Source: a virus
Direction: 5' to 3' (one strand)
IMG/VR virus record: IMGVR_UViG_3300045988_142974
Coordinates: 108,868 to 172,867 of that record
Length of the DNA: 64,000 nt
The position numbers were made by a program, and so were the translations under genes. The notes beneath the pieces are model-generated. The model was not told the DNA's origin, did not search any database, and saw only the letters and a list, made by a program, of their open reading frames with translations. Of the stretch, positions 1 through 64,000 are shown piece by piece (positions within the stretch are counted from its first letter, which is position 1; every line of letters begins with the position of its first letter).

Positions 1-810
1 GAAATTGGAAAGTCAGTTGCAATGACAGGTGATGGTGTAAATGATAGTCCTGCTTTAAAGAGAGCTGATGTTGGTTTTGGTATGCAAGGTGGATCAGATG
101 TTGCAAAAGAAGCTTCAGACATTGTATTGACAGATGATAATTTTGCAAGCGTAGTAAAGGCAGTAGAACTTGGAAGAACATTTATGCACAATATTATGAT
201 GTTCCTTGAATTCCAGTTACCTATCAATATTTCACTTCTAATTCTCAGCGTTATCTATCCAATGATTGCAACGGGCGCATTACTCGCATCGGTTCAGATT
301 CTGATTGTAAATATCATTATGGATTCCCTTAATTCACTATCATTCGGTGGCGAACCTCCAAAGGATGAATACATGACAGAGAAACCTATTAAAAAGGGTT
401 CTGGTTTATTCATCAGAGGAGCAAAGAAACGTATTGCAATAAGTACAGTAGCTTTTATTGCACTTTATGGAATTATTACATTCAGTCCTATTGCAAATAT
501 GTTTGCATCTGAAACAGAAGCTATGACAGCGAGATTCGCATTGTTATGCTTTATGGCAGTATTTAATGGATTTAATATTCGTACAGAACACATTAATTTA
601 TTCAATGGTATTGGGAAGAACAAACTGTTCTCAGCCATTGCAATCGGAATTTTTGTAATGACTTTTGCTCTTTGCAACTTTGCAGAAAATCTTATTAAGG
701 TTACAGCTTTAGATTTCAAACATTGGGTAGTAGTTGTAATTCTAGCGTTTATGGTTATTCCAATTGATCTTATTAGAAAGATTATTGAGAAGAAAAGAGA
801 GAATAAGTAA
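1..810 (+). CDS. P-type cation-transporting ATPase, C-terminal part (PMCA/SERCA-like Ca2+ pump); 5' end outside window
   Basis: Frame open from base 1: EIGKSVAMTGDGVNDSPALKRADVGFGM (GDGxND hinge motif), DIVLTDDNF, then several hydrophobic helices; stop 808-810. Confidence 0.9.
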   Translation, partial: EIGKSVAMTGDGVNDSPALKRADVGFGMQGGSDVAKEASDIVLTDDNFASVVKAVELGRTFMHNIMMFLEFQLPINISLLILSVIYPMIATGALLASVQILIVNIIMDSLNSLSFGGEPPKDEYMTEKPIKKGSGLFIRGAKKRIAISTVAFIALYGIITFSPIANMFASETEAMTARFALLCFMAVFNGFNIRTEHINLFNGIGKNKLFSAIAIGIFVMTFALCNFAENLIKVTALDFKHWVVVVILAFMVIPIDLIRKIIEKKRENK

Positions 811-826
811 TTGAGGAGATGAGAAC

Positions 827-1036
827 ATGGTAATGAGAGATAAAAGTTATAAAACAGTAGAGATTATTACTCTTATATGTTTTTCAATTAGTGTTATTAC
901 AGTATGTATTACACGCTTTATTCCATTTATTTTTCTGACATTACTCACATTCCCAATTTCTTTTAAATTATTAAAAGGGAAGGTTGACAGCCTTCCCAAG
1001 AATAAGGAGGACAAAAAAATATGTCAATTAGTTTAG
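827..1036 (+). CDS. small membrane protein, unknown function
   Basis: ATG 8 nt after GAGGAG; two hydrophobic helices; overlaps next start by 16 nt; no family recognised. Confidence 0.35.
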   Translation: MVMRDKSYKTVEIITLICFSISVITVCITRFIPFIFLTLLTFPISFKLLKGKVDSLPKNKEDKKICQLV

Positions 1037-1599
1037 TTAAAGGTCAGAAGATTGACCTTACAAAATGCAATGCAGGTTTAAACAAAGTCGTATTTGGTCT
1101 TGGATGGGACACAAATAGATACGATGGTAATGCAGATTTCGATTTGGATGTATCAGCATTTTTTACTGATGATTCAGGAAAGGTAACAGGCGAACAGGAT
1201 TTTGTATTTTATGGTCAGCCACAGCATCCAAGCGGAGCATTGATTTATTCTGGCGATAATAGAACAGGTGTAGGTGATGGCGATGACGAGACAATGATTG
1301 TTGAGTTAAATAAGATTCCATCTAATATTACAAAGATTAGCTTCTCAGCGACAATTTATGATGCAGAAAATCGTTTACAGAATTTTGGAATGGTTGATAA
1401 TTCGTACATTAGAGCATACAACGCTGATACAAATGAGGAACTTTTCAAATATGAACTTAATGAGGATTTCTCATTAGAGACAGGTGTTATTGCAGGTGAG
1501 TTGTATCGTAAGAACGGTGAATGGAAGTTTAATGCAGTTGGTTCAGGTTACAATGGTGGTTTAGCTGCTATTGGTAGAAATTTTGGTCTTGATTTATAA
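1021..1599 (+). CDS. TerD-family stress protein
   Basis: SLVKGQKIDL, GLGWD, DFDLD, GDNRTGVGDGDDE (TerD Ca-binding signature); AAGGAGG SD. Confidence 0.9.
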   Translation: MSISLVKGQKIDLTKCNAGLNKVVFGLGWDTNRYDGNADFDLDVSAFFTDDSGKVTGEQDFVFYGQPQHPSGALIYSGDNRTGVGDGDDETMIVELNKIPSNITKISFSATIYDAENRLQNFGMVDNSYIRAYNADTNEELFKYELNEDFSLETGVIAGELYRKNGEWKFNAVGSGYNGGLAAIGRNFGLDL

Positions 1600-1617
1600 A
1601 ATGGAAGGAGAATATAT

Positions 1618-2193
1618 ATGTCAGTAAATTTAGTAAAAGGACAGAAAATTAATTTATCTAAGGAAGTAGCAGGTGGTCTTACAAAGATTATGGTAGGACT
1701 TGGATGGGATGCTGTTAAGAAAGGATTCTTTGGTTCTAAGCCAAACATTGATTGCGATGCTTCGGCAATTATTTTAGGAAAAGATGATAAGTATCGTACA
1801 TGTGTTTATTATGGTGACAGATCAGCAGAAGACAGATGTGTGTATCATCATGGCGACAACCTCACAGGAGATGGAGACGGTGATGATGAGCAGATTACAG
1901 TTGACCTTGCGAATATTACAAATAAGGTTGAGAAGATTGTATTTGTAGTAAATATCTATGATTGTATTTCAAGAAAGCAGGATTTTGGACTTATCAAGAA
2001 TGCGTACATTAGACTTGTTGATGAGTCAACTGGTAAGGAAATTTGTAAATATAATCTTTCAGATGATTATGCTGGCAAGACAGCAATGGTATTTGCAGAG
2101 GTTTATAAGAAAGACGGAGAGTGGAAATTTAACGCCATCGGTCAGGGAACAAATGATTCAAGTGTTAGCGAATTAACAAGAAGATACAAGTAG
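1618..2193 (+). CDS. TerD-family stress protein
   Basis: NLVKGQKINL, GLGWD, DCDAS, GDNLTGDGDGDDE; SD GGAAGGAG. Confidence 0.9.
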   Translation: MSVNLVKGQKINLSKEVAGGLTKIMVGLGWDAVKKGFFGSKPNIDCDASAIILGKDDKYRTCVYYGDRSAEDRCVYHHGDNLTGDGDGDDEQITVDLANITNKVEKIVFVVNIYDCISRKQDFGLIKNAYIRLVDESTGKEICKYNLSDDYAGKTAMVFAEVYKKDGEWKFNAIGQGTNDSSVSELTRRYK

Positions 2194-2205
2194 GAGGATT
2201 TAATT

Positions 2206-2787
2206 ATGTCAGTTTCGTTAAGTAAAGGACAGAGAGTAGATTTAACAAAGGGTAGACCGTCATTAAAAAACATTCTTGTTGGACTTGGATGGGATATTAA
2301 TCATTATGACGGAGAAGCAGATTTTGATCTCGATGCCTCTGTGTTTATGACAAAAGAGAATGGTAAGGTTGGCAATGACGAGGATTTCATTTTCTATGGT
2401 AATCTTGAACATAGTTCAAAGAGTGTAAAGCATATGGGAGATAACCGTACAGGTGAGGGAGATGGAGATGATGAGGTTATTAAGATTAAACTTGATAAAA
2501 TCCCATCAGACTATGAGACTCTTGCTGTGACGGTCACAATTTATGATGCTGAGAGTAGACTTCAGAACTTCGGTATGGTTGGAAATGCATATGTGCGTGT
2601 AGTAGACGAAGAGACAGGCGAGGAACTTATTCGTTTTGATTTAAGTGAAGACTTCTCTACCGAGACTGCGTTAGTCGTAGCTGAAATATATAAACATAAT
2701 GGCGAATGGAAGTTTAAGGCTGTAGGAAGTGGCTATAACGGTGGATTAAAGGCATTATGTAATCAGTATGGAATTGATGCAGAGTAG
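2206..2787 (+). CDS. TerD-family stress protein
   Basis: SLSKGQRVDL, GLGWD, DFDLDAS, GDNRTGEGDGDDE; closest paralogue of 1021-1599. Confidence 0.9.
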   Translation: MSVSLSKGQRVDLTKGRPSLKNILVGLGWDINHYDGEADFDLDASVFMTKENGKVGNDEDFIFYGNLEHSSKSVKHMGDNRTGEGDGDDEVIKIKLDKIPSDYETLAVTVTIYDAESRLQNFGMVGNAYVRVVDEETGEELIRFDLSEDFSTETALVVAEIYKHNGEWKFKAVGSGYNGGLKALCNQYGIDAE

Positions 2788-2796
2788 GAGGATTGT

Positions 2797-3546
2797 ATGA
2801 CAAATTTTATGTTTATTATAATTGTGGTAATTGTATTAATTGCACTGATTCTTTTCTTTACTCCTTTTGGTAAACAGCTTAGAGTAAAGTTTAAAGGAAG
2901 AACAGATGAAGTAATGCGCCAGGATGCACAAACACCAGAAGGTGCTAGAGATTATTACAATGTAGCCATTAGAGAAAAGGAAGAATTTTATAACAAGGCT
3001 TCTGCTACATATGCAGAGATTTCAGGAAAGCGTGACACAGCAGAGAAAGATTTATACCAGGCGAACAAAGATATTATGCGTGTTACACAGCAGATTAACG
3101 CTTGTCTTGATGAGAACAAAGAAGATGAAGCAATGCAGTATGCAATGAAGAAGTCTACTTTGGAGAATAAGATTAATGTGCTAAAAGATACAATCGAAGA
3201 GATGAAAGAAGCACAGGCTCATCAGAAAGACATTCGTGATCAGGCAGCCGAAGAATTGCAGAAACTTAAAGAGGAAAAGGAACAGGTTCTTTTTCAGATG
3301 GAAGCTGATAGTCAGATTATCGAACTTCATCAGAGTATGGACAGTCTCAATACCAACAATGAGAGTGATAGAATGCTTGAAAGAGTTCGTGAAGGAGCAA
3401 GAAAGACAAGAGAACGTGCAGAAGGAAGTAGAATTGCATATGATTCTAGCGCACAGGCTAATGAGAGAAGACTTGCTAATTCTGAAAGAGAGCGCAATGC
3501 TCGTCAGATTCTTGATGATATGAAGAGACAGAGAGGTAATAAGTAA
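2797..3546 (+). CDS. membrane-anchored coiled-coil protein, PspA/IM30-like
   Basis: N-terminal TM helix then ~200 aa charged heptad-rich region whose layout resembles PspA; by-eye similarity only. Confidence 0.5.
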   Translation: MTNFMFIIIVVIVLIALILFFTPFGKQLRVKFKGRTDEVMRQDAQTPEGARDYYNVAIREKEEFYNKASATYAEISGKRDTAEKDLYQANKDIMRVTQQINACLDENKEDEAMQYAMKKSTLENKINVLKDTIEEMKEAQAHQKDIRDQAAEELQKLKEEKEQVLFQMEADSQIIELHQSMDSLNTNNESDRMLERVREGARKTRERAEGSRIAYDSSAQANERRLANSERERNARQILDDMKRQRGNK

Positions 3547-3638
3547 TGATTGTATTAAACATTGGAGTTTTCTTAATCTGTCTTGGTGTATGCTTTGGAG
3601 CAGGTTTTATCGTGGGAAAACGTAAGAAGAATAAATAA
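3546..3638 (+). CDS. 30-aa hydrophobic peptide (candidate)
   Basis: ATG overlaps upstream stop (TAATG); MIVLNIGVFLICLGVCFGAGFIVGKRKKNK = one TM helix plus basic tail; below ORF-track cutoff. Confidence 0.3.
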   Translation: MIVLNIGVFLICLGVCFGAGFIVGKRKKNK

Positions 3639-3774
3639 TTTAAGGGTTGGTAGGTGTTACAGCCTACTAGCTCTATCAAAGGGTAATAAAATAGACCTTT
3701 TAATTTATAAAACGGAGAATATAACATTAGAAACAATTAACAAAAATCAATATAAGAAAGAAGAGGTACAAAAT

Positions 3775-5838
3775 ATGGACGGATTTATGATGTTTAAAAA
3801 GGCTTTGCAGAAGCACTTCGATGAAATGCAGAAAGAGGCTACACATTTATTTGAGGTAAATGTAGATAAGGATGAATTATGGAATACATATCTTGATAGC
3901 TTTCCTGCCGGTACAAATGAGATTTTCAGAGAGCGTAGAGAACATGATTGCAGTTGTTGTAGACAGTTTATCAAGAATATTGGTTCTGCTGTCACCATTA
4001 AGGATAATCAGATTCACACAATCTGGGAACTGAATCTTGGTGATACAACATATCAGCCAGTATGCGATGCACTTGACGCTTTTGTAAAGGCTCATATAGT
4101 TACAGATATTTATACAACTAAGTTCCCTAAGATTGGTACAGATTTTAATTTTGAGGAAATCAATGGAAAGTCTCATAAGTGGGATCATTTCTTCTTAGAG
4201 CTTCCAAGTAAGTTTGTAAATAGAAGTAGCCGTTCCAACGAGGAAGTTAAAGGACAGTTCAGAGATACAAGAAATGTATTTAAGCGTTCTCTTGATGAGA
4301 TTACTATGGATGCACTCGATACAATTCTTGAACTTATCAACTCAAATACACTTTACAAGGGTGAAGAATGGAAGGGAGTACTCACAGAATTTAAGAAGTA
4401 TAAGAAGGAATACGATAAGCTGGCTTCTGATACTGAAAAGGATTTATATGCTTGGGAGAAGTCGGTAACGGCAGGTATGGCTATCGGTAGAATTAGAAAT
4501 CATTCTATTGGAACACTTCTTATCAATGTAAGTGAGGATATGGATCTTGACACAGCAGTTAAGAAGTATGAGCAGATTGTCGCTCCAAGTAATTATAAAA
4601 GACCAAAGGCTATTTTTACAAAGAAAATGCTTGAGGATGCAAAGAAGACCATTACAGAACTCGGTTATATGGATTCATTACAGAGAAGATTTGCTAATCT
4701 GAATGATATTACTGTAAATAATGTACTGTTCTCAAATAAGAGTGCTGCAAGAAGAATGGTAGGTGCAGATGATATTTTTGGTCAGATGGAAAAGGATGTT
4801 GCTGTAAGTCCTAAGAAGTTTTCTAAGGTTGAAGAGATTTCAGCACAGGATTTCATTGATAAGGTACTTCCAACTGCAAAGGAGATTGAAGCTTTTGTAG
4901 AGAATAAACATGAGAAGAACTTTGTTTCTATGATTGCACCTGTAAATCCAGATGCTAAGACAATGTTTAAATGGAACAATGGATTATCTTGGGCTTATTC
5001 AGGAAACATCACCGACTCTGATATGAAGCAGAATGTAAAAGCTGCTGGCGGTAATGTTGACGGTGTTCTTAGATTTTCAATCATGTGGAATGAAGGACAG
5101 AATGATAACAGCGATCTTGATGCGCATTGTAAAGAACCTGATGGTAACGAGATTTATTTCAGTAATTGTAGAAAACCAGAAACTTCAAGATGTGGAGGTC
5201 AGTTAGATATTGATATTACACGCCCTATGACGCAGATGGCAGGAAAACCTTCTGTGGAAAATATTACATGGGCAGATATGTCACGTATGAAGCCAGGTGT
5301 TTATAAGTTTTTTGTTAATCAGTTTGCAGCGAGAGGAAGTAAAGGATTTAAGGCAGAAATTGAATTCAATGGTGAGATTTTTGCGTTTGAATACAATAGT
5401 CCTGTTTCTGGTAATGTTCAGGTGGCAGAAGTTACACTTGACGAGAATGGCAACTTCTCAATTAAGGAAAAGCTGTCTGGAAGTTCATCTATTTCAAGTC
5501 GTGAAATTTGGGGTGTAAATACAAATCAGTTTGTTCCTGTATCAGTAATTAGTTACAGTCCAAACTATTTTGACGAGCAGGATGGAATTGGTCATAGACA
5601 TTTATTTTTCTTCCTGAAGGATTGTGTAAATAGCGAAGAGCCTAATGGATTCTATCTTGAGTTCCTTGATAATGATTTAATGAAGCATAAGAGAGTGTTC
5701 GAGGCTTTAGGTGCTAAGTGTCATGTAGAAGATACTGATGATCAGCTTTCAGGAATTGGTTTTTCGATGACAAAGAGAGCAGATTTAGTTGTTAAGGTTA
5801 AGGGCGCAATAGAGCGTGTAATGAAGATTAAGTTTTAA
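3775..5838 (+). CDS. 687-aa protein of unknown function; possible divergent TerD-like C-terminal domain
   Basis: Track ORF 3583-5838 trimmed to ATG 3775 (AAGAGG 8 nt upstream). HDCSCCRQF Cys cluster near N-terminus. C-terminal LRFSIMWN..DLDAHC..GGQLDIDI parallels TerD motif order. Confidence 0.7.
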   Translation: MDGFMMFKKALQKHFDEMQKEATHLFEVNVDKDELWNTYLDSFPAGTNEIFRERREHDCSCCRQFIKNIGSAVTIKDNQIHTIWELNLGDTTYQPVCDALDAFVKAHIVTDIYTTKFPKIGTDFNFEEINGKSHKWDHFFLELPSKFVNRSSRSNEEVKGQFRDTRNVFKRSLDEITMDALDTILELINSNTLYKGEEWKGVLTEFKKYKKEYDKLASDTEKDLYAWEKSVTAGMAIGRIRNHSIGTLLINVSEDMDLDTAVKKYEQIVAPSNYKRPKAIFTKKMLEDAKKTITELGYMDSLQRRFANLNDITVNNVLFSNKSAARRMVGADDIFGQMEKDVAVSPKKFSKVEEISAQDFIDKVLPTAKEIEAFVENKHEKNFVSMIAPVNPDAKTMFKWNNGLSWAYSGNITDSDMKQNVKAAGGNVDGVLRFSIMWNEGQNDNSDLDAHCKEPDGNEIYFSNCRKPETSRCGGQLDIDITRPMTQMAGKPSVENITWADMSRMKPGVYKFFVNQFAARGSKGFKAEIEFNGEIFAFEYNSPVSGNVQVAEVTLDENGNFSIKEKLSGSSSISSREIWGVNTNQFVPVSVISYSPNYFDEQDGIGHRHLFFFLKDCVNSEEPNGFYLEFLDNDLMKHKRVFEALGAKCHVEDTDDQLSGIGFSMTKRADLVVKVKGAIERVMKIKF

Positions 5839-5859
5839 TTAGAAAAGGAGATTATTATT

Positions 5860-6249
5860 ATGACAAACAACGAATTATTTATCAATGCAACAAGAGCAAA
5901 CTATCAGTTCCCATTCAGAGGAATGATTAACGTAATTGATTTGTGGGATTTATCTCTCACAAATCTGGACTCAGTGTTTAAGACACTCAATGCAGAAGTA
6001 AAGAAGTCTGAGGAAGAAAGTCTTCTAAATACCAAGTCAAAGGAAGATGAGGAGATTTCTAACAAGATTGAAATTGTTAAGTATATTGTTGACGTGAAGC
6101 TGGATGAGAAGAAGAAGAGAGAAGACGCTAAGAAAAATGCTGAGATGAGACAGAGATTGCTTGAAATCAAAGCTAAGAGACAGGATGCAGCACTTGAGAA
6201 TATGTCTGATGAGGATCTGGATAAGGCACTTGCAGAATTAAGTGAGTAA
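5860..6249 (+). CDS. acidic/lysine-rich coiled-coil protein, unknown function
   Basis: SD AAGGAG 8 nt upstream; 129 aa; no motif recognised. Confidence 0.6.
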   Translation: MTNNELFINATRANYQFPFRGMINVIDLWDLSLTNLDSVFKTLNAEVKKSEEESLLNTKSKEDEEISNKIEIVKYIVDVKLDEKKKREDAKKNAEMRQRLLEIKAKRQDAALENMSDEDLDKALAELSE

Positions 6250-6258
6250 TTGTTATAA

Positions 6259-6310
6259 ATATACCATATATAGTATTAAAAATAAACGATATATACTATA
6301 TATGGTATAT
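6259..6310. repeat. 18-bp perfect inverted repeat (hairpin, 16-nt loop); candidate terminator / module boundary
   Basis: ATATACCATATATAGTAT (6259-6276) is the exact reverse complement of ATACTATATATGGTATAT (6293-6310); followed by ATTTT. Confidence 0.8.
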
Positions 6311-6423
6311 ATTTTACATTAGAATGAATCGCACATTTCTTTATGAAATAGATAATTTAATACATATATTAGAAAAATTCAAAAAAGAATGTCCTGAGCA
6401 TATTGGAGAATGGAGATAACATT

Positions 6424-6972
6424 ATGACGAATAAAGAGCAAAATAATTTAAGCAAATACATAGCATTAATTCTTAGACACAGACCTGATGTTATTGGTAT
6501 CGCATTAGATGAACATGGTTGGGCTAACGTGTCAGATCTATTAAAAGGAATCAATAAAACTCAGACGATTACAATGAAAATGCTTGAAAAAATTGTAGAA
6601 GAAGATTCTAAACAGAGATATTCATTTAATCGAGAGAAGACGCTTATAAGAGCAAATCAAGGTCATTCTATAAAAGTTGATGTAGAATTGAAAGAGTGTA
6701 TGCCACCAGATATTTTATATCATGGAACGGGTGTCAAATATTGCTCTTCAATCAATAAACAAGGGTTAATATCCAAGAGTCGTTTATATGTCCATCTATC
6801 AAAAGATATTGAAACAGCAACAAATGTTGGCAGTAGACATGGAGAACCGTTTATTTATAAGGTTCGAGCAAAAGATATGTATAATGATGGATATAAATTC
6901 TTTTTATCTCAAAATGGGGTATGGCTTACAAAAGAAGTACCAATCTGTTATTTAGATGCGTTCTCGAAATAA
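6424..6972 (+). CDS. kptA: RNA 2'-phosphotransferase, Tpt1/KptA family
   Basis: [32 protein letters not shown] and ANQGHS, LYHGT motifs typical of KptA; start moved to ATG 6424 after GGAGA. Confidence 0.85.
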
Positions 6973-7043
6973 GGACAACAAGGACATTCCAAACTTCAAG
7001 GAACGAGTTGAAACAGATATATAAAATTTTGGAGGTTAAGACA

Positions 7044-8072
7044 ATGACAATTGAACAGATTAAGGACAAATTAAAATCAAAAGAGTATGACTTCCTGAGA
7101 ACAGATAAGAATTTGGGTAACAATATCATTATCTTAACTCTTGGTGGAAGTTATGCATATGGAACAAATAATGAGGGTAGCGATTTAGATATTCGTGGTT
7201 GTGCTTTGAATAGCAAGATGCAGATTCTTACAAATGAGAATTTTGAGCAGTTTGTAAACAATGAGACAGACACAACCATTTATGCCTTTAATAAGTTAGT
7301 AGCTTTGTTAAGTAATACAAACCCTAACACAATAGAAATGCTTGGAAATAAGCCAGAACACTATTTCTATGTATCTCCTATTGGTCAGGAACTTATTGAC
7401 AATGCGCATTTATTTTTATCAAAGAGAGCTTGTCATTCGTTTGGCGGTTATGCTAATCAGCAATTATACAGATTAAATCAGAAAGCTGCACATCAGATGT
7501 CGCAGTCTGAATTAGAGAAACATATTCTAAAGACTCTTGAATTTATGCAGACTGACTTCACAAAGAAATATACACCATATGAAGATGATTCTATGAAATT
7601 ATATATTGATAAAGCTGTGCAGGAAGGCTACGATACAGAAATCTTTATGGATATAAATCTTCATCATTACCCATTAAGAGATTATTGTTCTATGTGGAAT
7701 GAGCTTCAGAATACAGTTCGTCAATATGGAAAAATTGGTAAGAGAAATGAAAAAGCAATTGAACATGGTAAAATTGCTAAACATTCAATGCATCTTATTC
7801 GACTGTATATGATGTGCTTAGATATTCTTGAAAAAGAAAGAATAATTACATACAGAGAAGATGAGCATAATTTACTAATGGATATTCGCAATGGCAAGTA
7901 TTTGGATAGCAACGATCAGCCAATCCCAGAATTCTTTGAAATGGTAAATGATTATGAAAAGAGATTAGATTATGCGAAGAAAAACACAAGTCTTCCTGAT
8001 AATCCTAATTATAAGGCTATCAATGAATTTGTTGCTAGTGTAAATGAAAGGGTGGTAAAAGGTGAAATCTAA
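7044..8072 (+). CDS. Pol-beta-fold nucleotidyltransferase (resembles the RlaP / PF10127 RNA-repair-associated type as I recall it)
   Basis: ILTLGGSYAYGTNNEGSDLDIRG = GS-x-YG...SDxD NTase signature; start at ATG 7044 after GGAGG (track ORF 6921 overlaps kptA). Confidence 0.7.
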   Translation: MTIEQIKDKLKSKEYDFLRTDKNLGNNIIILTLGGSYAYGTNNEGSDLDIRGCALNSKMQILTNENFEQFVNNETDTTIYAFNKLVALLSNTNPNTIEMLGNKPEHYFYVSPIGQELIDNAHLFLSKRACHSFGGYANQQLYRLNQKAAHQMSQSELEKHILKTLEFMQTDFTKKYTPYEDDSMKLYIDKAVQEGYDTEIFMDINLHHYPLRDYCSMWNELQNTVRQYGKIGKRNEKAIEHGKIAKHSMHLIRLYMMCLDILEKERIITYREDEHNLLMDIRNGKYLDSNDQPIPEFFEMVNDYEKRLDYAKKNTSLPDNPNYKAINEFVASVNERVVKGEI

Positions 8073-9429
8073 TTTGAAGATTGAAATTCCATCTGGTGCA
8101 AATGAAATTATCCATAGTCTACAAAATAATGGATATGAAGCTTTCTTAGTCGGAGGATGTGTAAGAGATAGTATTCTTGGCAGACCAATTCACGATTATG
8201 ACATTACAACTTCTGCCACGCCAGATGAGATGATGGAAGTATTCAAGGACAAGAGAATTATTGAAACTGGATTACAGCATGGAACTATCACAATTTTAAT
8301 TGACGGTGAAGGATATGAATGTACCACTTACAGAATTGACGGTAATTACTCAGATAGTCGTAGACCTGATAGCGTAACATTTACACGAAATCTTAAAGAA
8401 GATTTAAAGCGTAGAGATTTTACAATTAATGCAATGGCTTACAATGATGAAGTTGGTCTTATAGATCCGTTTAATGGTATGGAAGATATTAAATACCACA
8501 AGATTAGATGTGTTGGCAGAGCAGAAGACAGATTTTCAGAAGATGCATTAAGAATTTTACGTGCCATTCGGTTTGCCTCACAGTTGGGATTTGTCCTTGA
8601 ACCTGATACAGATTGGCATATTTCTAAAATGTATAAGAATTTGGAGAATATATCTATTGAAAGGATCAATAGTGAATTTTGTAAAATTGCTGCATCGAGT
8701 GATTTCTGTGTACAAATGGTCTTATATCACGAAGTATTCTCGTTGTTCATTCCTGAAATTAAAGATATGTTTGGTTTTCAACAGAATAATCCATATCACA
8801 TGTATGATGTATGGAATCATACCGTACATGCAATAGAATATTGTGAATCCGATGATTTAGTAACAAGATTGGCAGTATTCTTTCACGATTTTGGTAAGCC
8901 ACACTGTTATCAAGATGGAGAAGATGGTATCAGACACTTTAAAGGTCATGGAAGAGTAAGTGCTGATATGACCAATGAGATTATGAAACGTCTTAGATTT
9001 GACAATGATACAAGAGAAAAGGTCATTGAATTAGTCTATTATCATGATGCTACTTTTGAGGTGGGAAAGAAATATGTCAAGAGATGGCTTAATAAAATTG
9101 GAGAAGAACAGTTCAGAAGGTTATTAAATGTTCGTAGAGCTGATATTAAAGCACAAGCAGACATGGCTCAGGAAACAAGATTACAGAAAATTGATAACAT
9201 CGAATATATTTTAGAAGAAGTCTTACAGGATGATGAATGTTTTTCTCTAAAGGATTTAGCAGTTAATGGAAAAGATGTAATGGATACAATGCTCATTAAA
9301 AGTGGAAAAGAAGTTGGCTACTGGCTCAATGAAATCTTAACTCGTGTAATAGATGGGAGATTAAAAAATGATAAAGAGGATCTTATTTATTGGATGACTG
9401 GTATTACAGATGGTTGGATAGAATATTAA
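8062..9429 (+). CDS. cca: CCA-adding tRNA nucleotidyltransferase with HD domain
   Basis: GGCVRDSILGRPIHDYDITT, RRDFTINAMA head-domain motifs; FHDFGKP HD motif; GTG start overlaps upstream stop by 11 nt. Confidence 0.85.
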   Translation: MKSNLKIEIPSGANEIIHSLQNNGYEAFLVGGCVRDSILGRPIHDYDITTSATPDEMMEVFKDKRIIETGLQHGTITILIDGEGYECTTYRIDGNYSDSRRPDSVTFTRNLKEDLKRRDFTINAMAYNDEVGLIDPFNGMEDIKYHKIRCVGRAEDRFSEDALRILRAIRFASQLGFVLEPDTDWHISKMYKNLENISIERINSEFCKIAASSDFCVQMVLYHEVFSLFIPEIKDMFGFQQNNPYHMYDVWNHTVHAIEYCESDDLVTRLAVFFHDFGKPHCYQDGEDGIRHFKGHGRVSADMTNEIMKRLRFDNDTREKVIELVYYHDATFEVGKKYVKRWLNKIGEEQFRRLLNVRRADIKAQADMAQETRLQKIDNIEYILEEVLQDDECFSLKDLAVNGKDVMDTMLIKSGKEVGYWLNEILTRVIDGRLKNDKEDLIYWMTGITDGWIEY

Positions 9430-9439
9430 CGGAGGTAAT

Positions 9440-10180
9440 ATGTACGAAAAATTAAAAGAATATATAAAAGAATCAAATAATATTGTATTCTTTGGTGGAG
9501 CAGGTGTATCAACTGAAAGTGGTATTCCTGATTTTCGTTCCAAGGATGGATTATATAATCAGCATGACGTTCAGTTTGATAAATACGAACCAGAATATCT
9601 TTTGAGTAGAGAATGTTTATATAATAATCCAAAGATATTTTATGAGTTCTATCGTCAGAAGATGGATACAAGAAATGTTGAACCAAACGTTACTCATAAG
9701 GTGCTTGCTAAGATGGAAGAAATAGGTAAGTTGAAAGCTATTGTAACACAGAATATTGATGGACTTCATCAGAAAGCTGGAAGTAAGAATGTCTTTGAGA
9801 TTCATGGAACTACTCAGAAGAATTATTGTAGTAAGTGTAAGATGAAATATCATTCTGATTTCTTGTTTAACACTAAAGATGCTATTCCAAAGTGTGAATG
9901 TGGTGGGCTGATTAGACCTGATGTGACTTTATACGGAGAGAATCTTCCTAACGAAGCTGTAAATGGAGCAATCAGAGCTATTCGAGATGCTGAAATGTTG
10001 ATTATTGGTGGCACTTCATTAAAAGTTTATCCAGCAGCTCATTATATTTCATATTTTAGTGGTAGACATTTGGTTGTTATCAATATGGAGAAAATTCAAG
10101 TGTTGTTGAATGAGGATACAGATCTGATGATTGTTGATTCGTTAGGTAATGTGTTCAGTGAAATTGATAAATGGATGTGA
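9440..10180 (+). CDS. NAD+-dependent protein deacylase, Sir2 family (canonical sirtuin)
   Basis: FFGGAGVSTESGIPDFRS, TQNIDGLH, catalytic EIHG, Zn ribbon CSKC...CECG. Confidence 0.9.
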   Translation: MYEKLKEYIKESNNIVFFGGAGVSTESGIPDFRSKDGLYNQHDVQFDKYEPEYLLSRECLYNNPKIFYEFYRQKMDTRNVEPNVTHKVLAKMEEIGKLKAIVTQNIDGLHQKAGSKNVFEIHGTTQKNYCSKCKMKYHSDFLFNTKDAIPKCECGGLIRPDVTLYGENLPNEAVNGAIRAIRDAEMLIIGGTSLKVYPAAHYISYFSGRHLVVINMEKIQVLLNEDTDLMIVDSLGNVFSEIDKWM

Positions 10181-10193
10181 GGTGAGAGAATAA

Positions 10194-10400
10194 TTGGAAT
10201 GGATTAAATGTGTCGAAGGACAAATGCCAGAAGACGACAAAAGATATGACGGTAAGAAAGTAATTAATGTACTTGTTACTACAAATCGAGGTATGGTAAC
10301 AAAAGTACAAAGGCAATACTATGATGGGACATGGTTTTGGGGAAGAATTACTGGCGGTATGAGAGCTTGGATGCCGTTGCCTGAACCATACAAAGAATAA
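10194..10400 (+). CDS. DUF551-like phage protein
   Basis: WIKC..QMPEDD...VLVTT...WMPLPEPYK pattern typical of DUF551; TTG start. Confidence 0.55.
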   Translation: MEWIKCVEGQMPEDDKRYDGKKVINVLVTTNRGMVTKVQRQYYDGTWFWGRITGGMRAWMPLPEPYKE

Positions 10401-10414
10401 GTGGGGGTTGAAGA

Positions 10415-10870
10415 GTGAAATTAAAGGATAAAATACGAGATAAATTACGTCTTTGGCTGTTAGAAGACGATTTGTTTCAAGTGGAAACAGCTAAAAAATC
10501 ATATAAGGATGCAATAGAAAAATGCAAAGATGCAGAGGATAAATATAGATACACCAATATTCAATTATCTGATGCAGCTATTACATATAAAAATTCTCAT
10601 AAATTAGTTGATGATTGTCATAAAATGATGAATTCTATGGTAGACGTTGGAACTGATGTTGGGTTTTATTCTGATGATCATTCTTGGGCAGTTGTGTGTA
10701 TCAAGGGGCATCCTGAATATGTGAAGCTTATCCCATTATCACATAGAGATGCACATGAGGTACTTGAGTTTCTAAAACATTTCAAATATTCAGATAGAGT
10801 AATTGATTCCCCTTTTGCATTTAGAGATATGGTTAATAATTGTATCATGGATAAGCCATTTGAAAAGTAG
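10415..10870 (+). CDS. hypothetical protein
   Basis: GTG after GTGGGGG SD-like; 151 aa; no motif recognised. Confidence 0.5.
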   Translation: MKLKDKIRDKLRLWLLEDDLFQVETAKKSYKDAIEKCKDAEDKYRYTNIQLSDAAITYKNSHKLVDDCHKMMNSMVDVGTDVGFYSDDHSWAVVCIKGHPEYVKLIPLSHRDAHEVLEFLKHFKYSDRVIDSPFAFRDMVNNCIMDKPFEK

Positions 10871-10935
10871 AGAATAATCTAATATAGAAGCAATTCTATT
10901 CACGGCTGATCAGCCAAATTAAGTGAGGTGATAAA

Positions 10936-11235
10936 GTGAAAAAATATTGGGAAACAGGTGAAAAGAATGATTTTGGTAAGGAATGTTATAAATTACATTT
11001 TAGTCAATTTTATGAAGAAGATGATGAAAATGTAGTAGCTGGTTTTGTACAAGATGAGATAGACGAAAACATATTTATATATGTATCAAAAGAACTAAAT
11101 GTTGAATATGATACATTGTTTGCAGACAATATAGAAGATGCAAAGCATCAAATTGAAGACATGTTAATAGACCATTGGAATGATGAGATTGATTATTTAG
11201 AAAATCGAATTAAATCATTTCAAAACGAAGAATAA
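10936..11235 (+). CDS. hypothetical acidic protein
   Basis: GTG 4 nt after GAGGTGA; 99 aa. Confidence 0.5.
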   Translation: MKKYWETGEKNDFGKECYKLHFSQFYEEDDENVVAGFVQDEIDENIFIYVSKELNVEYDTLFADNIEDAKHQIEDMLIDHWNDEIDYLENRIKSFQNEE

Positions 11236-11256
11236 TCATGTATAAAAATTTCTATC

Positions 11257-11428
11257 TTGGCGATTCAGCCAAATTTTCCAAATAAAAGTAACAAGAAATA
11301 TTTTTTCCTATGGTTTTAGCAGACGTGCAAATTCCATAGGATTTTACAACAAAATAATTAAGAAGAAAGGAATTAAGCAGTAACTCCTGGGTAATTATGG
11401 TTACGTAACCTCTGTAAAATAGTGTATT
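11257..11428 (+). promoter_or_regulatory. structured leader, copy A (homologous to 26049-26207)
   Basis: Hairpin TTGGC-gattca-GCCAA (11257-11272), GTAACAAG box, hairpin 11306-13/11334-41, AGAAAGG box, 12-bp palindrome GGTTACGTAACC (11399-11410). Confidence 0.55.
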
Positions 11429-12352
11429 TTGACAGAGAATAATGAAAAAAATAATTCTCAAGGGCTACGAGTATTAAGTTTATGTGGTGGCGTTGAAACA
11501 GGATTGTATGCGTTACAGAAGCTCGGAATACCTATAAGAGAATATCATACATATGAAATTTTGCCAGAAGCCATAGCAGTTTCTCAGTACCATTTTCCGT
11601 TTGTGGTACATCATGGCGATTTATATGAAGCGGATTTTGAAGAGTTTAAAGGATTTGATTTACTGTTGGCAGGAACTTGTTGCCAGTCACTTTCAAGAGT
11701 GCGAATTGAAAGTAAAGAGGTCAATAATGGTCTTGATGGTAAGTCAGGAATTTTCTTTAAAGCAATTGAGTGTCTTAGGGCAATTCAGCCCAAATATTTC
11801 ATGTTTGAAAATGTAATACCAAGTAGTGACGAAGATCTGAAGACAATGACAGAATGCATTGGTGTAGAACCTATTTTGATTAATTCAGGAAAATTTTCTG
11901 CGCAGAGTCGTGAAAGATATTATTGGACAAACATACCATTAGGTAAATTACCTGATAAATCTCCATTAGTTTTAAAAGATATTATGGAGAATAGTGTAGA
12001 TGAGAAATATTTCTATAAGAAAGATTTTGAAATCTTGGATATGAGTAAACGTGTATGTGCAGAGTTAAAAGTTAATTCTATGGAAATGAATAGAAGAATT
12101 TATAATCCAGATTTTAAGTGCTGCACATTAACTTGTATAAATGGTGGATATCATGAAAAGAAAGTATTAGATAGTAGCAGACCACGAAAACTTACAGAAG
12201 TTGAATATGAAAGATTACAGGGATTACCTGATAATTTTACAAAAGTTCAGCTTAATGGTCGTTGGTTATCATACTCAAAAAGATGTAGTTTGATGGGCAA
12301 TGGATGGAATGAATCTACTGTTGAATGGATCTTGAGTGGGTTAAGAGAATAA
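11429..12352 (+). CDS. DNA (cytosine-5)-methyltransferase
   Basis: LSLCGGVETG (motif I), GTCCQSLS (catalytic Cys), MFENV, QSRERYYW, GNGW. Only in-frame start is TTG 11429 with no SD. Confidence 0.85.
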   Translation: MTENNEKNNSQGLRVLSLCGGVETGLYALQKLGIPIREYHTYEILPEAIAVSQYHFPFVVHHGDLYEADFEEFKGFDLLLAGTCCQSLSRVRIESKEVNNGLDGKSGIFFKAIECLRAIQPKYFMFENVIPSSDEDLKTMTECIGVEPILINSGKFSAQSRERYYWTNIPLGKLPDKSPLVLKDIMENSVDEKYFYKKDFEILDMSKRVCAELKVNSMEMNRRIYNPDFKCCTLTCINGGYHEKKVLDSSRPRKLTEVEYERLQGLPDNFTKVQLNGRWLSYSKRCSLMGNGWNESTVEWILSGLRE

Positions 12353-12366
12353 CATAATATGAAGTT

Positions 12367-12390
12367 CGCAGGAAAGCGGAATTTCTTGTG
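12367..12390 (+). promoter_or_regulatory. dyad motif copy (consensus CACAAGAAA-N6-TTTCTTGTG)
   Basis: cgcaggaaa gcggaa tttcttgtg; 16 nt upstream of ATG 12406. Confidence 0.6.
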
Positions 12391-12405
12391 ATGAAAGGAG
12401 AAAAT

Positions 12406-13128
12406 ATGTATCCAGAATACGATGATTTTTATGAGCCAAGTGAGGGCGAAATGTTTTTTGATGAAATGAAAGAAAAGTTCAGAGAGATTTTACGTGAAGA
12501 TGTAAATTCTGAAATCAGTAGATTAACAAAAGAAAATGCAGAATTAGGACAAAAGGTTAAAGAGTATAATGATAAAAATTTAAATCTTTCTTGTAGAGAA
12601 AGAGATTTGCAGTACAAGATTGACAATTACAAGCGAGAGGTAGAGAAAGACTTTTACAATAAAACAATGGAAGAAGTTTTTGAGAAACTTTTAGAAGACT
12701 CAGAAGTGTGGTATGCAGAACGTGTTCCTCATGAGAAACCAAAATGTAATTTATGTAATGAGGAAAGAAAACTTATTGCAGTATATCCAAATGGTGAAAC
12801 TGTAACCAAGGAGTGTGAATGTTCTCGACCAGCATATATTTATGAGCCAGTAATTTCATTGAATAAAGAGATTAAATTTCATAAGGCGTATAAGCCAAGA
12901 TATAGTGATAAAAAGAAAGTCTATTTTACTAAAAATTACAAACCAAACAAGGATTATGCAGATGCATACGATTATTACAGTGAATTCAGAATAGAAAATA
13001 TTTTTGATGATTTTAATGATGATGTAATTCTATATCACAATGGAAAAAGCTATGGAGAAAAAATTGCATTCAGAAGTAAAGATGCTTGTCAGAAATATTG
13101 TGATTGGCTTAATAAGGAGAATAAGTAA
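12406..13128 (+). CDS. hypothetical protein (coiled coil plus Cys-rich region)
   Basis: ATG 12406 after AAAGGAG; track start 12388 lies inside the dyad motif. Confidence 0.55.
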   Translation: MYPEYDDFYEPSEGEMFFDEMKEKFREILREDVNSEISRLTKENAELGQKVKEYNDKNLNLSCRERDLQYKIDNYKREVEKDFYNKTMEEVFEKLLEDSEVWYAERVPHEKPKCNLCNEERKLIAVYPNGETVTKECECSRPAYIYEPVISLNKEIKFHKAYKPRYSDKKKVYFTKNYKPNKDYADAYDYYSEFRIENIFDDFNDDVILYHNGKSYGEKIAFRSKDACQKYCDWLNKENK

Positions 13129-13620
13129 ATGATAGTTGGTGTAAAAATATGTGAAGCGAAAGATACAATTAAGAAATATGAAGACCTTGGGTATAAGTTT
13201 GTTAGTGAAGAAAATGTAGGTGAAGGATATTTAAAACTTATATTCAGAGGTTCAATTGTTCCAGAAGAGAATAATATAACAGATATTCAATTCCATGAGG
13301 GCGATTTTATAGAAAATAAGGATGGGAAAATTGGATATATTTCATCCATTTGTCATTGTGATGAGTGTAAAAAACGTGGATTTTTTGAACCAACTATTAC
13401 ATATCTTGATGGAACACCAGATTACATTAGCAATTATTCTGTTAAAACTATTTCGTCTGATTATAAACAGATTGGGATTCAGAAGTTTTCAACAGAAGAT
13501 ATATTGAGAAATAAAATAGCTGCACTTGAGAAAGAGAATAAAGAATTAAAGGAAAAAGTAAATTATTTTATTAATAGAAACGAACTATTAAGGTTGTATA
13601 TAGGAAGGAATGATAAGTAA
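13129..13620 (+). CDS. hypothetical protein
   Basis: ATG abuts upstream stop, GGAGAATAAGTAAATG junction. Confidence 0.55.
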   Translation: MIVGVKICEAKDTIKKYEDLGYKFVSEENVGEGYLKLIFRGSIVPEENNITDIQFHEGDFIENKDGKIGYISSICHCDECKKRGFFEPTITYLDGTPDYISNYSVKTISSDYKQIGIQKFSTEDILRNKIAALEKENKELKEKVNYFINRNELLRLYIGRNDK

Positions 13621-14403
13621 ATGGCATATATAAAACAATATTGGCAGAATAAAGAACAAAGAGCGACAATTGCTCGTGAACACACAAAAGAGATGCGGAA
13701 TAAATATGGTCGTTGTATTCAAACTTCAATTTTGGGTACAAAAATTTATGATACAAATTCATTTAATAGGGATTTTGAAGAGAATATCGAAGATAAAGAT
13801 ACCAAGATTATTGTAGAGGATATTGATAGTGTAGGTGCTGTAATGAAATACGGCAATCCAAGTACAGCAGTTCTTAATTTTTCTTCATATAAAAATCCAG
13901 GTGGAATGTTTTTAAATGGTAGTAAGGCACAGGAAGAGTGCTTATGTCACGAATCATTCTTATACAATGTGTTGAGTCAGTTTGTATTAAAGTTTTATGA
14001 TTGGAATAATCGACATAAGAATAAGGCTTTATATTTGAATAGAGGATTATTTTCTCCCGGTGTTTGGTTCTTTAGAGAGAATAGCCATGTAGAGTGTAGT
14101 GTTATTACTTGTGCTGCTCCAAATAAGTCGGCTGCTCAGAAATATCAGAACGTGTCAGACGAAGAGAATACTAAAGCATTAAGAAGTCGAATTAAATTTG
14201 TTCTTAATATGGCGAAAGACAACAATGTGAGCACTCTTATTTTAGGAGCTTATGGATGTGGAGTATTTGGGCAAGACGCAACAGAAGTAGCGAATATATT
14301 TAAAGAATATTTAACTACTACTCATAAATGCTTCGATACTGTTGTATTTGCTGTTCCAAATGGCAGAGATGGTAACTATGAGAAGTTTGTAAAAGTATTT
14401 TAA
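13621..14403 (+). CDS. PARG-like macrodomain protein (TIGR02452-type)
   Basis: VLNFSSYKNPGGMFLNGSKAQEECLCHESFLY, ITCAAPN, LILGAYGCGVFGQD match my recollection of the TIGR02452 macrodomain family. Confidence 0.75.
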   Translation: MAYIKQYWQNKEQRATIAREHTKEMRNKYGRCIQTSILGTKIYDTNSFNRDFEENIEDKDTKIIVEDIDSVGAVMKYGNPSTAVLNFSSYKNPGGMFLNGSKAQEECLCHESFLYNVLSQFVLKFYDWNNRHKNKALYLNRGLFSPGVWFFRENSHVECSVITCAAPNKSAAQKYQNVSDEENTKALRSRIKFVLNMAKDNNVSTLILGAYGCGVFGQDATEVANIFKEYLTTTHKCFDTVVFAVPNGRDGNYEKFVKVF

Positions 14404-14420
14404 TAAAGGAGGACGAATAA

Positions 14421-14666
14421 ATGAGTATATGGATAAGTACAAAGGATCAAATGCCACCAATAAACGAGGAAGTTTTAATTTTATACAAAGATAAAAAAGA
14501 TGAACTAAAAGAAGAAAATTTATTTTACAGTGTTGCAAGTTGGATTAAAGATTCCAATTTTGGGTTTGAGAGATGGTCATATTTTATTGAGTATTCGGGG
14601 TATTACGAGGTAGTATATTGGACACCACTTGTAGATATGCCAAGAATAAAGACACAGGAAACATAG
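14421..14666 (+). CDS. DUF551-like phage protein
   Basis: WISTKDQMPPINEEVLIL ... VYWTPLVDMP; AAGGAGG SD. Confidence 0.5.
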   Translation: MSIWISTKDQMPPINEEVLILYKDKKDELKEENLFYSVASWIKDSNFGFERWSYFIEYSGYYEVVYWTPLVDMPRIKTQET

Positions 14667-14676
14667 ATTTCTTGAG
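14653..14676 (+). promoter_or_regulatory. dyad motif copy
   Basis: cacaggaaa cataga tttcttgag; 18 nt upstream of ATG 14694. Confidence 0.6.
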
Positions 14677-14693
14677 GAGTTTAGGAGGGTTTT

Positions 14694-14843
14694 ATGAGAA
14701 TATATACTGAAATGGAATGCGATATTGGTTGTGAAGATGGATATTTTTGCGAATATTACAATGAAGAAACCAAAAGTTGTAATTATCCAAATGTTTGTAA
14801 TGTTTATAAAGAAAATAAAAAGAAACATTGGTGGCAGAAATAA
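14694..14843 (+). CDS. 49-aa Cys-rich mini-protein (not in ORF track)
   Basis: AGGAGGG SD 6 nt upstream; MRIYTEMECDIGCEDGYFCEYYNEETKSCNYPNVCNVYKENKKKHWWQK; fills the gap between flanking genes. Confidence 0.45.
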   Translation: MRIYTEMECDIGCEDGYFCEYYNEETKSCNYPNVCNVYKENKKKHWWQK

Positions 14844-14874
14844 TAGAGAATAATATAACAAGAGGTGTAAATAA

Positions 14875-15288
14875 ATGCAGAATATTAGTATTAAAGGAGT
14901 TTGCGATTGTGTAGACTTAGACAGAAATATCAAATTGACAAATGGTGCAGTCGTAGTGCAGAAAGAAAATAACAATGTAATAGGTGTTTATTTAGTGATT
15001 TCGTTCAGAGATAATAAAAACAAATATGGTAGTGATAGTACATCAACATATTGTAGTTTGGTAAATCTCGACAATGGGCAATTAGCTTTTGAAGAAAGAT
15101 GTAGTCGTGCTACAACAGAGAGACGTGTTCTTAGACATCTAACAAGAGCAGGTTTTAGTTATCCTTATGATCCAAATTCTCATGAGCAGGATAGTAGGTT
15201 TTATAATATGAGAATTCAGGTTTATAACAATGGAAATTACAAAATAAATCTTGAACTTGGTGATGAATATATTATGTATGGTAGATAG
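14875..15288 (+). CDS. hypothetical protein
   Basis: AGAGGTG SD; 137 aa. Confidence 0.55.
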   Translation: MQNISIKGVCDCVDLDRNIKLTNGAVVVQKENNNVIGVYLVISFRDNKNKYGSDSTSTYCSLVNLDNGQLAFEERCSRATTERRVLRHLTRAGFSYPYDPNSHEQDSRFYNMRIQVYNNGNYKINLELGDEYIMYGR

Positions 15289-15302
15289 GAGGAATAAACC
15301 AT

Positions 15303-15593
15303 ATGAAGAAGAAAATTTTAGCAGTTGCATTAGGATTAACATTGTGTTTTGGAATGACTGGATGCACTGCAAGCGATGATTTGGCAGCCTCTAATATTCC
15401 AAATGAACAACAGTCTAAATGTGAACATGAATACAAAGAAATTGATTGGCATGTTCAGTCATATTCGGACGGTAGTAATGTTGGTTATGATATTTATTGC
15501 CCTAAATGTGAATATGAAATAAATGTTAGTTATAAAGAGTGGAATAAAATTCAAGCAGATATGGAATATAAGAAGGAAAATAAAGCACAGTAA
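15303..15593 (+). CDS. lipoprotein
   Basis: MKKKILAVALGLTLCFGMTGC signal peptide with lipobox; two CxxC pairs. Confidence 0.65.
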   Translation: MKKKILAVALGLTLCFGMTGCTASDDLAASNIPNEQQSKCEHEYKEIDWHVQSYSDGSNVGYDIYCPKCEYEINVSYKEWNKIQADMEYKKENKAQ

Positions 15594-15609
15594 ACCGAAG
15601 TTTCTTTTG
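15586..15609 (+). promoter_or_regulatory. dyad motif copy
   Basis: cacagtaaa ccgaag tttcttttg; left half contains the stop codon of 15303-15593. Confidence 0.6.
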
Positions 15610-15667
15610 AATTTTCAAGGGCAAGTCGCTCAAAAATCCAAGTAAAAGAGAATATTACAAAGAAAGG

Positions 15668-15716
15668 ATAATTAGTAGCTGGCTTTAAAGGTTGCAACCG
15701 CTTTGGTACTAATTAT
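15668..15716 (+). promoter_or_regulatory. leader hairpin enclosing palindrome GGTTGCAACC (15690-15699)
   Basis: 10-bp stem ATAATTAGTA / TACTAATTAT; 3' arm reaches first base of TTG start 15716. Confidence 0.6.
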
Positions 15717-16522
15717 TGAAACTACAAAATGATAAGTATTACACACCAATAGAATTGGCGAATTACTGTTGGGATAAGGTTTTTGAAGTTGTTGGCGAAG
15801 AAAATATATCAGAGATTATTGAGCCTAGTGTTGGGAATGGCAGTTTTCTTCATCATGCAGAGCAACTACCACATTTTGCGTATGATATTGAACCTGAGTG
15901 CGAATCTAATTTTACTCATATCTTTAAGCAGGATTATTTAAGTGCTGATATAAAGTATCTTTGGGGAAGGCTGATAATAGGAAATCCACCATACGGAAGA
16001 TGTTTAAATATGGCACAGAAATTTTTTAAGAAGTCAGTTGAAATTGCAGATACAATTGCATTTATTCTTCCTATAAGTCAATTGAATAACACAAGGTCAA
16101 TGTATGAGTTTGATTTGGTATATAGTGAAGATTTAGGTATCCAGCATTATACAGATAGAGATTTACATTGTTGCTTTAATATTTATCGCAGACCTGATAG
16201 TGGAGAATTAAATAGTAAACCAGTCGCAAAATTAAAGGATGTCACTATATATCGGCAGGATAGCAAGGGATATAACGAGAAAGATTTTGATGTTCGTATG
16301 TGCTATTGGGGTGATGGATCTGCTGGAAAGATATTAAAGGATGATGAACATTATTCGGCAGAATATAAAATCAAGATAAATAATGAAGAATTAAAAGAAG
16401 ATATTATTGAAGTGCTTACTACATTTGATTGGAAGGAATATCTAAATTGTATTGCAATGAGAAAAATACAACAATTTCACATTGTCGATGTCTTAAAGAA
16501 GAATATCAAAGGAATTAAATAA
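15716..16522 (+). CDS. N6-adenine DNA methyltransferase (gamma-type, NPPY)
   Basis: DKYYTP, EPSVGNGSF (motif I), IIGNPPYG (motif IV); TTG start, no SD. Confidence 0.8.
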   Translation: MKLQNDKYYTPIELANYCWDKVFEVVGEENISEIIEPSVGNGSFLHHAEQLPHFAYDIEPECESNFTHIFKQDYLSADIKYLWGRLIIGNPPYGRCLNMAQKFFKKSVEIADTIAFILPISQLNNTRSMYEFDLVYSEDLGIQHYTDRDLHCCFNIYRRPDSGELNSKPVAKLKDVTIYRQDSKGYNEKDFDVRMCYWGDGSAGKILKDDEHYSAEYKIKINNEELKEDIIEVLTTFDWKEYLNCIAMRKIQQFHIVDVLKKNIKGIK

Positions 16523-16541
16523 GAGAATAATACATTGAAAG

Positions 16542-16581
16542 GAGCAAGAGATTTGCTGCAGCGTTAAATCTGGATTTGCTC
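16542..16581 (+). promoter_or_regulatory. leader hairpin with apex palindrome GCTGCAGC (16555-16562)
   Basis: Nested stems GAGCAA/TTGCTC and AGATTT/AAATCT; 5' arm overlaps the only GGAG (16541-44). Confidence 0.6.
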
Positions 16582-16591
16582 TGAGTAAGAA

Positions 16592-17467
16592 ATGTTAGAG
16601 ATTAACAAAATATACAACGAAGATTGCTTTGAAGGTATGAAAAAGATTGATGATAAGTCAATAGATTTTATTTTTACGGATCTTCCTTATAATACGACTA
16701 ATAATTCTTGGGAATGTGAAATGCCGTTAAATGATTATGTCGAGTTATCAGGTCAATATTTTTATGAAACAGATTTATTCAAGTTAGCTCAAGTAACAAA
16801 TAGCAGTCTCGAATATACAAGAGATTGGTTCTACGAGAATAAGAAAGATGGCTTATGGAATCATTACAATCGAATCATCAAAGATAACGGTTGTATTGCA
16901 CTATGGGCGCAGTCACCTTTTGATAAGAAACTCGCTTGTAGTAATGAAAAGCTATATCGCTATGAATGGATTATCGAAAAAACCAAAGCAACTGGTCATC
17001 TAAATGCAAAGAAAATGCCTATGAAGGCACACGAAAATGTCTTAATTTTCTATAAGAAACTCCCTACTTACAATCCACAAATGACAGAAGGACATACACC
17101 TGTTCATTCTTATACAAAACATACAACAGATGGTAGCTGTTATGGTGCTACAAAGACTGGTATTTCAGGTGGTGGTAGTACACAAAGATACCCAAGAGAT
17201 GTTCAGCAGTTCAAGTGGGACACTCAGAAAAGTAGCTTACATCAATGTCAAAAGCCTGTTGAAGCGTGTGAGTATTTTATTAAAACCTATACTAATCCAG
17301 GAGATTTAGTTCTTGATTCGTGTGCAGGAAGTTGTACCACTGCAGTTGCAGCTTTGAATACAGGTAGAAATTACATATGTTTTGAGAAGGACAAGGATAT
17401 TTTTGAGGTTGGAAGTAAGAGAGTAGCTGAATATGCTAATCAGGATTTATTGATAAGTGCAACTTAA
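16592..17467 (+). CDS. DNA methyltransferase, N4/N6 beta class
   Basis: FTDLPYN (DPPY-type motif IV) N-terminal, DSCAGSCTTAVAA (motif I) C-terminal. Confidence 0.85.
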   Translation: MLEINKIYNEDCFEGMKKIDDKSIDFIFTDLPYNTTNNSWECEMPLNDYVELSGQYFYETDLFKLAQVTNSSLEYTRDWFYENKKDGLWNHYNRIIKDNGCIALWAQSPFDKKLACSNEKLYRYEWIIEKTKATGHLNAKKMPMKAHENVLIFYKKLPTYNPQMTEGHTPVHSYTKHTTDGSCYGATKTGISGGGSTQRYPRDVQQFKWDTQKSSLHQCQKPVEACEYFIKTYTNPGDLVLDSCAGSCTTAVAALNTGRNYICFEKDKDIFEVGSKRVAEYANQDLLISAT

Positions 17468-17490
17468 TTAAGAGAATAAGAACAATGAAA

Positions 17491-17531
17491 GGAGACGAGG
17501 TTCGTGTACACAAGAAGGAATTCCTTACTCC
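17491..17531 (+). promoter_or_regulatory. leader: GGAG / CTCC pairing enclosing palindromes GTGTACAC and AAGGAATTCCTT
   Basis: GGAG 17491-94, CTCC 17528-31; palindromes 17504-17511 and 17515-17526. Confidence 0.55.
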
Positions 17532-17540
17532 AAGTAATTT

Positions 17541-18275
17541 ATGAAATATATGGGTTCAAAATCTCGTATAGTTGATAATATTTTACCGATTATTCAAGAA
17601 AGATTGCGAGATTATAATATCAAAACATACATAGAGCCATTTTGCGGCGGCTGTAATGTAATCGACAAAGTTCAATGTGATATAAAAATCGCTTCTGACA
17701 ATCATAAATATCTTATTGAAATGTTCAAGAATCTAAATCAGATTCAAAATCTCCCAGAATTTATTACAAAAGAACATTACTCAGATGTAAGAAAGTGTTT
17801 TAATAAAGGATTATCCCAATATCCAGATTGGTATATTGGTGCAGTTGGCTTTCTTTCAAGCTATAACGGAAGATTCTTTGATGGAGGTTACTCAGGTATC
17901 GTATATACAAAAGCTGGAACTGAAAGAAATTATTACGATGAAGCTAAGAGAAATTTGTTAGAGCAGATTCCAAGGTTAGAAGATATTCAATTCCAATGTG
18001 GAGATTATAAAGAGTTATATTCTGATAAAGTTGACTGCTTATTTTATTGCGATATTCCATATAAGGGTACGAAACAGTATGGATCAAGTAAGAATTTTGA
18101 TTATGACAGATTCTGGAATTGGGCTGAGAAGATGAGCGAGAAAAATATTGTCTTAGTCAGTGAGCATGAAGCTCCTTCTGGATGGGAATGTATTTGGCAA
18201 CAGGAAGTCAAGAGAACGATTGACAATACGAAGCAAGTTAAAGCAGTAGAAAAGTTATTTGAAATTAGAGAATAA
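17541..18275 (+). CDS. Dam-like N6-adenine DNA methyltransferase (D12 class)
   Basis: MKYMGSKSRI, EPFCGG, YCDIPY. Confidence 0.85.
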   Translation: MKYMGSKSRIVDNILPIIQERLRDYNIKTYIEPFCGGCNVIDKVQCDIKIASDNHKYLIEMFKNLNQIQNLPEFITKEHYSDVRKCFNKGLSQYPDWYIGAVGFLSSYNGRFFDGGYSGIVYTKAGTERNYYDEAKRNLLEQIPRLEDIQFQCGDYKELYSDKVDCLFYCDIPYKGTKQYGSSKNFDYDRFWNWAEKMSEKNIVLVSEHEAPSGWECIWQQEVKRTIDNTKQVKAVEKLFEIRE

Positions 18276-18294
18276 ATATCTGGGAGGTGACAAT

Positions 18295-18681
18295 TTGAAT
18301 GAACCAAAGTTTTATGTACAGGAATTAATATCTACGGAATATATGGACAAAAGAGTTTTAATCCTATATCCATATGAACTTAGCAATGAGCCGATATTAA
18401 AAGACAATATTCCCAAAATGACAAAAGTGATAAGAGAATATATAAAAGAGTCTGAAATGTATAGAAAGTGTGTAGATACAATTCCAAATCTTATATGGGA
18501 TTCTCAAAAATTATCTATGCAGAATGAAGCTGATGAACATCAAAGAAAAGCTGATGAACTTGCAGAAATAATGAATGAAGGTATCAGTCCTTATGCGTGG
18601 TATGTTAAAGGTAGGTTTGATGGAGAGATAGGTGGATTTCATTACAATGTAGATAATATAGTTTATTTGGATAGAAACTAG
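18295..18681 (+). CDS. hypothetical protein
   Basis: TTG 4 nt after GGAGGTGA; track start 18259 overlaps upstream gene. Confidence 0.5.
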   Translation: MNEPKFYVQELISTEYMDKRVLILYPYELSNEPILKDNIPKMTKVIREYIKESEMYRKCVDTIPNLIWDSQKLSMQNEADEHQRKADELAEIMNEGISPYAWYVKGRFDGEIGGFHYNVDNIVYLDRN

Positions 18682-18780
18682 CAAGAAATTTTGGTTTCAA
18701 GGTTTGTCACGAAAACTATATAATATTCGGGATAAAAAAGAGAATATATCAATGTAATTACAATTAAGGAAAGGAAAGAC

Positions 18781-18820
18781 GTTCACATGTGAGTAAAGCT
18801 GCGCAGCTACTATGGTGAAC
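18781..18820 (+). promoter_or_regulatory. leader hairpin with apex palindrome AGCTGCGCAGCT (18797-18808)
   Basis: GTTCAC (18781-86) / GTGAAC (18815-20); ends 4 nt before TTG 18825. Confidence 0.6.
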
Positions 18821-18824
18821 AAAT

Positions 18825-19661
18825 TTGAAAAATACATATATTAAATCGCCTCTAAATTATGTCGGAGGCAAGTATAAGTTACTACCAATTATTGTACCAA
18901 TGTTTCCAGATAAGATAAATACTTTTGTAGATTTATTTGGTGGAGGTTTTAATGTCGGTATTAATGTAAAAGCTGATCATATTATCTACAATGATATATG
19001 TGAGCAGGTAGTTGGTTTTCTAAGATATTTACAAGGTTCAAATATTGAAGAAGTATTATATAAGATTGATTCATATATTAGTAAGTATGGATTAACGAAA
19101 GAAAACAAAGAAGGATATTTACTGTTTAGAAAAGAATATAACACAGGTATTAAAGATCCAATTAAATTCTATACGCTTTTATGTTATGCGTTCAATAATC
19201 AAATCAGATTCAATTCCAAAGGTGAATATAACATGCCTTTTGGTAAAGACAGATCCAGTTTTAATCCCACTCTTAGACAAAAATTTATAGATTTTCATAA
19301 GCAACTGAATGAAATAGATTGTAGTTTCTTAAATATTCCATTTGAGAGATTTGATTTTTCTGATTTTACGGAAGGTGATTTTGTTTATGCAGATCCACCA
19401 TATTTTAATTCTGTTGCTACATACAATGAAAACGGTGGCTGGACAGAAGAAATGGAGAATAAATTACTAGAGACTCTTGATGCTTTGAATGATAAAGGCG
19501 TTAAGTTTGCATTAAGTAATAATCTCAAATATGACAATCCATTACTTGATAAATGGAAAGATAAATACATAGTTCATTATTTAAAGCATGATTATAGTAA
19601 CTGTAATTACCAGAAAAAGGATAAGAGTGCAGATTGTGAGGTATTAATCACAAATTATTAA
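18825..19661 (+). CDS. Dam-like N6-adenine DNA methyltransferase (D12 class)
   Basis: LNYVGGKYKLL, FVDLFGGGFNV, YADPPY; TTG start, no SD. Confidence 0.85.
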   Translation: MKNTYIKSPLNYVGGKYKLLPIIVPMFPDKINTFVDLFGGGFNVGINVKADHIIYNDICEQVVGFLRYLQGSNIEEVLYKIDSYISKYGLTKENKEGYLLFRKEYNTGIKDPIKFYTLLCYAFNNQIRFNSKGEYNMPFGKDRSSFNPTLRQKFIDFHKQLNEIDCSFLNIPFERFDFSDFTEGDFVYADPPYFNSVATYNENGGWTEEMENKLLETLDALNDKGVKFALSNNLKYDNPLLDKWKDKYIVHYLKHDYSNCNYQKKDKSADCEVLITNY

Positions 19662-19666
19662 AAATC

Positions 19667-19709
19667 TCAACCTCTGAAATGCCCTAAAATCAAGGCTTTC
19701 AGAGGTTGA
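19667..19709. terminator. strong hairpin (13-bp stem); T-tract only on the minus-strand side
   Basis: TCAACCTCTGAAA (19667-79) / TTTCAGAGGTTGA (19697-709); + strand 3' flank AAAAGC, minus strand 3' flank GATTTTT. Confidence 0.6.
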
Positions 19710-19748
19710 AAAGCAAAGTAAAACCACGTTTCATTTAAGGAGGTAAAA

Positions 19749-20117
19749 ATGGAAGATATTGTAAACATTATTGAAATTAATAAATATATGTATTTTGATA
19801 AAAATTGTGGAGTATTTCGTTTAACATCAGAAGCTTCAGAAATTATCTATAGACAGAAAAAAATTATTTGCAGTTATTCAGGTGCAGATGAATGGATAAA
19901 TTTCTTCACGTTAGAAATGATGAATCTTTATACAGGTTCAAGTCCATATAATTATGTAATAAGAACTTGCGATCATCACGAAGCATTCCCAAGAATTTTT
20001 AAAGAGAATAAAAAAGGGTTAAGTGATTGGGTTGAAAAGTCTCTTACGGAAGAATGGGGAAAGAGAATGTATAAGATGATTGAAAATATTATTGATGACT
20101 TACCAGTATGTGAATAG
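19749..20117 (+). CDS. hypothetical protein
   Basis: AAGGAGG SD; 122 aa. Confidence 0.55.
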   Translation: MEDIVNIIEINKYMYFDKNCGVFRLTSEASEIIYRQKKIICSYSGADEWINFFTLEMMNLYTGSSPYNYVIRTCDHHEAFPRIFKENKKGLSDWVEKSLTEEWGKRMYKMIENIIDDLPVCE

Positions 20118-20634
20118 GAGAGTGAATTATATAGGTAAATCATTAGAATTTGTAAAAGAACGAATTGCATCAGGTCAGTGCAATGGTATGGAAAATAATA
20201 AATATGAATCCATGATTGAGCAGGATATACGAGAGTTATTTACGGTTATTACTTACACCAAAGATGAAACAATTTTAATAGATGTTCCTTATCTTAAAGG
20301 TGACAAACCTTATTTTAATGTAATTATTAAGCACGATCCAGATGCAGATTTTGAATATTTCACAATGCAGCGTTGCAATTGTGATGGAACGTTTGTATTC
20401 TTTCAAGATTTAATGGGTGAGTGCATAGATAAAATGATTCATCTTAAAACCTGTAATGTAAATAAGGAGATTCCAAAAGATTTAACTGGATATTCTATCA
20501 TCTATACTGTCGGAGATTTTGTATTGGCAGAAGAGTTTGGAAAAGAATTTGCAACTGAAGAAAAGCCTTGGATGCAGAGTAGATTCACTGCTATGTTGCC
20601 AATTAAGTTTGATATAGTAAGGAATGGAGAATAA
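20080..20634 (+). CDS. hypothetical protein (start uncertain)
   Basis: ATG 20080 gives a 38-nt overlap; alternative in-frame ATA 20131 sits 5 nt after AGGAGAGTGA. Confidence 0.5.
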   Translation: MKILLMTYQYVNRRVNYIGKSLEFVKERIASGQCNGMENNKYESMIEQDIRELFTVITYTKDETILIDVPYLKGDKPYFNVIIKHDPDADFEYFTMQRCNCDGTFVFFQDLMGECIDKMIHLKTCNVNKEIPKDLTGYSIIYTVGDFVLAEEFGKEFATEEKPWMQSRFTAMLPIKFDIVRNGE

Positions 20635-20638
20635 TAGT

Positions 20639-20890
20639 ATGGAGTTATCACAAGATGAAAGACAAAAATTTTTAGAATTAATAGATAAAGTAAGTCCATG
20701 TGCTGCAATTTCTGAAAAAGAAAATCTTGAAAAGTTTAAAGAGTGGCTGGATAGTGATAGGTCAAAAAGAGTTACATTTGTTGAAGCTCCAAAAATATTT
20801 AAAGATCAGGTTGGAAATGACAAAGTGCTTCTTATACCAACAAATGACGAAGCTATAAAGCCAATAAGAGTAATATTCGAAGGAGAATAA
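20639..20890 (+). CDS. hypothetical protein
   Basis: ATG 20639, 7 nt after GGAGAA. Confidence 0.5.
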   Translation: MELSQDERQKFLELIDKVSPCAAISEKENLEKFKEWLDSDRSKRVTFVEAPKIFKDQVGNDKVLLIPTNDEAIKPIRVIFEGE

Positions 20891-20894
20891 CAAT

Positions 20895-21173
20895 ATGAAC
20901 AAAAGACAGAAAAAGAAGTTATTTAAACAGACACTTATTAAGGTTAGAAAACTGCATCCACAGAAGGGTGATGTGATTTGTTTTCAACCAGATTTAGATT
21001 GGATTGATGCTGAAACTATGTGCCAGTTTATGAAAGTTTATTCGAATAATGATGTTTTCGGTAAATTGAAGTTAGCTTTTGTACCTGCTGATATTAAGCA
21101 GCTTAGACATAAAGGGGACGCTCAGATATATATTGATAAGTTACAGAGTATTGTAAATCAGATGGGAGAATAA
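20895..21173 (+). CDS. hypothetical protein
   Basis: GGAGAATAA junction SD. Confidence 0.5.
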   Translation: MNKRQKKKLFKQTLIKVRKLHPQKGDVICFQPDLDWIDAETMCQFMKVYSNNDVFGKLKLAFVPADIKQLRHKGDAQIYIDKLQSIVNQMGE

Positions 21174-21380
21174 ATGATTAAAAATAAGGCTTTAGCACAA
21201 ATTTTAAAGAATCAATATTTAATTTTATATTATTTACGACACTGCGAGTCTTGTAAAAATCTAATGGAGGACATTAATGAAATTACTGATAACGCATTAA
21301 TAAAAACTGAATATTTTACAGACAAATTGTTGCATAGAAGGCGAACAAGAAAGAAGCATTTCCTTCAAGTTTTTGAATGA
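21174..21380 (+). CDS. hypothetical protein
   Basis: ATG abuts upstream stop (GGGAGAATAAATG). Confidence 0.45.
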   Translation: MIKNKALAQILKNQYLILYYLRHCESCKNLMEDINEITDNALIKTEYFTDKLLHRRRTRKKHFLQVFE

Positions 21381-21423
21381 AAAGAGAGAATAAACACATA
21401 GAAAATAGAAAGAGAGGATACAT

Positions 21424-23622
21424 ATGAGAGTATTACTTTTATTAAGAGGCTCTGCTGGTTGTGGAAAATCAACTTGGATTGAGCAGAATGGATTAAAGTC
21501 ATATGCATTATCAGCGGATGATATTAGATTACTGTGTCAGAGTCCAGTATTACAACCTGATGGAACAGTAGGGATTAGTCAGAGTAATGATAAAACCGTT
21601 TGGAAGACATTGTTTAATTTACTTGAAATTCGTATGCAGAAAGGTGAGTTTATAGTAATTGATGCTACAAATTCAAAAACATCTGAGATAAACAGATATA
21701 AGCAGATGTGTGAAACATACAGATATAGGATGTATTGTGTCGATTTTACAGATATTCCAATTGAAGAAGTAAAGAAAAGAAATGTCAACAGAGAGGAATT
21801 AAAGAGAGTTCCTGATGAAGCAATCGAAAAAATGTATTCACGTTTCAAGACTCAGAAAATTCCTTCTGGTATTAAGGTAATTAAGCCAGATGAGTTAGAT
21901 TCTATTTGGATGAAGTTATTTGATTTATCTGAATATAAGAAAATTCATCATATCGGAGACGTTCATGGTTGCTATACAGCGTTAAAGAAATATATTGATG
22001 ACAATGGCGGTATTAAAGATGATGAATTTTACATCTTCTGCGGTGATTATGTAGATAGAGGTATTGAAAATGCTGATGTTGTTAAGTATCTGATTTCTAT
22101 TAAGGATAAGAAAAATGTCCTTATGCTTGAAGGAAATCATGAAAGATGGCTTTGGTTATGGGCTAATGATTGTACAAGTAAGTCTAAAGAATTTGAACTT
22201 GTAACAAAGCCACAGTTAGAAGAAGCAAAGATTGATAAAAAGGATGTACGTCAGCTTTATAGAAAATTTGGACAGTGTGCTTATTATAGATATGGAGAAA
22301 ATATTTATTTAGTAACTCATGCAGGTTTAAGTGTATTACCAGATAATCTTACATTTGTTGCAACAGATCAGATGATTCATGGAGTTGGTAATTACAATGA
22401 TTTTGAAAAAATTGCAGAGACATTTGCTGAAAAAATGCCATCAAATTATTATCAAATTCATGGTCATAGAAACACTAAACAAGTTCCAATTCGTGTGAAT
22501 GATAGAGTATTTAATCTTGAAGGAAGAGTTGAATTTGGTGGGAATTTAAGATGTGTTCAGCTTGATAAAGATGGTATGTACGAAATAGAAATTCATAATG
22601 AAGTATTCAAAACACCCGAAATGAGAGAAGAACAGAGTGTAACAAATAGTTCTGTTGCTGATGTAATTATTTCATTAAGAGCAAATAGATACATTCAGGA
22701 AAAGAAATTTGGTAATATTTCTTCTTTCAATTTTACGAACAAGGCTTTTTACGACAAGGTATGGGACGAGCAGACTACAAAAGCAAGAGGTTTATATCTT
22801 GACACATTTAAGGGAAAGGTAGTAGCAAGGGCTTATGATAAGTTCTTTAACATCAACGAGCGACCAGAAACAAAATTTGATATGCTACAGAATAAGCTTC
22901 AATTCCCTGTTACAGCATATGTAAAAGAAAATGGTTATTTAGGTATTGTAAGCTACGATGAATACAATGATGATTTATTTATTGCAAGTAAATCTACTAT
23001 TGACAGTCAGTTTGCACAATGGCTCAAAGAAGCTATTTACAATCAGATTACAGAAGAAAATAGAGAAAAAATGAAACAGTATGCGAAAGATAATAATGTG
23101 TCATTTGTATTTGAAAATGTTGATATGAAAAATGATCCGCATATTATTGAATATCTTGAAAGTAAGTTATATCTATTAGATATTGTTTATAATCAGATGG
23201 ATTTTGCTAAATATGATTATGAAACTATGTGTGATATTGCTCATCAGCTTGGATTAACTCCAAAAGAAAAAGCATTTGAGATTGCTAATTGGCAGGATTT
23301 TTATGATTGGTACTATGATATTCTTGAAGAGGATTATGAATACAATGGTAGAAAAATTGAGGGATTTGTAATCGAAGATAGTGTTGGATATATGACAAAA
23401 CTGAAGCTTGCATATTATAACTTTTGGAAGTTTATGAGAGCAATTTCACATGAAGCTATTAGAAATGGATATATTAAAAAGACATCTGCTTTAACAACTC
23501 CTATTGCTAATGAGTATTATGCATGGGTAAGAAAGTTGCATGATGTCGATGATATTGATTCAATTCCAAAAGATATTTGTACATTGAGAAGATTATTTTT
23601 TAAAGACAAATTAGGAGAATAA
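21424..23622 (+). CDS. polynucleotide kinase / metallophosphatase / RNA-ligase-like fusion (Pnkp-like RNA repair enzyme)
   Basis: P-loop GSAGCGKST; calcineurin-type GDVHG, GDYVDRG, GNHE, GH; C-terminal nucleotidyltransferase motif I YVKENGYLG (KxNG). Confidence 0.8.
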   Translation: MRVLLLLRGSAGCGKSTWIEQNGLKSYALSADDIRLLCQSPVLQPDGTVGISQSNDKTVWKTLFNLLEIRMQKGEFIVIDATNSKTSEINRYKQMCETYRYRMYCVDFTDIPIEEVKKRNVNREELKRVPDEAIEKMYSRFKTQKIPSGIKVIKPDELDSIWMKLFDLSEYKKIHHIGDVHGCYTALKKYIDDNGGIKDDEFYIFCGDYVDRGIENADVVKYLISIKDKKNVLMLEGNHERWLWLWANDCTSKSKEFELVTKPQLEEAKIDKKDVRQLYRKFGQCAYYRYGENIYLVTHAGLSVLPDNLTFVATDQMIHGVGNYNDFEKIAETFAEKMPSNYYQIHGHRNTKQVPIRVNDRVFNLEGRVEFGGNLRCVQLDKDGMYEIEIHNEVFKTPEMREEQSVTNSSVADVIISLRANRYIQEKKFGNISSFNFTNKAFYDKVWDEQTTKARGLYLDTFKGKVVARAYDKFFNINERPETKFDMLQNKLQFPVTAYVKENGYLGIVSYDEYNDDLFIASKSTIDSQFAQWLKEAIYNQITEENREKMKQYAKDNNVSFVFENVDMKNDPHIIEYLESKLYLLDIVYNQMDFAKYDYETMCDIAHQLGLTPKEKAFEIANWQDFYDWYYDILEEDYEYNGRKIEGFVIEDSVGYMTKLKLAYYNFWKFMRAISHEAIRNGYIKKTSALTTPIANEYYAWVRKLHDVDDIDSIPKDICTLRRLFFKDKLGE

Positions 23623-23626
23623 ATAT

Positions 23627-24121
23627 ATGAAGATAGAATTAATCAAATTAAAATTCAATGATACTTGTACATATAAGCATAAGCCATTCACTTATTGCTG
23701 TGATGAAATTCAAAATGATAAGGCTATTGTATTTACAGGTGAAGATTTAGTATGCAACGATACTTTTGGATTAGTAGTAAGAGATTCAGATGATAATATA
23801 ATTCCTCAATTTTGTACTTCATATACTGAAACATTTACCTCTTGGGGAGATGAATACGAACAGACAGACAATTATCCAATTCAGTTTTGTCCTCATTGCG
23901 GAGAGAAGATTGAAATTTCTGTTATAGAGGAGATTGATGTGTCTGATAAGTACAATGAACTGACTAAGCAACGTGAAGAATTATGGAAGAAGTGTCAGAG
24001 AACGGATAGTAAGAAGAAAGAATTTGAATTAAGAGAGCAGGTTGAAAAACTTGATAAACAGATTGATAGTTTCTATTGGTTAGATGAGTGGAAAGGAGAA
24101 TATTACTATGGCAGTATTTAA
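23627..24121 (+). CDS. hypothetical protein with Zn-ribbon-like CPHCG
   Basis: GGAGAATAA junction SD; 164 aa. Confidence 0.5.
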   Translation: MKIELIKLKFNDTCTYKHKPFTYCCDEIQNDKAIVFTGEDLVCNDTFGLVVRDSDDNIIPQFCTSYTETFTSWGDEYEQTDNYPIQFCPHCGEKIEISVIEEIDVSDKYNELTKQREELWKKCQRTDSKKKEFELREQVEKLDKQIDSFYWLDEWKGEYYYGSI

Positions 24122-24383
24122 AAATTTCAAAGATGATGAGTTAATCGTAAGCTGTAAATGTGGATGTGATAAAGGTATTCACCTTAAGATTCATGACTAT
24201 GAAGATGGGGATTATGCTTTCTTAACATATACAAACGGTAATTTTTATACTCAGCAAAGACCATTCTTTGAGAAGTTGAAGAAAATTTGGGCGATTATTT
24301 GTAATAAGGATTTCTATTATTCTGATGTTGTAATGACAAAGGATGATTTTAAAGAGTTTAAGGAATGGGTAAATAGAAAGTAG
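24108..24383 (+). CDS. hypothetical protein
   Basis: ATG 24108 after AAAGGAG. Confidence 0.5.
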   Translation: MAVFKNFKDDELIVSCKCGCDKGIHLKIHDYEDGDYAFLTYTNGNFYTQQRPFFEKLKKIWAIICNKDFYYSDVVMTKDDFKEFKEWVNRK

Positions 24384-24386
24384 AGT

Positions 24387-24410
24387 CACAGTAAATTCAG
24401 GTTTCCTTTG
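24387..24410 (+). promoter_or_regulatory. dyad motif copy, abutting 14-bp palindrome CTTTGTATACAAAG (24406-24419)
   Basis: cacagtaaa ttcagg tttcctttg; starts 4 nt after stop 24383. Confidence 0.6.
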
Positions 24411-24489
24411 TATACAAAGAGAAAAATTAAAGCAATGATAAAATCAATGATTTTTATTAACTATAAAATATAAGAGAGGTGAACGATTA

Positions 24490-25119
24490 ATGTCTTTAGC
24501 ATATAAAAATGACACGTACAACAACTATAATGGCGAATATGAAATGGGTTCATTAAATAAATTTGCACAAGCAGAAAGAAGATTGTCAACAAAGAAACAA
24601 GTATTGGATGATATGAAGAATGAATATGACCTTATTGAACAACAAACATTTCGCATTTATAAAGAGAATATTCAGTATATGCTACTTGATCAGCCATCTA
24701 CTATTAAAACGTGTAGAGAATGGTTAAATATGTTATCAAAGAATCAGGATACTGATGGTAACAAGCTTGATAAAAGAAAGAAGTATAAAGAAAAGGAAAC
24801 ATATGATTGGTATATTAATTATATTAAAAAGCTTCTTGATATTGAGTATATGAATGATGTTAAATTCATTGATTTTAATTTCGGTCAAGCTACTAATATT
24901 CAGTTTGAATATAAAGAGCATAATTGGTGTTTAGAAATTCCTCATATTAAAGCTATCAAATTAGATGCATATAAGAATTATGGTGGTAGTGTATTTAAAC
25001 TTGCGTTAGTACACAATGATACAGAATATAGTTGTAGTTGGTCGCAGTTTGGCTCTACATATGAGGAAGATGAATTAAGAGATATTATGACACAAGGTAT
25101 TGAGAAATATTGTAATTAG
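24490..25119 (+). CDS. hypothetical protein
   Basis: AGAGGTGA SD; 209 aa. Confidence 0.55.
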   Translation: MSLAYKNDTYNNYNGEYEMGSLNKFAQAERRLSTKKQVLDDMKNEYDLIEQQTFRIYKENIQYMLLDQPSTIKTCREWLNMLSKNQDTDGNKLDKRKKYKEKETYDWYINYIKKLLDIEYMNDVKFIDFNFGQATNIQFEYKEHNWCLEIPHIKAIKLDAYKNYGGSVFKLALVHNDTEYSCSWSQFGSTYEEDELRDIMTQGIEKYCN

Positions 25120-25178
25120 TGGGTGATAACTTCACAGGAAAGCAACATATCATCCGATTTAAGAAAGGACAAGTACAA

Positions 25179-25658
25179 ATGAATTTGAATAAAATTAGAA
25201 GTGAAGATTTGATTTTTAGTAATGAAATTGAAGACGATAGAACTAATACATATCTTACACTAAATGATTATGATTGGATGAATTATAATCTGTCTACTCG
25301 TTTTAGAACAGAAGAGATGGGTGTATTAGAAGTCGAGTTTGAATTTTGTGGTTTTTCTACTTCACAAATGAATGTAAAACAGACATTAAATGGTAAGGTT
25401 CAGGAAATTACATATGAATATCCAACAGATATTTTCAGTAAAAATTTGATTAGGTTCTTAGAAAAACATATCAGATACTGGAATGAAAAATACGCATTTA
25501 ATGGCGAAGAAGAAGTTATAGATTTCTTTAATGAAGTTCTCGATAAAGGGACTGTCAAAGATGTTGCTGAAATCAATAAAAATGACAACAGACCACAATG
25601 CTGCATAGATCACGATAAGTATTTTTCAACATGTGACACTTGTGAGTTTGGAGAATAA
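25179..25658 (+). CDS. hypothetical protein (start 25119 GTG or 25179 ATG)
   Basis: AAAGGA 9 nt before ATG 25179. Confidence 0.5.
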   Translation: MNLNKIRSEDLIFSNEIEDDRTNTYLTLNDYDWMNYNLSTRFRTEEMGVLEVEFEFCGFSTSQMNVKQTLNGKVQEITYEYPTDIFSKNLIRFLEKHIRYWNEKYAFNGEEEVIDFFNEVLDKGTVKDVAEINKNDNRPQCCIDHDKYFSTCDTCEFGE

Positions 25659-25686
25659 CAAAAAATTATAAAGGAGAATATTAAAC

Positions 25687-25998
25687 ATGGAAACAATTTT
25701 AAGATTATTAGCAGAGAACCCAGAAAGTTTAGGAGAGGTAGTAAAGACATACATTACAAAGTATAAAGAGCCTGTATATGATGTTCTGAAGGAACTCATG
25801 ATTATTGCAAAGGATTATTCTGAGAATACTGAATATCCTGCAATTCAGGCGAGAACCAAGAAGAATATGTTTGATGCATATGTAAGTGTTGGTTTTACAG
25901 AGGATCAGGCATTAGCACTTATGATTAACGATAATATTCAGCTTATGAAGAACATTCAGAAGTCAGTTAATAATACTTCCGTAAAGAAGAGTAAGTAA
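25687..25998 (+). CDS. hypothetical protein
   Basis: AAAGGAG SD; 103 aa. Confidence 0.55.
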   Translation: METILRLLAENPESLGEVVKTYITKYKEPVYDVLKELMIIAKDYSENTEYPAIQARTKKNMFDAYVSVGFTEDQALALMINDNIQLMKNIQKSVNNTSVKKSK

Positions 25999-26004
25999 TG
26001 GTTT

Positions 26005-26028
26005 CGCAGTAAACCAATCTTTCTTTTG
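26005..26028 (+). promoter_or_regulatory. dyad motif copy
   Basis: cgcagtaaa ccaatc tttcttttg; 7 nt after stop 25998. Confidence 0.6.
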
Positions 26029-26048
26029 AAAATTTTTAATCATATCTA

Positions 26049-26207
26049 AGCCATTCGGCTATGGGAATCCCAGTAACAAGGAAAAATAATATTTTCTTAT
26101 AGTGGTTGCAAACACTAGGAAAATCAATAATTTTATAATACAGAAAGGTATAAATAGTAAACCTATAGGTAATTTAGATTGCGCAATCTCTATGTAAATA
26201 AGAGATT
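26049..26207 (+). promoter_or_regulatory. structured leader, copy B (homologous to 11257-11428)
   Basis: Hairpin AGCC-attc-GGCT, GTAACAAG box, TAGTG/CACTA hairpin around TTGCAA, AGAAAGG box, palindromes ACCTATAGGT (26161-70) and AGATTGCGCAATCT (26176-89). Confidence 0.55.
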
Positions 26208-27257
26208 ATGAACAATGAAAATAAAAATACTAATTCATCAGAGTTTAAACATACAAAAGACGATTTGGCTCGTCTTATGAGTATGTCTCTCAATGAAAAA
26301 GTTGGTGTCACACAAGCACGAACTATGGAATGGTATGTCCATTATAATAAAAAGTGTTATGTGTCATTTTCAGGTGGCAAGGATAGTACAGTTCTTGCAT
26401 ACATAGCTGCACAAGTTTGTTACTTATTTAAGTGTAAGCTTGTTCTTTGGTTTTCTGATACAGGATTGGAATTTCCTGAATTAAGAGAACATGTCAAAAC
26501 TTATGGAGATTGGTTGATGAAACAATTTCCTGGTTCAGAAGGTTTTCCACCATTAGTAGTTGAAACAATTATAGATCCACCAAAAGACAGAAAAGGAAAG
26601 AGAATAGTATTTAAGGATGTGATTCTTAATCAAGGATATCCAATTCTTAGTAAAAATATCAGTAGACAGATTGGTGATGTCCAGAGATTAGGACAAGACT
26701 GTTGGGCTGCAAGATGTTTCGATGGCAGAGAAACAGGAATGTATGACATGAGAAAGTGGAAATTTGTCATAGATGCACCATTTAAAGTATCAAATAAATG
26801 TTGTGACATTATGAAGAAACGACCAGCTCATCGTTTTACAAAAGAGTCTGGACTTATGCCATTAGTTGCAACAATGACTTGTGAAAGTAAGCAGAGAAAA
26901 ACAGAGTGGTTACATAATGGATGTAATGCATTTGATAAGAAAAATCCAAGCAGTCAGCCAATGAGTTTTTGGACTGAGCAAGATGTACTTAAATTTATAG
27001 TGAGATACGACCTTCCTTATCCATCTGTATATGGTGAGATAAAGCAGAATGAAAAAGGAGAATATTATACTACAGGATATAGTCGTACAGGCTGTATGTT
27101 CTGTGCATATGGTTGTCATTTAGAGAAAGAACCGAATAGATTTCAGATGCTAAAGCAGACACATCCTAAGATTTGGGAGTATTGTATGAAACCTGTATCC
27201 GAAGGTGGGCTTGGAATGAAAACAGTCTTGGAATTTATTGGTGTTAAGTTCGAGTAA
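26208..27257 (+). CDS. PAPS-reductase-family PP-loop protein (DndC/IbrA-like)
   Basis: VSFSGGKDSTVLAYIA PP-loop; C-terminal Cys cluster TGCMFCAYGC; no SD at start. Confidence 0.8.
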   Translation: MNNENKNTNSSEFKHTKDDLARLMSMSLNEKVGVTQARTMEWYVHYNKKCYVSFSGGKDSTVLAYIAAQVCYLFKCKLVLWFSDTGLEFPELREHVKTYGDWLMKQFPGSEGFPPLVVETIIDPPKDRKGKRIVFKDVILNQGYPILSKNISRQIGDVQRLGQDCWAARCFDGRETGMYDMRKWKFVIDAPFKVSNKCCDIMKKRPAHRFTKESGLMPLVATMTCESKQRKTEWLHNGCNAFDKKNPSSQPMSFWTEQDVLKFIVRYDLPYPSVYGEIKQNEKGEYYTTGYSRTGCMFCAYGCHLEKEPNRFQMLKQTHPKIWEYCMKPVSEGGLGMKTVLEFIGVKFE

Positions 27258-27270
27258 AAAGAGGTGCAAT

Positions 27271-27456
27271 ATGAAAAGATATGAACTTTATATTACTGGT
27301 AAAAGAACTATCGACTTAGAAGATTATAAAGATATTGGCGAGTATGTAAATAATATCATTGAAGGAAATGGCGAAGAAGATGGATATCAGGATTTAGACG
27401 AACTTTTGGATGATATGGAATACGAGACATTAAACTATAGGAAAATTGTTTGTTAA
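27271..27456 (+). CDS. hypothetical acidic protein
   Basis: ATG 27271 after AGAGGTG. Confidence 0.5.
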   Translation: MKRYELYITGKRTIDLEDYKDIGEYVNNIIEGNGEEDGYQDLDELLDDMEYETLNYRKIVC

Positions 27457-27468
27457 ATATTAAAATTT

Positions 27469-27492
27469 GGCAAGAAATTTTTCTTTCTTGGG
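27469..27492 (+). promoter_or_regulatory. dyad motif copy
   Basis: ggcaagaaa tttttc tttcttggg (7-bp perfect arms CAAGAAA/TTTCTTG); runs into GGAGGTGA SD. Confidence 0.65.
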
Positions 27493-27503
27493 AGGTGATT
27501 AAT

Positions 27504-27686
27504 ATATTTCATAGAGAGAGAACTAAAGTCGAAAATGGATGCGATTGTTGGGGAAAACCGGAATATGATGATGTATATGAAGTTTATTATAATGATGAAT
27601 TTGTATGTCGTATGTCAAGTGATCCAATAGTATTGGTGGATAAGATAAATGATGTTTTAATTAATTATAGGAGAATGACTATATAG
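27504..27686 (+). CDS. hypothetical protein; candidate ATA start (track ORF 27450-27686)
   Basis: Track TTG 27450 would read through the dyad motif and SD. In-frame ATA 27504 lies 5 nt after GGAGGTGA (27491-98). No in-frame ATG until far downstream. Confidence 0.4.
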   Translation: MFHRERTKVENGCDCWGKPEYDDVYEVYYNDEFVCRMSSDPIVLVDKINDVLINYRRMTI

Positions 27687-27732
27687 GATAGCTAATTGAT
27701 AAAACAGTATTATGAAAATCGGAGGGAAAAGA

Positions 27733-27936
27733 ATGAAAAGAGGAGATATTATTGAATTAATTGAGGATACAACATTTTATAAAAAAGGTAAGAAGGCTTA
27801 TTTTATTGGTAGATCGAATTTTAATCCTAATAATATCGAAATTGTTTGGGTTGGTGAAGAACAAGCTTATAAAGATGGCGATATAGATGAATTTCCAGCT
27901 AGATTGTTTAAGCAGGTGGAACATGGCGATAGGTGA
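27733..27936 (+). CDS. hypothetical protein
   Basis: ATG 27733 after GGAGGG. Confidence 0.5.
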   Translation: MKRGDIIELIEDTTFYKKGKKAYFIGRSNFNPNNIEIVWVGEEQAYKDGDIDEFPARLFKQVEHGDR

Positions 27937-28210
27937 TGGAAGAAAAACATATTCCGACAGTACATTAAAATCTATAACAAAAGATAAACTGATTGATATT
28001 ATTCGCTGCTTAGAAAGTAATCTCAGAAATGCTTATGAGACAAATGATATTCAGTATGAGCATTGTAAGAGGTTACTGAGTGAAGAGAAGAATAAAACTC
28101 TTGATGAAGTTCTAAAGGCTTGTGACATTGAATGTGGACTTTATAGTGGTGATGTTAAAAATCTTACAAGACATGTTTTGATGAGAGTATTAGATAGATT
28201 GAGAGAATAA
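27923..28210 (+). CDS. hypothetical protein
   Basis: ATG 27923 after AGGTGGA. Confidence 0.5.
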   Translation: MAIGDGRKTYSDSTLKSITKDKLIDIIRCLESNLRNAYETNDIQYEHCKRLLSEEKNKTLDEVLKACDIECGLYSGDVKNLTRHVLMRVLDRLRE

Positions 28211-28239
28211 ATGTAAATAAAATAGAAAGGATATAGAGT

Positions 28240-28971
28240 ATGTATACAGAGCAGAACAGAGGGTTTACTGTGATAACAAATTTTGGATGTGATTGCCATT
28301 GTAAATATTGTATTACAAAGCATCATCCAATTTTGCAAAATGCGGTAACTGATAAAAATAAAATAGATTGGGAGCATTTAGAGAAGTGTATTTCTGAATC
28401 AAATGCACCTACTGTTAATTTATCAGGTGGTGGAGATCCATTTTATGATTGGCAGAATAATATTGATTTTTACAATCATATGTATGAACTGGCTACAAAA
28501 TATGGAAAGAAGCTAGATATACATACTCGTATTCTTCCTACAGATATGGATTTGATTAAAAAGTTTAGAAAGATTGCCTTAAGCATTGAGCCTTACGATA
28601 CAAGAGCAATGGAACGATTGCAAGTCATATTACCTGAGATTGAGAAAACTACTAAGTTGAGAGTTATTAATGTACTAAATGAAAGAATGACTACAGAAGA
28701 TTGTCTTGATTATATAAACAAGATGCACAATATTGGTGTTAAGCAGATTACGTTTAGACAGATGTTTGGTAATAAAAATGCATATCAGAACTTCTTAAAT
28801 ATCAAAAACACCATCAATATTCCAGGTGTTATGTTCCTACCAGATGGTGAATATCATCATTACTATTTCACAACCAATAACAAGCTTTATCCATATTTCT
28901 TTGGTTATACAGAGAATGATAGAAAGGTGTGGATGAAGAAATATGAAGAAATTGAACAATATTGTGGTTGA
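28240..28971 (+). CDS. radical SAM enzyme (small, unassigned subfamily)
   Basis: NFGCDCHCKYC gives CxxxCxxC (C17,C21,C24); LSGGGDP glycine-rich SAM motif. Confidence 0.75.
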   Translation: MYTEQNRGFTVITNFGCDCHCKYCITKHHPILQNAVTDKNKIDWEHLEKCISESNAPTVNLSGGGDPFYDWQNNIDFYNHMYELATKYGKKLDIHTRILPTDMDLIKKFRKIALSIEPYDTRAMERLQVILPEIEKTTKLRVINVLNERMTTEDCLDYINKMHNIGVKQITFRQMFGNKNAYQNFLNIKNTINIPGVMFLPDGEYHHYYFTTNNKLYPYFFGYTENDRKVWMKKYEEIEQYCG

Positions 28972-29371
28972 TCCATATCTTAATGATGATATGTGTATAG
29001 ATCGCTTGGTTGAAAATTGGAAACTACACAATGGAATAATAATTGCATTTGATTTTGATAATACAATTTTTGATTACTATGACAAAGGATATAGGTATGA
29101 CAAAGTTATTACTCTATTAAGAGAATGTAAAGATATGGGATGTACATTGATTCTCAGTACATGTTGTGACGAATCAAAATTTGAATTTATGGAGAATAAA
29201 TGTATAGAGGTTGGAATTCATATTGATTACATAAATGACTCACCACCTTATATCCCTTTCACTGGCAATAAAATCTATTACAACATTATGTTAGACGATA
29301 GAGCTGGTTTGAGTGCAGCTTATAAAATTTTGTATGAGACAAAGGAGAGAATTAAAAATGAAACATTTTGA
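28943..29371 (+). CDS. HAD-superfamily phosphatase (nucleotidase-like)
   Basis: IAFDFDNTIFD (DxDxT motif I), MLDDRAG (motif IV); overlaps both neighbours. Confidence 0.65.
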   Translation: MKKLNNIVVDPYLNDDMCIDRLVENWKLHNGIIIAFDFDNTIFDYYDKGYRYDKVITLLRECKDMGCTLILSTCCDESKFEFMENKCIEVGIHIDYINDSPPYIPFTGNKIYYNIMLDDRAGLSAAYKILYETKERIKNETF

Positions 29372-30335
29372 ATTAGTAAAAGAGTACGCATATCCAAGTG
29401 GTAGTGTTTATGTTCTTTATAATAAAGAAAAGAATTTCTACATTGAAACTACTTCTATGCAGGATGTAAATACAAAAGGAAAATCTCAGGAAATCATTAT
29501 GACAGATGATGCAGATTTGATTAAAAAGAATCTCGTTCCGTTTGAGGAAAAGTGGCTTACAGCGATTAGTACACAGTACGGATGTCCACAGCATTGTCAG
29601 TTCTGTTTAGTACCAGAGTTAGGATTTCACGGAAATCTTTCTACAGAAGAAATGTGGGAACAGCTTGAATTTGTATTTAATCAGCATCCACAGGTCACAA
29701 AGAGCGACAAGATTAAAGTGGGCTTTGCACGTATGGGAGAACCACAATATAACTGGAAAAATATTTTACAGGTAATGAGAGATATGAAAACTTATAGAGA
29801 AGGATTTACTTTCTTGCCTTGCTACAACACAATTCTTCCTAAAGTGAAAGTATTTGGTAAGAGTCCAGTTGATGTTCTGAAGGACGAAGTTATGTCTGTA
29901 AAAGAGTATCTTGACGGATTTATGCACATTCAAATTTCAACAAATAGCACAAATGAAGATGAGAGAAAGTATCTGTTTGGTGGTGCTGATGTTGTAACTA
30001 TCGAAGAGATGAAGAAAGAATTTAATAATATGCCGAATAACAATAGACTTATCACTCTGAATTTTATTTGTGGAGCAGGATGGGAACTTGATCCAAACAA
30101 GTTATATGGTCTTGATCCGAATGTGTTTTGTGTTAAAATTACACCTCTTAATACAACGACAGCTACTAAGGAGCATGGTCTTGAAGATGCAATTCAGTGG
30201 AATTGGGAGAATATGAATAAGATTAAAGAAAAGGTTGAGAGTTGTGGTCTAAAGGTAGTTGTAGATGTAGCTGCTAAAGCAGAATTACCATTATGCTGTG
30301 GTAACTTGGTTCAGGATTATAAAAAGAATAGATAG
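29358..30335 (+). CDS. RlmN/Cfr-like radical SAM methyltransferase homologue
   Basis: ISTQYGCPQHCQFCLVPELGFHGNLSTEEM, ARMGEPQYN, IQISTNSTNEDER, KITPLNT, LPLCCGNL parallel E. coli RlmN blocks as I recall them; ATG 29358 after AAGGAGAG. Confidence 0.7.
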   Translation: MKHFELVKEYAYPSGSVYVLYNKEKNFYIETTSMQDVNTKGKSQEIIMTDDADLIKKNLVPFEEKWLTAISTQYGCPQHCQFCLVPELGFHGNLSTEEMWEQLEFVFNQHPQVTKSDKIKVGFARMGEPQYNWKNILQVMRDMKTYREGFTFLPCYNTILPKVKVFGKSPVDVLKDEVMSVKEYLDGFMHIQISTNSTNEDERKYLFGGADVVTIEEMKKEFNNMPNNNRLITLNFICGAGWELDPNKLYGLDPNVFCVKITPLNTTTATKEHGLEDAIQWNWENMNKIKEKVESCGLKVVVDVAAKAELPLCCGNLVQDYKKNR

Positions 30336-30357
30336 GAAGAAAGATTCGTTTCTTGTG
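30334..30357 (+). promoter_or_regulatory. dyad motif copy
   Basis: aggaagaaa gattcg tttcttgtg; left half overlaps stop 30333-35. Confidence 0.65.
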
Positions 30358-30409
30358 AAAATCTAAACAGAGAATATATCTATAGATTAAATGTTTGGAG
30401 GAAAAGACA

Positions 30410-31063
30410 ATGGCATACATATATAGGTACACTGATTTAGTGGATAACATAATCAAATATGTTGGAATAGTATGGTCTGACAACAGAAGTTTAGAAGATA
30501 GACTGTATGAACATGAATTAAGAGATGACTGGTGTAGAACAAGAAAATGGAAAATTGAATACTTAACAGAGAATATTACAACAAGAACTGATGCTGAGTA
30601 TTTTGAAGCACATTACATTAGTTTGTATCAAACAGATAAATATTTTAATGTTTCTAAAGCAGGTTGGGGTGTAAGTTCATTTTTACCAAATAGAGAAAAT
30701 GATTGGGTAGAATTTATACAAAAGCCAATTGCATTAAAACAGAATTTGTCAGATTTGAGACTAACAATAATGGAAGAAAAGCGTAAGCTCAATAAACTTC
30801 AGTTTGAGATCGAGGATAAGAATAAAGAGTTGGATAAGCTTGCGTGTAATATAAATTACTGTCTTGATTCATCTAATAATTTCACTCTTAACTCTAGTGA
30901 ATTAATAAAAAGATTAGATGAGAAAAGAGCCACGTATGAAGATTTCCAATATGGAATTACAAGTAAATCCTCGATTAATAAATGGATATATAGAGAAGAA
31001 GGAATTAGAGCTGCAATTTCGATAGTAAAAGAATATCTTTTGGATATGAAGTGTGCAGTTTAA
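30410..31063 (+). CDS. GIY-YIG domain protein (possible free-standing homing endonuclease)
   Basis: YIYRYTDLVDNIIKYVGIVWSDNRSLEDRLYEHE fits the GIY-(10)-YVG...R...E pattern; coiled-coil C-terminus. Confidence 0.5.
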   Translation: MAYIYRYTDLVDNIIKYVGIVWSDNRSLEDRLYEHELRDDWCRTRKWKIEYLTENITTRTDAEYFEAHYISLYQTDKYFNVSKAGWGVSSFLPNRENDWVEFIQKPIALKQNLSDLRLTIMEEKRKLNKLQFEIEDKNKELDKLACNINYCLDSSNNFTLNSSELIKRLDEKRATYEDFQYGITSKSSINKWIYREEGIRAAISIVKEYLLDMKCAV

Positions 31064-31085
31064 GAAGAATTATCGGTTTCATGTG
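31062..31085 (+). promoter_or_regulatory. dyad motif copy (weaker)
   Basis: aagaagaat tatcgg tttcatgtg; runs into GGAGG SD of 31097. Confidence 0.45.
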
Positions 31086-31096
31086 GAGGTAAAAAG

Positions 31097-31645
31097 ATGA
31101 CAATAGATGAGAGAATAGAGTTCTTGAAAACATATATCAATGAGTTTGAAAAGACTAGCCAATATGGTTATGGATATAGAGCAAATGAATATTTAAAGAC
31201 TTGTGAAAAGCTAAAAGCGTTGGGATTCAATTGGGGAGATAAAATTGATTTTGAAGATTTTAGAATCTACAAAGGTCATAATATCTCAAATTCATCTACT
31301 AACTATAAAGGTAATGACGATGATTATTATATTCATTGGGATAATGGCAATGTTGGTTGTCTGATGTTTGTTAATAGTGAAAATTGGGATTTAGCACAGG
31401 ATGATTACAATGAGTTTTTAGAGAAATTAAGATCTTATGGTGCTGTAGATTGGGATGATTTTAATGCACATATTATTTTTGACATTGAACATGGTAAAAA
31501 ATTACTTGAAGACTATCCAAAAATCAGACAAGAGACTGCTGATAAAATAAAAAAGAAGTTGAAAAATGAAGAGTTAGCCAAAGCAAAAAGAAAGTATGAG
31601 CAACTTTTAGCTGAGTCAGGAGGTGAAATTTCAAATGACTTGTAA
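31097..31645 (+). CDS. hypothetical protein
   Basis: GGAGG SD; 182 aa. Confidence 0.55.
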   Translation: MTIDERIEFLKTYINEFEKTSQYGYGYRANEYLKTCEKLKALGFNWGDKIDFEDFRIYKGHNISNSSTNYKGNDDDYYIHWDNGNVGCLMFVNSENWDLAQDDYNEFLEKLRSYGAVDWDDFNAHIIFDIEHGKKLLEDYPKIRQETADKIKKKLKNEELAKAKRKYEQLLAESGGEISNDL

Positions 31646-32003
31646 GTATCCAATAACTAGTAGAAGTTATAAATTTTGTATAGGCTGTAGTGATATAGGT
31701 TGTTGCGAAGATGCTGTTACTTCTAATATACCTATGCCAGAAGTTCAGCCGCCAAAGAATGTTATTCCGTCTGCATCCGAAGCAAATAAGATGACAAACA
31801 ATGTAATTGATAGTTGCACTACACAGCAATTAGCAGAATTATTTAAATTAATTAGAGATGCGATTGCAGATGGCAAATTTTTAATCAGTGAAGATGGTTC
31901 TTTGAAGCCTGAAACACGAAAGAAATTAGAGGAACTTGGTTATAAAGTCGAGACTGGTACTCAGGACAATGAGCCATATTACAGTATCAGTTGGAAGGAG
32001 TAA
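31635..32003 (+). CDS. hypothetical protein (N-terminal Cys cluster)
   Basis: ATG 31635 after AGGAGGTGA. Confidence 0.5.
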   Translation: MTCKYPITSRSYKFCIGCSDIGCCEDAVTSNIPMPEVQPPKNVIPSASEANKMTNNVIDSCTTQQLAELFKLIRDAIADGKFLISEDGSLKPETRKKLEELGYKVETGTQDNEPYYSISWKE

Positions 32004-32005
32004 AT

Positions 32006-32257
32006 ATGGCATACGGAGTAAAAGTAGGAATTAAAGCAAAAGATATTTATGATAGATTAACACTTGCTGAAAAAGAAAGATTTGAAGAGGTCATTATTTC
32101 AGACGTGAACAAAACAGAAGATGAAGTAATTATTACTGCAATTGCTATTGAAAAACATAATTATGATGAAAATAAATATAAGGAACTTGTAAAAAAGGAG
32201 TCTTGGGCTATGCAAAACATTGGGAAAATAAGTAGTTGTCCAAAGATATCTTTGTAA
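32006..32257 (+). CDS. hypothetical protein
   Basis: ATG 32006 after GGAAGGAG. Confidence 0.5.
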   Translation: MAYGVKVGIKAKDIYDRLTLAEKERFEEVIISDVNKTEDEVIITAIAIEKHNYDENKYKELVKKESWAMQNIGKISSCPKISL

Positions 32258-32261
32258 AAAT

Positions 32262-32285
32262 CGCAGTAAATTTCGATTTCTTTTG
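32262..32285 (+). promoter_or_regulatory. dyad motif copy
   Basis: cgcagtaaa tttcga tttcttttg; followed at once by GGAGAATATAAT. Confidence 0.6.
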
Positions 32286-32317
32286 GAGAATATAATTATA
32301 GAAAGAGAGGTACATAT

Positions 32318-33175
32318 ATGCCAGTGCATGATGATTTAGGCGTTAGGATGAAGACATTTTATGAGCAGATTTCAAAGATAAAACTGATGAGAAGGTGTCC
32401 GGTTGCTATCAGAATTGATGGAAAAGCGTTCCACACATTCACAAGAGGATTTCAGAAGCCATTTGATGAAGTGCTAATTAAATCAATGCAGGAAACAATG
32501 AAATACTTATGTGAGAATATTCAGGGCTGTGTTCTTGGCTACACGCAGTCAGATGAGATTACATTAATCCTTGTTGATTATAAGAAGCTCACATCTTCAG
32601 CATGGTTTGATTACGAGGTACAGAAGATTTGCAGTATTGCGGCGAGTATGGCTACGATGGCATTTAATAAAGCTTTTGTAAAAGAAGTTAAAAAATATTC
32701 TTTTGAACTTAGTATGGGAATTCATACAGATGAAGAAAGAAGATTATTAGATATTTATCATAAAGCTATAGACAAAGGTGCAATGTTCGATGCTCGTTGT
32801 TTCAATATTCCAAAAGAAGAAGTAACAAATCTTTGCTATTGGAGACAATTAGATGCTTCTCGTAACTCAATTCAGATGGTAGGTCAAGCCAATTTCTCAC
32901 ATAAAGAATTACAGAATAAGTCATGTAATGATATTCAGGATATGCTTATGAGTCAGAAAGGTATTAACTGGAACGATTTGCCTACTTATCAGAAGAGAGG
33001 AAGTTGCTGTGTAAGGAATAAGATTATCATTGAATCTGATGGTGTTATGGCAACTGCACAATTAAGAGACACTTCTAGGTCTGAAAATGAGTGGATTATT
33101 GATACAGATATCCCTATTTTCAAAGGTGAAGGTAGAGAATATATTGATAGATTAGTTTTTGTTGGTGAAGAGTAA
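32318..33175 (+). CDS. Thg1-like protein (tRNA-His guanylyltransferase family, 3'-5' polymerase)
   Basis: VAIRIDGKAFHTFTRGFQKPFD, GYTQSDEITLIL, FDARCF, YWRQLDASRNS match Thg1/TLP blocks. Confidence 0.85.
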   Translation: MPVHDDLGVRMKTFYEQISKIKLMRRCPVAIRIDGKAFHTFTRGFQKPFDEVLIKSMQETMKYLCENIQGCVLGYTQSDEITLILVDYKKLTSSAWFDYEVQKICSIAASMATMAFNKAFVKEVKKYSFELSMGIHTDEERRLLDIYHKAIDKGAMFDARCFNIPKEEVTNLCYWRQLDASRNSIQMVGQANFSHKELQNKSCNDIQDMLMSQKGINWNDLPTYQKRGSCCVRNKIIIESDGVMATAQLRDTSRSENEWIIDTDIPIFKGEGREYIDRLVFVGEE

Positions 33176-33199
33176 GTAAATATAAAGGAGAATATATAT

Positions 33200-33556
33200 A
33201 TGAATGAAACAATTAAAAATGAAGAAGCGTTGGAAGAAGTTAATCCAGTTGATGAGTATTTAAAAAACTATAAGGAACAGAAACTTGCAGAGTTTTGTGT
33301 TCAGAAGGACAAAGAGATTGAGAACCGTAAGGAAGAAAAACAGAAACTCATGGAACAGATTACAGATATGAAAGTTACGGTTAAGCAGCATGACGAAACA
33401 TGGAAGAATATGGATAGTTTGTATGCCAAGATTAAGAAATTATCTGTAAATGATTATTTGAAGTTATATCATATGATAAATAACGATATTGCAGGAAATT
33501 ACTCAACAATTACAACTGTACTTCCTAGTCATGTTGGTATTAATGGCAATTGGTAA
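33200..33556 (+). CDS. hypothetical coiled-coil protein
   Basis: AAGGAG SD. Confidence 0.55.
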   Translation: MNETIKNEEALEEVNPVDEYLKNYKEQKLAEFCVQKDKEIENRKEEKQKLMEQITDMKVTVKQHDETWKNMDSLYAKIKKLSVNDYLKLYHMINNDIAGNYSTITTVLPSHVGINGNW

Positions 33557-33603
33557 AATAAGAGTACATGAATCTGACATTTCTTGGTTGTGGAGGTGAG
33601 ATT

Positions 33604-33864
33604 GTGAAATACAACATTAAAACAGTAAGAACATTAGTAACAGATAATAAGAAAAGCTTTAGAGTTGGTGAAGATATTGCATTTATGTTATTCAATAAAG
33701 TGGCAAATCATCACGACCACTACATAGGACATATTATAGAAATGACAGACACTTCTATTAAAATTTCTAATATTGAAATTGATAGATGTCATGAAGATGG
33801 CGAAATGATTATTGACTTAGAAAATATTGAATCCAATAGCTGTAATTATGTGTATTATGATTAA
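33604..33864 (+). CDS. hypothetical protein
   Basis: GTG 4 nt after GGAGGTGA. Confidence 0.5.
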   Translation: MKYNIKTVRTLVTDNKKSFRVGEDIAFMLFNKVANHHDHYIGHIIEMTDTSIKISNIEIDRCHEDGEMIIDLENIESNSCNYVYYD

Positions 33865-33895
33865 AATATAGAATATATAGTTGGAGGTAAAGAAT

Positions 33896-34288
33896 ATGAG
33901 ATTTGAAAAAGAGACAGAGAATAAAATTAGAGAAGCATTTCGTCAGGAAGATTTTCAGAACTTTATGTTTGAGGCAGTTTTTGGTGAATCAAAAGACGAA
34001 TATGATGAGTTATACAGGAATGTATATAAATGGGAACTTGAAGAGATAGAGGATAGATTAATCTATTTAGTAAAATCTCATATTCATCATAATGTTCATA
34101 TTAACAGAAATGCCATTGTTACTTTTATTCTTGAAAATATAGCAGAAGATCTTGGTGGTGATGATTTAGATTGCAAAAATATAAAATTCTTTGCTTTCTG
34201 TAACCATCTATACTACATAATTTTTGATATTGTTGCTAAGCCATATTTTATGAAAGATGTAATGGATAAAGACAAAAGACAGAATTGA
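33896..34288 (+). CDS. hypothetical protein
   Basis: ATG after TGGAGGT. Confidence 0.5.
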   Translation: MRFEKETENKIREAFRQEDFQNFMFEAVFGESKDEYDELYRNVYKWELEEIEDRLIYLVKSHIHHNVHINRNAIVTFILENIAEDLGGDDLDCKNIKFFAFCNHLYYIIFDIVAKPYFMKDVMDKDKRQN

Positions 34289-34326
34289 GATAAAACAGAG
34301 AATATATAGTTGGAGGTGAGAAACAA

Positions 34327-34674
34327 ATGAACTTACAGGAAAATGTAAATAAGTCACTAATGTTATCAAAGGTGGAACAGATGCATGATTTTAGAGGTTG
34401 GGCAAGAAAACTTCCTGCTTTTCACTTTGATAAAGAATGGGATGTGACGATTATTCCACCATTTGCAGGTGCGATTATCAGATTTGTAATTGATTATAAT
34501 GGAAAGCATGTGTCGGTATATTTTGATGCGTATTCAGAACTTGGATGGATGTATGATGAAGATGAGCAGCCAATTCCATATTTTGAATATTATGATGGTG
34601 AAGATACTCATAGATATTATCTTGATGAGTCAGAACAGATGATGACTGATATTAGAAATTTCTTAAACAATTAG
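34327..34674 (+). CDS. hypothetical protein
   Basis: ATG 7 nt after GGAGGTGA. Confidence 0.55.
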   Translation: MNLQENVNKSLMLSKVEQMHDFRGWARKLPAFHFDKEWDVTIIPPFAGAIIRFVIDYNGKHVSVYFDAYSELGWMYDEDEQPIPYFEYYDGEDTHRYYLDESEQMMTDIRNFLNN

Positions 34675-34716
34675 TCTTAGCAATTCAGCTAACAATTTTC
34701 AAAAAATAAGAGAATA
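34669..34716 (+). repeat. post-stop intergenic module, copy 1 (AATTAGTCTT, hairpin with ATTCA loop, A/T tract, GAGAATA)
   Basis: aattagtctTAGCaattcaGCTAacaattttcaaaaaataagagaata; compare 36249-36306. Confidence 0.6.
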
Positions 34717-34736
34717 AAAGTAAGAGGTGAGAAATT

Positions 34737-35060
34737 ATAGAATACGATTTTGAAGGAAAAGAAAATGCTATCACGGCAGAACATTTAAGAAATGGTCAAA
34801 CTTGTAAAGTGGTTGGATTTGGTCAGTCAATGACACCAATACTTAAATCAGGTCAACCAGTAATTTGTAAGCCTGTGACAGAAGATACAGAGTTAAAAAA
34901 GAATGATATTGTACTCTGTAAGGTTAAAGGTAATTATTATTTACATAAAATTTCAGCAATTAAAAATGGTGTCAGTTACCAGATTTCAAATAATCATGGT
35001 CATATCAATGGCACAATTACAAGAAGCAATATCTTTGGTGTTGTTGTTGAAATCCTTTAA
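34737..35060 (+). CDS. stand-alone S24 (LexA/UmuD-type) peptidase domain; candidate ATA/ATT start
   Basis: GQSMTP (Ser), LHKISA (Lys), GDIV-like NDIVLC. In-frame TGA at 34728 then ATT 34734 / ATA 34737 just after GAGGTGA. Track start GTG 34809 has no SD. Confidence 0.5.
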   Translation: MEYDFEGKENAITAEHLRNGQTCKVVGFGQSMTPILKSGQPVICKPVTEDTELKKNDIVLCKVKGNYYLHKISAIKNGVSYQISNNHGHINGTITRSNIFGVVVEIL

Positions 35061-35172
35061 GACTCATTTGAGTTACAATTTCCAATAAAAATGAAAATCG
35101 AATAGAGAATAAGTAAGTGAAAGGAGTTCAGTGGAAATCACTGTTTCATTCGGATTTTGAGGAGGTGAGAAA

Positions 35173-35790
35173 GTGCCAACAGGTTATACAGCATATATAA
35201 AAGATGGAGATATTACAACAGGAAAAGACTTTTTAAAGCTTTGTCTTAGAAATTTTGGTATAGCTATTAATATGAGAGATGAGCCATTATCAAAACCAGT
35301 CCCAACTCAGTTTGAACCAAATCCTTATTACAAGAAAGATTACGAGAAAACTGTTGATGTTCGTAATAAATATAGACAAATGACTTTTGATGAAGCGAAG
35401 AAAGAGCTTATTGATAAGCATAAAAAAGATATGGAATCAGCAAAAAAGTCTCTCGATGAATTTATTGCAGAAGATGAGCGATATATGAAAGTTAGAGATG
35501 AAATTGAAAAGTGGATTCCACCAACATCTGAACATGAAAATGTTAAGAAGTTCGCATTAAATCAAATTGATATATCGCTAAATACAGATATGAGAGAATA
35601 TTGTAATAAGGAATTAAAAAAAGATTTAGACATTAGCGATGAAGCAGTTCATTTATATATGAATGAGATTAATGAGTTTTATGAAAACAGTGTTACTAGA
35701 GCATATAAAAAATGGCAGGAAGAATTAAAGAGAACTGCTGATAAAAATATGTGGATGAAACAATTCTTAGATAGTTTAGAGAATATATAA
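35173..35790 (+). CDS. hypothetical protein
   Basis: GTG 4 nt after GAGGTGA; 205 aa. Confidence 0.55.
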   Translation: MPTGYTAYIKDGDITTGKDFLKLCLRNFGIAINMRDEPLSKPVPTQFEPNPYYKKDYEKTVDVRNKYRQMTFDEAKKELIDKHKKDMESAKKSLDEFIAEDERYMKVRDEIEKWIPPTSEHENVKKFALNQIDISLNTDMREYCNKELKKDLDISDEAVHLYMNEINEFYENSVTRAYKKWQEELKRTADKNMWMKQFLDSLENI

Positions 35791-35803
35791 GTGAGGTGAG
35801 AAA

Positions 35804-36247
35804 GTGGCAGATTTTAGATTTAATGAAGATTTTGCAAATAATTGGAAGTCAGGTCAGATAGTTATTTGTGAAGAAAAAGAAGGTGGTTATTTAATTGATA
35901 AAGCTGCACTTATTGAAAAGGACGAACTTTTAAAACATGGTGAATTTATCACAATGAATGTTCAGATATTGGGACATATGCAATCAAATGGTGTAGATGA
36001 TTTATTCATGTACGATAGAGATTTCAAGCCAGGAGACACAGTAAAACATTTCAAAGGTGGTTTCTATAAGATTGTTGCCATTGGAACTAATACAGAAACA
36101 GAAGAAAAGATGGTTGCGTATCAGAATTTAAAGGATCAGAGAGTATGGATTAGACCATATGATATGTTTATCAGTAAAGTGGATAGAGAGAAATATCCAA
36201 ATGCTTATCAGCCATATAGATTTATCAAAGTAAAGATTACTGCTTAG
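35804..36247 (+). CDS. protein with C-terminal DUF1653-like domain
   Basis: VKHFKGGFYKIVAIGTNTETEEKMVAYQNL..VWIRPYDMF resembles DUF1653. Confidence 0.5.
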   Translation: MADFRFNEDFANNWKSGQIVICEEKEGGYLIDKAALIEKDELLKHGEFITMNVQILGHMQSNGVDDLFMYDRDFKPGDTVKHFKGGFYKIVAIGTNTETEEKMVAYQNLKDQRVWIRPYDMFISKVDREKYPNAYQPYRFIKVKITA

Positions 36248-36248
36248 T

Positions 36249-36306
36249 AATTAGTCTTGAACGATTCAGTTCAAAAATTCCAAAAATCAAAACTGAATAG
36301 AGAATA
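36249..36306 (+). repeat. post-stop intergenic module, copy 2
   Basis: aattagtcTTGAACgattcaGTTCAAaaattccaaaaatcaaaactgaatagagaata. Confidence 0.6.
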
Positions 36307-36480
36307 TAAATATGGGTGGAAGAACAGCATACCCTTGGGTTTTTATACTCAAAAATCACTGTTGAAGATAGATTTTGCATAAATTTATTTTCTGTGTTCC
36401 GTCCATCTGGGCGTTTAGATAGATTGTTTTATTAACAATATTTACATAATTTTTTTTAATTTTAAGGAGGACATTTTTAA

Positions 36481-37374
36481 ATGGCAGAGACAACAACAAA
36501 GGAAACAAATTTAAGACAGGCAAATGCAAAGGCAACAGCAGTAGGTGTAGTTAGTGAGAAGGATCTGAAGATTGTAACAGAGGATGGAAAGAATAAGGTA
36601 ACAGGTCATATTACAGTCAAGACTTCTGATGTGAATTTCGTTAAGTACAACGTCAATGTAAATGAGAAGACTAAAGCTGGTACTGATAACAAAACTTATG
36701 CAGGCATTCAGACAGTAATGAACGAGTACAAGTCTATTGCAGAAGTTGGTGAGGAAGAGGCTACAAAGGTTAGAGTAACTGGTGATATTAGTCCATTCAC
36801 AGGTAAGAATGGTGAGAAGATTGTATCTTACAAGAGCAATTTCTTCAATAGATTAAAGGCTGGCGAGGATTATGATCCACACGCAGAGTTCGCAATTGAG
36901 GTATTCATTTCTGGTATCAATCCTGAACTTGATACTGACGGTGTTGAGACAGGAAGAATCGTAGTAAGCGGATGGATGCCTACATATAACGGAATTGAGC
37001 CAATCGACCTTGTGGCAGAGGGTGAAGTAGGACAGGCTGTTGATTCAGGATTTGAGGTAGGACAGACAGTAGAATTCTACGGAGACATTATTAATAACAG
37101 AATTGAGACTGTAACAGAGATTCCAGTTAAGATTGGTAAGCCAAGAAAGAAGGTATCTGTAGAGATTAAGAGTGATCTTCTTATCACAGGTGCGTCTGAA
37201 GCATATGAGGAGGGCATTACACCAGAGCTTCCATATGTCGCTGAAACAATTCAGGCTGCAATTCAGGAGAGAGCAAATCGTCTTGAGGAAGCAAAAGCTA
37301 AAGCTCAGAGTGGTGCAAAGGCATCTACTGCAAAGCCAAGTGGTGCAGCACATGGTAGAAGTTTAGGTTTCTAA
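36481..37374 (+). CDS. abundant early protein, putative ssDNA-binding protein
   Basis: Strongest SD in window (TAAGGAGG). Heads the replication module. Ala/Lys/Ser-rich flexible tail ending in hydrophobic LGF. Function inferred from position only. Confidence 0.4.
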   Translation: MAETTTKETNLRQANAKATAVGVVSEKDLKIVTEDGKNKVTGHITVKTSDVNFVKYNVNVNEKTKAGTDNKTYAGIQTVMNEYKSIAEVGEEEATKVRVTGDISPFTGKNGEKIVSYKSNFFNRLKAGEDYDPHAEFAIEVFISGINPELDTDGVETGRIVVSGWMPTYNGIEPIDLVAEGEVGQAVDSGFEVGQTVEFYGDIINNRIETVTEIPVKIGKPRKKVSVEIKSDLLITGASEAYEEGITPELPYVAETIQAAIQERANRLEEAKAKAQSGAKASTAKPSGAAHGRSLGF

Positions 37375-37461
37375 TCTAACTTTGTTGTAGGTACGAATGA
37401 AATAGTTTGAAATATGTACCATTTTTATAAAAAAATATTTTTAAAAATAAAGGAGAATTAC

Positions 37462-38451
37462 ATGAACGAATTAGATATTTTTAATCCACAGGTCAGCACA
37501 GTAGCAAAAGGTTTAGAGGGCAAGGTTATTCTTGTCTATGGTGGAAATAACTTAGGAAAGACTAAACAGGCAACTCGTATGAAGAAGCCATTCTATCTTC
37601 CATTCGAGGCAGGTCTTAATGCCATTCCTGGTGTTCCATATTGTCCTATTACAAAGTGGTCTGACTTCATTAAGATTAACAAGCAGCTTACAGATCCTGC
37701 AACAGTAGAGAAGGCAAGAGAAATGTATTCAACAATTATCTTTGATGAGATTGAAGCGGCTGCAAATTACTGTCAGGAATTTATTTGCCAGAAGTATAAA
37801 GCTCCTTCAATCGGAGAAGGAAACGGTGGATATGGACTTTGGAAAGAGTATGAGACTGAGTTCTGGAAGCAGATTAACAAGTTACTTGGTGCTGGATATT
37901 GCTGTTACTTTATTGCACATGCACAGGAGAAGGATGGATACATTTCACCAAAGGCTGATAAGAGAGCGTTAGCACCTATCATTAATAATACAGACTTATG
38001 TGTTTATGTTCGTTCTAATGGTGTTGATAAAGACGGTAAGGTTGTTAAGTCTTCTGGTTTCTTAGCACAGACAGATGAGTTCTTTGCTCGTTCTCGTTTC
38101 GATTATCTTCCTACTACTTATATTGAGGAGTTCACTGCTGAAGCTCTTGAAGATGTAATTATTAAGGCTATTGAGATTCAGGAGAGAGAAGAGGGAATCA
38201 CAGCAGTTACATATGAGGAGCAGAAAGCACAGAGAACAGTTGATGTTAAATCATATGATGACCTCATGGACGAGCTACAGAAACTTGGAGAGAAGCTTGC
38301 TGATAATGGATATCTTGAGGATTTACAGACAATCGTTGCAAATCAGTTAGGCGAAGGTAAGAAGGCTAGTGATCTGAAGAAAGGTCAGGAACAGCTTATT
38401 GAAGCAATCATTTATGATATTGAGAGTTTCATTGAGGAGAATAACTTATAA
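37462..38451 (+). CDS. RecA-fold ATPase, AAA_24 / Sak4-like
   Basis: VILVYGGNNLGKT Walker A, IIFDEIE Walker B. Confidence 0.65.
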   Translation: MNELDIFNPQVSTVAKGLEGKVILVYGGNNLGKTKQATRMKKPFYLPFEAGLNAIPGVPYCPITKWSDFIKINKQLTDPATVEKAREMYSTIIFDEIEAAANYCQEFICQKYKAPSIGEGNGGYGLWKEYETEFWKQINKLLGAGYCCYFIAHAQEKDGYISPKADKRALAPIINNTDLCVYVRSNGVDKDGKVVKSSGFLAQTDEFFARSRFDYLPTTYIEEFTAEALEDVIIKAIEIQEREEGITAVTYEEQKAQRTVDVKSYDDLMDELQKLGEKLADNGYLEDLQTIVANQLGEGKKASDLKKGQEQLIEAIIYDIESFIEENNL

Positions 38452-38462
38452 GAGGTTGATAC

Positions 38463-39053
38463 ATGGCAGCTCGAAGAAAATGCGTAATATGCAATGAGCC
38501 AATTGTAGATGAGGATGGCGTTCCATACAAGGGACGCTATGCTCATAAAAAATGTTTTAATATTGCAATCAAGACATTGCAGAAAGATAAAACTGAACAG
38601 ATAGATAAAGTTGCTACAAAGAAAAAAGTCGGTAGAAAGGCTAGACCTCAAGCTGAATTGAAAGAAGCATTGTCCGAAGAGGAATATGCAAAAAAGCAAC
38701 AGTATTATAAGTATTTAAGAAGTCTCATCGAAGGAGAAGAATTAAGTACAAAAGTATATGCCTTAACAGAAGATTATATCAAGCGTTATGGTTTTACATA
38801 CGAAAGCATGTATAAGACTCTGGTTTATCTGCATGAAATCATTGAAAAGGATTTAACTGGTGATGTAATTGGTATTGTTCCATATTATCACACAGAAGCA
38901 ATGCAGTATTATGAGTCGGTTGATAAATTGGAAGAACATAATGAAAGTATTGATATTTCAAATATGTACAAAGAAAAGACCATTATTGTTCAACCTAAAA
39001 GGAGAAAAATAAAACAGATTGATATTCAGTCAATTGGGAAAGGGGTGAAATAA
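38463..39053 (+). CDS. Zn-finger protein, unknown function (possible helicase loader or initiator by position)
   Basis: CVICNEP...HKKC; AAGAGG SD. Confidence 0.5.
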   Translation: MAARRKCVICNEPIVDEDGVPYKGRYAHKKCFNIAIKTLQKDKTEQIDKVATKKKVGRKARPQAELKEALSEEEYAKKQQYYKYLRSLIEGEELSTKVYALTEDYIKRYGFTYESMYKTLVYLHEIIEKDLTGDVIGIVPYYHTEAMQYYESVDKLEEHNESIDISNMYKEKTIIVQPKRRKIKQIDIQSIGKGVK

Positions 39054-40681
39054 TGGCACATGAAGGACTTGTAGACAAAAGAGCATATTTGAATACGATT
39101 GGTTGTTTAATACAAGATTCTTCCTTAATAGATGATATTGATAGACCATTAGATAGAACTGATTTTAATACAGAGAACTTCTATGAATTGCTATTTGTTG
39201 CAATTTACAATCTACATATGCAAGGTTGCACCACAATTGATGAATTTAGTATAGATTCATATCTAAGCAATTACAAAGAGCAGTATTCAATTTTTCAGGA
39301 GAATCAAGGTATAGAATATCTTTCAAATGCAAGAGATATAGCTACCATTGAGAACTATGATTATTATTATCACAGATTAAGAAAATACGCATTGCTTAGA
39401 TATTATGAGCAAAAAGGTCTTGATACAAGATTTATTTTTGACAGTACCATTGCAGATACCTCAAAGATGGAAGCTGAACAAATTAAGTTTGACAATTATA
39501 CTGAGCAAGACATTATTGAAATGGTTGAAGCGACATTTGTTATTAATCCCAATATGAAATATTGTACCAATACACTAAGTACAGATGTTCAGGCTGGTGA
39601 TGGCATGACAGATTTGGTAAATGAATTGATGGAAGTTCCTGATGTTGGTTTAGCCTTGAATAACGAGGGATTGAACACTGTATCAAGAGGTGCGAGATTA
39701 GGATGTTTATTTATGAGATCATGTCCTCAAGGTGGTGGTAAAACTCGTATGGCTGCTGGTGATGCTTGTAAAATTGCAGTTCCGTATTTTTATGATGTTG
39801 TATCAAAGCAGTATGTGTATACAGGAAATTGTGAGCCGACTACTATTTTCTCAACTGAGATGCCAGTAGATGAAATACAGACATTATTAATTGCAGCCGT
39901 TAGTAAAGTAAATGAGGAACATATTCTATATGGTACATATGAACAAGGAGAATTAGAAAGAGTTCAACAAGCCATTTCTTATATCGAATCTAGTCCATTA
40001 TATATCGTACATATTCCTGATTTTTCCATTGAAGACATTAAAAACCAGATAAAAAAATACAACCGAGAATTTTCTGTTAGGTATTTTTTCTTTGACTATA
40101 TTCATACCTCATTACGTTTAATGGCAGAAGTAAATAGTAAATCTGGAATGGGATTGAAAGAGCATCAGTTATTATTGGTATTTGCAACTGAATTAAAGAC
40201 GATTGCTCAACAGTTAGATGTGTTTATTTATACTGCTTCTCAGTTAAATGGTGAAGCACAAAATGCACAGTATAAGGATCAGAATTTGTTGGCTGGTTCA
40301 AAAGCATTAGCGAATAAATTGGATATGGGTGTTATTTCAATGGCTCCCACCAAAGCAGAGAAAAAGAAAATCGAATCAGTGTTACATAAAATGGTTAATA
40401 TGCCTGTACCTAATATGTGTCATTGGGTATACAAAGTCAGACGAGGAAGATTAACACGAATCATTATTTGGACAAAAATTGATTTGGGTACTATGACAGA
40501 ACAGTGTTTGTTTGTAACGAATTATGATTTTGAGTTAATTGATATGGATTTTACAAAGATTGAGCAGGTAGAAGAGAAGATTAAGGAACATTCTGTATTG
40601 CTATCTCAAGTACCTGATAATCCGATTGATGAAGAACAGGAAGAAGAACCAACTGATAAGAAGAGTTGGGGAAATTGGTAA
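39053..40681 (+). CDS. dnaB: DnaB-family replicative helicase
   Basis: DnaB-like N-domain, Walker A CPQGGGKT, FFFDYIH, ASQLNG. Confidence 0.8.
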   Translation: MAHEGLVDKRAYLNTIGCLIQDSSLIDDIDRPLDRTDFNTENFYELLFVAIYNLHMQGCTTIDEFSIDSYLSNYKEQYSIFQENQGIEYLSNARDIATIENYDYYYHRLRKYALLRYYEQKGLDTRFIFDSTIADTSKMEAEQIKFDNYTEQDIIEMVEATFVINPNMKYCTNTLSTDVQAGDGMTDLVNELMEVPDVGLALNNEGLNTVSRGARLGCLFMRSCPQGGGKTRMAAGDACKIAVPYFYDVVSKQYVYTGNCEPTTIFSTEMPVDEIQTLLIAAVSKVNEEHILYGTYEQGELERVQQAISYIESSPLYIVHIPDFSIEDIKNQIKKYNREFSVRYFFFDYIHTSLRLMAEVNSKSGMGLKEHQLLLVFATELKTIAQQLDVFIYTASQLNGEAQNAQYKDQNLLAGSKALANKLDMGVISMAPTKAEKKKIESVLHKMVNMPVPNMCHWVYKVRRGRLTRIIIWTKIDLGTMTEQCLFVTNYDFELIDMDFTKIEQVEEKIKEHSVLLSQVPDNPIDEEQEEEPTDKKSWGNW

Positions 40682-40694
40682 GTGAGGTGAGAGT

Positions 40695-41861
40695 ATGTAT
40701 TTAGACAAGGATGCAATTCTTAACTCACTTACTAAGGAAGATATAATAACAATTGTTACTTATTTTGGCTCTAGTTATCCAAAAACAGATAGTAATGGCG
40801 ATTTAATATTCCAATCGGTATGTCACGGATCAGATTCGTGGAAATTGTATTATTATCACGAACCAAATGAGGATAAAGGGTACAAAGGAAGAACTTTTCA
40901 TTGTTACTCTAAATGTTCAGATAGTTTTAACGTTGTTGAATTAGTAATTAGAGCCAATAGAGTTAAAGGAAAGACAGTTACATGGTATAAAGCGTTGCAT
41001 TTTATTGGGCAACTTACAGGAAAGTTAGCTGTTACAAGTGCTGATGAGATTGAGAAAGAAAAGAATCGTATTAATGATTTTGAATGGATTAATCGTTTGA
41101 AGTCAGTAAAAAAGAATAGACGTGAAGTACCTACATTGTCTGAAATTAGTGAAAATATCTTAGACACATTCTACTATGCACCTCATGAAGATTGGTTAAA
41201 TGACAACATTTCTCGTGAAGCTTTGAGCAGGTATGAGATTGGTTATTATGGATTGACCAATCAAATCGTAATTCCACATCGGGACAAAGACAATCGGTTG
41301 ATTGGAATTAGAGGTCGTTATCTTGATGAATCTGATATTGAAAGAGTAGGAAAGTATGTTCCGCTTCAAATAAGTGGGAAGTTTCTTAGTCATCAATTAG
41401 GTTCAAATCTATATGGAATCAATGTTACCCAAAACAAAATTAAATCAATACGAAAAGCAATGCTGCTTGAGTCGGAAAAAGGATGTATGCAAAATTATTC
41501 GTACTTTGGAGAAGATTCATTTGCAGTAGCAACTTGCGGAAGTAATATTACTGTCACTCAGCAAAAATTATTGTTGCAATATCTCAAATGTGAAGAAGTG
41601 ATTGTGGCTTTTGATAGAGAATACCAGGATGCACATTCTTTCGAGGCAGAGATTTATTATAACAAACTTGTAAAAAAAGTAGCAGGATTAGTGCCATATT
41701 GTAAAGTTTGTTTGTTATTAGACAGTGAGAATAGATTGCCTTATAAAGCCAGTCCTACAGATATGGGGAAAGAAACATTGTTGGAATTATTAGATGAGAA
41801 GATTGTTATCACAATGGATGAAGTTAATAGAGTGTTGAAAGAATCAAAGAAGGAGAAGTAA
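40695..41861 (+). CDS. dnaG: DNA primase (CHC2 Zn finger plus TOPRIM)
   Basis: SVCHGSDSWKL..FHCYSKCSDSFNVVELV; LLESEKG and VAFDREYQD TOPRIM acids. Confidence 0.75.
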   Translation: MYLDKDAILNSLTKEDIITIVTYFGSSYPKTDSNGDLIFQSVCHGSDSWKLYYYHEPNEDKGYKGRTFHCYSKCSDSFNVVELVIRANRVKGKTVTWYKALHFIGQLTGKLAVTSADEIEKEKNRINDFEWINRLKSVKKNRREVPTLSEISENILDTFYYAPHEDWLNDNISREALSRYEIGYYGLTNQIVIPHRDKDNRLIGIRGRYLDESDIERVGKYVPLQISGKFLSHQLGSNLYGINVTQNKIKSIRKAMLLESEKGCMQNYSYFGEDSFAVATCGSNITVTQQKLLLQYLKCEEVIVAFDREYQDAHSFEAEIYYNKLVKKVAGLVPYCKVCLLLDSENRLPYKASPTDMGKETLLELLDEKIVITMDEVNRVLKESKKEK

Positions 41862-42833
41862 TTGCAAGAATTAAAAGATAGAGTAAGACCTGTAACTGAT
41901 AAGGACAAAGGTTTACCTACATTTTCATATAGTAAAATTGAGGTTTTCAAAAATTGTCCTCTTCAGTATAAGTTTAAATATATGGATAAGAAGTATTCAC
42001 ATGATACTTCAATTGCACTTGAGTTGGGTAGTCTGTGTCATTATGTTTTGGAACAGAAGGGCAGGATGATTGCTTCTGGTCAAGCAGTAGATTATGACAA
42101 GTTAAATAATATTCTACAGAATGGAGTGACCGAAACAGACGAAAAAACAAAAGAAGAATTATTAGGTGTAGCACAACTAAGAAGAAAATATTTCGAAGTA
42201 TGGCACGAAGCTGATAATGCGAGTGGTGCTTCATATGAAGAAAAAATAAAACTATTTGACAAAGTGTTACACGAAGAAATGGAAGATACTACTTGGCAGC
42301 CTACATATTTTGAAAAACCTTTTGAATTTGTATGGGATAATAAAGTTATTTTAAAAGGTTTTATTGACCGAATTGATGTAAAGGATGGTCAGTATAGAAT
42401 GGTTGATTATAAGACTTCCAAGAAAATATATGATCAGAGTAAATTGGCAACTTCATTACAGTTTGGAATTTATGCCTTGGCAATTTTAAACGAATTTGGT
42501 GAATTGCCTATTGAATCGCAGTATAGATTCATCCTTATAGATGATGAACAATATGCTCTTACAAAAGGATGGGAAAAACGTTTAATCAAAGCACTTGATA
42601 AAGTGTTTGGTGATATTGAAGCAAGTGAGAATAAAAATCTGTTTATTCCGAAACCCACGCCATTGTGTCATTGGTGCAATTTCTGCACAACAAATCCAGA
42701 AGCAACTATTTATAAAAATGAATGTGAATATTATTCAAAGTGGACACCAACTCAAAAGACATTTGAAGTCAATAAAAAGTGGAATGCTTTGGAGAATAAT
42801 AATACAGAGAAGAAAAGAAAGTTGGTATTTTAA
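41862..42833 (+). CDS. PD-(D/E)xK exonuclease, Cas4/RecB-like with C-terminal Fe-S cysteines
   Basis: FSYSKIEVFKNCPLQYKFKY, GFIDRIDV..MVDYKTSKK, CHWCNFC. Confidence 0.8.
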   Translation: MQELKDRVRPVTDKDKGLPTFSYSKIEVFKNCPLQYKFKYMDKKYSHDTSIALELGSLCHYVLEQKGRMIASGQAVDYDKLNNILQNGVTETDEKTKEELLGVAQLRRKYFEVWHEADNASGASYEEKIKLFDKVLHEEMEDTTWQPTYFEKPFEFVWDNKVILKGFIDRIDVKDGQYRMVDYKTSKKIYDQSKLATSLQFGIYALAILNEFGELPIESQYRFILIDDEQYALTKGWEKRLIKALDKVFGDIEASENKNLFIPKPTPLCHWCNFCTTNPEATIYKNECEYYSKWTPTQKTFEVNKKWNALENNNTEKKRKLVF

Positions 42834-42899
42834 TGACAGAAGAAAAGTTGAAAATGATTGAGCCTATTTATGACTCGTTTGAATAAAAGGAGGATTTGA

Positions 42900-45800
42900 G
42901 TGAGTTTTTTTGGAGTACATAACCATAGTGCAGAGGGAAGCAATTTAAGACTTCGAGATTCTATAAATAAAGTGCCTGAAATGATTGAGTATGCTCACTC
43001 ATTAGGTCATGCTGGTATTTGCTTTACGGAACATGAATCTATCACTTCCTCTTTAGATGCACTTAAATACTATGATAGTCACAAGGATTTAGAAGGATGG
43101 GAGAATTTTAAAGTTGTTCTTGGTAATGAGATATATTTGTGTACAGAAGATGTAACTGCCGAGAATAAATTTAATAATAGATATCCTCATTTTATTTTAG
43201 TAGCATTAAATGCTCATGGGCATCAAGGCATTAGAGAATTAAGCACAAAAGCTTGGACTAAGAACTCTTTTATGCATGTCATGATGCGAGTTCCTACCTA
43301 TTATAGTGATCTTGAAGAAATGATGGCAAACTATAAAGGAGATATTATCGGAAGCTCGGCTTGCCTCGGGGGAGCATTACCACATAGACTTTTACAGTTT
43401 CAGGATTTAGAAAGAGCAAATCCAAAGGAATATGAAAAAATATGGCAATCTTGTAAAGATTGGATTGCATATATGAATGAGATATTTGGTGAAGGATACT
43501 TCTTTTTAGAGTTGCAACCTTCTCATATGTTGGAACAAATCTATGTCAATCACAAGTTAATTCAGTTATCAGAAGAGACAGGTACACCATATATCATTAC
43601 AACGGATGCTCATTATCTTAAAAAAGAAGATAGACAGATACATAAAATCTTTTTGGAATCTCAAGACGGCGACAGAGAGGTGGATGATTTTTATTCTACC
43701 ACTTATATTATGAGTGAAGATGAAATTCATGAATATATGGACGAATACTATGGTCACGATGTAGTTCAAAAAGGATTAGATAATACAATGCTTATATATG
43801 GAAAAGCAGAGTATTACAAACTCACAAAAGACCTCGATATTCCGTACATTCCATTAAATACTTCTGAACCGAACAAAGAATTGTATGAAAAGTTTAAGAA
43901 TCAAATCCCTTTATTAAGTGAGTTTTATCATTCTGAATACGATTGTGATAGGCATTTAGTAAGAGATATTGTTGCTTATATTGACACAGATCCTTATTAC
44001 CAAACAGACGAAGCTTATGAAAAAATAAACGAATGTCTTCATTATATAAAGGATTCATCCGAAAAAATGAAGGTTCGTTGGTCTAAATATCTTCTTCAGA
44101 TTGCTATTGATGTACAAATTGCTTGGAGTGCAGGTACATTAGTAGGGGCTGGTCGAGGTTCTGGTGTAGGTTTCTGTCTATTAAATATTCTTGGTATCAC
44201 ACAGATTAATCCATTAAGAGAAAAAACAAAGACATATCCTTGGAGATTCTTGAATCCAGAACGTGCTTCTGTTTTGGATATTGATATTGATATATGTGGT
44301 TCAAAGCGTGAAGCAGTTATTCAGGCTATGAAAGATACATATGGAGAAGATAGAGTTAGTAAGGTTATGACATTATCAACTGAAAAGAGTAGAAGTGCTA
44401 TCTTAACAGCAGCTCGTGGTTTGAAGATTGATAATGATATAGCTCAGTATATTAGTTCATTGATTGTAGCTGATAGAGGTCAATTAAGAACTTTATCACA
44501 AATGTATTATGGTGATGATGATAACCCACCTGTACAAGAATTTGTTACAGAAATGAATAAATATCCTGAATTATGGGAAGCTGCACAGAAGATAGAAGGA
44601 CTTGTCAATGGTGTAGGTTCACATGCAGGTGGAATTATCTTAGTTGATAGACCATTTACAGATACAACAGCACTTATGAAAACAAATTCAGGTGATGTTA
44701 TTACTCAGTTTGATTTACATATGTGTGAAGATTGTTCTCTTATTAAGGTCGATCTGCTTTGTATTGATGCTTTGGATAAAATGCAAGCAGAGTTGGAACT
44801 GCTTTTGGAGAATAATGTAATAGAGTGGCAAGGTTCATTGAAAGCTACTTATGAAAAATATATTGGTGTATATACTTTGGAACGTAATGCTAAAGATATG
44901 TGGGAAATGCTTTGGAATCACAAAGTAATGTCATTCTTTCAGATGGAGAAAGAGAGTGGCGTACAGGCGGTTGCATTAGCAAAACCTGCTTCTGTCGATG
45001 AATTAGCAACCATTAACTCAGTATTGCGACTTATGGCACAGGAAAAAGGTGCTGAAACACCATTACAGAAATATGCTCGTTTTAGAGAAAATATCCAGTA
45101 TTGGTATGATGAAATGACTGAATATGGTCTGACACAAGAAGAACAAGATATTCTGAAAGATATTATTGGAGTATCATTTGGTATCTGTGAAGCCCAGGAG
45201 TATTTGGTACTTTTGACAATGCATCCGAAGATTGGCGGCTTCTCACTAGCTTGGGGTGATAGATTAAGAAAAGCGGTCGCAAAGAAGAAGCCAAAAGAGT
45301 TCTTGCAATTACAAGAAGAGTTCTTTGCTAATGCGGAAGAGAAGCATTTATCAAAGAATTTAACGACCTATGTGTGGAATGTGCTTATTTGCACTCAGCG
45401 AGGGTATGGATTCAACAAAAGTCATACACTAGCCTACTCGATTATAGGTCTTCAAGAGCTGAATTTGTGTTATAAATATAGCCCGATTTACTGGCAGACA
45501 GCGAATTTAATTGTAGATTCTGGTGCAGTAGATGAAAATGCAGGTGATTCTACCAATTATGGAAAGATGGCAATAGCAATAGCGGCTGTTCAAAAAGAGA
45601 ATGTAAAAGTAGAACTTCCACTTATCAACTCAGCAGACTTTGGTTTTAAAGCAGATGTTGAGAACAATCGTATCATTTTTGGACTAAAGGGTATCAATGG
45701 TATAGGCGATGATATTGTACAAGCAATTATTCAGAACAGACCATTTAATTCTATGGAAGATTTCGCTCATAAAATGCTTGATACAAAGCTTATTACCAAG

Positions 45801-46838
45801 TCAAAAATGGTTCAATTAATTAAAGCTGGTTGCTTTACAGAATTGCACTCATCAGATAGAAAAGAAACAATGCGTTGGTATTTAAAAAACTATGCTTTTA
45901 CTCCAAGTGACAAGATTACAATGCAACAGTTCGCAAAAATGACAGAATTGGGTATTATTCCTGAATCATTAGATTTAGCAAAACGTATGGTTAATTTCAA
46001 AAAATATGTTTTAGATGATGAAGGATTGTATGAAAAGCATATAGATGAAGGAAAGAAAATACCCAAAAGAGGATATCATGATGGTTATTATATTCTCGAC
46101 AACAATTCTCAGCCTTTCTTCAAGGAACATTTCACAGAAGACTCAGTAATTAAAATAAAAGGAGAATATTATATTGTATCAGAGAAATTATTTACCAAGG
46201 AGGTTGATAGATACATTCAGCCATTAAAGGATTGGTTTGACAATTCTGATACATTAAATCTCTACAATGGGGTTTTATTCAAAACTGTTTGGAATCAATA
46301 TGCTGATGGTACATTACCTTCTTGGTCTATGCAAGCATTGAGTTTCTATGATGGTGAGCATGAATTGGAGAATATTAATGAAGAACTATATGGCATAGTT
46401 AATTTCTTTGATTTACCAGAAGAACCAGAACCTTACGATTATTACACTCGTTATATTGATGGTTCACCAAAGAAAATACCTAAATTTAAGATTTCAAGAA
46501 TAGCAGGAACAGTTATTAATGCTGATAACTTGCATTGTATGGTCACACTTCTTACAAAATATGGTGCAGTACATGTGAAGTTTAATAAAGGTCATTATGC
46601 ATTTTATAATAAACAAATTTCAGCAAAGCTTGATCCGAATAGTGACAAGAAAACTGTACTTGAAAGAAGTTGGCTAAGTAGAGGTTCAAAGATTGTTGTG
46701 GCAGGAATCAGAAGAGATGATAGTTTCAGACCAATGATTTATAAAGACACAATTTATCAACACACAGTAAACAAGGTTCAAGAGATACATTCAGATGGCA
46801 CATTGCTACTTCAATCTGAAAGAACAAAAGTTGATTAA
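42900..46838 (+). CDS. dnaE: DNA polymerase III alpha subunit (DnaE-type, PHP domain)
   Basis: GVHNHSAEGSNLRLRDS, FTEHES PHP motifs; GSHAGGIIL; 1312 aa; GTG after AAGGAGG. Confidence 0.9.
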   Translation: MSFFGVHNHSAEGSNLRLRDSINKVPEMIEYAHSLGHAGICFTEHESITSSLDALKYYDSHKDLEGWENFKVVLGNEIYLCTEDVTAENKFNNRYPHFILVALNAHGHQGIRELSTKAWTKNSFMHVMMRVPTYYSDLEEMMANYKGDIIGSSACLGGALPHRLLQFQDLERANPKEYEKIWQSCKDWIAYMNEIFGEGYFFLELQPSHMLEQIYVNHKLIQLSEETGTPYIITTDAHYLKKEDRQIHKIFLESQDGDREVDDFYSTTYIMSEDEIHEYMDEYYGHDVVQKGLDNTMLIYGKAEYYKLTKDLDIPYIPLNTSEPNKELYEKFKNQIPLLSEFYHSEYDCDRHLVRDIVAYIDTDPYYQTDEAYEKINECLHYIKDSSEKMKVRWSKYLLQIAIDVQIAWSAGTLVGAGRGSGVGFCLLNILGITQINPLREKTKTYPWRFLNPERASVLDIDIDICGSKREAVIQAMKDTYGEDRVSKVMTLSTEKSRSAILTAARGLKIDNDIAQYISSLIVADRGQLRTLSQMYYGDDDNPPVQEFVTEMNKYPELWEAAQKIEGLVNGVGSHAGGIILVDRPFTDTTALMKTNSGDVITQFDLHMCEDCSLIKVDLLCIDALDKMQAELELLLENNVIEWQGSLKATYEKYIGVYTLERNAKDMWEMLWNHKVMSFFQMEKESGVQAVALAKPASVDELATINSVLRLMAQEKGAETPLQKYARFRENIQYWYDEMTEYGLTQEEQDILKDIIGVSFGICEAQEYLVLLTMHPKIGGFSLAWGDRLRKAVAKKKPKEFLQLQEEFFANAEEKHLSKNLTTYVWNVLICTQRGYGFNKSHTLAYSIIGLQELNLCYKYSPIYWQTANLIVDSGAVDENAGDSTNYGKMAIAIAAVQKENVKVELPLINSADFGFKADVENNRIIFGLKGINGIGDDIVQAIIQNRPFNSMEDFAHKMLDTKLITKSKMVQLIKAGCFTELHSSDRKETMRWYLKNYAFTPSDKITMQQFAKMTELGIIPESLDLAKRMVNFKKYVLDDEGLYEKHIDEGKKIPKRGYHDGYYILDNNSQPFFKEHFTEDSVIKIKGEYYIVSEKLFTKEVDRYIQPLKDWFDNSDTLNLYNGVLFKTVWNQYADGTLPSWSMQALSFYDGEHELENINEELYGIVNFFDLPEEPEPYDYYTRYIDGSPKKIPKFKISRIAGTVINADNLHCMVTLLTKYGAVHVKFNKGHYAFYNKQISAKLDPNSDKKTVLERSWLSRGSKIVVAGIRRDDSFRPMIYKDTIYQHTVNKVQEIHSDGTLLLQSERTKVD

Positions 46839-46855
46839 AAGGAAAGTGAGGACTA

Positions 46856-49108
46856 ATGGCATCAGAAAATAGAATAAAAATTATATGTAGTGTAGAGACA
46901 ATACGATTTTATAAAAATGAATTCGGAATTGCTGTTGTCTCAGTAGATAAGGTCAAAGAGGGTAAACCTAAGACCGATAAATTCAATCAAATCATAATCA
47001 AAGGTACAATGCCACAGTTGGTTGAAGGTAATCCATATGTATTAGTGGCAGATTATGTAGAAGATCCCAAATGGGGAGGACAATACAATATCATATCAAT
47101 CTATAGTGCCATTACTTTTAATGAGAATGACAAAGTTGGACAGAAGAAATTCTTGTCCACTTTGTTTACCCCACTTCAGATTGAAAATATGTATGATGCA
47201 TTGGATGATCCATTTGATTCTTTGAAGAATAACAAAGCAGAAGATTTGGTAAAGGTCAGAGGTTGTGGATTAGACACGGCTGCACGATGGATTGAAAGAT
47301 TTAATAGAAATATCCATTTAGCAAAAATCTTCTCAGAGTTGGAGCAGTATAACCTTACGAACAATATGGTGAATAGATTAATGGAACGATATAATTCACC
47401 TGACTTAGTTGTTGAAAAGGTTAAAAATAATCCATATATCTTATGTAATGAAGTAAAAGGAATTGGTTGGAAAACGGCAGACAAAATAGCTCTTGATAGT
47501 GGAATGGAAGAATTTTGTTCTCAACGTATTAGTGCTTTTATTTACAAATATCTTGAAGATTCTGGTCAGGATGGTTGTTCATGGATTACACCTGATGAGT
47601 TAATGGGGGCAATTATTGATGAACTTGGCGAAGATGTTCCTGATATGAATATTACAGAAGCAATTCATGATATGGGTGATGAGTTGTGGTGGAATGAAGA
47701 TAAGACACAGATTGGTCTTAGAAAATTCTACAATATTGAAGATAAAATTGCCAAAGAATTAATCCGATTAAGAGATGCAAAATCAGAGATTACATATGGC
47801 GATTGGGAAGATACAATCAAGCATGTCGAGCATAAGAATGGTTGGCAGTTTACAGAAGAACAGCGAATGGGTGTAAAAGAAGCTCTTGAAAATAATGTAG
47901 TTGTTATTCATGGTGAAGCTGGAACAGGTAAGAGTTCATCCGTGTCTGCTTTTCTTGAAGCATTGAAAGATTATGTATATGTACAGTGTGCTTTATCTGG
48001 TCGTGCAAGTTCTCGAATGGCTGAAATCACAGGAGAAGAAGGATATACAATTCATAGATTGCTTAAATATCCTTGTACTGATGATGGGGGCAAGAATGGT
48101 TTCACATATCATGATGAAAACCCATTGGATGTTGACATTGTAATCGTAGATGAGATTTCAATGGTTGATGCCTATCTTTTCTATTATCTTTTAAGAGCAA
48201 TCCCTTCAGGTGCAAAGCTTATCTGTCTTGGAGATATGGGACAGTTAGAGTCAATTGGGTGTGGCAACATTGCATTTGATATGATCAATTCTCCTGAGAT
48301 TCCCACTGTATATCTTAGTCAAGTACATAGACAAGCAGCAGCTTCAGCTATTGTTACAGAAGCAAGACGTATTCGTAAAGGAATACAGATTGTAGAAAAA
48401 GACTGGGTTGGTACAGAGACAAGAGGAGAATTGCAGGATTTATCACTAGATTGTTATTCAGATAAGAGTAATACTTTCTATAAAATAATGCAGAGATTTT
48501 CAGAAGCAATGAATACAGAGAACTTCAATGTTATGGAAACTCAGATACTTGTCCCTGTTAAGAAACAAGGTGATGCTTGCACTTATAACATCAATAATAC
48601 GATTCAGGATTTATATAATCCAGAAGACGACAATAAAGAACAGATTGAGGTTGTATCACAGGGTAAAGTAATTCTTCGAGAAGGAGATAAAGTTATCAAT
48701 ACACAGAATACATACAAAACCAATCCACCTATCTTTAATGGTAATCTTGGTATTATTAAAAAGGTATTTCCAGAAGATAAAGCAGTGCTTATTTCATTTA
48801 TGGGAATTGGAGAAGTATACGTAGAAGAAACACAAGTTAATAGTATTGAACTTGGTTATGCAATCACAGTTCACAAGTCTCAAGGTTCTCAGTTCGATCA
48901 TGTTATTTTCGGCATTGATTTTTCATCATATTCCCTTTTAACAAGAGAATTATTATATACAGGAATTACAAGAGCAAAGAAAAAATGTGATTTGGTTGCT
49001 CAAACTGGTGCTTTGAGAATGGCTATCAGTAAAGAAGGCGTAAGTAAGAAACAGACTCACTTACAGCAGTGTTTGTATGACACAGCTCATCCGAAGTTAG
49101 TATTTTAA
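46856..49108 (+). CDS. RecD-like SF1 DNA helicase
   Basis: HGEAGTGKSS, IVDEISMVD, GDMGQLESIG, ITVHKSQGSQFD, YTGITRAKK. Confidence 0.85.
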   Translation: MASENRIKIICSVETIRFYKNEFGIAVVSVDKVKEGKPKTDKFNQIIIKGTMPQLVEGNPYVLVADYVEDPKWGGQYNIISIYSAITFNENDKVGQKKFLSTLFTPLQIENMYDALDDPFDSLKNNKAEDLVKVRGCGLDTAARWIERFNRNIHLAKIFSELEQYNLTNNMVNRLMERYNSPDLVVEKVKNNPYILCNEVKGIGWKTADKIALDSGMEEFCSQRISAFIYKYLEDSGQDGCSWITPDELMGAIIDELGEDVPDMNITEAIHDMGDELWWNEDKTQIGLRKFYNIEDKIAKELIRLRDAKSEITYGDWEDTIKHVEHKNGWQFTEEQRMGVKEALENNVVVIHGEAGTGKSSSVSAFLEALKDYVYVQCALSGRASSRMAEITGEEGYTIHRLLKYPCTDDGGKNGFTYHDENPLDVDIVIVDEISMVDAYLFYYLLRAIPSGAKLICLGDMGQLESIGCGNIAFDMINSPEIPTVYLSQVHRQAAASAIVTEARRIRKGIQIVEKDWVGTETRGELQDLSLDCYSDKSNTFYKIMQRFSEAMNTENFNVMETQILVPVKKQGDACTYNINNTIQDLYNPEDDNKEQIEVVSQGKVILREGDKVINTQNTYKTNPPIFNGNLGIIKKVFPEDKAVLISFMGIGEVYVEETQVNSIELGYAITVHKSQGSQFDHVIFGIDFSSYSLLTRELLYTGITRAKKKCDLVAQTGALRMAISKEGVSKKQTHLQQCLYDTAHPKLVF

Positions 49109-49135
49109 GAGAATAATATAGTAGAGGTTTCTGGA

Positions 49136-49663
49136 ATGCCCATAAATAGGGCGTTTCAGAGACTCAAAAAGCCAAGGAAAGACGGATTTCATGCCGTTCT
49201 TAACACAATATATAGTGGTTGGATAAACACGCAACCGCTATATATAGTACATAATAAAGGAGATGATACTACATATATGAAATTTTATGAACGATTAGAA
49301 CACTGGTCATATTTATTAAAATCAAAAGCATTATATCATGAGCTGAAATATTATGTAAAGAAACGACAAACACACATTAAACGATTATATGGTTTTAATA
49401 GTAGAGGGATCGGTAAAACATATAATCTGATGAAGATTAGTGGTAAATATAAAATTCCTGTTATTGAACCGATGGGAAGCATGGCAGATTATGCATATAA
49501 AATGCACTTAAAATTCAATCCAATTGTACTTACACCAAGTCAGTTAAGAGAGAAAGTGCAGCCAGGAACAATTATATTGGTTGATGAAAAACAATTATTG
49601 AATGAAAATGCTAAATCTGAATTAGATAGATATATACAAGTTGGATTTGAAACAGAGAATTAA
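49136..49663 (+). CDS. hypothetical protein
   Basis: AGAGG SD; 175 aa. Confidence 0.5.
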   Translation: MPINRAFQRLKKPRKDGFHAVLNTIYSGWINTQPLYIVHNKGDDTTYMKFYERLEHWSYLLKSKALYHELKYYVKKRQTHIKRLYGFNSRGIGKTYNLMKISGKYKIPVIEPMGSMADYAYKMHLKFNPIVLTPSQLREKVQPGTIILVDEKQLLNENAKSELDRYIQVGFETEN

Positions 49664-49681
49664 ATATAAGGAGAATACTTT

Positions 49682-50242
49682 ATGAGTTCAAAAGACAATT
49701 CATATGCAAATACAGACAAAAAGACATTATTTTTATCTGATGATGTAGACAACGAATCTATTGGTAAATTAACATGGAGTATTTTACAACAGATTCGAGA
49801 AGATGATGAGAAAGATGAGAAGGAAAAAGATTATAAACGTGAGCCAATTAAACTATACATCAACTCGTATGGTGGATCTGTTTATGATATGTGGGGATTA
49901 ATTGATATTATTCTCAATAGCAAAACTCCAATCTATACATATTGTACAGGATATGCAATGAGTGCAGCTTTTAAGATTTTCTTAGCAGGTCATAAGAGAT
50001 ATTGCTACAAACATTCAACATTTATGTATCATCAGATGAGTTGTTGGAGAAGTGGTAAATATCAGGATTTGGTAGAAGACAGAGAAGAAATGGACTGGCT
50101 GAATAAAAAGATTGAAGAATATGTAATCGACAGAACCAATCTCACAAAAGATGATATTAAGGAAATTCGTGAAAAGAAGAAAGATTTTTATATTCATTCT
50201 GATAAAGCAGTCAAGTATGGAATTGTTGATGAAGTTTTGTAA
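49682..50242 (+). CDS. clpP: ClpP-family serine protease
   Basis: INSYGGSVYDMWGLID, GYAMSAAFKIFLAG (Ser), MYHQMS (His). Confidence 0.8.
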   Translation: MSSKDNSYANTDKKTLFLSDDVDNESIGKLTWSILQQIREDDEKDEKEKDYKREPIKLYINSYGGSVYDMWGLIDIILNSKTPIYTYCTGYAMSAAFKIFLAGHKRYCYKHSTFMYHQMSCWRSGKYQDLVEDREEMDWLNKKIEEYVIDRTNLTKDDIKEIREKKKDFYIHSDKAVKYGIVDEVL

Positions 50243-50280
50243 AAGTTGAATTGACGGATTTCGAAAAGGAGATGAATTAT

Positions 50281-50487
50281 ATGACATATTGTCAGAGATG
50301 TGGTGAATATTGCCAAGACCATTATACATATTGTAAGAAATGTTATTTTGAACTTGGACAACCATTTGGGAAAGCAATAGAAAGAGCTCACAAATGTAGA
50401 AAATGTGGGTGCACTATATATGGAAGATATAACTATTGTTTATCATGTGCTCAGAAAAAAGGTTTTATTAATAAATCAAATTATTAA
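50281..50487 (+). CDS. Zn-ribbon mini-protein
   Basis: CQRCGEY..CKKC and CRKCGC..CLSC; ATG 50281 (or 50272) after AAAGGAG. Confidence 0.5.
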   Translation: MTYCQRCGEYCQDHYTYCKKCYFELGQPFGKAIERAHKCRKCGCTIYGRYNYCLSCAQKKGFINKSNY

Positions 50488-50495
50488 AATGATAA

Positions 50496-50519
50496 AACAA
50501 GAATCGACAGTTTCTTGTG
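50496..50519 (+). promoter_or_regulatory. dyad motif copy
   Basis: aacaagaat cgacag tttcttgtg; 4 nt before AAGGAGG SD. Confidence 0.65.
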
Positions 50520-50543
50520 AAAATTAAGGAGGTTGTAAAGAAT

Positions 50544-50933
50544 ATGAGTTGCCCAAGACCAGGAAAAGAATGCAATGAATTTATGTGTGGAAATTCAGTA
50601 GAAGGTGTATGCCGTGAAGGATTAAAAAATTATAAAGTGATTACATTATGTGGTAGTACAAAATTTAAAGATGAGTTTATGAAAGTTCAAAAAGAACTTA
50701 CCTTAAATGGTTATATTGTGATTTCAGTTGGGTGTTTTGGTCATTCAGGCGATGTATTTACAGATGAGCAAAAGATTATGTTAGATGATATGCACAAGAG
50801 AAAAATTGATATGGCAGATGAAATTTTCGTAATCAATGTCAATGGATATATTGGAAGCTCAACAAAATCTGAAATTGAATATGCTGAAGCACATAATAAG
50901 AAAGTAAATTATCTTGTTAATATCAACAGATAA
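50544..50933 (+). CDS. nucleoside 2-deoxyribosyltransferase-superfamily-like protein with Cys-rich N-extension
   Basis: VITLCGSTKF...ADEIFVINVNGYIGSSTKSEIEYA pattern; assignment by recollection. Confidence 0.4.
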   Translation: MSCPRPGKECNEFMCGNSVEGVCREGLKNYKVITLCGSTKFKDEFMKVQKELTLNGYIVISVGCFGHSGDVFTDEQKIMLDDMHKRKIDMADEIFVINVNGYIGSSTKSEIEYAEAHNKKVNYLVNINR

Positions 50934-50939
50934 ACAGAT

Positions 50940-50963
50940 AGCAAAAATCCATTATTTCTTGTG
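50940..50963 (+). promoter_or_regulatory. dyad motif copy (good right half, weak left half)
   Basis: agcaaaaat ccatta tttcttgtg. Confidence 0.4.
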
Positions 50964-50980
50964 GAGATTAGGAGGAAAAT

Positions 50981-51410
50981 GTGTCATTAGATAAAGAACC
51001 GATGAAAGTAAGCACAGCATAAGCACAGCATTAAGAATTGCAAAACAGTATTATCCACAGGATAAATTAGAACATGCACTTAGAGTCGCTACATATGTTG
51101 CTGAAAATGAAATGATTCCATCTGAATATACAAACGAATGTGTTGCTTTAGCAATTTATTAGAAGATACAAATTATAATCCAAAAGGATTACCTGAAAAT
51201 TTTACCAATGCATTGAAGATCCTAACTAAAACAAAAGAGGTATCTTATGATGATTATTGTAAAAGTATTAAGAGTGTTTGTCATACAAACTACCGTAAAT
51301 GTGCGTATTGGGTTAAATTAGCCGATATGAAAGATCATTTGTCGCTGACAAATACACTTACAGATAGGTTAGAAGAAAAGTATCTAAGTGGATTGAGATA
51401 TTTATTATAG
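50981..51410 (+). pseudogene. disrupted gene, probably an HD/phosphohydrolase-like protein
   Basis: GTG 5 nt after AGGAGG. Frame broken by an 11-bp tandem duplication (stop 51020-22). Second frame shift near 51155-51160. Downstream ORF 51138-51410 (LLEDTNYNP...) has no SD of its own. Confidence 0.55.
51010..51031 (+). repeat. perfect 11-bp tandem duplication AAGCACAGCAT x2
   Basis: 51010-51020 = 51021-51031; removing one copy restores an ORF reading ...KVSTALRIAKQYYPQDKLEHALRVATYVAENE... Confidence 0.95.
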
Positions 51411-51422
51411 AAAGATGTAAAT

Positions 51423-51728
51423 ATGAAATTAATTAGTTTATCAAAAGTAGAAAGGATTTTAGATAGAGAGCCGATTTATCACGATGTATTAAATGATAGA
51501 TTTGATACTTTAGAAAAAATCAGGGGACTTCGTGTTATTGACACAAGTTACGATAATGAAACTTGCAAATGGGAATCTTCTAATGACGTTGACTTTTCAG
51601 AAGGCAATATATGTTTCAAGATTCAGTGTAATCACAATCCGCTTAAAACTGGAATAGTACCAAATAATTTTGCGTATGGAGATTTTAAGTTTTGCCCGTT
51701 TTGTGGAAGAAAAATTAAATGGGTTTAG
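51423..51728 (+). CDS. hypothetical protein with C-terminal Zn-ribbon half-site
   Basis: FCPFCGRK at C-terminus. Confidence 0.5.
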   Translation: MKLISLSKVERILDREPIYHDVLNDRFDTLEKIRGLRVIDTSYDNETCKWESSNDVDFSEGNICFKIQCNHNPLKTGIVPNNFAYGDFKFCPFCGRKIKWV

Positions 51729-51736
51729 GGAGAATA

Positions 51737-51901
51737 ATGAATAGAAACAGACATTTAAGATACAAACCAATCATAGAAACAAGATCATTTTTAGATGGCA
51801 TAGGGGTATCGGCAAGATGTCCTAAATGTAAAACTATGATACAAATGCAACGGTCTAAATGTAAATGTGGTTGTAGTATCAGATGGGATAATGAATGTTA
51901 A
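51737..51901 (+). CDS. Zn-ribbon mini-protein
   Basis: CPKC...CKCGC; ATG after GGGAGAATA. Confidence 0.45.
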   Translation: MNRNRHLRYKPIIETRSFLDGIGVSARCPKCKTMIQMQRSKCKCGCSIRWDNEC

Positions 51902-51910
51902 TTGGTAATT

Positions 51911-51934
51911 CACAGTAAACTAAACTTCTTTGAA
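51911..51934 (+). promoter_or_regulatory. dyad motif copy (right half shifted by 1 nt)
   Basis: cacagtaaa ctaaac ttctttgaa. Confidence 0.4.
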
Positions 51935-51978
51935 AAATAAAGAAAAATTTGACTATATAGTATAGGAAGGTGAATAAA

Positions 51979-52161
51979 ATGAAATTTCTTGTAGACGAAA
52001 TGCCATATTTTCAAGATGAATGTCCATTCTATGATATAAGTACCGGCATATGTAAATACGATAGAGATAAATGCGAACATATGTATATTTCAAGTAAAGA
52101 AAGAGGCAAACAGACAGAATGCAGATGGTTAGTCCAAAAGGAGGAGAAAAATGAAGTTTGA
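51979..52161 (+). CDS. Cys-rich mini-protein
   Basis: ATG after AGGAAGGTGA. Confidence 0.45.
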   Translation: MKFLVDEMPYFQDECPFYDISTGICKYDRDKCEHMYISSKERGKQTECRWLVQKEEKNEV

Positions 52162-52873
52162 GAATACAGAAGTTTGGGGATTTGAACATAGTCTCCGTGG
52201 GATGAGAAATCCGAAGAATAGCTGGCATAAGAGTGATAGTTTTAATTGTCTAAAAACACCATCTGGCAAACACTGTTCAGAATTTTGTAAAAATTTTGAT
52301 ACAGATAAATGTTATATATATGGAGATGATGGCGGTGAACCTTTTATTATAGGTGATAATGACATGAAACTTGCACAGACTCTCATTAAAACTGGTTCAG
52401 AACATTGCAAATTTATGAGAATGATTCATGTTGCTGTAGATGTAGATATGCCTAGATACTGGTGGTCTGAAGGTGATACTTATCATTTTAATACAAAAAA
52501 TAGTTGTTCAACCATGCACAAATTACTTAATAATGATAATCCAATTACTTTGGATATGTTTGTTTTCTGTGAGGAAGATATTGATTGGTGGACTTATACA
52601 GTAAGCAAACTTGAATCTCTTCGTTTGGAATATAAGGAAATACAGAAAACAACAAAAGATAATGAAAAAATGAACCGTCTTCTTGTTAGGGCAAAACGTA
52701 TGTTACCTGAAGGATTTGAACAAATGAGAACATGGGATACAAATTATGCAGAACTTCGCAATATGTATTTTCAGCGTAGACATCATAGACTCAAAGAAGA
52801 GTGGGTAGACACATTTTGTAAATGGGTAGAAACACTTCCATACGCAAAAGAGTTGATTATGTATGAGGATTGA
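52151..52873 (+). CDS. ThyX-fold homologue lacking the RHR signature
   Basis: LAQTLIKTGSEHCKFMRMIHVAVDVDMPRYWW parallels ThyX [33 protein letters not shown], but RHRxxS is replaced by GDTYHFN. Confidence 0.55.
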   Translation: MKFENTEVWGFEHSLRGMRNPKNSWHKSDSFNCLKTPSGKHCSEFCKNFDTDKCYIYGDDGGEPFIIGDNDMKLAQTLIKTGSEHCKFMRMIHVAVDVDMPRYWWSEGDTYHFNTKNSCSTMHKLLNNDNPITLDMFVFCEEDIDWWTYTVSKLESLRLEYKEIQKTTKDNEKMNRLLVRAKRMLPEGFEQMRTWDTNYAELRNMYFQRRHHRLKEEWVDTFCKWVETLPYAKELIMYED

Positions 52874-52877
52874 AATT

Positions 52878-53081
52878 ATGGCATTTTATATTATTTCAGG
52901 CGAAGAATATGAAGAATACAAAGAGTTAAAAAGAAAAAATAAACCAATGAGAAAATTGCTTGGCTATGATAAATGTTATTGTCCTGTATGTAACTATGTG
53001 GTTGATAATTGTGTACCAAGACAAAACTATTGTGACAAATGTGGACAAAGATTATATAAGAGATGGTATAAAAAGAAATAA
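52878..53081 (+). CDS. Zn-ribbon mini-protein
   Basis: CPVCNY...CDKCGQ. Confidence 0.45.
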   Translation: MAFYIISGEEYEEYKELKRKNKPMRKLLGYDKCYCPVCNYVVDNCVPRQNYCDKCGQRLYKRWYKKK

Positions 53082-53086
53082 AAGAG

Positions 53087-53308
53087 GTGATTAACATTAG
53101 AGATCCGAATAGACTGTATAATTTTTATAACGAAGTAACTAGATTACACATGACTTATATACCAGATTGGAGAGCGGGACAATTTTGGTTAAACTTTTTA
53201 GAGTGGTTACAGAATAAAAGGAAGGTTGATGGCTTCTTTCCAGAAGAGTCAGAAATGCTTACATACTTAAGAGAATATTGCGGAGAAAAGGAGGAAGTAA
53301 ATGAATAA
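53087..53308 (+). CDS. hypothetical protein (start GTG 53087 inside SD, or ATT 53096)
   Basis: GAGGTGA 53084-90; ATT 53096 in frame 5 nt downstream. Confidence 0.45.
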   Translation: MINIRDPNRLYNFYNEVTRLHMTYIPDWRAGQFWLNFLEWLQNKRKVDGFFPEESEMLTYLREYCGEKEEVNE

Positions 53309-55283
53309 GTTAGAAAGAATAAAACAACTTATTAAAGAGTTGAATAATGCTTCATATGCTTATTATAATCAAATTCCAATTATGCCTGATTATGAGTGGG
53401 ATAAAATGTATGATGAATTAATAAGTCTCGAAAAAGAGACTGATATTGTATTATCTAACAGTCCGACACATAACGTTGGTTATTCAGTTGCAGATGAATT
53501 AAAAGAGGTTGAACATAATCATCCTATGCTTTCACTTGATAAAACAAAATCAGTAGATGAGTTAATTGAATTTATTGGAGATAAGGATTGTTTCTTATCT
53601 GTTAAAGCTGATGGCTTAACCACGTCTCTTCATTATATTAATGGTAAGTTAATCGGTGCAGAAACTAGAGGTAATGGAGTAAGAGGTACTGAATGCATTC
53701 AGAATGTACTAACAATGGAAAATGTACCAAAGGAAATTCCATATAAGGATGAACTTATCATTGATGGCGAAACAATTATTGGATGGGACACTTTTAGAGA
53801 GATCAATGATAAATTATCAGAAGATAAGAAGTATAAGCACCCAAGGAATCTTGTATCTGGATCATTACAATTACTCGATAGTAAGGAAGCTGCAAATAGA
53901 AATATGAGATTTGTTGCTTGGAGAGTAATTAAGGGATTTGAACATAAAACGCCAAGTAAAGATTTATTCAAGGCTAAAGATATTGGATTTGAGATTATAC
54001 CAATATTAAAATCAACTAGAATTAACCAGAAAGAAGAGTTGGCAATCTTATTAAATCGAATAAGAGAATCAGCAGACTCACATAATATTCCTTATGATGG
54101 AGCTGTTATGGCAGTTGATGATTATAAAATTGCAGAGTCAATGGGGCGTACAGATAAATTCTTTCGACATTCAATGGCATATAAATATGAAGATGAATTA
54201 TTTGAAACTGTTCTTACAGATATTGAATGGAATACTTCAAAGACGGGTTTGATTAATCCTGTAGCAATCTTTGAGCCAGTTGACTTAAATGGAGCAATAA
54301 CAACAAGAGCAACTCTTCACAATATTACATATATTAAAGACATGATGCTTGGGGTTGGAGATAGAATTAGAGTTTATCGGTCTAACATGGTTATTCCTAA
54401 AGTATATGATAGTATTGACAAGAGTGGTAATTTTATTATTCCTAGCAAATGTCCTATTTGTGGTCAGCCTACAAGAATTATTAAAGAGAACGACTCTGAG
54501 GTACTTATATGCGAAAATCCAGACTGTAAAGGTAAACTTTTAGGCAAATTAGTTCATGCAGCAAGTCGAAATGCGTTGGACATAGAAAATCTTTCAGAAT
54601 CTACAATCGAGAAATTCATCAATCTTGGTTGGTTGAATTCCATTAAGGATATTTATCACTTATCAGATCATGAAAATGAAATGAAAGATTTGGAAGGATT
54701 TGGTAAAAGATCTGTTGAAAAACTTCTTAACTCTATTGAAGAGTCTCGTAAGACAAGTCTTGAGCGTTTCCTTTATAGTTTATCCGTTCCTTTACTCGGC
54801 AAATCAGCAAGTCAGGATATTGCTGAAAATTGTACAATAGAGAATACTTCAAGTATAGGTAATTTTATGCAAATTATGATTACTGATGGCGCAGAACATT
54901 TTAGAAGTATATCAGGTATAGGAGATAGCCTTATAAATTCTTTAAATTCGTATTTCAATATACATTGCTCAGAAATATTTGAACTATCAAAAGAGTTTAA
55001 ATTTGAATCACCTAATATAGTCTTAGATGAAATGCCAAAAACATTACAAGGTAAAACATTTGTTGTAACTGGTTCAGTTCATCATTATAAAAACCGTGAT
55101 GAATTAAAAGCCGATATAATTGTTCATGGTGGTACAGTTGTAGGTTCTGTAAGTTCTAAAACATCGTATCTTATTAATAACGACATCAATTCAACAAGCT
55201 CTAAGAATCAGAAAGCAAAATCGCTTAATATTCCAATTATTTCAGAAGAAGAATTTTTACAAATGATTAAAGTAATTCAGTGA
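53301..55283 (+). CDS. ligA: NAD+-dependent DNA ligase
   Basis: VKADGLTTSL (KxDG), CPICGQP..CENPDCKGK Zn finger, HhH region, BRCT (GKTFVVTGSV). Confidence 0.9.
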   Translation: MNKLERIKQLIKELNNASYAYYNQIPIMPDYEWDKMYDELISLEKETDIVLSNSPTHNVGYSVADELKEVEHNHPMLSLDKTKSVDELIEFIGDKDCFLSVKADGLTTSLHYINGKLIGAETRGNGVRGTECIQNVLTMENVPKEIPYKDELIIDGETIIGWDTFREINDKLSEDKKYKHPRNLVSGSLQLLDSKEAANRNMRFVAWRVIKGFEHKTPSKDLFKAKDIGFEIIPILKSTRINQKEELAILLNRIRESADSHNIPYDGAVMAVDDYKIAESMGRTDKFFRHSMAYKYEDELFETVLTDIEWNTSKTGLINPVAIFEPVDLNGAITTRATLHNITYIKDMMLGVGDRIRVYRSNMVIPKVYDSIDKSGNFIIPSKCPICGQPTRIIKENDSEVLICENPDCKGKLLGKLVHAASRNALDIENLSESTIEKFINLGWLNSIKDIYHLSDHENEMKDLEGFGKRSVEKLLNSIEESRKTSLERFLYSLSVPLLGKSASQDIAENCTIENTSSIGNFMQIMITDGAEHFRSISGIGDSLINSLNSYFNIHCSEIFELSKEFKFESPNIVLDEMPKTLQGKTFVVTGSVHHYKNRDELKADIIVHGGTVVGSVSSKTSYLINNDINSTSSKNQKAKSLNIPIISEEEFLQMIKVIQ

Positions 55284-55316
55284 ATTTAATGAGAGTGAGG
55301 AGGTGAATGTGAAAAT

Positions 55317-55544
55317 TTGTACTATAAAGCGAAACAACTAAAAGAGATTTTCTCTAAGATTCCTGACAACACATATGTTACGGTTGGAACAAAAGAGAAT
55401 AATGAAGTAGAAGAAATCAAAAAAGAATACGGCATTGTTGAAGCAAAATTAAAGCCTATTGGATTTGATAATTCTAATGAAAAATATTTGAAATTGTATA
55501 CGAAAAAATATGAAGAAAGTGGGTGTATGAGATTCATACGTTGA
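55317..55544 (+). CDS. hypothetical protein
   Basis: TTG start 13 nt after GAGGAGGTGA; weak. Confidence 0.4.
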   Translation: MYYKAKQLKEIFSKIPDNTYVTVGTKENNEVEEIKKEYGIVEAKLKPIGFDNSNEKYLKLYTKKYEESGCMRFIR

Positions 55545-56218
55545 AAAGAAGTATTACAAAAACAGTATTTTTAAGTGCTGTTATTTGTGTCGCCCCATTG
55601 TGGGCAGCAAATAATAAACAATTAACTGTAGCTGCAACAGTACAAGAAGAAAAAGCAGAAATATATTCTCATATTTATAAAAAATATAGAACATATTACG
55701 AACAACAAAAAATGATAGCAGTTGAAGAAATTGTAGAGAATATTGAATTAGAAGATGAGCTAGAGGAAATTGAAGAAAATCTTACTTTTACAGATTGTAA
55801 CGTTCCATCTGGCAAGCTGTTTAAAAGCTATATGGATGCTCGACATATCACCAATAAAAACTCACAACAATACAGGTTAAAAAGTGAATATGTATTAGAT
55901 GAAACAGGCATATACAAGGTCAACAATAGATTCTGTTGCGCAATAGGTTCATACTATACAACCCAAATTGGAACATATTTTGATATCGTGATGAAAAACG
56001 GTGAAATAATTCCTTGCATTCTTGCAGACTGTAAAGCCGATGAGCATACAGATAATTTGGGACAATATACAATAAGTAATGATTCTATCGTAGAATTTGT
56101 TGTTGATACTTCTACATTGATTCCAAATATATCAAACCGATGGGGTAATACAGGCGATGTGTCTACTTTAGGTGGTATTTTTGACGGCGAAATATCTTAT
56201 ATAAGAATCTATGAATAA
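55523..56218 (+). CDS. secreted protein, unknown function
   Basis: N-terminal signal-like helix VFLSAVICVAPLWA; family not recognised. Confidence 0.5.
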   Translation: MYEIHTLKRSITKTVFLSAVICVAPLWAANNKQLTVAATVQEEKAEIYSHIYKKYRTYYEQQKMIAVEEIVENIELEDELEEIEENLTFTDCNVPSGKLFKSYMDARHITNKNSQQYRLKSEYVLDETGIYKVNNRFCCAIGSYYTTQIGTYFDIVMKNGEIIPCILADCKADEHTDNLGQYTISNDSIVEFVVDTSTLIPNISNRWGNTGDVSTLGGIFDGEISYIRIYE

Positions 56219-56231
56219 AGAGAGGAAAGAA

Positions 56232-56480
56232 ATGGAAGAAACATTAGTAACTATTCGTTTGGATACAATTAGAAAAGTGCATGATTTTGTTGAGATTGTA
56301 ACAAAATTTGATGAAGAAATTACAATTAAAAGTCATAGATATGAGATTGATGCAAAATCAATCATGGCAATTTTTAGTTTAAACTTGCTTGAACTAATTA
56401 CATGTTGTCTGTACTCAAATGACAAAACTGTTCAGGCAAAATTTCTAAATCAAATTAAAGATTACGTGGAAGGAGAATAA
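56232..56480 (+). CDS. HPr-like fold protein
   Basis: IDAKSIMAIFSLNL resembles the HPr DAKSIMgimsL block; no obvious His15. Confidence 0.45.
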   Translation: MEETLVTIRLDTIRKVHDFVEIVTKFDEEITIKSHRYEIDAKSIMAIFSLNLLELITCCLYSNDKTVQAKFLNQIKDYVEGE

Positions 56481-56484
56481 ATTG

Positions 56485-57024
56485 ATGAGTATTTGCTTGG
56501 TTGGTAAGTCTTGTAGTGGTAAAGACACGATTGCAAGAGAATTAGTAAAATTGGGATATGAAAGAATTTTAACTTACACTACACGTCCAGCAAGATCTAA
56601 TGAACTTGATGGTGTAGATTACCATTTTGTAACCGAAAATGAGTTTAAAGATATGATTAAAAACAAGGAATTTTTGGAGTGGAGAAGTTATCAGACCAAC
56701 GAAGGTACTTGGTACTACGGTAGCCGATTGGCAGATTTCTATGATTATAATAGAAAAAAAGTTGTAATTCTAACGCCTGACGGATTAGAACACTTAAATG
56801 ATCTGTTTGACTCATACATTTCTATTTACTTAACTGCCAAAAATTCAATTTTAAAAAAGCGAATGAAAAAGAGACCAAACAAGAAAGAATCTAAACGTAG
56901 ATATAAGGCAGATAAAGTTATGTTTGATGGAAAGGAAGATAACTTTGATTATCTCGTTAAAAATTACGACAGACCAGTCGAAGAAGTTGCTTCTGTGTGT
57001 AAATTTTTCGATGAAACGGCATAA
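56485..57024 (+). CDS. guanylate-kinase-family nucleotide kinase
   Basis: GKSCSGKDT P-loop, TYTTRPARSNELDGVDYHFV, FLEW. Confidence 0.75.
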   Translation: MSICLVGKSCSGKDTIARELVKLGYERILTYTTRPARSNELDGVDYHFVTENEFKDMIKNKEFLEWRSYQTNEGTWYYGSRLADFYDYNRKKVVILTPDGLEHLNDLFDSYISIYLTAKNSILKKRMKKRPNKKESKRRYKADKVMFDGKEDNFDYLVKNYDRPVEEVASVCKFFDETA

Positions 57025-57036
57025 AGTGTGATAAAA

Positions 57037-57210
57037 ATGAGAGAAAATAAGAAAAGAATGTATTGTGCTAATCGCAATTGTTCATCTTTAGATTGTGTTC
57101 GACATGATAAAAATATTCCGTTCAATATTCTTATACTAAGAGAGAATTATAAAGTGGACAGTAACGGTAATTGTAAAAACAAAATATTAAATTGGGAGGA
57201 TGATAAATGA
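57037..57210 (+). CDS. Cys-rich mini-protein
   Basis: No clear SD; start uncertain (57028 GTG / 57037 ATG). Confidence 0.4.
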   Translation: MRENKKRMYCANRNCSSLDCVRHDKNIPFNILILRENYKVDSNGNCKNKILNWEDDK

Positions 57211-57635
57211 AAGATTTTCAGATTTATTTAGCAGGTAAAACTGGCGGATTAACTCAAGTAGAAGCTAATGGTTGGAGAAACAATGTAAAAAATATACTCG
57301 AAAATTATGAATCAAAAAGATTTGGTAATATTAGAGTAATTAATCCGAATGATTTTTTTAATTACTATAAAACTTTACATAAGACCCATAAACAAATCAA
57401 ACGGTTTTTTATGAATCAAATTGACAAAAGTGATTTGGTAATTGTTAATTTAAATAACTCTAATAGTTCTGTAGGGACAGGGCAAGAGTTGGAACACGCT
57501 CGCATGAAAGGAATTCCTATTATTGGATATGGAACAAAAAATGTATATCCATGGGAATCTGAGGAAGACTGCGATGTTGTTTTTGACACAGAAGAAGAAT
57601 GTGTTGAATATGTTTTAGATTATTATTTGCGCTAA
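57207..57635 (+). CDS. nucleoside 2-deoxyribosyltransferase / DNPH1-like protein
   Basis: QIYLAGK, SVGTGQELEHARMKGIPIIG. Confidence 0.6.
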   Translation: MKDFQIYLAGKTGGLTQVEANGWRNNVKNILENYESKRFGNIRVINPNDFFNYYKTLHKTHKQIKRFFMNQIDKSDLVIVNLNNSNSSVGTGQELEHARMKGIPIIGYGTKNVYPWESEEDCDVVFDTEEECVEYVLDYYLR

Positions 57636-57651
57636 ATTAAGGAGGATTTTT

Positions 57652-57819
57652 ATGAATAATGATATGAATTATGATGAAATTACTGTTGGTGATTGCTTAG
57701 AACAGTTTGAATACAAGAACGAAACTGTTTTACTCAATGACGGCAAAGTTGCTGAATTTGTAAAAAATGAAGAAAAAATTGGTGATTTTAAAAAGGGGGT
57801 GTTCTCGCAGATCGCATGA
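57652..57819 (+). CDS. 55-aa protein (not in ORF track)
   Basis: AAGGAGG 6 nt upstream; MNNDMNYDEITVGDCLEQFEYKNETVLLNDGKVAEFVKNEEKIGDFKKGVFSQIA. Confidence 0.45.
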   Translation: MNNDMNYDEITVGDCLEQFEYKNETVLLNDGKVAEFVKNEEKIGDFKKGVFSQIA

Positions 57820-57845
57820 ATACTGGGTTTGCGAGGCTAAAAAAG

Positions 57846-57869
57846 CACAAGAAAGGTTGATTTCTTATG
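57846..57869 (+). promoter_or_regulatory. dyad motif copy (best palindrome)
   Basis: cacaagaaa ggttga tttcttatg; 23 nt upstream of nrdD start. Confidence 0.7.
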
Positions 57870-57891
57870 AAATCGAGAAAGGAGATAAAAT

Positions 57892-60081
57892 TTGTACAAT
57901 GTAATAAAAAAGGATGGTACTATAGAGCCTTATAATGAGCAGAAGATTATTGATGCATGTAACAAAGCTGCTAGACGTGCCATGTATGAGTTATCAGACA
58001 ATGATTATGCACAGATTTTAAACGATGTATTAGCAAAAATAGATGAGAGTTATGACGAAGATACGGATATTGAAATTTACGATATGCATAACATTGTAGA
58101 ATCTGTTTTGGAAGAAGATTTTCCAACAGTTGCAAAAATGTATAAAGAATATAGAAACTACAAAAAAGACTTTGTACACATGATGGACAAGGTATATGAA
58201 CGTAGTCAGTCTATTAGATATATTGGAGATAAAAGCAACGCTAATACAGACTCAGCATTAGTAGCAACAAAAAGAAGTCTTATTTATAATGAATTAAGTG
58301 GAGAATTATATAAGAAGTTCTTTTTAACTCACGATGAGAAACAGGCTGCAAAAGATGGATATATTTATATTCATGATAGAAGTGCAAGACTCGATACATT
58401 TAATTGTGATTTGTTTAGAGTAGGCGAAGTTATGAAGGGCGGTTTTGAAATGGGTAATATTTGGTATAATGAACCAAATTATCTTGATACTGCTTTTGAT
58501 GTAATGGGAGATATCATTCTTTCTACTGCCGCACAACAATATGGAGGATTTACAGTTCCAGAAGTAGATAAAATTCTTGAACCATATGCAGAAAAATCAT
58601 ATAAAAAATATGTCAATGAATATAAAGAAAATGCTAAAGAATTACTGAGAGAATTGCACATCTCATTTGTAGAAAAAGCATTTAATCCTATTATTGATAA
58701 ACTTGCAAATAAAAACTCAACAAACAAAGTTCAGCGTGACTTTGAACAAGGGTGGCAGGGTATTGAAATGAAGTTAAATTCTGTTGGATCAAGCCGAGGG
58801 GACTATCCTTTTGTCACGATGACAATTGGTTTAGCCACATCTACTCTTGGTAAAATGGCTGCTATTTCTCTTCTTAATGTTCATTCAGAAGGACAGGGTA
58901 AGAAAGGGTTTAAACGTCCTGTATTATTTCCTAAGATTGTATTTTTGTATGACAAAAATCTTCATGGAGATGGTTCAGCTAAATATCCAAGTGCAGACGT
59001 ATTTAATGCTGGTCTTGATTGTAGCAGTAAGACAATGTATCCAGATTGGTTATCATTAACAGGTGATGGATATGTTGCAGAAATGTATAAGAAATATGGG
59101 AAAGTAGTATCTCCAATGGGCTGCCGAGCTTTCTTATCTCCATGGTATGAAAAAGGTGGTATGCATCCAATAGACGAAAATGATAAACCAATATTTGAAG
59201 GACGTTTTAATCTTGGTGTTGTTTCTCTTCATCTTCCTATGATTCTTGCAAAGGCTCGTAAGGAGTCTAAAGATTTCTATGAAGTTCTTGATTATTATCT
59301 TGAGTTAATTCGTGGATTACATAAAAGAACATATGATTATATTGGTGAATTAAGAGCAAGCGTAAATCCAGTTGCCTTCTGTGAAGGTGGTTTGCTTGGA
59401 GGTAATTTAAAGCCAACAGATAAGATTAAAATGATTCTTCCACCAATGACAATGAGTTATGGCATTACTGCGTTAAATGAATTACAGAGACTTTATAATG
59501 GTAAATCTATTCGTGAAGATGGACAGTTTGCATTAGAAGTTATGCAATATATCAACGATTATACAAACCGAATTAAAGAGGAAGACCATATTTTATATGC
59601 AATTTACGGCACGCCTGCCGAATCGTTGTGTGGTCTTCAGATTGAACAGTTCCGCAAGATTTATGGAATTATTGAGAATGTATCAGACAAGCCTTATGTA
59701 AGTAATTCATTCCATTGCCATGTTTCGGAACAGATGTCACCTATTGAAAAACAGGATAAAGAAGGACGTTTCTGGAATTTATTTAATGGTGGAAAGATTC
59801 AGTATTGCAGATACAATCTCGGATATAACAAAGAAGCTATTAAAACACTTATTCTTCGAGCAATGGATAAAGGTTTTTATGAAGGAGTAAATCTTGCTAT
59901 GTGCTACTGTGAAGATTGCGGATATCAGCAAGTAGAAATGGATACATGTCCTAAATGTGGTAGCAAGATGATTACTAAAATTGACAGGATGAACGGATAC
60001 TTGGGATTTACAAGAGTACATGGCGAAACAAGATATAACGAAGCTAAGAATGCAGAAATTGCGGATAGAGTTTCAATGTAA
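57892..60081 (+). CDS. nrdD: anaerobic ribonucleoside-triphosphate reductase
   Basis: ATP-cone N-terminus, C-terminal Zn site CEDCGY..CPKCGS and glycyl-radical region; 729 aa; TTG start. Confidence 0.9.
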   Translation: MYNVIKKDGTIEPYNEQKIIDACNKAARRAMYELSDNDYAQILNDVLAKIDESYDEDTDIEIYDMHNIVESVLEEDFPTVAKMYKEYRNYKKDFVHMMDKVYERSQSIRYIGDKSNANTDSALVATKRSLIYNELSGELYKKFFLTHDEKQAAKDGYIYIHDRSARLDTFNCDLFRVGEVMKGGFEMGNIWYNEPNYLDTAFDVMGDIILSTAAQQYGGFTVPEVDKILEPYAEKSYKKYVNEYKENAKELLRELHISFVEKAFNPIIDKLANKNSTNKVQRDFEQGWQGIEMKLNSVGSSRGDYPFVTMTIGLATSTLGKMAAISLLNVHSEGQGKKGFKRPVLFPKIVFLYDKNLHGDGSAKYPSADVFNAGLDCSSKTMYPDWLSLTGDGYVAEMYKKYGKVVSPMGCRAFLSPWYEKGGMHPIDENDKPIFEGRFNLGVVSLHLPMILAKARKESKDFYEVLDYYLELIRGLHKRTYDYIGELRASVNPVAFCEGGLLGGNLKPTDKIKMILPPMTMSYGITALNELQRLYNGKSIREDGQFALEVMQYINDYTNRIKEEDHILYAIYGTPAESLCGLQIEQFRKIYGIIENVSDKPYVSNSFHCHVSEQMSPIEKQDKEGRFWNLFNGGKIQYCRYNLGYNKEAIKTLILRAMDKGFYEGVNLAMCYCEDCGYQQVEMDTCPKCGSKMITKIDRMNGYLGFTRVHGETRYNEAKNAEIADRVSM

Positions 60082-60086
60082 GGAGT

Positions 60087-60656
60087 GTGGTTCATATCAA
60101 TTATCATAATATTACACATGATGATATGAACAATGGTGACGGTTTGAGAGTCGTTTTATGGCTCTCAGGCTGCTCTCACCATTGTTATAATTGTCAAAAT
60201 CCTCAAACGTGGAATCCTGATAGTGGCATTCCATTTGACGAATTAGCAAAACAGGAGATATTCAACGAACTGTCTAAAGACTATATATCAGGCATTACTT
60301 TCAGTGGTGGCGATCCACTATACGAAAATAACCTTGATGAAGTCCTCAAATTAGTCAAACAAATCCGTATTTCTTTTCCTGAGAAAACCATTTGGTTATA
60401 TACTGGCTTTTGTTGGAATGACATTATGTGTTCTTTTGCAGGATTACAAGCTGATTATGTTGTTTTAGATAAAAAAGACATTGAAGCGTGGGAAAAGAGA
60501 AGAGAGATAATTTCTAATGTAGATGTTCTCGTTGATGGAGAATATATAGATGAACAACGGGATATTACATTAAAGTGGCGAGGCAGTTCAAATCAACGTG
60601 TGATTTCAGTTGTCGATTCTCTGGCTCAAGGAAAAATTGTTTTGTATTGTGATTAA
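60087..60656 (+). CDS. nrdG: anaerobic RNR activating radical SAM protein
   Basis: NGDGLRVVLWLSGCSHHCYNCQNPQTW, FSGGDP. Confidence 0.85.
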   Translation: MVHINYHNITHDDMNNGDGLRVVLWLSGCSHHCYNCQNPQTWNPDSGIPFDELAKQEIFNELSKDYISGITFSGGDPLYENNLDEVLKLVKQIRISFPEKTIWLYTGFCWNDIMCSFAGLQADYVVLDKKDIEAWEKRREIISNVDVLVDGEYIDEQRDITLKWRGSSNQRVISVVDSLAQGKIVLYCD

Positions 60657-60669
60657 GGGAGAATGAACA

Positions 60670-60768
60670 ATGGTAAATTTTATTATTGGTATATTAACTG
60701 GTACTTTTATTGGATTTCTAATTTCATCATTGCTGATAGCAACAAAAGGGAGTTCTCGTGATGACTAA
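60670..60768 (+). CDS. 32-aa hydrophobic peptide (candidate, not in track)
   Basis: AGGGAG SD; MVNFIIGILTGTFIGFLISSLLIATKGSSRDD. Confidence 0.3.
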   Translation: MVNFIIGILTGTFIGFLISSLLIATKGSSRDD

Positions 60769-61036
60769 AGAAGATATTAAAAAAGGAACTGTCGTATATT
60801 TTGCTCGTATATTACCAAGAGTGGGGATATACGATTTGTGTGAATTAAAAATTAGAACGGTAGAAAATACTTATTTTTGTGGTTCTGATAAGCATGATAA
60901 ACATGCATATTTGTTCGGTTATAACAGTTTAAATAATACAATTTTTACAGACAGAAAAGAATGTCTTGAAACTATTCGTATTGCTGAAGAAAAAGCACCT
61001 AAAATAAGTAGCGAAACCGAATACGAAGAATATTGA
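60761..61036 (+). CDS. hypothetical protein
   Basis: ATG 60761 after AAAGGGAG. Confidence 0.5.
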   Translation: MTKEDIKKGTVVYFARILPRVGIYDLCELKIRTVENTYFCGSDKHDKHAYLFGYNSLNNTIFTDRKECLETIRIAEEKAPKISSETEYEEY

Positions 61037-61064
61037 ATTAGAAGGTGGTGATAACACGAGCTAT

Positions 61065-61691
61065 TTGATTGATAAATTTAAAGGTATATATAGATTGAAA
61101 TGCGATTATGATTTGAGAACAAATGATTATAATCGTAAATTAAACGGTACGCTCGAAGATATGGATATATATGTTACATGTCAATACGGTAATAAAGTAT
61201 TCCACTATGGTAGAGATGTTCTACAAGCATATATACCATCATTACAGCGTGGGCATAACATTATTAAAACAATTCAACAGATTGAGCCTAATATTATATT
61301 TAATATAGAAGAAACTGATTCAGAAGTCTTATTTCGTTTCAAATATGTCAATTTCAACAAGATTATTCCATTATTAAAACCTAAAACAAATGGTGCAAAT
61401 ATTAGTCCGTTCAGTTCAAAGAATTTGCCTAAAAATAAAGACTTTAAAATTCCCGAAGAAGAATTAGTGACATATAAACAAATCGTTCAAAGAGTACCTA
61501 AAGAACGCATTTTAACTCTAACACATAGCACAAATGATTTTATTAAGTCATTGGCAACAAAAAAGAATCCAATAGAGAATATTAAAGCAGATATGAAATT
61601 AAAAGGATTAAAAGGTAAGGAGTATATTTACTCGATTGGCAAATGGAATGAATACTTGAACTTTTTATATAAAATAATTTCCCAAATGTAG
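61065..61691 (+). CDS. hypothetical protein
   Basis: TTG start, SD spacing long; 208 aa. Confidence 0.5.
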   Translation: MIDKFKGIYRLKCDYDLRTNDYNRKLNGTLEDMDIYVTCQYGNKVFHYGRDVLQAYIPSLQRGHNIIKTIQQIEPNIIFNIEETDSEVLFRFKYVNFNKIIPLLKPKTNGANISPFSSKNLPKNKDFKIPEEELVTYKQIVQRVPKERILTLTHSTNDFIKSLATKKNPIENIKADMKLKGLKGKEYIYSIGKWNEYLNFLYKIISQM

Positions 61692-61723
61692 ATAAATTTA
61701 GAGTAAAAGGTGGGGTAAATATT

Positions 61724-62032
61724 ATGAAACTTGTAAAGAATATTACAGCCAAAAAATTAAAAGATTGTGGTTTTCACTATGTTGAGCATGGAAATTACAG
61801 ATATTATTCTTCCATGTATAAGTCAAACAACAAAACAGTAATCTATGCTTATTTTTATGTAAATATAGATGAAAACTATTTTTCATACGAGATTCAATCT
61901 AATGGAACAACTTATTATCCATATTATCACAAGGATAATAAAAGTATTGTAAATGAAATTGTTTCTATGAATATTAGTAAAGAAATTAGAAATTTAGTCA
62001 AGAAAGGAATTTTAGAAGATGAAAATGATTAA
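61724..62032 (+). CDS. hypothetical protein
   Basis: AAGGTGGGG SD. Confidence 0.5.
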   Translation: MKLVKNITAKKLKDCGFHYVEHGNYRYYSSMYKSNNKTVIYAYFYVNIDENYFSYEIQSNGTTYYPYYHKDNKSIVNEIVSMNISKEIRNLVKKGILEDEND

Positions 62033-62468
62033 TATTAAGAAAACAAATGAGAATGCAAAAACCCCTACATATGGCAGTGAATTTGCAGCAGGAGCAGATT
62101 TATATGCAGTTGTACATAATGAAGAAAACAAAGTAGAGATTCTTCCTGGTGAAACAGCTTTTATCGACACAGGGGTTGTAATGGAAATACCTAATGGATA
62201 TGTTGGTCTTATTTATGCCAGAAGTGGATTATCTTGCAAACAGGGACTTGCGCCAGCAAATAAGGTTGGATTGATTGATTCGGACTATCGAGGAAATATC
62301 ATGGTTGCACTGTATAATCAGAGTAATGGGACAAGGATTATATCTGAAGGAGATAGAATCGCACAGATTATTATTCAGCCAGTAGAACAGTTCGGGTTTA
62401 ATGTAAAAGAAAATCTTAGTGATACAAAAAGAGGTGAAGGTGGATTTGGAAGCACAGGGAAAAGATAA
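62019..62468 (+). CDS. dut: dUTP diphosphatase
   Basis: AAGADLYA, GLIDSDYRGNI, RGEGGFGSTG. Confidence 0.9.
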   Translation: MKMINIKKTNENAKTPTYGSEFAAGADLYAVVHNEENKVEILPGETAFIDTGVVMEIPNGYVGLIYARSGLSCKQGLAPANKVGLIDSDYRGNIMVALYNQSNGTRIISEGDRIAQIIIQPVEQFGFNVKENLSDTKRGEGGFGSTGKR

Positions 62469-62631
62469 AAAATTATTGTCTGTGAAGGAAACTTGTGATT
62501 ATCTTGGTATTGGACAAACCAAATGTCGAGAACTGCTTCGTGGAAGAAATGGATTTGGAGTTCAAATAGGTAATCGTTGGTATGCTAATAAAGAAAGACT
62601 TGATAAATGGATAATTAATAAAACTAAATAA
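62446..62631 (+). CDS. xis: excisionase-like helix-turn-helix protein
   Basis: LSVKETCDYLGIGQTKCRELL HTH; directly upstream of integrase; start TTG 62446 or GTG 62440 after GAGGTGA. Confidence 0.55.
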   Translation: MEAQGKDKKLLSVKETCDYLGIGQTKCRELLRGRNGFGVQIGNRWYANKERLDKWIINKTK

Positions 62632-62657
62632 CATTTTATTTACACCAATACTTGATA

Positions 62658-62709
62658 AAAAGAAGTACATAAGATATTATATTTATATGTAATATCTTTG
62701 TACTTCTTT
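62658..62709 (+). terminator. long imperfect hairpin between xis-like gene and int
   Basis: AAAAGAAGTACA (62658-69) / TGTACTTCTTT (62699-709) plus inner AGATATTA/TAATATCT; followed by a T-rich tract. Confidence 0.55.
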
Positions 62710-62737
62710 CCTATTTTCTTAAAAGGAGGAAATTTTA

Positions 62738-63919
62738 ATGGGTAAATCATTAAATGGGAAAGAACTTGGACAAGGCATATCTCAAAGAAAGGATGGACTT
62801 TATCAAGCAAGGTTTACTAATAGGTTTGGAAAGAGACAAACTATATATTCAAAATCAATAACAGAACTCAGAGCAAAATTAAGAGATAAGCAATATGAAG
62901 ATTCTAATGAGTTGAATGTAATTAATAATGAAATTACATTAGATGAGTGGTTTGATAAGTATATGAAAGTACATTCACCTTCATATAGACCTAATACAAT
63001 ATCCAATTATATTGGTGGTTATAATCGTATTAAGGTTGATCTTGGTTGGAGAGTTATGAAAGATATCAATGTTATAACTTTTCAAGAATCATTCAATAAA
63101 CTAACATCGGATGCCAGTAGAAAAAACACCAAAAAAGTGTTAATGAATCTTTATAAATATGCTTTAGATTGTAATGTTGTTAAAACCGTTAACCCTATTC
63201 AACAGGTTAAGACGAAATTAACCGATGTTGGAGTCAAAATAAGAGTTTTAACAAGAAAAGAAACAGAACTATTCTTAGAAAACGGTGAAGGTATTGCACA
63301 TTTTCCATTATTTGAATTAGCACTTGAGACAGGTATGCGTATTGGAGAAATATGTGGACTTCAATGGGAGGACATAGATTTTGATCATAGAATGATACAT
63401 GTAAGACATACTTTAACATATGCTAAACAAGATGGTTTGTGGGGATATAAGTTCCAGTTAAATGAACCTAAAACTGAAAATGGAATAAGAAAAATTCCTA
63501 TGACCAAGAAAGCTGAAGAATTATTAAGTGAACAAAAAATCAGATGGGAAAAAGTTAATGATAGATGTGTTGCGACAGTTGGGTATGAAAATTTGGTATA
63601 CGTCACAAAAAGAAACACCCCTATCTGTACTAGAAATACAACTGTTTCAATAAGAAGAATAGAAGAAAGAATTAAGGCTAAGGGAATTGATTTTGAACCT
63701 ATAACACCACATACTTTAAGACATACATTTGCAACTCGTTGCTTAGAGAATGGTATGAATGTAAAAACACTTCAAAGAATTCTTGGACATGCTGATATAA
63801 GAACAACAATGAATACTTATTGTCATGTTACAGATGATGAATTATATTCGGCAATGAATGTGTTTGAACAAAAAGGAATTTTAAACACTAATACTCCAAA
63901 TGGTGTAAAAGTGGTGTAG
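62738..63919 (+). CDS. int: tyrosine recombinase / phage integrase
   Basis: ETGMRIGE, HTLRHTFATRCLENG, LGHADIRTTMNTYCH (R..HxxR..Y). Confidence 0.9.
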   Translation: MGKSLNGKELGQGISQRKDGLYQARFTNRFGKRQTIYSKSITELRAKLRDKQYEDSNELNVINNEITLDEWFDKYMKVHSPSYRPNTISNYIGGYNRIKVDLGWRVMKDINVITFQESFNKLTSDASRKNTKKVLMNLYKYALDCNVVKTVNPIQQVKTKLTDVGVKIRVLTRKETELFLENGEGIAHFPLFELALETGMRIGEICGLQWEDIDFDHRMIHVRHTLTYAKQDGLWGYKFQLNEPKTENGIRKIPMTKKAEELLSEQKIRWEKVNDRCVATVGYENLVYVTKRNTPICTRNTTVSIRRIEERIKAKGIDFEPITPHTLRHTFATRCLENGMNVKTLQRILGHADIRTTMNTYCHVTDDELYSAMNVFEQKGILNTNTPNGVKVV

Positions 63920-63940
63920 TAAACAAAAAAGATAGCTGAT

Positions 63941-63963
63941 AAACCCAGTGTTTATGCGGGTTT
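63941..63963 (+). terminator. hairpin after int
   Basis: AAACCC (63941-46) / GGGTTT (63958-63), then TTTAAAG. Confidence 0.45.
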
Positions 63964-64000
63964 AAAGATATGATATTACATTCCATGATAGAATGTAATC

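Follow-up and report, generated by a model that had tools for sequence, protein, structure and literature searches.

Four consecutive genes of a phage, encoding KptA/Tpt1, an RlaP-family nucleotidyltransferase (NTase), a CCA-adding enzyme and a sirtuin, raise the question of whether they form one NAD+-linked RNA-end repair module, as the original prediction had it, or were brought together from exchangeable parts. The window, by which we mean the whole 64,000-nt stretch of DNA analysed, carries the replication and accessory functions of a large, low-GC and probably temperate human-gut phage (about 150–180 kb). The four genes lie head to tail on the plus strand with their catalytic motifs intact (Table 1), and their reading frames and family assignments were as predicted. 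The reading that we favor, and consider likely as a whole, is that KptA, RlaP and the CCA enzyme belong to a phage tRNA-repair toolkit whose genes are dispersed, that the sirtuin travels independently, and that the quartet is a one-off juxtaposition of swappable accessory genes and no conserved module.

Table 1. Features of the window discussed in the text, with positions counted from its first nucleotide
Feature	Position	Strand	Basis
AT-rich strong dyad	6251..6318	.	perfect stem of 18 bp with a 16-nt loop, followed by AUAUUUU
KptA/Tpt1, predicted NAD+-dependent RNA 2'-phosphotransferase, 182 aa	6424..6972	+	PF01885, NF002014, phrog_5470
Gene X 5'-end relic (phrog_8839; codons 9-28)	6956..7015	+	blastn/tblastn
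RlaP-family Pol-beta nucleotidyltransferase, 342 aa	7044..8072	+	PF10127, phrog_388, GGS...DLD motif
CCA-adding tRNA nucleotidyltransferase, class II, HD domain, 455 aa	8062..9429	+	PF01743, PF12627, PF01966, PF13735, NF009814
Canonical sirtuin, Sir2Tm/CobB-like predicted NAD+-dependent protein deacylase, 246 aa	9440..10180	+	PF02146, NF001752, PDB 1yc5
Microbial PARG/macro-type ADP-ribose hydrolase, 260 aa	13621..14403	+	PF10021 1e-26, weak PF01661
Three-domain fusion predicted to heal and seal RNA ends, 732 aa	21424..23622	+	PF13671, PF00149, PF09511, phrog_8238 3.8e-224
Thg1-like 3'-5' nucleotidyltransferase, 285 aa, predicted tRNA 5'-end repair enzyme	32318..33175	+	PF04446 5e-31, PF14413

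The KptA gene, for which a TTG at 6403 is an alternative start, matches PF01885 at 1e-46 and NF002014 with 245 bits against a cutoff of 239; its top PDB match is 7kw8 (2e-45), whose R16/H17 numbering agrees with the Runella Tpt1 residues named in PMC6097658, and the tetrad R18/H19/R76/R120 is conserved. Runella Tpt1, to which the window protein is closest, accepts internal and not terminal 2'-PO4 as its substrate (PMC6573784). In RlaP, PF10127 (8e-14; 52 bits, where the cutoff is 23) covers residues 19–148, only the N-terminal half, leaving the C-terminal 190 aa outside the match, while phrog_388 covers the full length (3.5e-50); the signature G34-G-S ... D47-x-D49 is intact, and our sequence search retrieved no solved RlaP structure. 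Members of this family add one or two NMPs onto damaged RNA 3' ends (PMC12776372), and the window protein is predicted to add 1–2 nucleotides to damaged 3'-OH ends. The CCA gene starts with GTG, and its product scores 328 against a cutoff of 290 for the equivalog NF009814, matches PDB 1miv (6e-65 class) across the head domain and retains motifs A, B and D and the HD residues (GGCVRD31, D45xD47, RRD117, EDALR160 and H275-D276). The sirtuin is canonical and not of the defence type, as had been proposed: it matches PF02146 (3.5e-56), the deacylase equivalog NF001752 (309 against a cutoff of 221) and Sir2Tm (1yc5; 1e-45), its motifs are intact (GAGVS20, TQNID103, H122 and C130/C133/C152/C154), and the PADLOC defence models gave only partial matches of about 15 bits.

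The spacing of the four genes is less telling than it seems. KptA and RlaP are separated by 71 nt, RlaP and CCA overlap by 11 nt, and 10 nt lie between CCA and the sirtuin. The argument that short gaps and a lack of internal signals make them one unit stood in so far as no terminator-like site was found inside 6.4–10.2 kb, and the genes may be co-transcribed; however, a copy of GAGAATA lies within CCA (at 8644), a weak dyad lies within the sirtuin gene (9594–9639) and tight gaps are ordinary. Among the 92 plus-strand genes of a greedy set, the median gap was 14 nt and 84% of the gaps were 75 nt or shorter, so that close packing is the genome-wide norm, and the same spacing criterion would delimit a unit of seven genes, from the strong dyad to a large gap at 11236, instead of four. 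That dyad, the strongest inverted repeat of the window, folds as RNA with −21.5 kcal/mol (z = −4.9) and sits in one of just seven gaps longer than 150 nt, in conserved backbone just downstream of gene p129; the segment 5800–6341 is kept in all relatives. It is likely a terminator or a regulatory boundary ahead of a variable slot.

With the backbone gene p129 just upstream as anchor, the content of the slot was compared across 70 loci of related phages. The complete quartet was found in none of them, and the original claim of a single module does not hold. The loci displayed 11 different gene combinations, including RlaP-CCA in 22 cases and KptA-CCA in seven, with the sirtuin and PARG in many arrangements; CCA was the commonest of these genes, 24 loci had none of them, and an isochorismatase (nicotinamidase-like) and a Prs-like gene occur in the same place in relatives. 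The junctions of the quartet bear traces of this exchange. The relic between KptA and RlaP has 80–89% identity (blastn, tblastn) to gene X of three relatives, and gene X follows KptA intact in loci of the types KptA-X-CCA and KptA-X-Sir2; the relic is a scar of recombination where the KptA and RlaP cassettes meet. A second relic, from an 82-aa ORF, lies at about 6341–6420. Given the nearly independent assortment (the IMG/VR lists of KptA and ligase contigs are disjoint, and 24 of the 70 loci lack all these genes), the parts are individually dispensable, and each may work alone or with host enzymes.

Not everything in the slot is loose. In the anchored sample, all 25 RlaP genes are followed by CCA with the same overlap, as is RlaP in 69 of 80 RlaP-selected loci, and the pair with its overlapping stop and start holds from 99% down to about 48–53% identity (L365, L344); CCA also accompanies KptA in 9 of the 11 anchored KptA loci. 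RlaP adjoins an RNA ligase fusion in five diverged loci, directly following it in four (49–60% identity), and RlaP, CCA and ligase are contiguous in two relatives. The sirtuin behaves differently. It is missing after CCA in the closest relatives (L003–L006, Logan contigs with an identical RlaP), occurs without the other three genes in L144, L186 and L126, and stands beside KptA, CCA or RlaP in the same slot of some relatives (L090, L116, L085, L172); with PARG it co-occurs in four loci (L126, L186, L040, L058). The collection is rich in rV5-like coliphages, yet only eight Escherichia phage records matched the window sirtuin at E<=1e-5, and it is therefore not close kin of the "RNA-repair sirtuin" clade of proteobacterial phages. 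It is a facultative cassette and an optional extra to the repair toolkit; its NAD+ link to RNA repair is conjecture, the sole visible tie to the other genes being a common NAD+/ADP-ribose chemistry and the nearby PARG/macro gene, whose product is a candidate processor of KptA or Sir2 ADP-ribose products or eraser of ADP-ribosylation.

The predicted role of KptA, RlaP and CCA in RNA-end repair is supported by the ligase fusion and the Thg1-like gene of the window, to which PARG can be added as a further toolkit member, and by the ligase adjacency in relatives. Just past the conserved backbone pair (DUF8224, p129) and the strong dyad lies a hypervariable slot, in which cassettes of one or two genes are exchanged by recombination and which in the current genome happens to carry KptA, RlaP, CCA and the sirtuin consecutively. 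In the sequence of steps that we infer, the kinase-phosphoesterase-ligase fusion would heal and seal endonucleolytic breaks, RlaP would first put back the one or two nucleotides that the 3' fragment has lost by trimming, damaged 3' acceptor ends would be rebuilt by the CCA enzyme, perhaps helped by its HD phosphoesterase, the Thg1-like enzyme would rebuild 5' ends, and KptA would use NAD+ to remove a function-blocking 2'-phosphate from a junction or end. The toolkit would likely serve survival of host tRNA-targeting nucleases; with no tRNA genes and no Rfam matches, the window itself gives no pointer to specific targets. For the sirtuin, NAD+-dependent deacylation of proteins of the host or of the phage is the most likely activity.

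A fungal-type pathway, in which an Rnl6-type ligase depends on a 3'-OH,2'-PO4 end and the 2'-PO4 remaining at the junction is then erased by KptA with NAD+, as Tpt1 does after Trl1, would give a prokaryotic KptA a natural substrate, and the yeast-style ligation suggested originally is partly borne out by the ligase domain. The fusion consists of a P-loop polynucleotide kinase (4–142), a calcineurin-like phosphoesterase (173–324) and an ATP-dependent RNA ligase (about 420–732; key residues of the protein are K501, E564, H573, E646, K659, K661, K669 and R672). A profile of the last aligns with Chaetomium and Candida Trl1 LIG (1e-33 to 6e-28) through the Rnl6-specific C-domain, while its alignment with T4 Rnl1 (2e-13) is limited to the core, and with an AF2 model (pLDDT 94.8) the best seven Foldseek matches are all Trl1 LIG (TM 0.77–0.81, against 0.60 for T4 Rnl1). 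The 2'-PO4 triad of CthLIG, His227/Arg334/Arg337 (PMC11404444), corresponds to H573/K669/R672, positions invariant or nearly so in 22 diverse family members, and by profile and model alike the domain is of fungal Trl1 (Rnl6) type and keeps most of the triad. The fusion directly follows KptA in three Phascolarctobacterium MAG contigs (L199–L201), and the kinship with Runella Tpt1 suits an internal 2'-PO4. Nevertheless, we think the pathway unlikely. The first triad Arg is a Lys (K669), and the metallophosphoesterase that serves as healing domain has the wild-type motif GDVHG (H181); in CthPnkp the wild-type His yields 2'-OH ends, only the H189D mutant giving 2'-PO4 (PMC1920235). Nor is the coupling of KptA to the ligase general: none of 160 diverse ligase loci has KptA within ±8 kb, the fusion was not detected in 32 IMG/VR contigs with KptA, and the phage genera with the ligase (Staphylococcus Twort-like, Escherichia, Campylobacter, SPbeta) barely overlap those with KptA (Erwinia, Dickeya, Klebsiella, Clostridioides).

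The same disjunction of KptA and ligase could suggest that KptA, the sirtuin and PARG/macro work chiefly on modifications or signals derived from NAD+ and not in tRNA repair, for example by ADP-ribose capping of 5'-phosphate ends, by erasing host-installed ADP-ribosylation or by protein deacylation, and are only slot-mates of the repair genes. Tpt1 enzymes can ADP-ribosylate 5'-phosphate RNA and DNA ends (as cited in PMC12678800; see also PMC6182162), the sirtuin co-occurs with PARG, the isochorismatase and Prs-like genes share the slot, and the window also encodes an NAD-dependent DNA ligase; but KptA mostly keeps company with CCA and elsewhere adjoins the ligase fusion, no ADP-ribosyltransferase toxin or target is evident, and none of the three proteins matched PADLOC defence models, and we regard such a conflict island as improbable. 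We give still less credence to an obligate, co-evolving operon in which the sirtuin takes a direct part, for instance as an ADP-ribosyltransferase paralleling KptA on RNA ends. It would account for the co-directional, nearly gapless genes with no internal terminator-like site, for NAD+ consumption by both KptA and the sirtuin and for the recurrence of the latter beside the repair genes, and it would echo a proposal of Iyer et al., in the section cited, that one phage sirtuin clade is KptA-like in RNA repair (PMC9503650 section 3.7.3); against it stand the absence of the quartet from the anchored relatives, the sirtuin's absence from the closest ones and solitary occurrence in others, its equivalog score and distance from proteobacterial-phage RNA-repair sirtuins, the scarred junctions and the ordinary packing. 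Pure coincidence, with four functionally unrelated genes landing together in a recombination hotspot, fits the wide shuffling, the relics and the many relatives with none of the genes, yet it is just as improbable: the RlaP-CCA pair persists over large divergence, in diverged genomes the same ligase fusion is a neighbour of RlaP, of CCA and of KptA, and chance is unlikely to have gathered five or six enzymes for RNA ends within 27 kb.

The components of the favored tRNA-repair toolkit are not new. They were catalogued earlier by comparative genomics, for jumbo phages by Iyer, Burroughs, Anantharaman and Aravind (Viruses 2021; PMC7824862 section 3.4.9) and for NAD+-ADPr systems in viruses by the same authors (Viruses 2022; PMC9503650 section 3.7.3), in both cases building on Burroughs and Aravind 2016. 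Already in these sections, phage RNA repair takes in KptA, RlaP, CCA-adding and Thg1 enzymes, along with calcineurin-like phosphatases and macro domains and even with sirtuins, RlaP has by now been studied biochemically as well (PMC12776372), and "unusual for a phage" was an overstatement. The toolkits described there resemble ours in combining RNA ligase, polynucleotide kinase and calcineurin-like phosphatase with KptA, RlaP, a CCA-adding enzyme, Thg1 and a macro domain, and in their proposed purpose of undoing tRNA cleavage or trimming by host nucleases. In contrast to them, our phage is a roughly 150-kb gut Firmicutes-type and not a jumbo phage, its genes are spread over 27 kb as independently shuffled cassettes, and its sirtuin is of the canonical deacylase type and not of their RNA-repair-linked proteobacterial-phage clade; we found no mention of the Rnl6 nature of the ligase domain in the sections cited.

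As in the fungal and plant system of Trl1 and Tpt1, the ligase of the phage has the Rnl6 fold with its C-domain and keeps NTase motifs I, III, IV and V as well as the triad's His and second Arg. Its polypeptide also contains a kinase and a domain for healing 3' ends, and the genome encodes a Tpt1/KptA homolog, adjacent in some MAG contigs. However, the domain order of the phage enzyme is KIN-phosphoesterase-LIG and not LIG-KIN-CPD, a binuclear metallophosphoesterase replaces the 2H cyclic phosphodiesterase, a Lys stands in place of the first triad Arg, the 2'-PO4 dependence of its ligase is putative and KptA is not generally coupled. The order of P-loop kinase, calcineurin-like phosphoesterase (GDxHG) and C-terminal adenylyltransferase/ligase is that of Clostridium thermocellum Pnkp/Hen1, but the ligase there belongs to the Rnl4 type, neither the sequence search nor the top 50 structural matches included a CthPnkp ligase chain, and the phage has no Hen1 partner, the ORF after the fusion encoding 164 aa with no Pfam match. 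T4 Pnkp and Rnl1 likewise are a phage-encoded healing kinase/phosphatase and a ligase of the Rnl1 superfamily, with the presumed task of undoing cleavage in tRNA anticodon loops; our phage differs in having one fused polypeptide, a metallophosphoesterase in place of the HAD phosphatase, a Trl1-type ligase C-domain and the accessory RlaP, CCA and Thg1 NTases plus KptA. Finally, the Pseudomonas RtcB-RlaP-RtcA operons (Carruthers, Fatma and Huang, bioRxiv Dec 2025; PMC12776372) also link an RlaP-family NTase genetically to an RNA ligase, with a proposed refill after "smart" ribotoxins such as RloC; in the phage, by contrast, the partner ligase is of the 5'-PO4/3'-OH ATP-dependent type and not RtcB, RlaP extends well beyond the Pfam match, and its tightest partner is the CCA-adding enzyme.

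The four genes between 6424 and 10180 were reproduced exactly in position, strand, gaps and overlap, and profile searches confirmed each family call of the original prediction at or above curated thresholds, with all catalytic residues present. KptA scores 159 bits against PF01885 (cutoff 26) and 245 bits against NF002014 (cutoff 239), and in the alignment to 7kw8, its R18, H19, R76 and R120 correspond to the catalytic Arg-His-Arg-Arg tetrad of RslTpt1 (R16, H17, R64, R119); the enzyme is predicted to remove internal RNA 2'-phosphates with NAD+. RlaP, the Pol-beta nucleotidyltransferase (NTase), matches PF10127 at 52 bits (cutoff 23), with residues 19-148 aligned to profile positions 11-144 of 249, the N-terminal half only; its phrog_388 match spans the full length, the hG[GS]...DxD motif is found as G34-G-S and D47-L-D49, and a search of PDB sequences gave no match at E<=1. 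The CCA enzyme carries head-domain motifs A (GGCVRD31 and D45-Y-D47), B (RRD117) and D (EDALR160) and scores 328 bits against NF009814, the Firmicutes-type CCA equivalog (cutoff 290), and 208 bits against 1miv across the head domain; for this class II CCA-type NTase, the sequence does not separate CCA-adding, A-adding and CC-adding specificity.

As a conserved module, the quartet did not hold up. With p129, a conserved backbone gene upstream of the hypervariable slot, as the anchor and relatives fetched irrespective of the focal genes, we obtained 70 loci with at least 6 kb downstream and scored gene content within 8 kb: the full quartet, in the same set and order, occurred in 0/70. The commonest states were none of the focal genes or PARG (24/70) and RlaP-CCA (22/70), followed by KptA-CCA and PARG only (7/70 each); Sir2-PARG, KptA-CCA-Sir2 and RlaP-CCA-Sir2 were seen at 2/70 each, and Sir2, RlaP-CCA-PARG, KptA-Sir2 and KptA at 1/70 each. 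The KptA-RlaP-CCA trio without Sir2 is found only in four relatives' loci (L003-L006), and contigs with an RlaP 100% identical to that of the window keep KptA-RlaP-CCA and have small unrelated ORFs in the place of Sir2. KptA-CCA genomes have a 182-aa protein (X, phrog_8839) between both genes, and a relic of it (codons 9-28, 80-89% identity) persists in the window's 71-nt KptA-RlaP spacer; an 82-aa ORF, complete in relatives, has left its tail upstream of KptA. The absence of the quartet, the gene swaps and the relics at the junctions together mark the adjacency as having arisen recently by recombination, at a hotspot of cassette shuffling, and the quartet itself is an incidental juxtaposition within a phage RNA-repair toolkit of a known kind. 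RlaP and the CCA gene after it form the stable sub-unit, seen in 25/25 RlaP loci of the anchored sample and in 69/80 of the RlaP-selected ones, joined by the same overlap and still paired at ~48-53% identity. One relative (L130) has a second RlaP allele, of ~65% identity, and between this allele and CCA a 320-aa ORF that matches neither Pfam nor PHROG. Protein X, 182-191 aa long and without a Pfam match, is paired in many relatives with KptA, CCA or Sir2.

The tight spacing of the four genes was measured correctly but is not distinctive, as the whole genome is spaced in this way: across 92 plus-strand genes in the window, the median gap is 14 nt and 84% of the gaps are at most 75 nt. The genes had also been read as one unit on the grounds of their close spacing and of no dyad or GAGAATA box between them; the same spacing criterion gives a larger unit, starting after the dyad just downstream of p129 and ending at the big gap at 11236, that also takes in DUF551, p151 and p99. 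The dyad is the best inverted repeat of the window, AT-rich with an 18-bp perfect stem and a 16-nt loop, then AUAUUUU; it folds at -21.5 kcal/mol (z = -4.9), is conserved in the backbone just ahead of the hypervariable slot and could serve as terminator or operator, or mark a recombination boundary. GAGAATA has 83 copies in the window against ~20 expected, 79/83 of them on the plus strand and often ~8 nt before start codons (e.g., 10186, 1608, 23615 and 49671), a position resembling an extended Shine-Dalgarno context instead of a promoter box; because of this apparent Shine-Dalgarno link, we did not take it as a unit boundary. A consensus scan of 6.4-10.2 kb gave no terminator-like sites and promoter-like sites at chance level, and is uninformative on transcription units.

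Features of the window and of homologous loci in relatives (L-numbers), with coordinates in the respective sequence
Feature	Coordinates	Strand	Details
C-terminal fragment of cation-transporting ATPase	window edge, within 22-3546	+	stress block 22-3546
Three tandem TerD paralogs	1021-2787	+	stress block
PspA/IM30-like protein	2797-3546	+	stress block
p129	5860-6249		anchor
Dyad	6251-6318		
KptA/Tpt1 RNA 2'-phosphotransferase	6424-6972	+	PF01885, NF002014
X relic	6956-7015		
Pol-beta NTase (RlaP)	7044-8072	+	71-nt gap after KptA; PF10127, phrog_388
CCA-type NTase	8062-9429	+	GTG start; 11-nt overlap with NTase; PF01743, PF12627, PF01966 (HD), PF13735, NF009814
Sirtuin (Sir2)	9440-10180	+	10-nt gap after CCA; PF02146, NF001752
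DNA methyltransferases	11429-12352, 16592-17467, 17541-18275, 18825-19661	+	one C5, one N6_N4, two D12-class Dam-like
Microbial PARG/macro protein	13621-14403	+	PF10021 1e-26
Kinase-phosphoesterase-ligase fusion	21424-23622	+	732 aa; phrog_8238; P-loop polynucleotide kinase, calcineurin-like phosphoesterase, Rnl1-superfamily ligase
ORF downstream of fusion	23627-24121		164 aa
PAPS-reductase-like protein (phrog_424) and weak radical-SAM match	26208-27257, 29313-30335	+	
Thg1-like 3'-5' NTase/tRNA-His guanylyltransferase	32318-33175	+	PF04446 5e-31 and Thg1 C-terminal domain
NAD-dependent DNA ligase	53301-55283	+	phrog_3869 8e-173
Tyrosine integrase	62738-63919	+	Tn916-type DNA-binding domain
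Integrase, HTH regulator and PemK toxin	L003 32-1754		upstream of backbone genes
Isochorismatase-family, DUF5662, Prs-like and metallophosphoesterase-like cassettes	L003 15252-17220; L121 13444-14512; L186 11251-12024		
X in relatives	L132 11292-11840; L172 11098-11658; L126 10777-11352; L121 10893-11516		
Second RlaP allele	L130 11534-12496		
KptA-ligase loci	L199 3429-6947; L200 3994-6749; L201 77-2205		gap ~0.8 kb in L199, ~35-40 nt in L200 and L201

What survives of the proposed repair module is its context, present in both the window and its relatives, and not the quartet as a unit. An RNA-repair role of KptA, RlaP and CCA is supported by the ligase fusion, the Thg1-like enzyme and the PARG/macro protein elsewhere in the window and by the neighbourhoods in relatives. 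The Thg1-like gene, which lies 22 kb past the focal cluster, adds another predicted enzyme for the repair of tRNA ends. RlaP lies 13 kb from the ligase fusion in the window; among diverged relatives, RlaP, CCA and ligase are contiguous in L070/L218, the ligase directly precedes RlaP in L228, L229, L294 and L356, and in L212-L214 and L226 it is the p129 slot that holds the ligase. The RNA-ligase neighbourhood associated with RlaP is found through the relatives' loci. Enzymes of the RlaP family extend damaged RNA 3'-OH ends by one or two NMPs and have been proposed to counteract ribotoxins that excise nucleotides, RloC for example (PMC12776372). Judged by homology, a multi-tool tRNA repair system is the likeliest mechanism: the kinase and phosphoesterase domains would heal broken ends, RlaP would refill trimmed nucleotides and the ligase would seal the break, while the CCA enzyme with its HD domain would rebuild 3' ends, the Thg1-like enzyme would rebuild 5' ends and KptA would strip 2'-phosphates using NAD+.

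The sirtuin had been described as canonical and not of the defence type, and our searches agree. Its deacylase-type motifs are intact (GAGVS20 and TQNID103, Rossmann NAD; catalytic H122; zinc cysteines C130/C133/C152/C154, the second pair being CxC), it scores 309 bits against the NF001752 deacylase equivalog (cutoff 221), and its closest PDB entries are Sir2Tm (1yc5, 1e-45) and Sir2Af. Models of defence-type SIR2 NADases (the class of ThsA, DSR, SIR2-HerA and pAgo-SIR2) gave nothing meaningful: PADLOC matches were partial, at 12-15 bits (E>=1e-3), and NCBIfam Dsr1 reached 13.9 bits (cutoff 1400). Sir2 is a free-moving cassette: in relatives it follows CCA or X, stands immediately behind p129 or accompanies PARG. 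Although the collection is rich in rV5-like coliphages, no more than 8 Escherichia phage records match the sirtuin, which is therefore no close relative of the "RNA-repair sirtuin" clade of PMC9503650. Our best guess is that it acts by protein deacylation during host takeover. PARG often travels with Sir2 in relatives (L126, L186, L040 and L058) and, we infer, may plausibly consume ADP-ribose products of Sir2 or KptA. The NAD-dependent DNA ligase of the window is a third NAD+-consuming enzyme beside KptA and Sir2. In relatives, possible NAD+/nicotinamide-related cassettes occupy the same hypervariable region: a nicotinamidase-like gene of the isochorismatase family, genes for a DUF5662 protein and for a Prs-like phosphoribosyltransferase, and one for a stand-alone protein that has no Pfam match and carries metallophosphoesterase-like motifs (GDIHGN...GNHE). 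In the window, searches for isochorismatase, DUF5662, the stand-alone metallophosphoesterase-like protein and X found none of them, X being reduced to its 20-codon relic.

KptA had been taken to imply 2'-phosphorylated junctions and a yeast-style ligation, and a matching ligase was therefore looked for; recent papers on Tpt1 state that fungal-type ligases are missing from bacteria and that the substrates of bacterial Tpt1 are unknown (PMC11417386, PMC6573784). By sequence, the ligase domain of the fusion (residues ~420-732) matches fungal Trl1 LIG at 1e-14 against 1e-5 for T4 Rnl1. A close-homologue search gave only relatives of at least 95% identity, and a profile was built from 22 diverse members obtained by a representative-library search. 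This profile aligns with Chaetomium and Candida LIG (E 6e-28 to 1e-33) through the C-domain specific to Rnl6, the Trl1-type class of RNA ligases, and covers CthLIG 95-396, including the "IIKLR..F" of the all-helical C-terminal domain, whereas T4 Rnl1 aligns over the NTase core only. The AF2 model of the domain (pLDDT 94.8) matches seven Trl1 LIG structures at TM 0.77-0.81 and rmsd 3.7-3.9 A, as against TM 0.60 and rmsd ~11 A for T4 Rnl1, and adenylyltransferase motifs I, III, IV and V are present (K501-E-N-G, E564, E646-G-F-V-I and K659-x-K661). On sequence profile and predicted fold, the ligase domain is of the Trl1/Rnl6 type. Its family is large, with at least 622 clusters at 50% identity (E<=1e-30), most of which share the three-domain layout, and members also occur in Escherichia and Campylobacter phages and in Staphylococcus Twort-like and SPbeta-like ones (family set P0121-P0270); in the literature searched, no account of Rnl6 ligases from prokaryotes or phages turned up.

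Whether such a ligase leaves a junction 2'-PO4 for KptA to erase with NAD+ is a separate matter, and we consider this route unlikely. The Trl1-like C-domain, fold and triad positions speak for it: the 2'-PO4 specificity of fungal LIG is enforced by His227, Arg334 and Arg337 of CthLIG (PMC11404444), which align to H573, K669 and R672, positions invariant or nearly so in the family, and, as in Trl1, H573 sits nine residues past the Glu of motif III. In place of the first triad Arg, however, the phage ligase has a Lys, nearly invariantly so in the family, one homolog (L199) having the exact KxK-x8-R-x2-R. The healing domain, moreover, carries a wild-type GDVHG motif, and in CthPnkp the wild-type GDxHG-type motif yields 2'-OH ends, with 2'-PO4 coming only from an H189D mutant (PMC1920235). 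Gene neighbourhoods are similarly divided. In three Phascolarctobacterium MAG contigs (L199-L201), a KptA homolog (60-62% identity) directly precedes a full-length homolog of the fusion (45-48% identity); against this, KptA occurs within 8 kb of the ligase in 0/160 diverse ligase loci, the phage genera with KptA and those with the ligase hardly overlap, and the IMG/VR contig lists for KptA and the fusion have no intersection. On the locus counts and the poor genus-level co-occurrence in phages, we rejected KptA-ligase adjacency as a general rule. A strict dependence of the phage ligase on a 2'-PO4 end, with a junction 2'-PO4 as its product, seems doubtful to us. Of the yeast-style ligation, the Trl1/Rnl6-type ligase stands, while an obligatory 2'-PO4 route is opposed by substantial evidence. 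Improbable as a whole, too, is the wider proposal that Rnl6 ligases exist in bacteria and phages as a large family, usually fused to kinase and metallophosphoesterase and keeping a His/(Lys or Arg)/Arg 2'-phosphate pocket, and that in this phage and the Phascolarctobacterium elements they would seal 2'-phosphorylated ends and KptA would clear the junction with NAD+. If true, the fungal-type route would give prokaryotic Tpt1/KptA its long-sought natural substrate.

The genome belongs to a family of very abundant human-gut viral contigs of ~90-185 kb (IMG/VR), and in the window, all large ORFs lie on the same strand at a GC of ~32%. Megablast of the region against phage genomes gave no matches, and distant blastn hit only C. 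difficile phiCD211-like phages and gut "Bacteriophage sp." contigs, in patches; among cultured phages, those of the phiCD211 type (~130 kb) come nearest, and in them KptA (53% identity) and the NTase (44%) lie 5 kb apart. Bearing on the host, genome collections gave one "uncultured Bacilli" MAG at 96% and Phascolarctobacterium and Acetatifactor MAGs at ~60%. The window encodes a DnaB-like helicase, primase, PolC-like polymerase, exoV/Dda helicase, NAD-dependent DNA ligase, NrdD, an integrase, four DNA methyltransferases and three TerD paralogs; scans for tRNA genes and Rfam families were both empty. The integrase here and the integrase, HTH regulator and PemK toxin of relatives suggest a temperate or plasmid-like lifestyle. 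The stress-response block at the window's start is unusual in a phage arm. The methyltransferases, set amid accessory genes, presumably serve anti-restriction, and the PAPS-reductase-like gene and the one with a weak radical-SAM match are possible nucleic-acid modification genes.

As one more example of phage RNA repair, the four-gene cluster has a modest impact on its own. The most interesting by-products lie partly outside it: the cassette hotspot and the Trl1/Rnl6-type fusion, which makes the KptA question tractable. With KptA, RlaP, CCA, Sir2, PARG and the ligase fusion swapped at one hotspot, this gut-phage family is a natural experiment, and as the surrounding genomes are otherwise >95% identical, it offers near-isogenic variants for matching repair genes with host nucleases; the shuffling also shows RlaP-CCA to be the tightly coupled pair. 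A ligase domain structurally of the Trl1/Rnl6 type and sometimes adjacent to KptA makes the question of the bacterial Tpt1 substrate directly testable.

Set against known systems, the fusion resembles Trl1 in its ligase domain and not in its whole-protein architecture: Trl1 is LIG-KIN-CPD with a 2H cyclic phosphodiesterase, while the phage protein is KIN (AAA_33, residues 4-142), Metallophos (173-324) and LIG, and has no 2H domain. Nor is it a bacterial Pnkp, which combines an Rnl4-type ligase with an adjacent Hen1 methyltransferase. The phage fusion has neither: a CthPnkp ligase chain came up neither in the sequence searches nor among the best structural hits of the ligase domain, and the ORF directly downstream has no methyltransferase match. 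At the level of the toolkit, the window has the same components as the phage RNA-repair systems that Iyer et al. list in the sections concerned (PMC7824862, section 3.4.9; PMC9503650, section 3.7.3): ligase, kinase, calcineurin-like phosphatase, KptA, RlaP, CCA-adding enzyme, Thg1 and macro.

Follow-up and report, generated by a model that had tools for sequence, protein, structure and literature searches.

Two non-coding stretches of a phage genome, one preceding a C5 cytosine DNA methyltransferase (MTase) gene and the other a PAPS-reductase-like gene, align block for block, which raises the question of what kind of element they are. The original prediction, made from the letters of the window (the whole stretch of 64,000 nucleotides analysed here), took them as homologous leaders of a structured RNA with covarying stems. 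The homology is borne out. Local alignment of region A (11236-11442) with region B (25999-26210) scores 79, against 29.4 ± 5.3 in 500 dinucleotide shuffles (z = 9.3), so the similarity stands well above that of shuffled controls, and no other two intergenic regions of the window align as well as A and B do. Every block that had been listed is present at its position in both regions, and the CTCT..TGTAAA tail runs into the start codons, TTG at 11429 in A and ATG at 26208 in B. A supposed shorter relative at 15648-15716 did not hold up: the A-C score is 38, within the background of other intergenic pairs (36-49), and when the window is searched with a profile of 47 cassettes, A and B remain the only hits, even with the cut-off relaxed to E ≤ 10, so region C (15594-15715) was rejected as a third copy. 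The blocks and the genes behind them, all on the plus strand, are as follows.

11257-11272, plus: hairpin 1 of A, TTGGC-GATTCA-GCCAA
11257-11287, plus: hairpin 1 of A with its ATTTTCCAAATAAAA tail, terminator-like
11288-11295, plus: GTAACAAG box of A, abutting the left recombination site
11307-11340, plus: hairpin 2 of A, CCTATGG (11307-11313) pairing with CCATAGG (11334-11340)
11364-11370, plus: AGAAAGG of A
11379-11396, plus: AGTAA..GGTAATT block of A, AGTAACTCCTGGGTAATT
11399-11410, plus: perfect 12-nt palindrome of A, GGTTACGTAACC
11410-11415 and 11432-11437, plus: hairpin 4 of A, CTCTGT pairing with ACAGAG
11429-12352, plus: C5 cytosine DNA methyltransferase, 307 aa (Pfam PF00145, E = 2.3e-20)
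26049-26060, plus: hairpin 1 of B, AGCC-ATTC-GGCT
26073-26080, plus: GTAACAAG box of B, outside the invertible segment
26100-26117, plus: hairpin 2 of B, TAGTG-GTTGCAAA-CACTA
26142-26148, plus: AGAAAGG of B
26156-26174, plus: AGTAA..GGTAATT block of B, AGTAAACCTATAGGTAATT
26176-26189, plus: perfect palindrome of B, AGATTGCGCAATCT
26185-26191 and 26201-26207, plus: hairpin 4 of B, AATCTCT pairing with AGAGATT
26208-27257, plus: PAPS-reductase-like gene, ATP-pyrophosphatase superfamily (Pfam PF01507, E = 5e-13)

The architecture shared by A and B is explained by a DNA element, because the 3' part of each region, ~135-150 bp, is invertible and occurs in both orientations among relatives. In nhmmer searches, some related contigs have the 3' two-thirds of A and B at the identical position but on the other strand, and the alignments break cleanly at short inverted repeats in both regions. 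We consider it highly likely (a probability of about 0.85) that A and B are paralogous invertons of a large temperate Lachnospira phage with SPbeta-like replication genes. The segments and their repeats in the window are listed below.

11294-11307, plus: left inverted repeat and recombination site of A, AGAAATATTTTTTC (GAAA, spacer, TTTC)
11308-11443, plus: invertible segment of A in the ON orientation, found reverse-complemented in place at orthologous sites
11444-11458, plus: right inverted repeat of A, GAAAAAAATAATTCT, within the MTase coding sequence (codons EKNNS)
26082-26096, plus: left inverted repeat of B, AAAAATAATATTTTC, degenerate; relatives have GAAATAGTATTTTC
26097-26222, plus: invertible segment of B in the ON orientation, reverse-complemented in related contigs L083 and L084
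26223-26236, plus: right inverted repeat of B, AAAAATACTAATTC, within the coding sequence

Copies flipped away from the gene (OFF) were counted among related contigs, comparing assembled contigs from different samples: 10 of 74 at the MTase site, 2 of 7 at the PAPS-reductase-like site and 5 of 14 at a third paralog, which sits before a second MTase absent from this window, or 17 of 95 cassette copies for the three sites together. Both orientations thus occur with breakpoints inside the repeats, and the left repeat of A is the breakpoint in L014, L016, L017, L034 and L035. All four ON/OFF combinations of two adjacent switches were found (L051, ++; L048, -+; L049, +-; L052 and L014, --). Between L025 (ON) and L072 (OFF) the interior is 100% identical after flipping and the 1-kb flanks are 99.3-99.4% identical; three further pairs, L043/L014 (ON and OFF, respectively), L081/L083 and L055/L057, also have 100% identical interiors. 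A metagenome scan with the right-repeat pattern returned mainly low-complexity noise and 18 relevant loci, and did not establish any ON/OFF pair from the same sample.

Each switch is a segment of ~125-135 bp between two inverted sites of 13-15 bp, with the consensus GAAA-N6-TTTC on the left and RAAA-N6'-(A/C)TTC on the right, the right site lying inside the target gene. In order, the A segment holds hairpin 2, AGAAAGG, AGTAACTCCTGGGTAATT, the palindrome GGTTACGTAACC, hairpin 4 and the TTG with the first 5 codons, and the B segment holds hairpin 2, AGAAAGG, AGTAAACCTATAGGTAATT, the palindrome AGATTGCGCAATCT, hairpin 4 and the ATG with 5 codons. A mismatched outer repeat base (GAAAT versus GAATT on the two sides) remains with the flanks in either orientation, and the GTAACAAG box remains with the left flank in flipped A copies. 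The crossover was mapped inside the spacer or T-run. The GAAA and TTTC arms enclose 6-bp spacers that are the same within a switch and vary from one compared switch to another: A has TATTTT(T), B has TAGTAT, and the third paralog has TTATGC or TATTAT. Two inverted arms about an asymmetric spacer of 6-8 bp, with spacers matched within a switch, are the layout of a tyrosine-recombinase core-type site, and since the spacers are private to each switch, the switches of one genome can flip independently, without recombining with each other. Among lox and FRT sites, only those with matching spacers recombine. Heterospecific lox and FRT variants (for Cre and Flp) and the present sites alike have shared binding arms and differing central spacers; the former are engineered, whereas the phage arrangement appears natural and the class of its enzyme is presumed.

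The orientation of the segment decides, at the level of start codon and stop, whether the adjacent gene can be expressed. The MTase starts at TTG 11429, an ATG at 11442 being out of frame and not conserved, and for both genes the start codon and 4-5 codons are carried inside the segment. Because the start codon lies within the ON segment, the open reading frame runs across the right repeat into the gene. In flipped copies no start codon is left for the target gene, and an in-frame stop stands before the right repeat, TAG directly before it in OFF MTase copies and TAA in OFF PAPS-reductase-like copies; these OFF copies retain intact genes and intact repeats. The cassette is joined to at least nine target gene clusters, nearly all of them C5 DNA methyltransferases (7 of the 8 target representatives scanned have PF00145). 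An NCBIfam search returned no function for the PAPS-reductase-like target, and a search of GTDB genomes found no relative of the MTase. One cassette lies between two diverging MTase genes in L303, a metagenome contig that may be a chimera at this locus. The idea that the palindrome centre (GCGC, ACGT, GTAC or ATAT) is the MTase's own target was rejected, since the centre present bears no relation to the gene that follows, and ATAT has no cytosine.

The copies in the window itself have imperfect sites. In A the T-run on the left lacks one base relative to the A-run on the right, and copies with unequal runs are ON in 32 of 33 cases. The B repeats read (G)AAATA(G)TATTTTC on the left and AAAAATACTAATTC on the right, with spacers TAATAT and TAGTAT, respectively. 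Given the unequal runs of A and the left-spacer mismatch of B, the window's own A and B copies may switch poorly or be locked ON.

Does the flip also turn a promoter? A scan for sigma-70-type promoters detected none in the segment, and scanning A and B for sigma-70 promoters and terminators turned up nothing convincing, so that any promoter here is a putative one. A simpler switch would act on translation only: transcripts would read through from upstream, and the flip would add or remove the start codon and leader. Such a switch is consistent with the failure to find a sigma-70-like promoter in the segment, with the clear dependence of the start codon and in-frame stop on orientation, and with the layout of the window genes, which form long co-directional arrays, all on a single strand. 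However, read-through in the ON state would be blocked by the terminator-like hairpin 1 outside the segment and by hairpin 2 inside it, and an explicit stem with T6 is present in one paralog. A conserved block of ~45 nt, GAAAGG...TCTAGGATAA, also precedes the leader in all paralogs at near-constant spacing, and we regard a switch of translation alone as possible though rather doubtful. We infer instead that GAAAGG-N15-17-TCTAG(G)ATAA is a non-sigma-70 promoter. A sense-strand terminator-like hairpin is found at the promoter-distal end of one paralog.

The inverton reading would then work as follows. In the ON state, a terminator-like hairpin would be followed by the putative promoter block, the 12-nt dyad, a short hairpin, and the start codon with 4-5 codons. 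A site-specific recombinase would exchange strands within the T-rich spacer and so flip the segment; in the OFF state an in-frame stop would precede the gene, the start codon would be gone and the presumed promoter would face away.

The proposal of a ~165-nt structured cis-regulatory leader (riboswitch-like) or small RNA common to both genes, with the homology reflecting a common fold, stood in part. A and B are homologous regulatory cassettes, and their hairpins do have differing stems with pairing kept; a single RNA of ~165 nt does not account for the architecture they share. The view that they match no known riboswitch agrees with Rfam 15, which gave no match at the gathering threshold over the whole window or at E ≤ 1 for both regions. 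Hairpin 1 and the GTAACAAG box exist as described, but in both regions they lie outside the invertible unit that is inherited and flipped. Hairpin 1 with its tail stands upstream of most A-type cassettes regardless of the following gene, clear copies of it (the same loop and a AATTTTCCAA-type tail) recur after other, unrelated genes at ~34685 and ~36257, and looser variants occur near 10900 and 35070. The AGAAAGG...GGTAATT block is conserved in sequence and is not a conserved helix, its CTCCT having become ATTCT with no compensating change.

The stem called hairpin 3 is better read as DNA symmetry than as an RNA stem-loop, because the palindrome is self-complementary through its centre: pairing holds in 282 of 282 cells of the full 12-nt dyad, even at its two central pairs, which a hairpin could not form and would not need. 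Five of its six pairs have changed on both sides while pairing was retained, and three G-T wobbles in the palindrome are on the sense strand, a point in favour of RNA. Whole-segment folding z-scores of -2.9 (A) and -1.9 (B) point the same way, whereas those of the short hairpins are weak (-0.7 to -3.0). Only the hairpin adjacent to the start codon, hairpin 4, behaves as a possible RNA element, with 7-8 different complementary arm pairs across paralogs (per-family test, Fisher combined p = 4.5e-5). Its count under a covariance model of the 3' half (R1) is 68.7% paired, no better than controls, which would speak against RNA; that model refinds all cassettes but misaligns the A-type copies, whose loop is 18 nt long, as well as three stem registers, and the count is uninformative because of this misregistered alignment. 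A common RNA fold also leaves the inversions unexplained, and we consider it unlikely as an account of the two regions.

It is very improbable that the flipped copies are assembly artefacts or ancient fixed inversions instead of programmed switching. The evidence does come from assembled contigs of different samples, and L303 is possibly chimeric, but repeats of 13-15 bp are below assembly k-mer and read length, the same exact breakpoints are seen again at each of three paralogous sites and across several diverged clades, the ON/OFF pairs described above are identical in their interiors and nearly so in their flanks, and genes and repeats are intact in OFF copies. A miniature inverted-repeat transposable element inserted in either orientation before several genes would be short, with terminal inverted repeats and several copies per genome at many gene bodies, as seen here, but it is likewise very improbable because one locus has both orientations, with the same junctions and without any target-site duplication, while the outer repeat bases remain with the flank, the right repeat and first codons belong to the gene's reading frame, and the pattern is restricted to one phage family.

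The inverton reading calls for a recombinase, and one recombinase gene is present in the window.

62738-63919, plus: tyrosine integrase (PF00589), the sole recombinase gene in the window, at the prophage end

Its att core, ACATTC-CATGATA-GAATGT as read from the prophage/host junction, is unlike the switch sites, and for this reason the integrase was judged unlikely to be the invertase. A second, weaker reason is that close relatives of it were found on just a few contigs of the family; the scan detects only close relatives, which is the weak point of this count. Searches for recombinases found none within about 3-15 kb of any cassette locus and none in the 10 kb left of the window. Regex and phmmer searches for serine and tyrosine recombinases over the window and the scanned phage loci gave no invertase, nor did Pfam or PHROGs on about 50 ORFs of the window. 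A system of the Hin/Gin/Cin type is not indicated, as the window and the scanned cassette loci contain no serine-recombinase motif or homologue and the repeats are 13-15 bp, against ~26 bp for the hix-like sites that such systems use together with an enhancer. The flipping recombinase is probably of the tyrosine type, as the anatomy of the sites suggests.

The exact core pattern has 97 matches in 2.9 million IMG/VR contigs, all of them on contigs of 90-210 kb that belong to one family. The cassette-bearing contigs appear to be Lachnospira prophages of an SPbeta-like kind: the flanking host DNA matches Lachnospira intestinalis at 98% identity, and the DnaE is nearest to those of SPbeta-group phages (38% identity). 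No near-identical isolate phages were found, and a tRNA/tmRNA search gave none.

Invertons are a bacterial bet-hedging device. Bacterial promoter switches, such as fimS of E. coli (FimB/FimE), the polysaccharide promoters of Bacteroides fragilis (Mpi) and cwpV, flgB and pdcB of Clostridioides difficile (RecV), resemble A and B in their short (150-300 bp) segment, short inverted repeats, position upstream of a gene and several independent switches per genome, and their recombinase may be encoded far away and serve several switches (PMC9286219, PMC7446863, PMC11602134). The geometry of A and B fits the "partial intergenic" inverton in the terms of PMC10028968. Unlike the bacterial promoter switches, the present ones are phage-encoded, have the right repeat in coding sequence, carry the start and first codons in the segment and have orphan MTases as targets. 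In phages Mu and P1, kilobase segments swap tail-fibre C-termini by means of an adjacent serine invertase that needs an enhancer. The segments described here differ in being ~130 bp, in turning DNA-modification genes on or off and in having no serine recombinase nearby in the loci scanned. The G segment of Mu (Gin) and the C segment of P1 (Cin) are programmed phage inversions that give two phage types per genome (Van de Putte and Goosen 1992, as cited in PMC13501310).

Phasevarions and the hsdS "epigenetic invertons" similarly switch methylation patterns reversibly by genetic means, but the known phase-variable MTases are bacterial and depend on repeat slippage in mod or on shuffling of hsdS target-recognition domains (PMC7672463, PMC11741434, PMC13076061), whereas here whole phage C5-MTase genes are toggled by flipping a start-codon cassette. 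The SPbeta-group Bacillus phages SPR, phi3T and rho11s carry orphan C5-MTases for self-protection (PMC8270828). Both they and the present family are large temperate phages of Firmicutes, and both have orphan C5-MTases and related DnaE-type polymerases; the Bacillus phages use single multispecific enzymes, while in the present family separate MTases come in arrays and a flip-switch precedes several of these genes. Our literature search found no invertible control of SPbeta-group phage MTases and no report of phage methyltransferases under such control, and the literature searched has viral invertons only as "suggested" by a methods paper of 2026 (PMC13501310). Should the combinatorial reading given below hold, the phage family would offer the first evidence found for a phase-variable DNA-modification system encoded by phages, with a natural spacer specificity like that of lox variants; if the switches are active, private spacers with common arms would make up a natural set of orthogonal recombination sites. 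For annotation, what looks in a phage like homologous leaders with covarying stems can be a sign of invertible DNA, and in OFF-state assemblies gene callers will cut the target gene short or overlook it, of which L290 may be an example.

These results suggest that a gut prophage can probably flip each modification gene on or off. With orphan C5 MTases and one PAPS-reductase-like gene as targets, the switches likely serve to make the DNA-modification pattern phase-variable, which could hedge between restriction systems that attack unmodified DNA and those that attack modified DNA; alternatively, it could make the lysogen epigenetically phase-variable. Which MTase a cassette drives may also be re-wired when switches recombine with each other, as the arrangement in L303 brings to mind. 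We see even odds for a combinatorial epigenetic lottery in which several MTases and the PAPS-reductase-like gene each stand behind their own heterospecific start-codon flip-switch, and if this is true, one prophage lineage would give up to 2^n DNA-modification states in virions or in the lysogen. If the switches are active, the phage would vary its own modification pattern from particle to particle, which bears on hosts with restriction-modification and modification-dependent restriction systems, and the prophage could impose phase-variable methylation on Lachnospira, an abundant gut commensal.

The cassettes before the C5 methyltransferase gene (A; region 11236-11442) and before the PAPS-reductase-like gene (B; region 25999-26210) are best explained as two flip-switches, encoded by the phage, that control genes of DNA modification. 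From related phages we fetched 80 loci around methyltransferase homologues and 80 around PAPS-reductase-like homologues (L numbers). In an nhmmer search with A most loci match on the plus strand, whereas in L014, L016, L017, L034 and L035 the hit to A positions ~60-206 switches to the minus strand without changing its location and the first ~70 positions keep the plus strand. B is flipped likewise in L083 and L084. Alignment breakpoints bound the reverse-complemented stretch by AGAAATATTTTTT(T) and AAAAAAATAATTCT in A, and by GAAATAGTATTTT and AAAATACTAATTC in B. The single mismatched base of each repeat pair (GAAAT in the left repeat, GAATT in the reverse-complemented right one) stays with its flank in both orientations, and exchange therefore takes place inside the T-rich core. 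Both orientations were also found for a third paralog, which many relatives carry immediately ahead of another C5 methyltransferase (536 aa) whose gene is absent from the window, and for diverged orthologues upstream of the first methyltransferase (clades L044-52, L055-60 and L063-66). Orientation was counted with a covariance model of the cassette 3' half.

Flipped (OFF) copies per site
First methyltransferase: 10 of 74
Third paralog: 5 of 14
PAPS-reductase-like gene: 2 of 7

All four combinations of ON (window orientation) and OFF were seen at two neighbouring switches. The interiors of L025 (ON) and L072 (OFF) are 100% identical once flipped, with 1-kb flanks of 99.3-99.4% identity on both sides, and interiors of 100% identity also occur in the pairs L043/L014, L081/L083 and L055/L057. 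The repeats are 13-15 bp and therefore too short for misassembly. The orientation differences of A, B and the third paralog are recurrent, site-specific inversion.

The ON segment ends in a start codon plus 4-5 codons, and its reading frame passes the right repeat and enters the gene.

Reading frame across the junction (/)
A: TTG ACA GAG AAT AAT / GAA AAA AAT AAT TCT...
B: ATG AAC AAT GAA AAT / AAA AAT ACT AAT TCA...

Because start codon and frame run through the right repeat into the gene, both window copies read as ON. Flipped copies have an in-frame stop immediately before the gene (TAG in L016, TAA in L083) and no start codon left ahead of catalytic motif I. We are highly confident of the inversion and of its coupling to the start codon. 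The first methyltransferase starts at TTG 11429; ATG 11442 is out of frame and mutated in many relatives. One sister contig (L290:14921-16077) has a shortened methyltransferase call of 223 aa, with a faint Pfam hit, behind a gap of 485 nt, as an OFF cassette would cause in automatic annotation.

All paralogs share a left site GAAA-N6-TTTC and a right site RAAA-N6'-(A/C)TTC, and the two 6-bp spacers of any one switch are reverse-complementary to each other but unlike those of other switches.

Spacers
Switch A: TATTTT(T)
Switch B: TAGTAT
Third paralog, type a: TTATGC
Third paralog, type b: TATTAT
L044 clade: TTTTTC

Tyrosine-recombinase core sites have the same layout, with two inverted arms and an asymmetric spacer that must match between partners; such private spacers would keep switches of the same genome from recombining together. 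In the window, the left spacer of B is TAATAT and the right TAGTAT, and A has a left run of 6 T (11301-11306) versus a right run of 7 A (11445-11451). Homopolymer lengths vary among about 127 loci with A-type cassettes (T6-T10 versus A6-A8). Among A-type copies, which are related to each other, 16 of 17 flipped ones have equal 7/7 runs, and 32 of 33 with unequal runs are ON. Owing to this relatedness, it is only suggestive that run-length slippage can lock the switch and that the window copy of A may be locked ON.

No serine or tyrosine recombinase was found near the cassettes in the loci scanned, nor any recombinase within 10 kb of the left edge of the window on its outer side. The window does carry an integrase at its right end.

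Integrase and junction
62738-63919, plus strand: tyrosine integrase
63920-64000 (L161:7180-7440 versus L168): prophage/host junction, identity to the Lachnospira intestinalis chromosome starting at ACATTCCATGATAGAATGT

ACATTCCATGATAGAATGT is an inverted repeat flanking a 7-bp core and is probably the att core of this integrase; as read from the junction (ACATTC-CATGATA-GAATGT), the core is unlike the switch sites. Only a few family contigs were found to carry a close relative of this integrase. The switch recombinase may be phage- or host-encoded.

The original prediction took A and B for structured RNA leaders of ~160-170 nt. All six blocks it named are in place, and the homology of A and B is borne out by an alignment score of 79 versus 29 ± 5 in dinucleotide shuffles (z = 9.3), the highest of all intergenic pairs compared within the window; the similarity of a supposed shorter relative at 15648-15716 is not significant. 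The RNA-leader reading keeps partial support, at most for hairpin 4.

Segment anatomy was read in the ON direction from a 47-sequence alignment. Hairpin 2 adjoins the left repeat and has variable stems, a loop that is often GTTGCAAA and a T-rich stretch after it; in one paralog it was scored by a scan as a sense-strand terminator (CCTTGAAAGCAAGG + T6). The sequence-conserved block, GAAAGG-N15-17-(A)GTAA(A)TTCTAG(G)ATAA, lacks a compensatory pattern (CTCCT changes to ATTCT, with GAAAGG invariant). A promoter scan detected no sigma-70 promoter in the segment. From where the block lies, how constant its spacing is and the terminators that precede it, we infer a candidate promoter used by a non-standard sigma factor or by a polymerase of the phage. 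Near the cassette in L051 is an ORF that looks sigma-like, as judged by eye from its translation.

A 12-nt dyad occurs as GGTTACGTAACC, GATTGCGCAATC, GCTTGTACAAGC, AGTTGTACAACT and GAATGCGCATTC. All 282 of 282 cells pair, departing from Watson-Crick only by three G-T wobbles, with changes on both sides in five of six pairs and a covariation score of 0.525 versus 0.208 ± 0.020 in shuffles. The two central pairs are complementary in every copy, whereas in an RNA hairpin central pairing is unnecessary and sterically impossible; the dyad looks like a putative binding site of a symmetric protein dimer, roughly where an operator would sit.

Hairpin 4 lies directly before the start codon or, in A-type copies, around it. 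Its loop, (T)AAAATA, is conserved and its arms differ among paralogs (CTCTGT/ACAGAG, AATCTCT/AGAGATT, AATCCC/GGGATT, TCCCT/AGGGA, GCCTT/AAGGC, TTCCCT/AGGGAA, ACCTCT/AGAGGT). Arm pairing gave a combined P = 4.5e-5 in a per-family shuffle test in which the families are not all independent; for L063 and L054 we filled in the first six bases, outside the scored stretch. Folding z-scores are modest, and differences in register and loop length defeated a model-based pair count. Hairpin 4 is the sole segment element that may act in the mRNA.

Ahead of the left repeat lie hairpin 1 with AATTTTCCAAA(T)AAAA and the GTAACAAG box, all of which stay unflipped in OFF copies. Hairpin 1 recurs clearly, loop and tail unchanged, behind other window genes at ~34685 and ~36257, and looser variants lie near 10900 and 35070. 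It is a general gene-end element of the phage, probably a weak terminator, and not part of a dedicated leader. Separately, CAGTAAA-N7-TTTCTTTTG straddles stop codons of unrelated genes (15588-15609, 24389-24410, 26007-26028, 32264-32285, ~51912), and one of these copies immediately precedes switch B.

A search of 2.9 million IMG/VR contigs for the exact core pattern AGAAAGG-N4-9-GTAAATTCTAG gave 97 hits, without exception on large contigs of the phage family bearing A and B (75 ON, 12 OFF, 10 uncallable). At least nine target clusters (60% identity) are joined to the cassette, and in many cases a common N-terminal peptide, e.g., MTENKEKNNYCE, heads enzymes whose bodies differ. Seven of eight target representatives scanned are PF00145 C5 methyltransferases, including a circularly permuted one (L204, 449 aa; motif IV is N-terminal and motif I close to the C-terminus); the remaining one, of 252 aa, had no family match. 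The PAPS-reductase-like gene of the window is a further target. On metagenome contig ERZ1026854 NODE-13901 (L303:2050-2440), two C5 methyltransferase genes diverge from a single A-type cassette located between their 5' ends, and the two genes have a perfect inverted repeat of 35 bp in common. The cassette is ON with respect to the left gene and OFF with respect to the right one. Either the arrangement is a natural two-enzyme toggle, which two switches may have produced by recombining, or the assembly is chimeric.

A run of DNA methyltransferase genes in the window (15716-19661) has no flip-switches.

Methyltransferase genes without flip-switch
15716: methyltransferase-like (PHROG)
16592: N6_N4 methyltransferase
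17541 and 18825: D12/Dam class methyltransferases

Each is preceded by an intergenic AGAGAATA and then GAAAGGAG. The octamer AGAGAATA has 42 copies in the window, all on the plus strand, versus 7.6 expected on both strands (e.g., 10869, 14845, 15647, 16522, 17471, 18739, 30369, 34709, 35104, 36299, 49108); many are placed 10-40 nt before a gene start or overlap the stop codon of the preceding gene, and the octamer may serve as a promoter specific to the phage or as a -10-like element. Long AT-rich intergenic palindromes are located at 6262-6320 (ATACCATATATAGTAT...ATACTATATATGGTAT) and, just upstream of the integrase, at 62660-62712 (AAGAAGTACA...TGTACTTCTT).

With a G+C content of 32.5%, the window codes almost exclusively on the plus strand; its genes include replication and nucleotide metabolism genes (DnaE-type polymerase, RecD2, DnaB, primase, NAD-ligase, NrdD), RNA-repair genes (Pnkp/RNA ligase, CCA-adding enzyme, Tpt1, RlaP, Thg1), three TerD proteins, Sir2, PARG-macro and several DNA methyltransferases. 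Its DnaE is closest to YorL of SPbeta-group Bacillus phages (38%), and related IMG/VR contigs are 90-210 kb long. In sister contigs, DNA past the integrase is 98% identical to an L. intestinalis chromosomal gene. Because of the right-end integrase and the L. intestinalis-like DNA beyond it, the window reads as the right arm of a large temperate Lachnospira phage. A dense gene set with a counter-defence/RNA-repair look (three TerD, Tpt1, RlaP, CCA-adding enzyme, Sir2, PARG-macro, a Pnkp/RNA ligase fusion, Thg1) occupies 1021-10180, 13621-14403, 21424-23622 and 32318-33175. In this region sister contigs have NAD-salvage genes. In one sister contig the left side of the TerD genes bears an inserted gene of the IS605 OrfB/TnpB type (L289:3045-4331).

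The phage inversion systems Gin and Cin swap tail fibres, and the phase-variable methyltransferases known to us so far are bacterial. In the literature searched, we found no paper linking phage methyltransferases to invertible control, and viral invertons are a tentative proposal only (PMC13501310). The element of A and B works like the bacterial invertible promoter switches fimS, the Bacteroides Mpi targets and the C. difficile RecV targets, and its right-repeat position fits a 'partial intergenic' inverton (PMC10028968). Unlike those bacterial switches, it is phage-borne, carries the start codon and controls orphan DNA methyltransferases; we are moderately confident of the promoter, the recombinase class and a role in bet-hedging.

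Follow-up and report, generated by a model that had tools for sequence, protein, structure and literature searches.

In lambdoid phages, conserved boundary or linker sequences have been proposed as foci for the homologous exchange of modules, and in the Streptomyces phage phiC31 conserved inverted repeats (CIRs) serve as multi-copy intergenic repressor operators. The dyad element described here resembles both in being a short conserved sequence between functional units, and we know of no description of a lambdoid linker or phiC31 CIR in which spacers are slot-specific and keep a fixed order, or in which the density matches that of the dyads.

T4-like phages carry about 50 promoter-early stem-loops (PeSLs) per genome, each combining a consensus sigma-70 promoter with a stable, often G/C-rich terminating stem-loop (PMC2839356, PMC4122927). 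The cluster A mycobacteriophages L5 and Bxb1 carry stoperators, which are 20-30 short and mostly promoter-free repressor sites; these asymmetric sites of 13-14 bp are distributed genome-wide and bound by a monomer, and their consensus varies by lineage and co-varies with the repressor (PMC6550527, PMC9283540). In the Bacillus phage SPbeta, about 10 copies of the element SPBRE lie directly before the ribosome-binding sites of early genes and are bound by the master repressor MrpR (PMC10516654).

We analysed a window of 64,000 nucleotides of viral DNA (positions 108,868 to 172,867 of IMG/VR record IMGVR_UViG_3300045988_142974), in which a 24-bp dyad occupies about 19 gene junctions. Like PeSLs, the dyads are short repeated intergenic elements that cluster in hyperplastic regions among non-essential ORFans and are rare in core modules. 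Both elements sit between an upstream stop codon and a downstream Shine-Dalgarno sequence, and both are found at the breakpoints of insertions, deletions and replacements among close relatives. However, the dyads lack a sigma-70 promoter, their A/T-rich 'stem' is mostly unstable and does not provide the stable stem-loop of a PeSL, their arms show sequence conservation and are held strictly 6 bp apart, they carry position-specific spacers in a fixed order, and they belong to a temperate phage of a Gram-positive anaerobe. With stoperators they share a multi-copy arrangement (at least 10 intergenic copies, as for a multi-copy operator), orientation with transcription, a lineage-specific consensus and a temperate phage, whereas the dyad is 24 bp long and restricted to accessory regions, and its repressor role is putative. 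SPBRE comes from a related phage, as judged by a DnaE-type polymerase 38% identical to YorL of SPbeta. Identity with the SPBRE/MrpR system was rejected because the two elements share no sequence similarity (the SPBRE consensus as derived here is ACAAATACAAAWAATATGTATAT), SPBRE is not a dyad, and no homologue of MrpR (YopR) occurs in the window or the related loci, where homologues of YopQ, AimR and YonO were likewise not found.

Sequence and placement of the dyads

The phage is temperate and SPbeta-like (a gut prophage), and its host is probably a Lachnospiraceae bacterium; a Lachnospiraceae isolate has a polymerase locus of about 90% identity within a contig of 220 kb. A tyrosine integrase gene is present, which in two relatives lies about 0.9 kb from the contig end, and the conserved core encodes a Sak4-like annealing protein and an exonuclease. 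Pfam and PHROGs searches of the approximately 80 window ORFs returned no helix-turn-helix or repressor candidate. The window also holds no RNA polymerase or sigma gene and no recombinase beyond the terminal integrase, of which no paralogue occurs in the window or in 90 related loci.

The dyad consensus is [CA]RMA[GA][GT]AAW-N6-TTTC[TA]TKKG. Allowing up to 3 mismatches, we found 7 matches where 0.06 were expected, and none of 100 dinucleotide shuffles reached 7, so the motif proposed in an earlier note on this DNA clearly exceeds shuffled controls. The gap between the arms is always 6 nt, a spacing favoured both in the window, where GAAA-N6-TTTC occurs 10 times against 0-6 times for other spacings (2-12), and across 88 related loci (183 unique contexts against 27-51). 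With the arms held exactly 6 bp apart, the cores GAAA and TTTC are offset by 10 bp, one helical turn, and hence lie on the same face of the helix. Most strong PWM sites are intergenic, although non-coding DNA makes up only 6.5% of the window, and the dyads are confined almost wholly to two accessory-gene regions at 12-35 kb and 49-58 kb. None was found in the replication core (36-49 kb) and, in agreement with the earlier note, none in positions 1-6250. Doubtful candidates are a copy at 11290 and a PWM match at 6321 (score 8.6), the latter corresponding to a half-site previously placed at about 6336.

The right arm is better conserved than the left, as had been noticed from the single sequence and is seen again in related sites, and the arms are thus not equivalent; overlap with stop codons explains the weaker conservation of the left arm only in part. 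That all copies had been assigned to the plus strand carries little information, since a near-palindrome gets the same PWM score on either strand, and what stands of this claim is a consistent left/right asymmetry. The N6 spacers are 48% GC versus 30%, with A avoided at the first position and T at the last, and they are no more distinct from one another than random.

We recovered all 11 copies and all 5 'weaker' copies of the earlier note with positions and sequences unchanged, and every copy given here reads on the plus strand. The dyad at 12367..12390 (spacer gcggaa) lies 14 nt after the stop codon of a C5-methylase gene and 15 nt before an ATG (12406). The stop codon TAG of the upstream gene falls inside the spacer (cataga) of the dyad at 14653..14676, and the left-arm TAA is the upstream stop at 15586..15609 (ccgaag). 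The copy at 18680..18703 (ttttgg) shares bases with the upstream stop codon and has AGAGAATAT 36 nt downstream, and that at 19714..19737 (accacg) follows a 12-bp perfect hairpin and precedes an ATG by 11 nt. At 21344..21367 (gaagca), a copy absent from the earlier list overlaps the 3' end of a 68-aa ORF. Stop codons lie 3, 6 and 12 nt before the dyads at 24387..24410 (ttcagg), 26005..26028 (ccaatc, with about 180 nt of non-coding DNA after it) and 27469..27492 (tttttc), respectively. A GIY-YIG cassette has its left border at 30334..30357 (gattcg), with AGAGAATAT 12 nt downstream, and its right border at 31062..31085 (tatcgg), while the dyad at 32262..32285 (tttcga) leads directly into GAGAATATAAT and the Thg1-like gene. 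The copy at 33565..33588 (ctgaca) has 31 unique contexts in relatives, and that at 35129..35152 (tcactg), also missing from the earlier list, is the final dyad ahead of the conserved replication core.

The first dyad past the RecD2-like gene is another addition, at 49172..49195 (gacgga), where the homology of many relatives stops at 49190-49193. The dyad at 50496..50519 (cgacag) has 25 unique contexts in relatives, with at least 8 unrelated genes upstream and at least 8 downstream. It is followed by copies at 50940..50963 (ccatta) and 51911..51934 (ctaaac), the second of which is degenerate in the window (its right arm has lost one T and reads TTC for TTTC) and has an intact slot marker in relatives. 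The copy at 57846..57869 (ggttga), 22 nt before nrdD, is the closest of all to the consensus.

Fourteen of 18 dyads begin -14 to +14 nt from the upstream stop codon, to which the motif is thus anchored, whereas the following start codon lies anywhere from 11 to 240 nt away. About 8 copies stop 11-24 nt short of a start codon, and the gap holds nothing but a Shine-Dalgarno sequence. The window also contains a promoter-like motif, AGAGAATAW, whose fuller form AGAGAATAW-N5-TRR holds an AATAAT -10-like hexamer. Its geometry relative to the dyads is not fixed, with one peak at -14, another from +32 to +34 and a wide spread. No sigma-70 -35/-10 pair was found in or beside the dyads, and fewer sigma-70-like sites occur than in shuffled sequence.

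Cassette borders in related phages

Comparison with some 60 relatives adds a finding that is invisible from a single sequence, which is that the dyads mark the exact borders of exchangeable accessory-gene cassettes and carry slot-specific spacers in a fixed order. Every junction has its own N6 spacer, kept as a slot marker in close relatives, and the spacer order is identical in all of these genomes (182 intervals, 0 violations). The 'weaker' copies at 18680, 19714, 33565, 50940 and 51911 are genuine by this measure, since their spacers are conserved slot markers. The DNA between neighbouring dyads varies by genome, with up to 12 contents per slot in 21-26 genomes, and the cassettes include methylases, PARG, GIY-YIG and Thg1-like genes and many ORFans. 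In same-slot pairs, homology stops 0-8 nt to the left of N6 in 66% and 3-8 nt to the right of it in 72%. At any one border, genomes are identical only over the 14 nt of GAAA+N6+TTTC, and one and the same spacer joins unrelated genes in various combinations. Cassettes also occur in different slots without their spacer, in 32 pairs that include one of 98% identity. Furthermore, several slots keep the right arm together with the leader and Shine-Dalgarno sequence and switch the gene at the start codon, which indicates that many crossovers do not occur at the spacer.

Distant relatives (72-91% polymerase or Pnkp identity) retain GAAA-N6-TTTC with lineage-specific arms, ATGAAA/TTTCAT and TTGAAA/TTTCAA, as expected if the arms co-evolve with a phage protein. 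The conservation to which the earlier note had looked is thus borne out by slot spacers and their order in close relatives and by the core in distant ones. At least one relative has no dyad upstream of a gene that follows a dyad elsewhere, and the dyad is therefore dispensable for that gene.

Regulatory and recombinational explanations

We tentatively favour the view that the dyad is a duplex-DNA site, an insulator or operator, for a dimeric regulator encoded by the phage, and that its 14-nt core may double as an in-register crossover point. A site for a dimeric DNA-binding regulator fits best because the N6 gap is strict, conservation is not accompanied by covariation and the arms are lineage-specific. 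The protein would occupy both arms and, once bound, may repress or insulate cassettes, either as a roadblock or by occluding adjacent AGAGAATAW elements; precedents in other temperate phages are the multi-copy stoperators (PMC6550527) and the SPBRE sites of MrpR (PMC10516654). The core would provide short in-register homology for cassette exchange, because nothing else is identical at a border, and PeSLs are the precedent for such crossover points in T4-like phages (PMC2839356). Possible exchange partners are co-infecting relatives or resident prophages, and the machinery is probably that of the phage itself, namely its Sak4-like annealing protein and exonuclease. Several observations count against this interpretation. 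The ORF searches yielded no candidate regulator, neither the replication core nor 1-6 kb carries a dyad, whereas stoperators occur genome-wide, and the distance of the dyads to AGAGAATAW is variable. The two arms are not equivalent, the dyad has been lost before one gene in at least one relative, the non-neutral spacer composition is not predicted by a plain operator model, and 14 nt is very short for homologous recombination. The repeated functional element at gene junctions that the earlier note recognised is upheld, and a dimeric-regulator site is the better of the two roles it offered, but that of a regulon operator is putative and unproven, given the lack of a regulator and the variable geometry.

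The other role offered, a 5'-UTR stem-loop of the RegA type, fares worse. More broadly, an RNA-level element would be a transcribed hairpin or single-stranded motif at the 3' terminus of one cassette's message and the 5' terminus of the following one, acting as a processing site, stabiliser, attenuator or RNA-binding-protein site. We consider this unlikely, even though the dyads directly follow stop codons on the coding strand, the equivalently placed PeSL stem-loops are terminators (PMC2839356), and an AGAGAATAW motif 14 nt upstream would put the dyad at a transcript 5' end. About 5 of 18 copies do form the dyad hairpin, one at -11.4 kcal/mol, and G.T exceed A.C mismatches at arm positions 2 (16% versus 9%) and 5 (21% versus 4%), although part of this asymmetry is to be expected from a strongly GC-skewed coding strand. 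However, arm pairing (73.9% of cells versus 74.3 +/- 1.9% in shuffles) is that given by column composition alone, with no covariation. The 281 related sites show 5.9 of 9 arm pairs versus 5.7, with about 40-50% of cells unpaired at arm positions 1-3, 5 and 6 and T facing C repeatedly at position 6. The other 13 copies fold weakly or into alternatives, fold z-scores are mostly above -2, and no Rfam family matches the dyad. A structured RNA, whether operator or hairpin (a RegA-like site, an RNase site or a 5' stabiliser), is not supported, for want of compensatory change and of a stable fold, the element being anchored to the stop codon and not to the ribosome-binding site. An intrinsic terminator is likewise not supported, because a G+C-rich stem followed by a U-tract was not seen and a scan gave no enrichment, with only 12367 and 35129 passing, by pairing other than the dyad.

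It is decidedly unlikely that the arms are the upstream and downstream recognition elements of a phage-specific promoter, read by a phage-encoded or phage-modified RNA polymerase that would start just before the ribosome-binding site and so provide many cassettes with a transcription start of their own. Such a promoter would suit intergenic and oriented dyads, the absence of sigma-70-type promoters from the dyad regions, the copies separated from a start codon by a Shine-Dalgarno sequence alone, the dyad at 19714, which alone separates a strong hairpin from the gene that follows, and arm variants that differ by lineage. Yet the dyad is fixed to the upstream stop and can lie 240 nt from the start codon, its consensus is palindromic, the window holds neither a polymerase or sigma gene nor a YonO homologue, AGAGAATAW-N5-TRR is a better candidate, and the replication core has no dyads. 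Tyrosine-recombinase core sites consist of inverted arms around a 6-8-bp overlap region, and the strictly spaced 9-6-9 dyad has this architecture. The spacer would then be an overlap that must match, and cassettes would move solely in register, by a natural form of recombinase-mediated cassette exchange. The slot-specific, GC-rich and ordered spacers, the homology breaks in both arms and the combinatorial joins at one spacer agree with this proposal. We nevertheless judge it highly improbable, because the terminal integrase is the sole recombinase found, with no paralogue in the variable regions, the same cassettes occur in other slots without their spacers, many crossovers lie off the spacer, the spacers are no more mutually distinct than random, and a recombinase site would be expected to have longer and less degenerate arms.

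Finally, there is an improbable scheme in which the dyads would be addressable exchange sites, the arms recruiting a dedicated recombinase or the Sak4-like annealing system and the GC-rich, slot-specific 6-bp spacer acting as an address that forces in-register replacement, again a natural recombinase-mediated cassette exchange. With such sites, if the scheme is true, the phage population would shuffle anti-defence and other accessory genes in an integron-like yet ordered way.

Dyads at the borders of a mosaic genome

Outside the replication core, a conserved, dyad-free region at 36-49 kb in which identity is 95-97%, the window and its relatives are mosaic, and the dyads (24-bp motifs with two 9-nt arms around a spacer and the core GAAA-N6-TTTC) are the borders of this mosaic. 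Every copy listed in the earlier note lies where it was reported, and the list is extended here by three overlooked sites at 21344, 35129 and 49172. The motif is over-represented relative to shuffled controls (7 matches to the consensus at no more than three mismatches versus 0.06 expected), and a position-weight-matrix census of the window yields ~20 good sites, almost all in the non-coding DNA that makes up 6.5% of the sequence. Dyads are restricted to 12-35 kb and 49-58 kb; as had been remarked for positions 1-6250, there is none in 1-6 kb. Related phage genomes, which the earlier note named as a place to look, also carry the motif at N6 spacing.

The spacing is kept strictly: the window has 10 copies of GAAA-N6-TTTC versus 0-6 copies at other spacings, and the relatives hold 183 unique GAAA/TTTC contexts at N6 versus 27-51 at other spacings. 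The two cores are thus 10 bp apart centre to centre, or one helical turn. The dyad is anchored to the 3' end of the upstream gene, with its start between -14 and +14 nt from the stop codon in 14 of 18 copies (several overlap the stop) and 11 to 240 nt between the dyad and the next start codon. The left arm is more degenerate than the right, partly because it often holds the upstream stop codon. An exact-pattern scan of IMG/VR with AAGAAA-N6-TTTCTTGTG (15 specified bases) returned at least 119 stretches; among the matches listed, all were single per stretch and mostly in unrelated contigs, which is the chance level. Motif strings sought in the searchable literature led to no description of the dyad.

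Each junction has its own spacer, and a single spacer order is found in every close relative. Before the replication core the order is gcggaa, cataga, ccgaag, (ctcgca), ttttgg, accacg, gaagca, ttcagg, ccaatc, tttttc, gattcg, tatcgg, tttcga, ctgaca, tcactg, and after it gacgga, cgacag, ccatta, ctaaac, tgttca, ggttga. There are 0 violations of this order in 182 intervals, 151 of which are adjacent steps while the remainder skip slots, as we call the intervals between consecutive dyads. The spacers have 48% GC versus 30% for intergenic DNA (p = 1.5e-5), avoid A at the first position (1/21) and T at the last (0/21), and are mutually no more different than random hexamers.

The DNA between consecutive dyads, or cassette, varies from genome to genome. 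Slot ctgaca>tcactg has 12 distinct contents in 26 genomes, gacgga>cgacag 12 in 21 genomes and cgacag>ccatta 10 in 15 genomes, with lengths from ~175 nt to several kb. Among 25 unique sites with the spacer cgacag, at least eight unrelated upstream gene ends and at least eight unrelated downstream genes occur in many combinations. In pairwise comparisons of same-slot sites, 66% of pairs lose homology to the left of the spacer at a distance of 0-8 nt, and 72% lose it to the right at 3-8 nt. Often the island in common is just GAAA, the spacer and TTTC. The outer left arm goes with the upstream cassette, and some slots keep their right arm, leader and Shine-Dalgarno sequence and switch gene at the start codon. 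Cassettes also change slot without their spacer: 32 homologous pairs occupy disjoint slots, one of them with 98% identity in adjacent slots.

One dyad has been lost. In locus L001 of a relative (17600-17650), the dyad is missing upstream of a P-loop gene (MDTIV...) and the left arm AACAAGAAA is joined directly to GGAGAA and the start codon, an arrangement consistent with a deletion through microhomology (AAGA) that brought left arm and Shine-Dalgarno sequence together. This shows that the gene can do without the dyad. A minus-strand cassette (L001 16556-17485) adjoins the site. A separate observation concerns a non-coding cassette of ~178 nt, present only in relatives (e.g. L005 2044-2221 and L040 17248-17425) and absent from the window, which fills the slots flanking the replication core (ctgaca>tcactg, and gacgga>cgacag or ccatta). 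Inside it are two AACCCTT...AAGGGTT(TT) hairpins as well as GAGAATA motifs; candidate roles are a small RNA, a pair of terminators and a filler of empty slots.

The phage and its cassette genes

A Tn916-type tyrosine integrase (62738-63919) ends the window, the integrase lies ~0.9 kb from the contig end in two relatives, and a polymerase locus ~90% identical to that of the window sits, apparently as part of a prophage, in a 220-kb contig (CAJTKM010000003) from the Lachnospiraceae isolate B68. On this evidence the window belongs to a large temperate phage, and Lachnospiraceae are the probable host. Megablast found no close relative among GenBank phages, the sole match being 44 nt to Lak phages, and IMG/VR holds ~60 related contigs of 90-160 kb. 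The window has a G+C content of 32% and all its credible genes on the + strand. Its DnaE-type polymerase (42900-46838, +) is 38% identical to SPbeta YorL, and the rest of the replication core encodes DnaB, primase, an exonuclease (41862-42833), a Sak4-like annealing protein (37414-38451) and RecD2; NAD ligase, nrdD/nrdG and dUTPase are also encoded in the window. The dyad-free left end (1-5838) carries a P-type ATPase C-terminal fragment, three TerD genes, a PspA-like gene and a 751-aa protein of PHROG 1735 with 58-61% identity to proteins of Bacillus Bastille-like phages and Clostridioides phage pCD1602_4.

A full RNA-repair set comprising Tpt1/KptA, an RlaP-like nucleotidyltransferase, a CCA-adding enzyme, a Pnkp-RNA ligase fusion and a Thg1-like protein (6403-9429, 21424-23622 and 32318-33175) suggests defence against tRNA-cleaving host systems. 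Neighbouring cassettes hold five DNA methyltransferase or methyltransferase-like genes, namely a C5 type (11429-12352), a methyltransferase-like gene assigned solely by a PHROGs match (15716-16522), an N4/N6 type (16592-17467) and two Dam-like types (17541-18275 and 18825-19661). Sir2 (9440-10180) and PARG/macro (13621-14403) genes are close by, and this part of the variable region looks like an anti-restriction or anti-defence arsenal. Many other genes of the window are ORFans.

Possible pairing, promoters and recombination at the junctions

The earlier note offered a stem-loop in the RNA as one role for the inverted halves. Folding of each copy and pair counting lend this no support. Across 17 aligned window copies, 73.9% of cells are standard pairs versus 74.3 +/- 1.9% when the 3' letters are shuffled, and no measure of covariation rises above shuffles. 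The dyad hairpin is the minimum-energy fold in only ~5 of 18 copies, with most fold z-scores above -2. The 281 unique sites of the relatives average 5.9 of 9 pairs versus 5.7 in shuffles, with ~40-50% of cells unpaired at arm positions 1-3, 5 and 6 and with T recurrently facing C at position 6. Given pairing at the shuffle level and few dyad folds, the palindromy belongs to the consensus and not to a selected stem, as would be expected for recognition of two half-sites. An Rfam search of the whole window matched no family. The dyad is not a conserved RNA hairpin, nor did it hold as an intrinsic terminator, since it has no U-tract and a terminator scan showed no enrichment. That it works at the RNA level seems unlikely.

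Promoter activity of the dyad itself, of a phage-specific kind, we regard as quite improbable. A sigma-70 promoter scan of the window showed no enrichment. A second motif, AGAGAATAW-N5-T[AG][GA], stands at ~20 junctions (for example at 10870, 14846, 16523, 17472, 18740, 21386, 30370, 32286, 34298, 34710, 35105 and 49109), and all 42 occurrences of AGAGAATA lie on the + strand, with none on the - strand. An AATAAT -10-like hexamer and the lack of a -35 element make this motif a probable promoter of a phage-specific or extended -10 type; in three copies the TAA doubles as the upstream gene's stop codon. Its start peaks 14 nt before the dyad start or 8-10 nt past the dyad end, with a wide spread, and most dyad contexts lack it within 80 nt, so that the two motifs are independent neighbours rather than a composite of fixed geometry. 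The right arm of the dyad does not suit it as a -35 element, the spacing being 14 nt instead of 17. In architecture the dyad matches the core site of a tyrosine recombinase. However, tblastn with the integrase found no cognate recombinase, and we consider it very unlikely that the dyad is a site dedicated to recombination in which the spacer forms the overlap region.

Several further elements accompany the junctions. At the head of the block of RNA-repair and accessory genes, ACCATATATAGT (6263-6274) and its reverse complement ACTATATATGGT (6295-6306) lie 32 bp apart start to start, a pair that we take to resemble tandem NrdR boxes (acaCwAtATaTwGtgt, two boxes ~31-32 bp apart). Pairs of this kind also stand ahead of dyads in relatives (L001 1639-1731, L021 2582-2890 and 16211-16316, and L056 before 20914). 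Two long non-coding junctions (11288-11340 and 26073-26130) share the element GTAACAAG(A/G)AA...TTTTC(C/T)TAT(G/A)GT, after which comes a local inverted repeat, CCTATGG...CCATAGG. The shared element has no match in Rfam. The dyad at 19714 is separated from a Dam-like methylase gene by a perfect hairpin of 12 bp, CAACCTCTGAAA-N17-TTTCAGAGGTTG (19669-19709), which lacks a T-run on the + strand and is followed by one on the - strand.

A proposed duplex-DNA site and the origin of mosaicism

We tentatively favour a reading in which the dyad is a duplex-DNA site that silences or insulates cassettes, its core serving as in-register homology for their replacement. A dimeric phage protein would bind the duplex dyad and so silence or insulate accessory cassettes, some of them potentially harmful to the lysogen, and the identical core would provide the register in which cassettes are replaced. 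The dimeric protein is suggested by the anatomy of the site and by two precedents, stoperators, with 20-30 oriented sites and a lineage-specific consensus (PMC6550527), and the repeated element SPBRE bound by MrpR in the related phage SPbeta (PMC10516654). The in-register homology draws on the comparative data given above and has a parallel in promoter-early stem-loops (PeSLs), which mediate shuffling in T4-like phages (PMC2839356). In their working, PeSLs and multi-copy repressor sites are the closest known systems, the former in position, link to hyperplastic regions and breakpoints, the latter in copy number, orientation and lineage-specific consensus. Unlike PeSLs, the dyad has neither a sigma-70 promoter nor a stable stem-loop. 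It is not an SPBRE, a sequence derived from seven upstream regions and unrelated to the dyad; no homologue of SPbeta MrpR (YopR), YopQ, YopP, AimR, YonO, YonR or YonN was found. What is new in the dyad is its position-specific spacers in fixed order.

Relatives with 72-91% polymerase or Pnkp identity keep GAAA-N6-TTTC with other spacers and other arms (AATGAAA...TTTCAT, TTTCAAAGG and GTTGAAA...TTTCAAAG), and in some the 10 kb around the anchor gene contains no motif of this kind. Such lineage-specific arms agree better with a partner that the phage encodes than with a factor of the host. To our knowledge, the host regulator boxes of CRP/FNR, Rex, LexA, CodY and ComK, and parS, differ from the dyad core in orientation or spacing. 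The favoured duplex-DNA reading has weak points: no regulator was found among ~80 ORFs searched against Pfam and PHROGs (nor a polymerase or, with tblastn included, an extra recombinase), the sites are confined to accessory regions, the spacer composition is not expected of a simple operator, 14 nt is short for homologous exchange, and L001 has a gene with no dyad upstream. An 83-aa ORF (34809-35060) matches only the C-terminal S24 (LexA/UmuD-type) peptidase domain, and the DNA upstream is too short to encode a DNA-binding domain, making it UmuD-like rather than a repressor. DNA past the integrase in one relative holds only a methyltransferase-like ORF and no repressor.

Phage mosaicism is the subject of an old argument between exchange at short conserved linkers and random illegitimate recombination with selection as the filter. 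The group of phages described here provides natural data on this question that are unusually clean, with ~20 borders per genome marked by the same dyad and a border-specific spacer, and up to a dozen gene contents per slot across ~60 related contigs, mostly from gut metagenomes. Given so many tagged borders and alternative contents, the linker model is directly testable. The arms would also be a compact insulator or operator part for Clostridia, should they have a cognate binding protein. With cassette genes that include methyltransferases, PARG/macro, Sir2, RNA-repair enzymes and many ORFans, the dyad is likely to organise how an anti-defence arsenal is both turned over and silenced.
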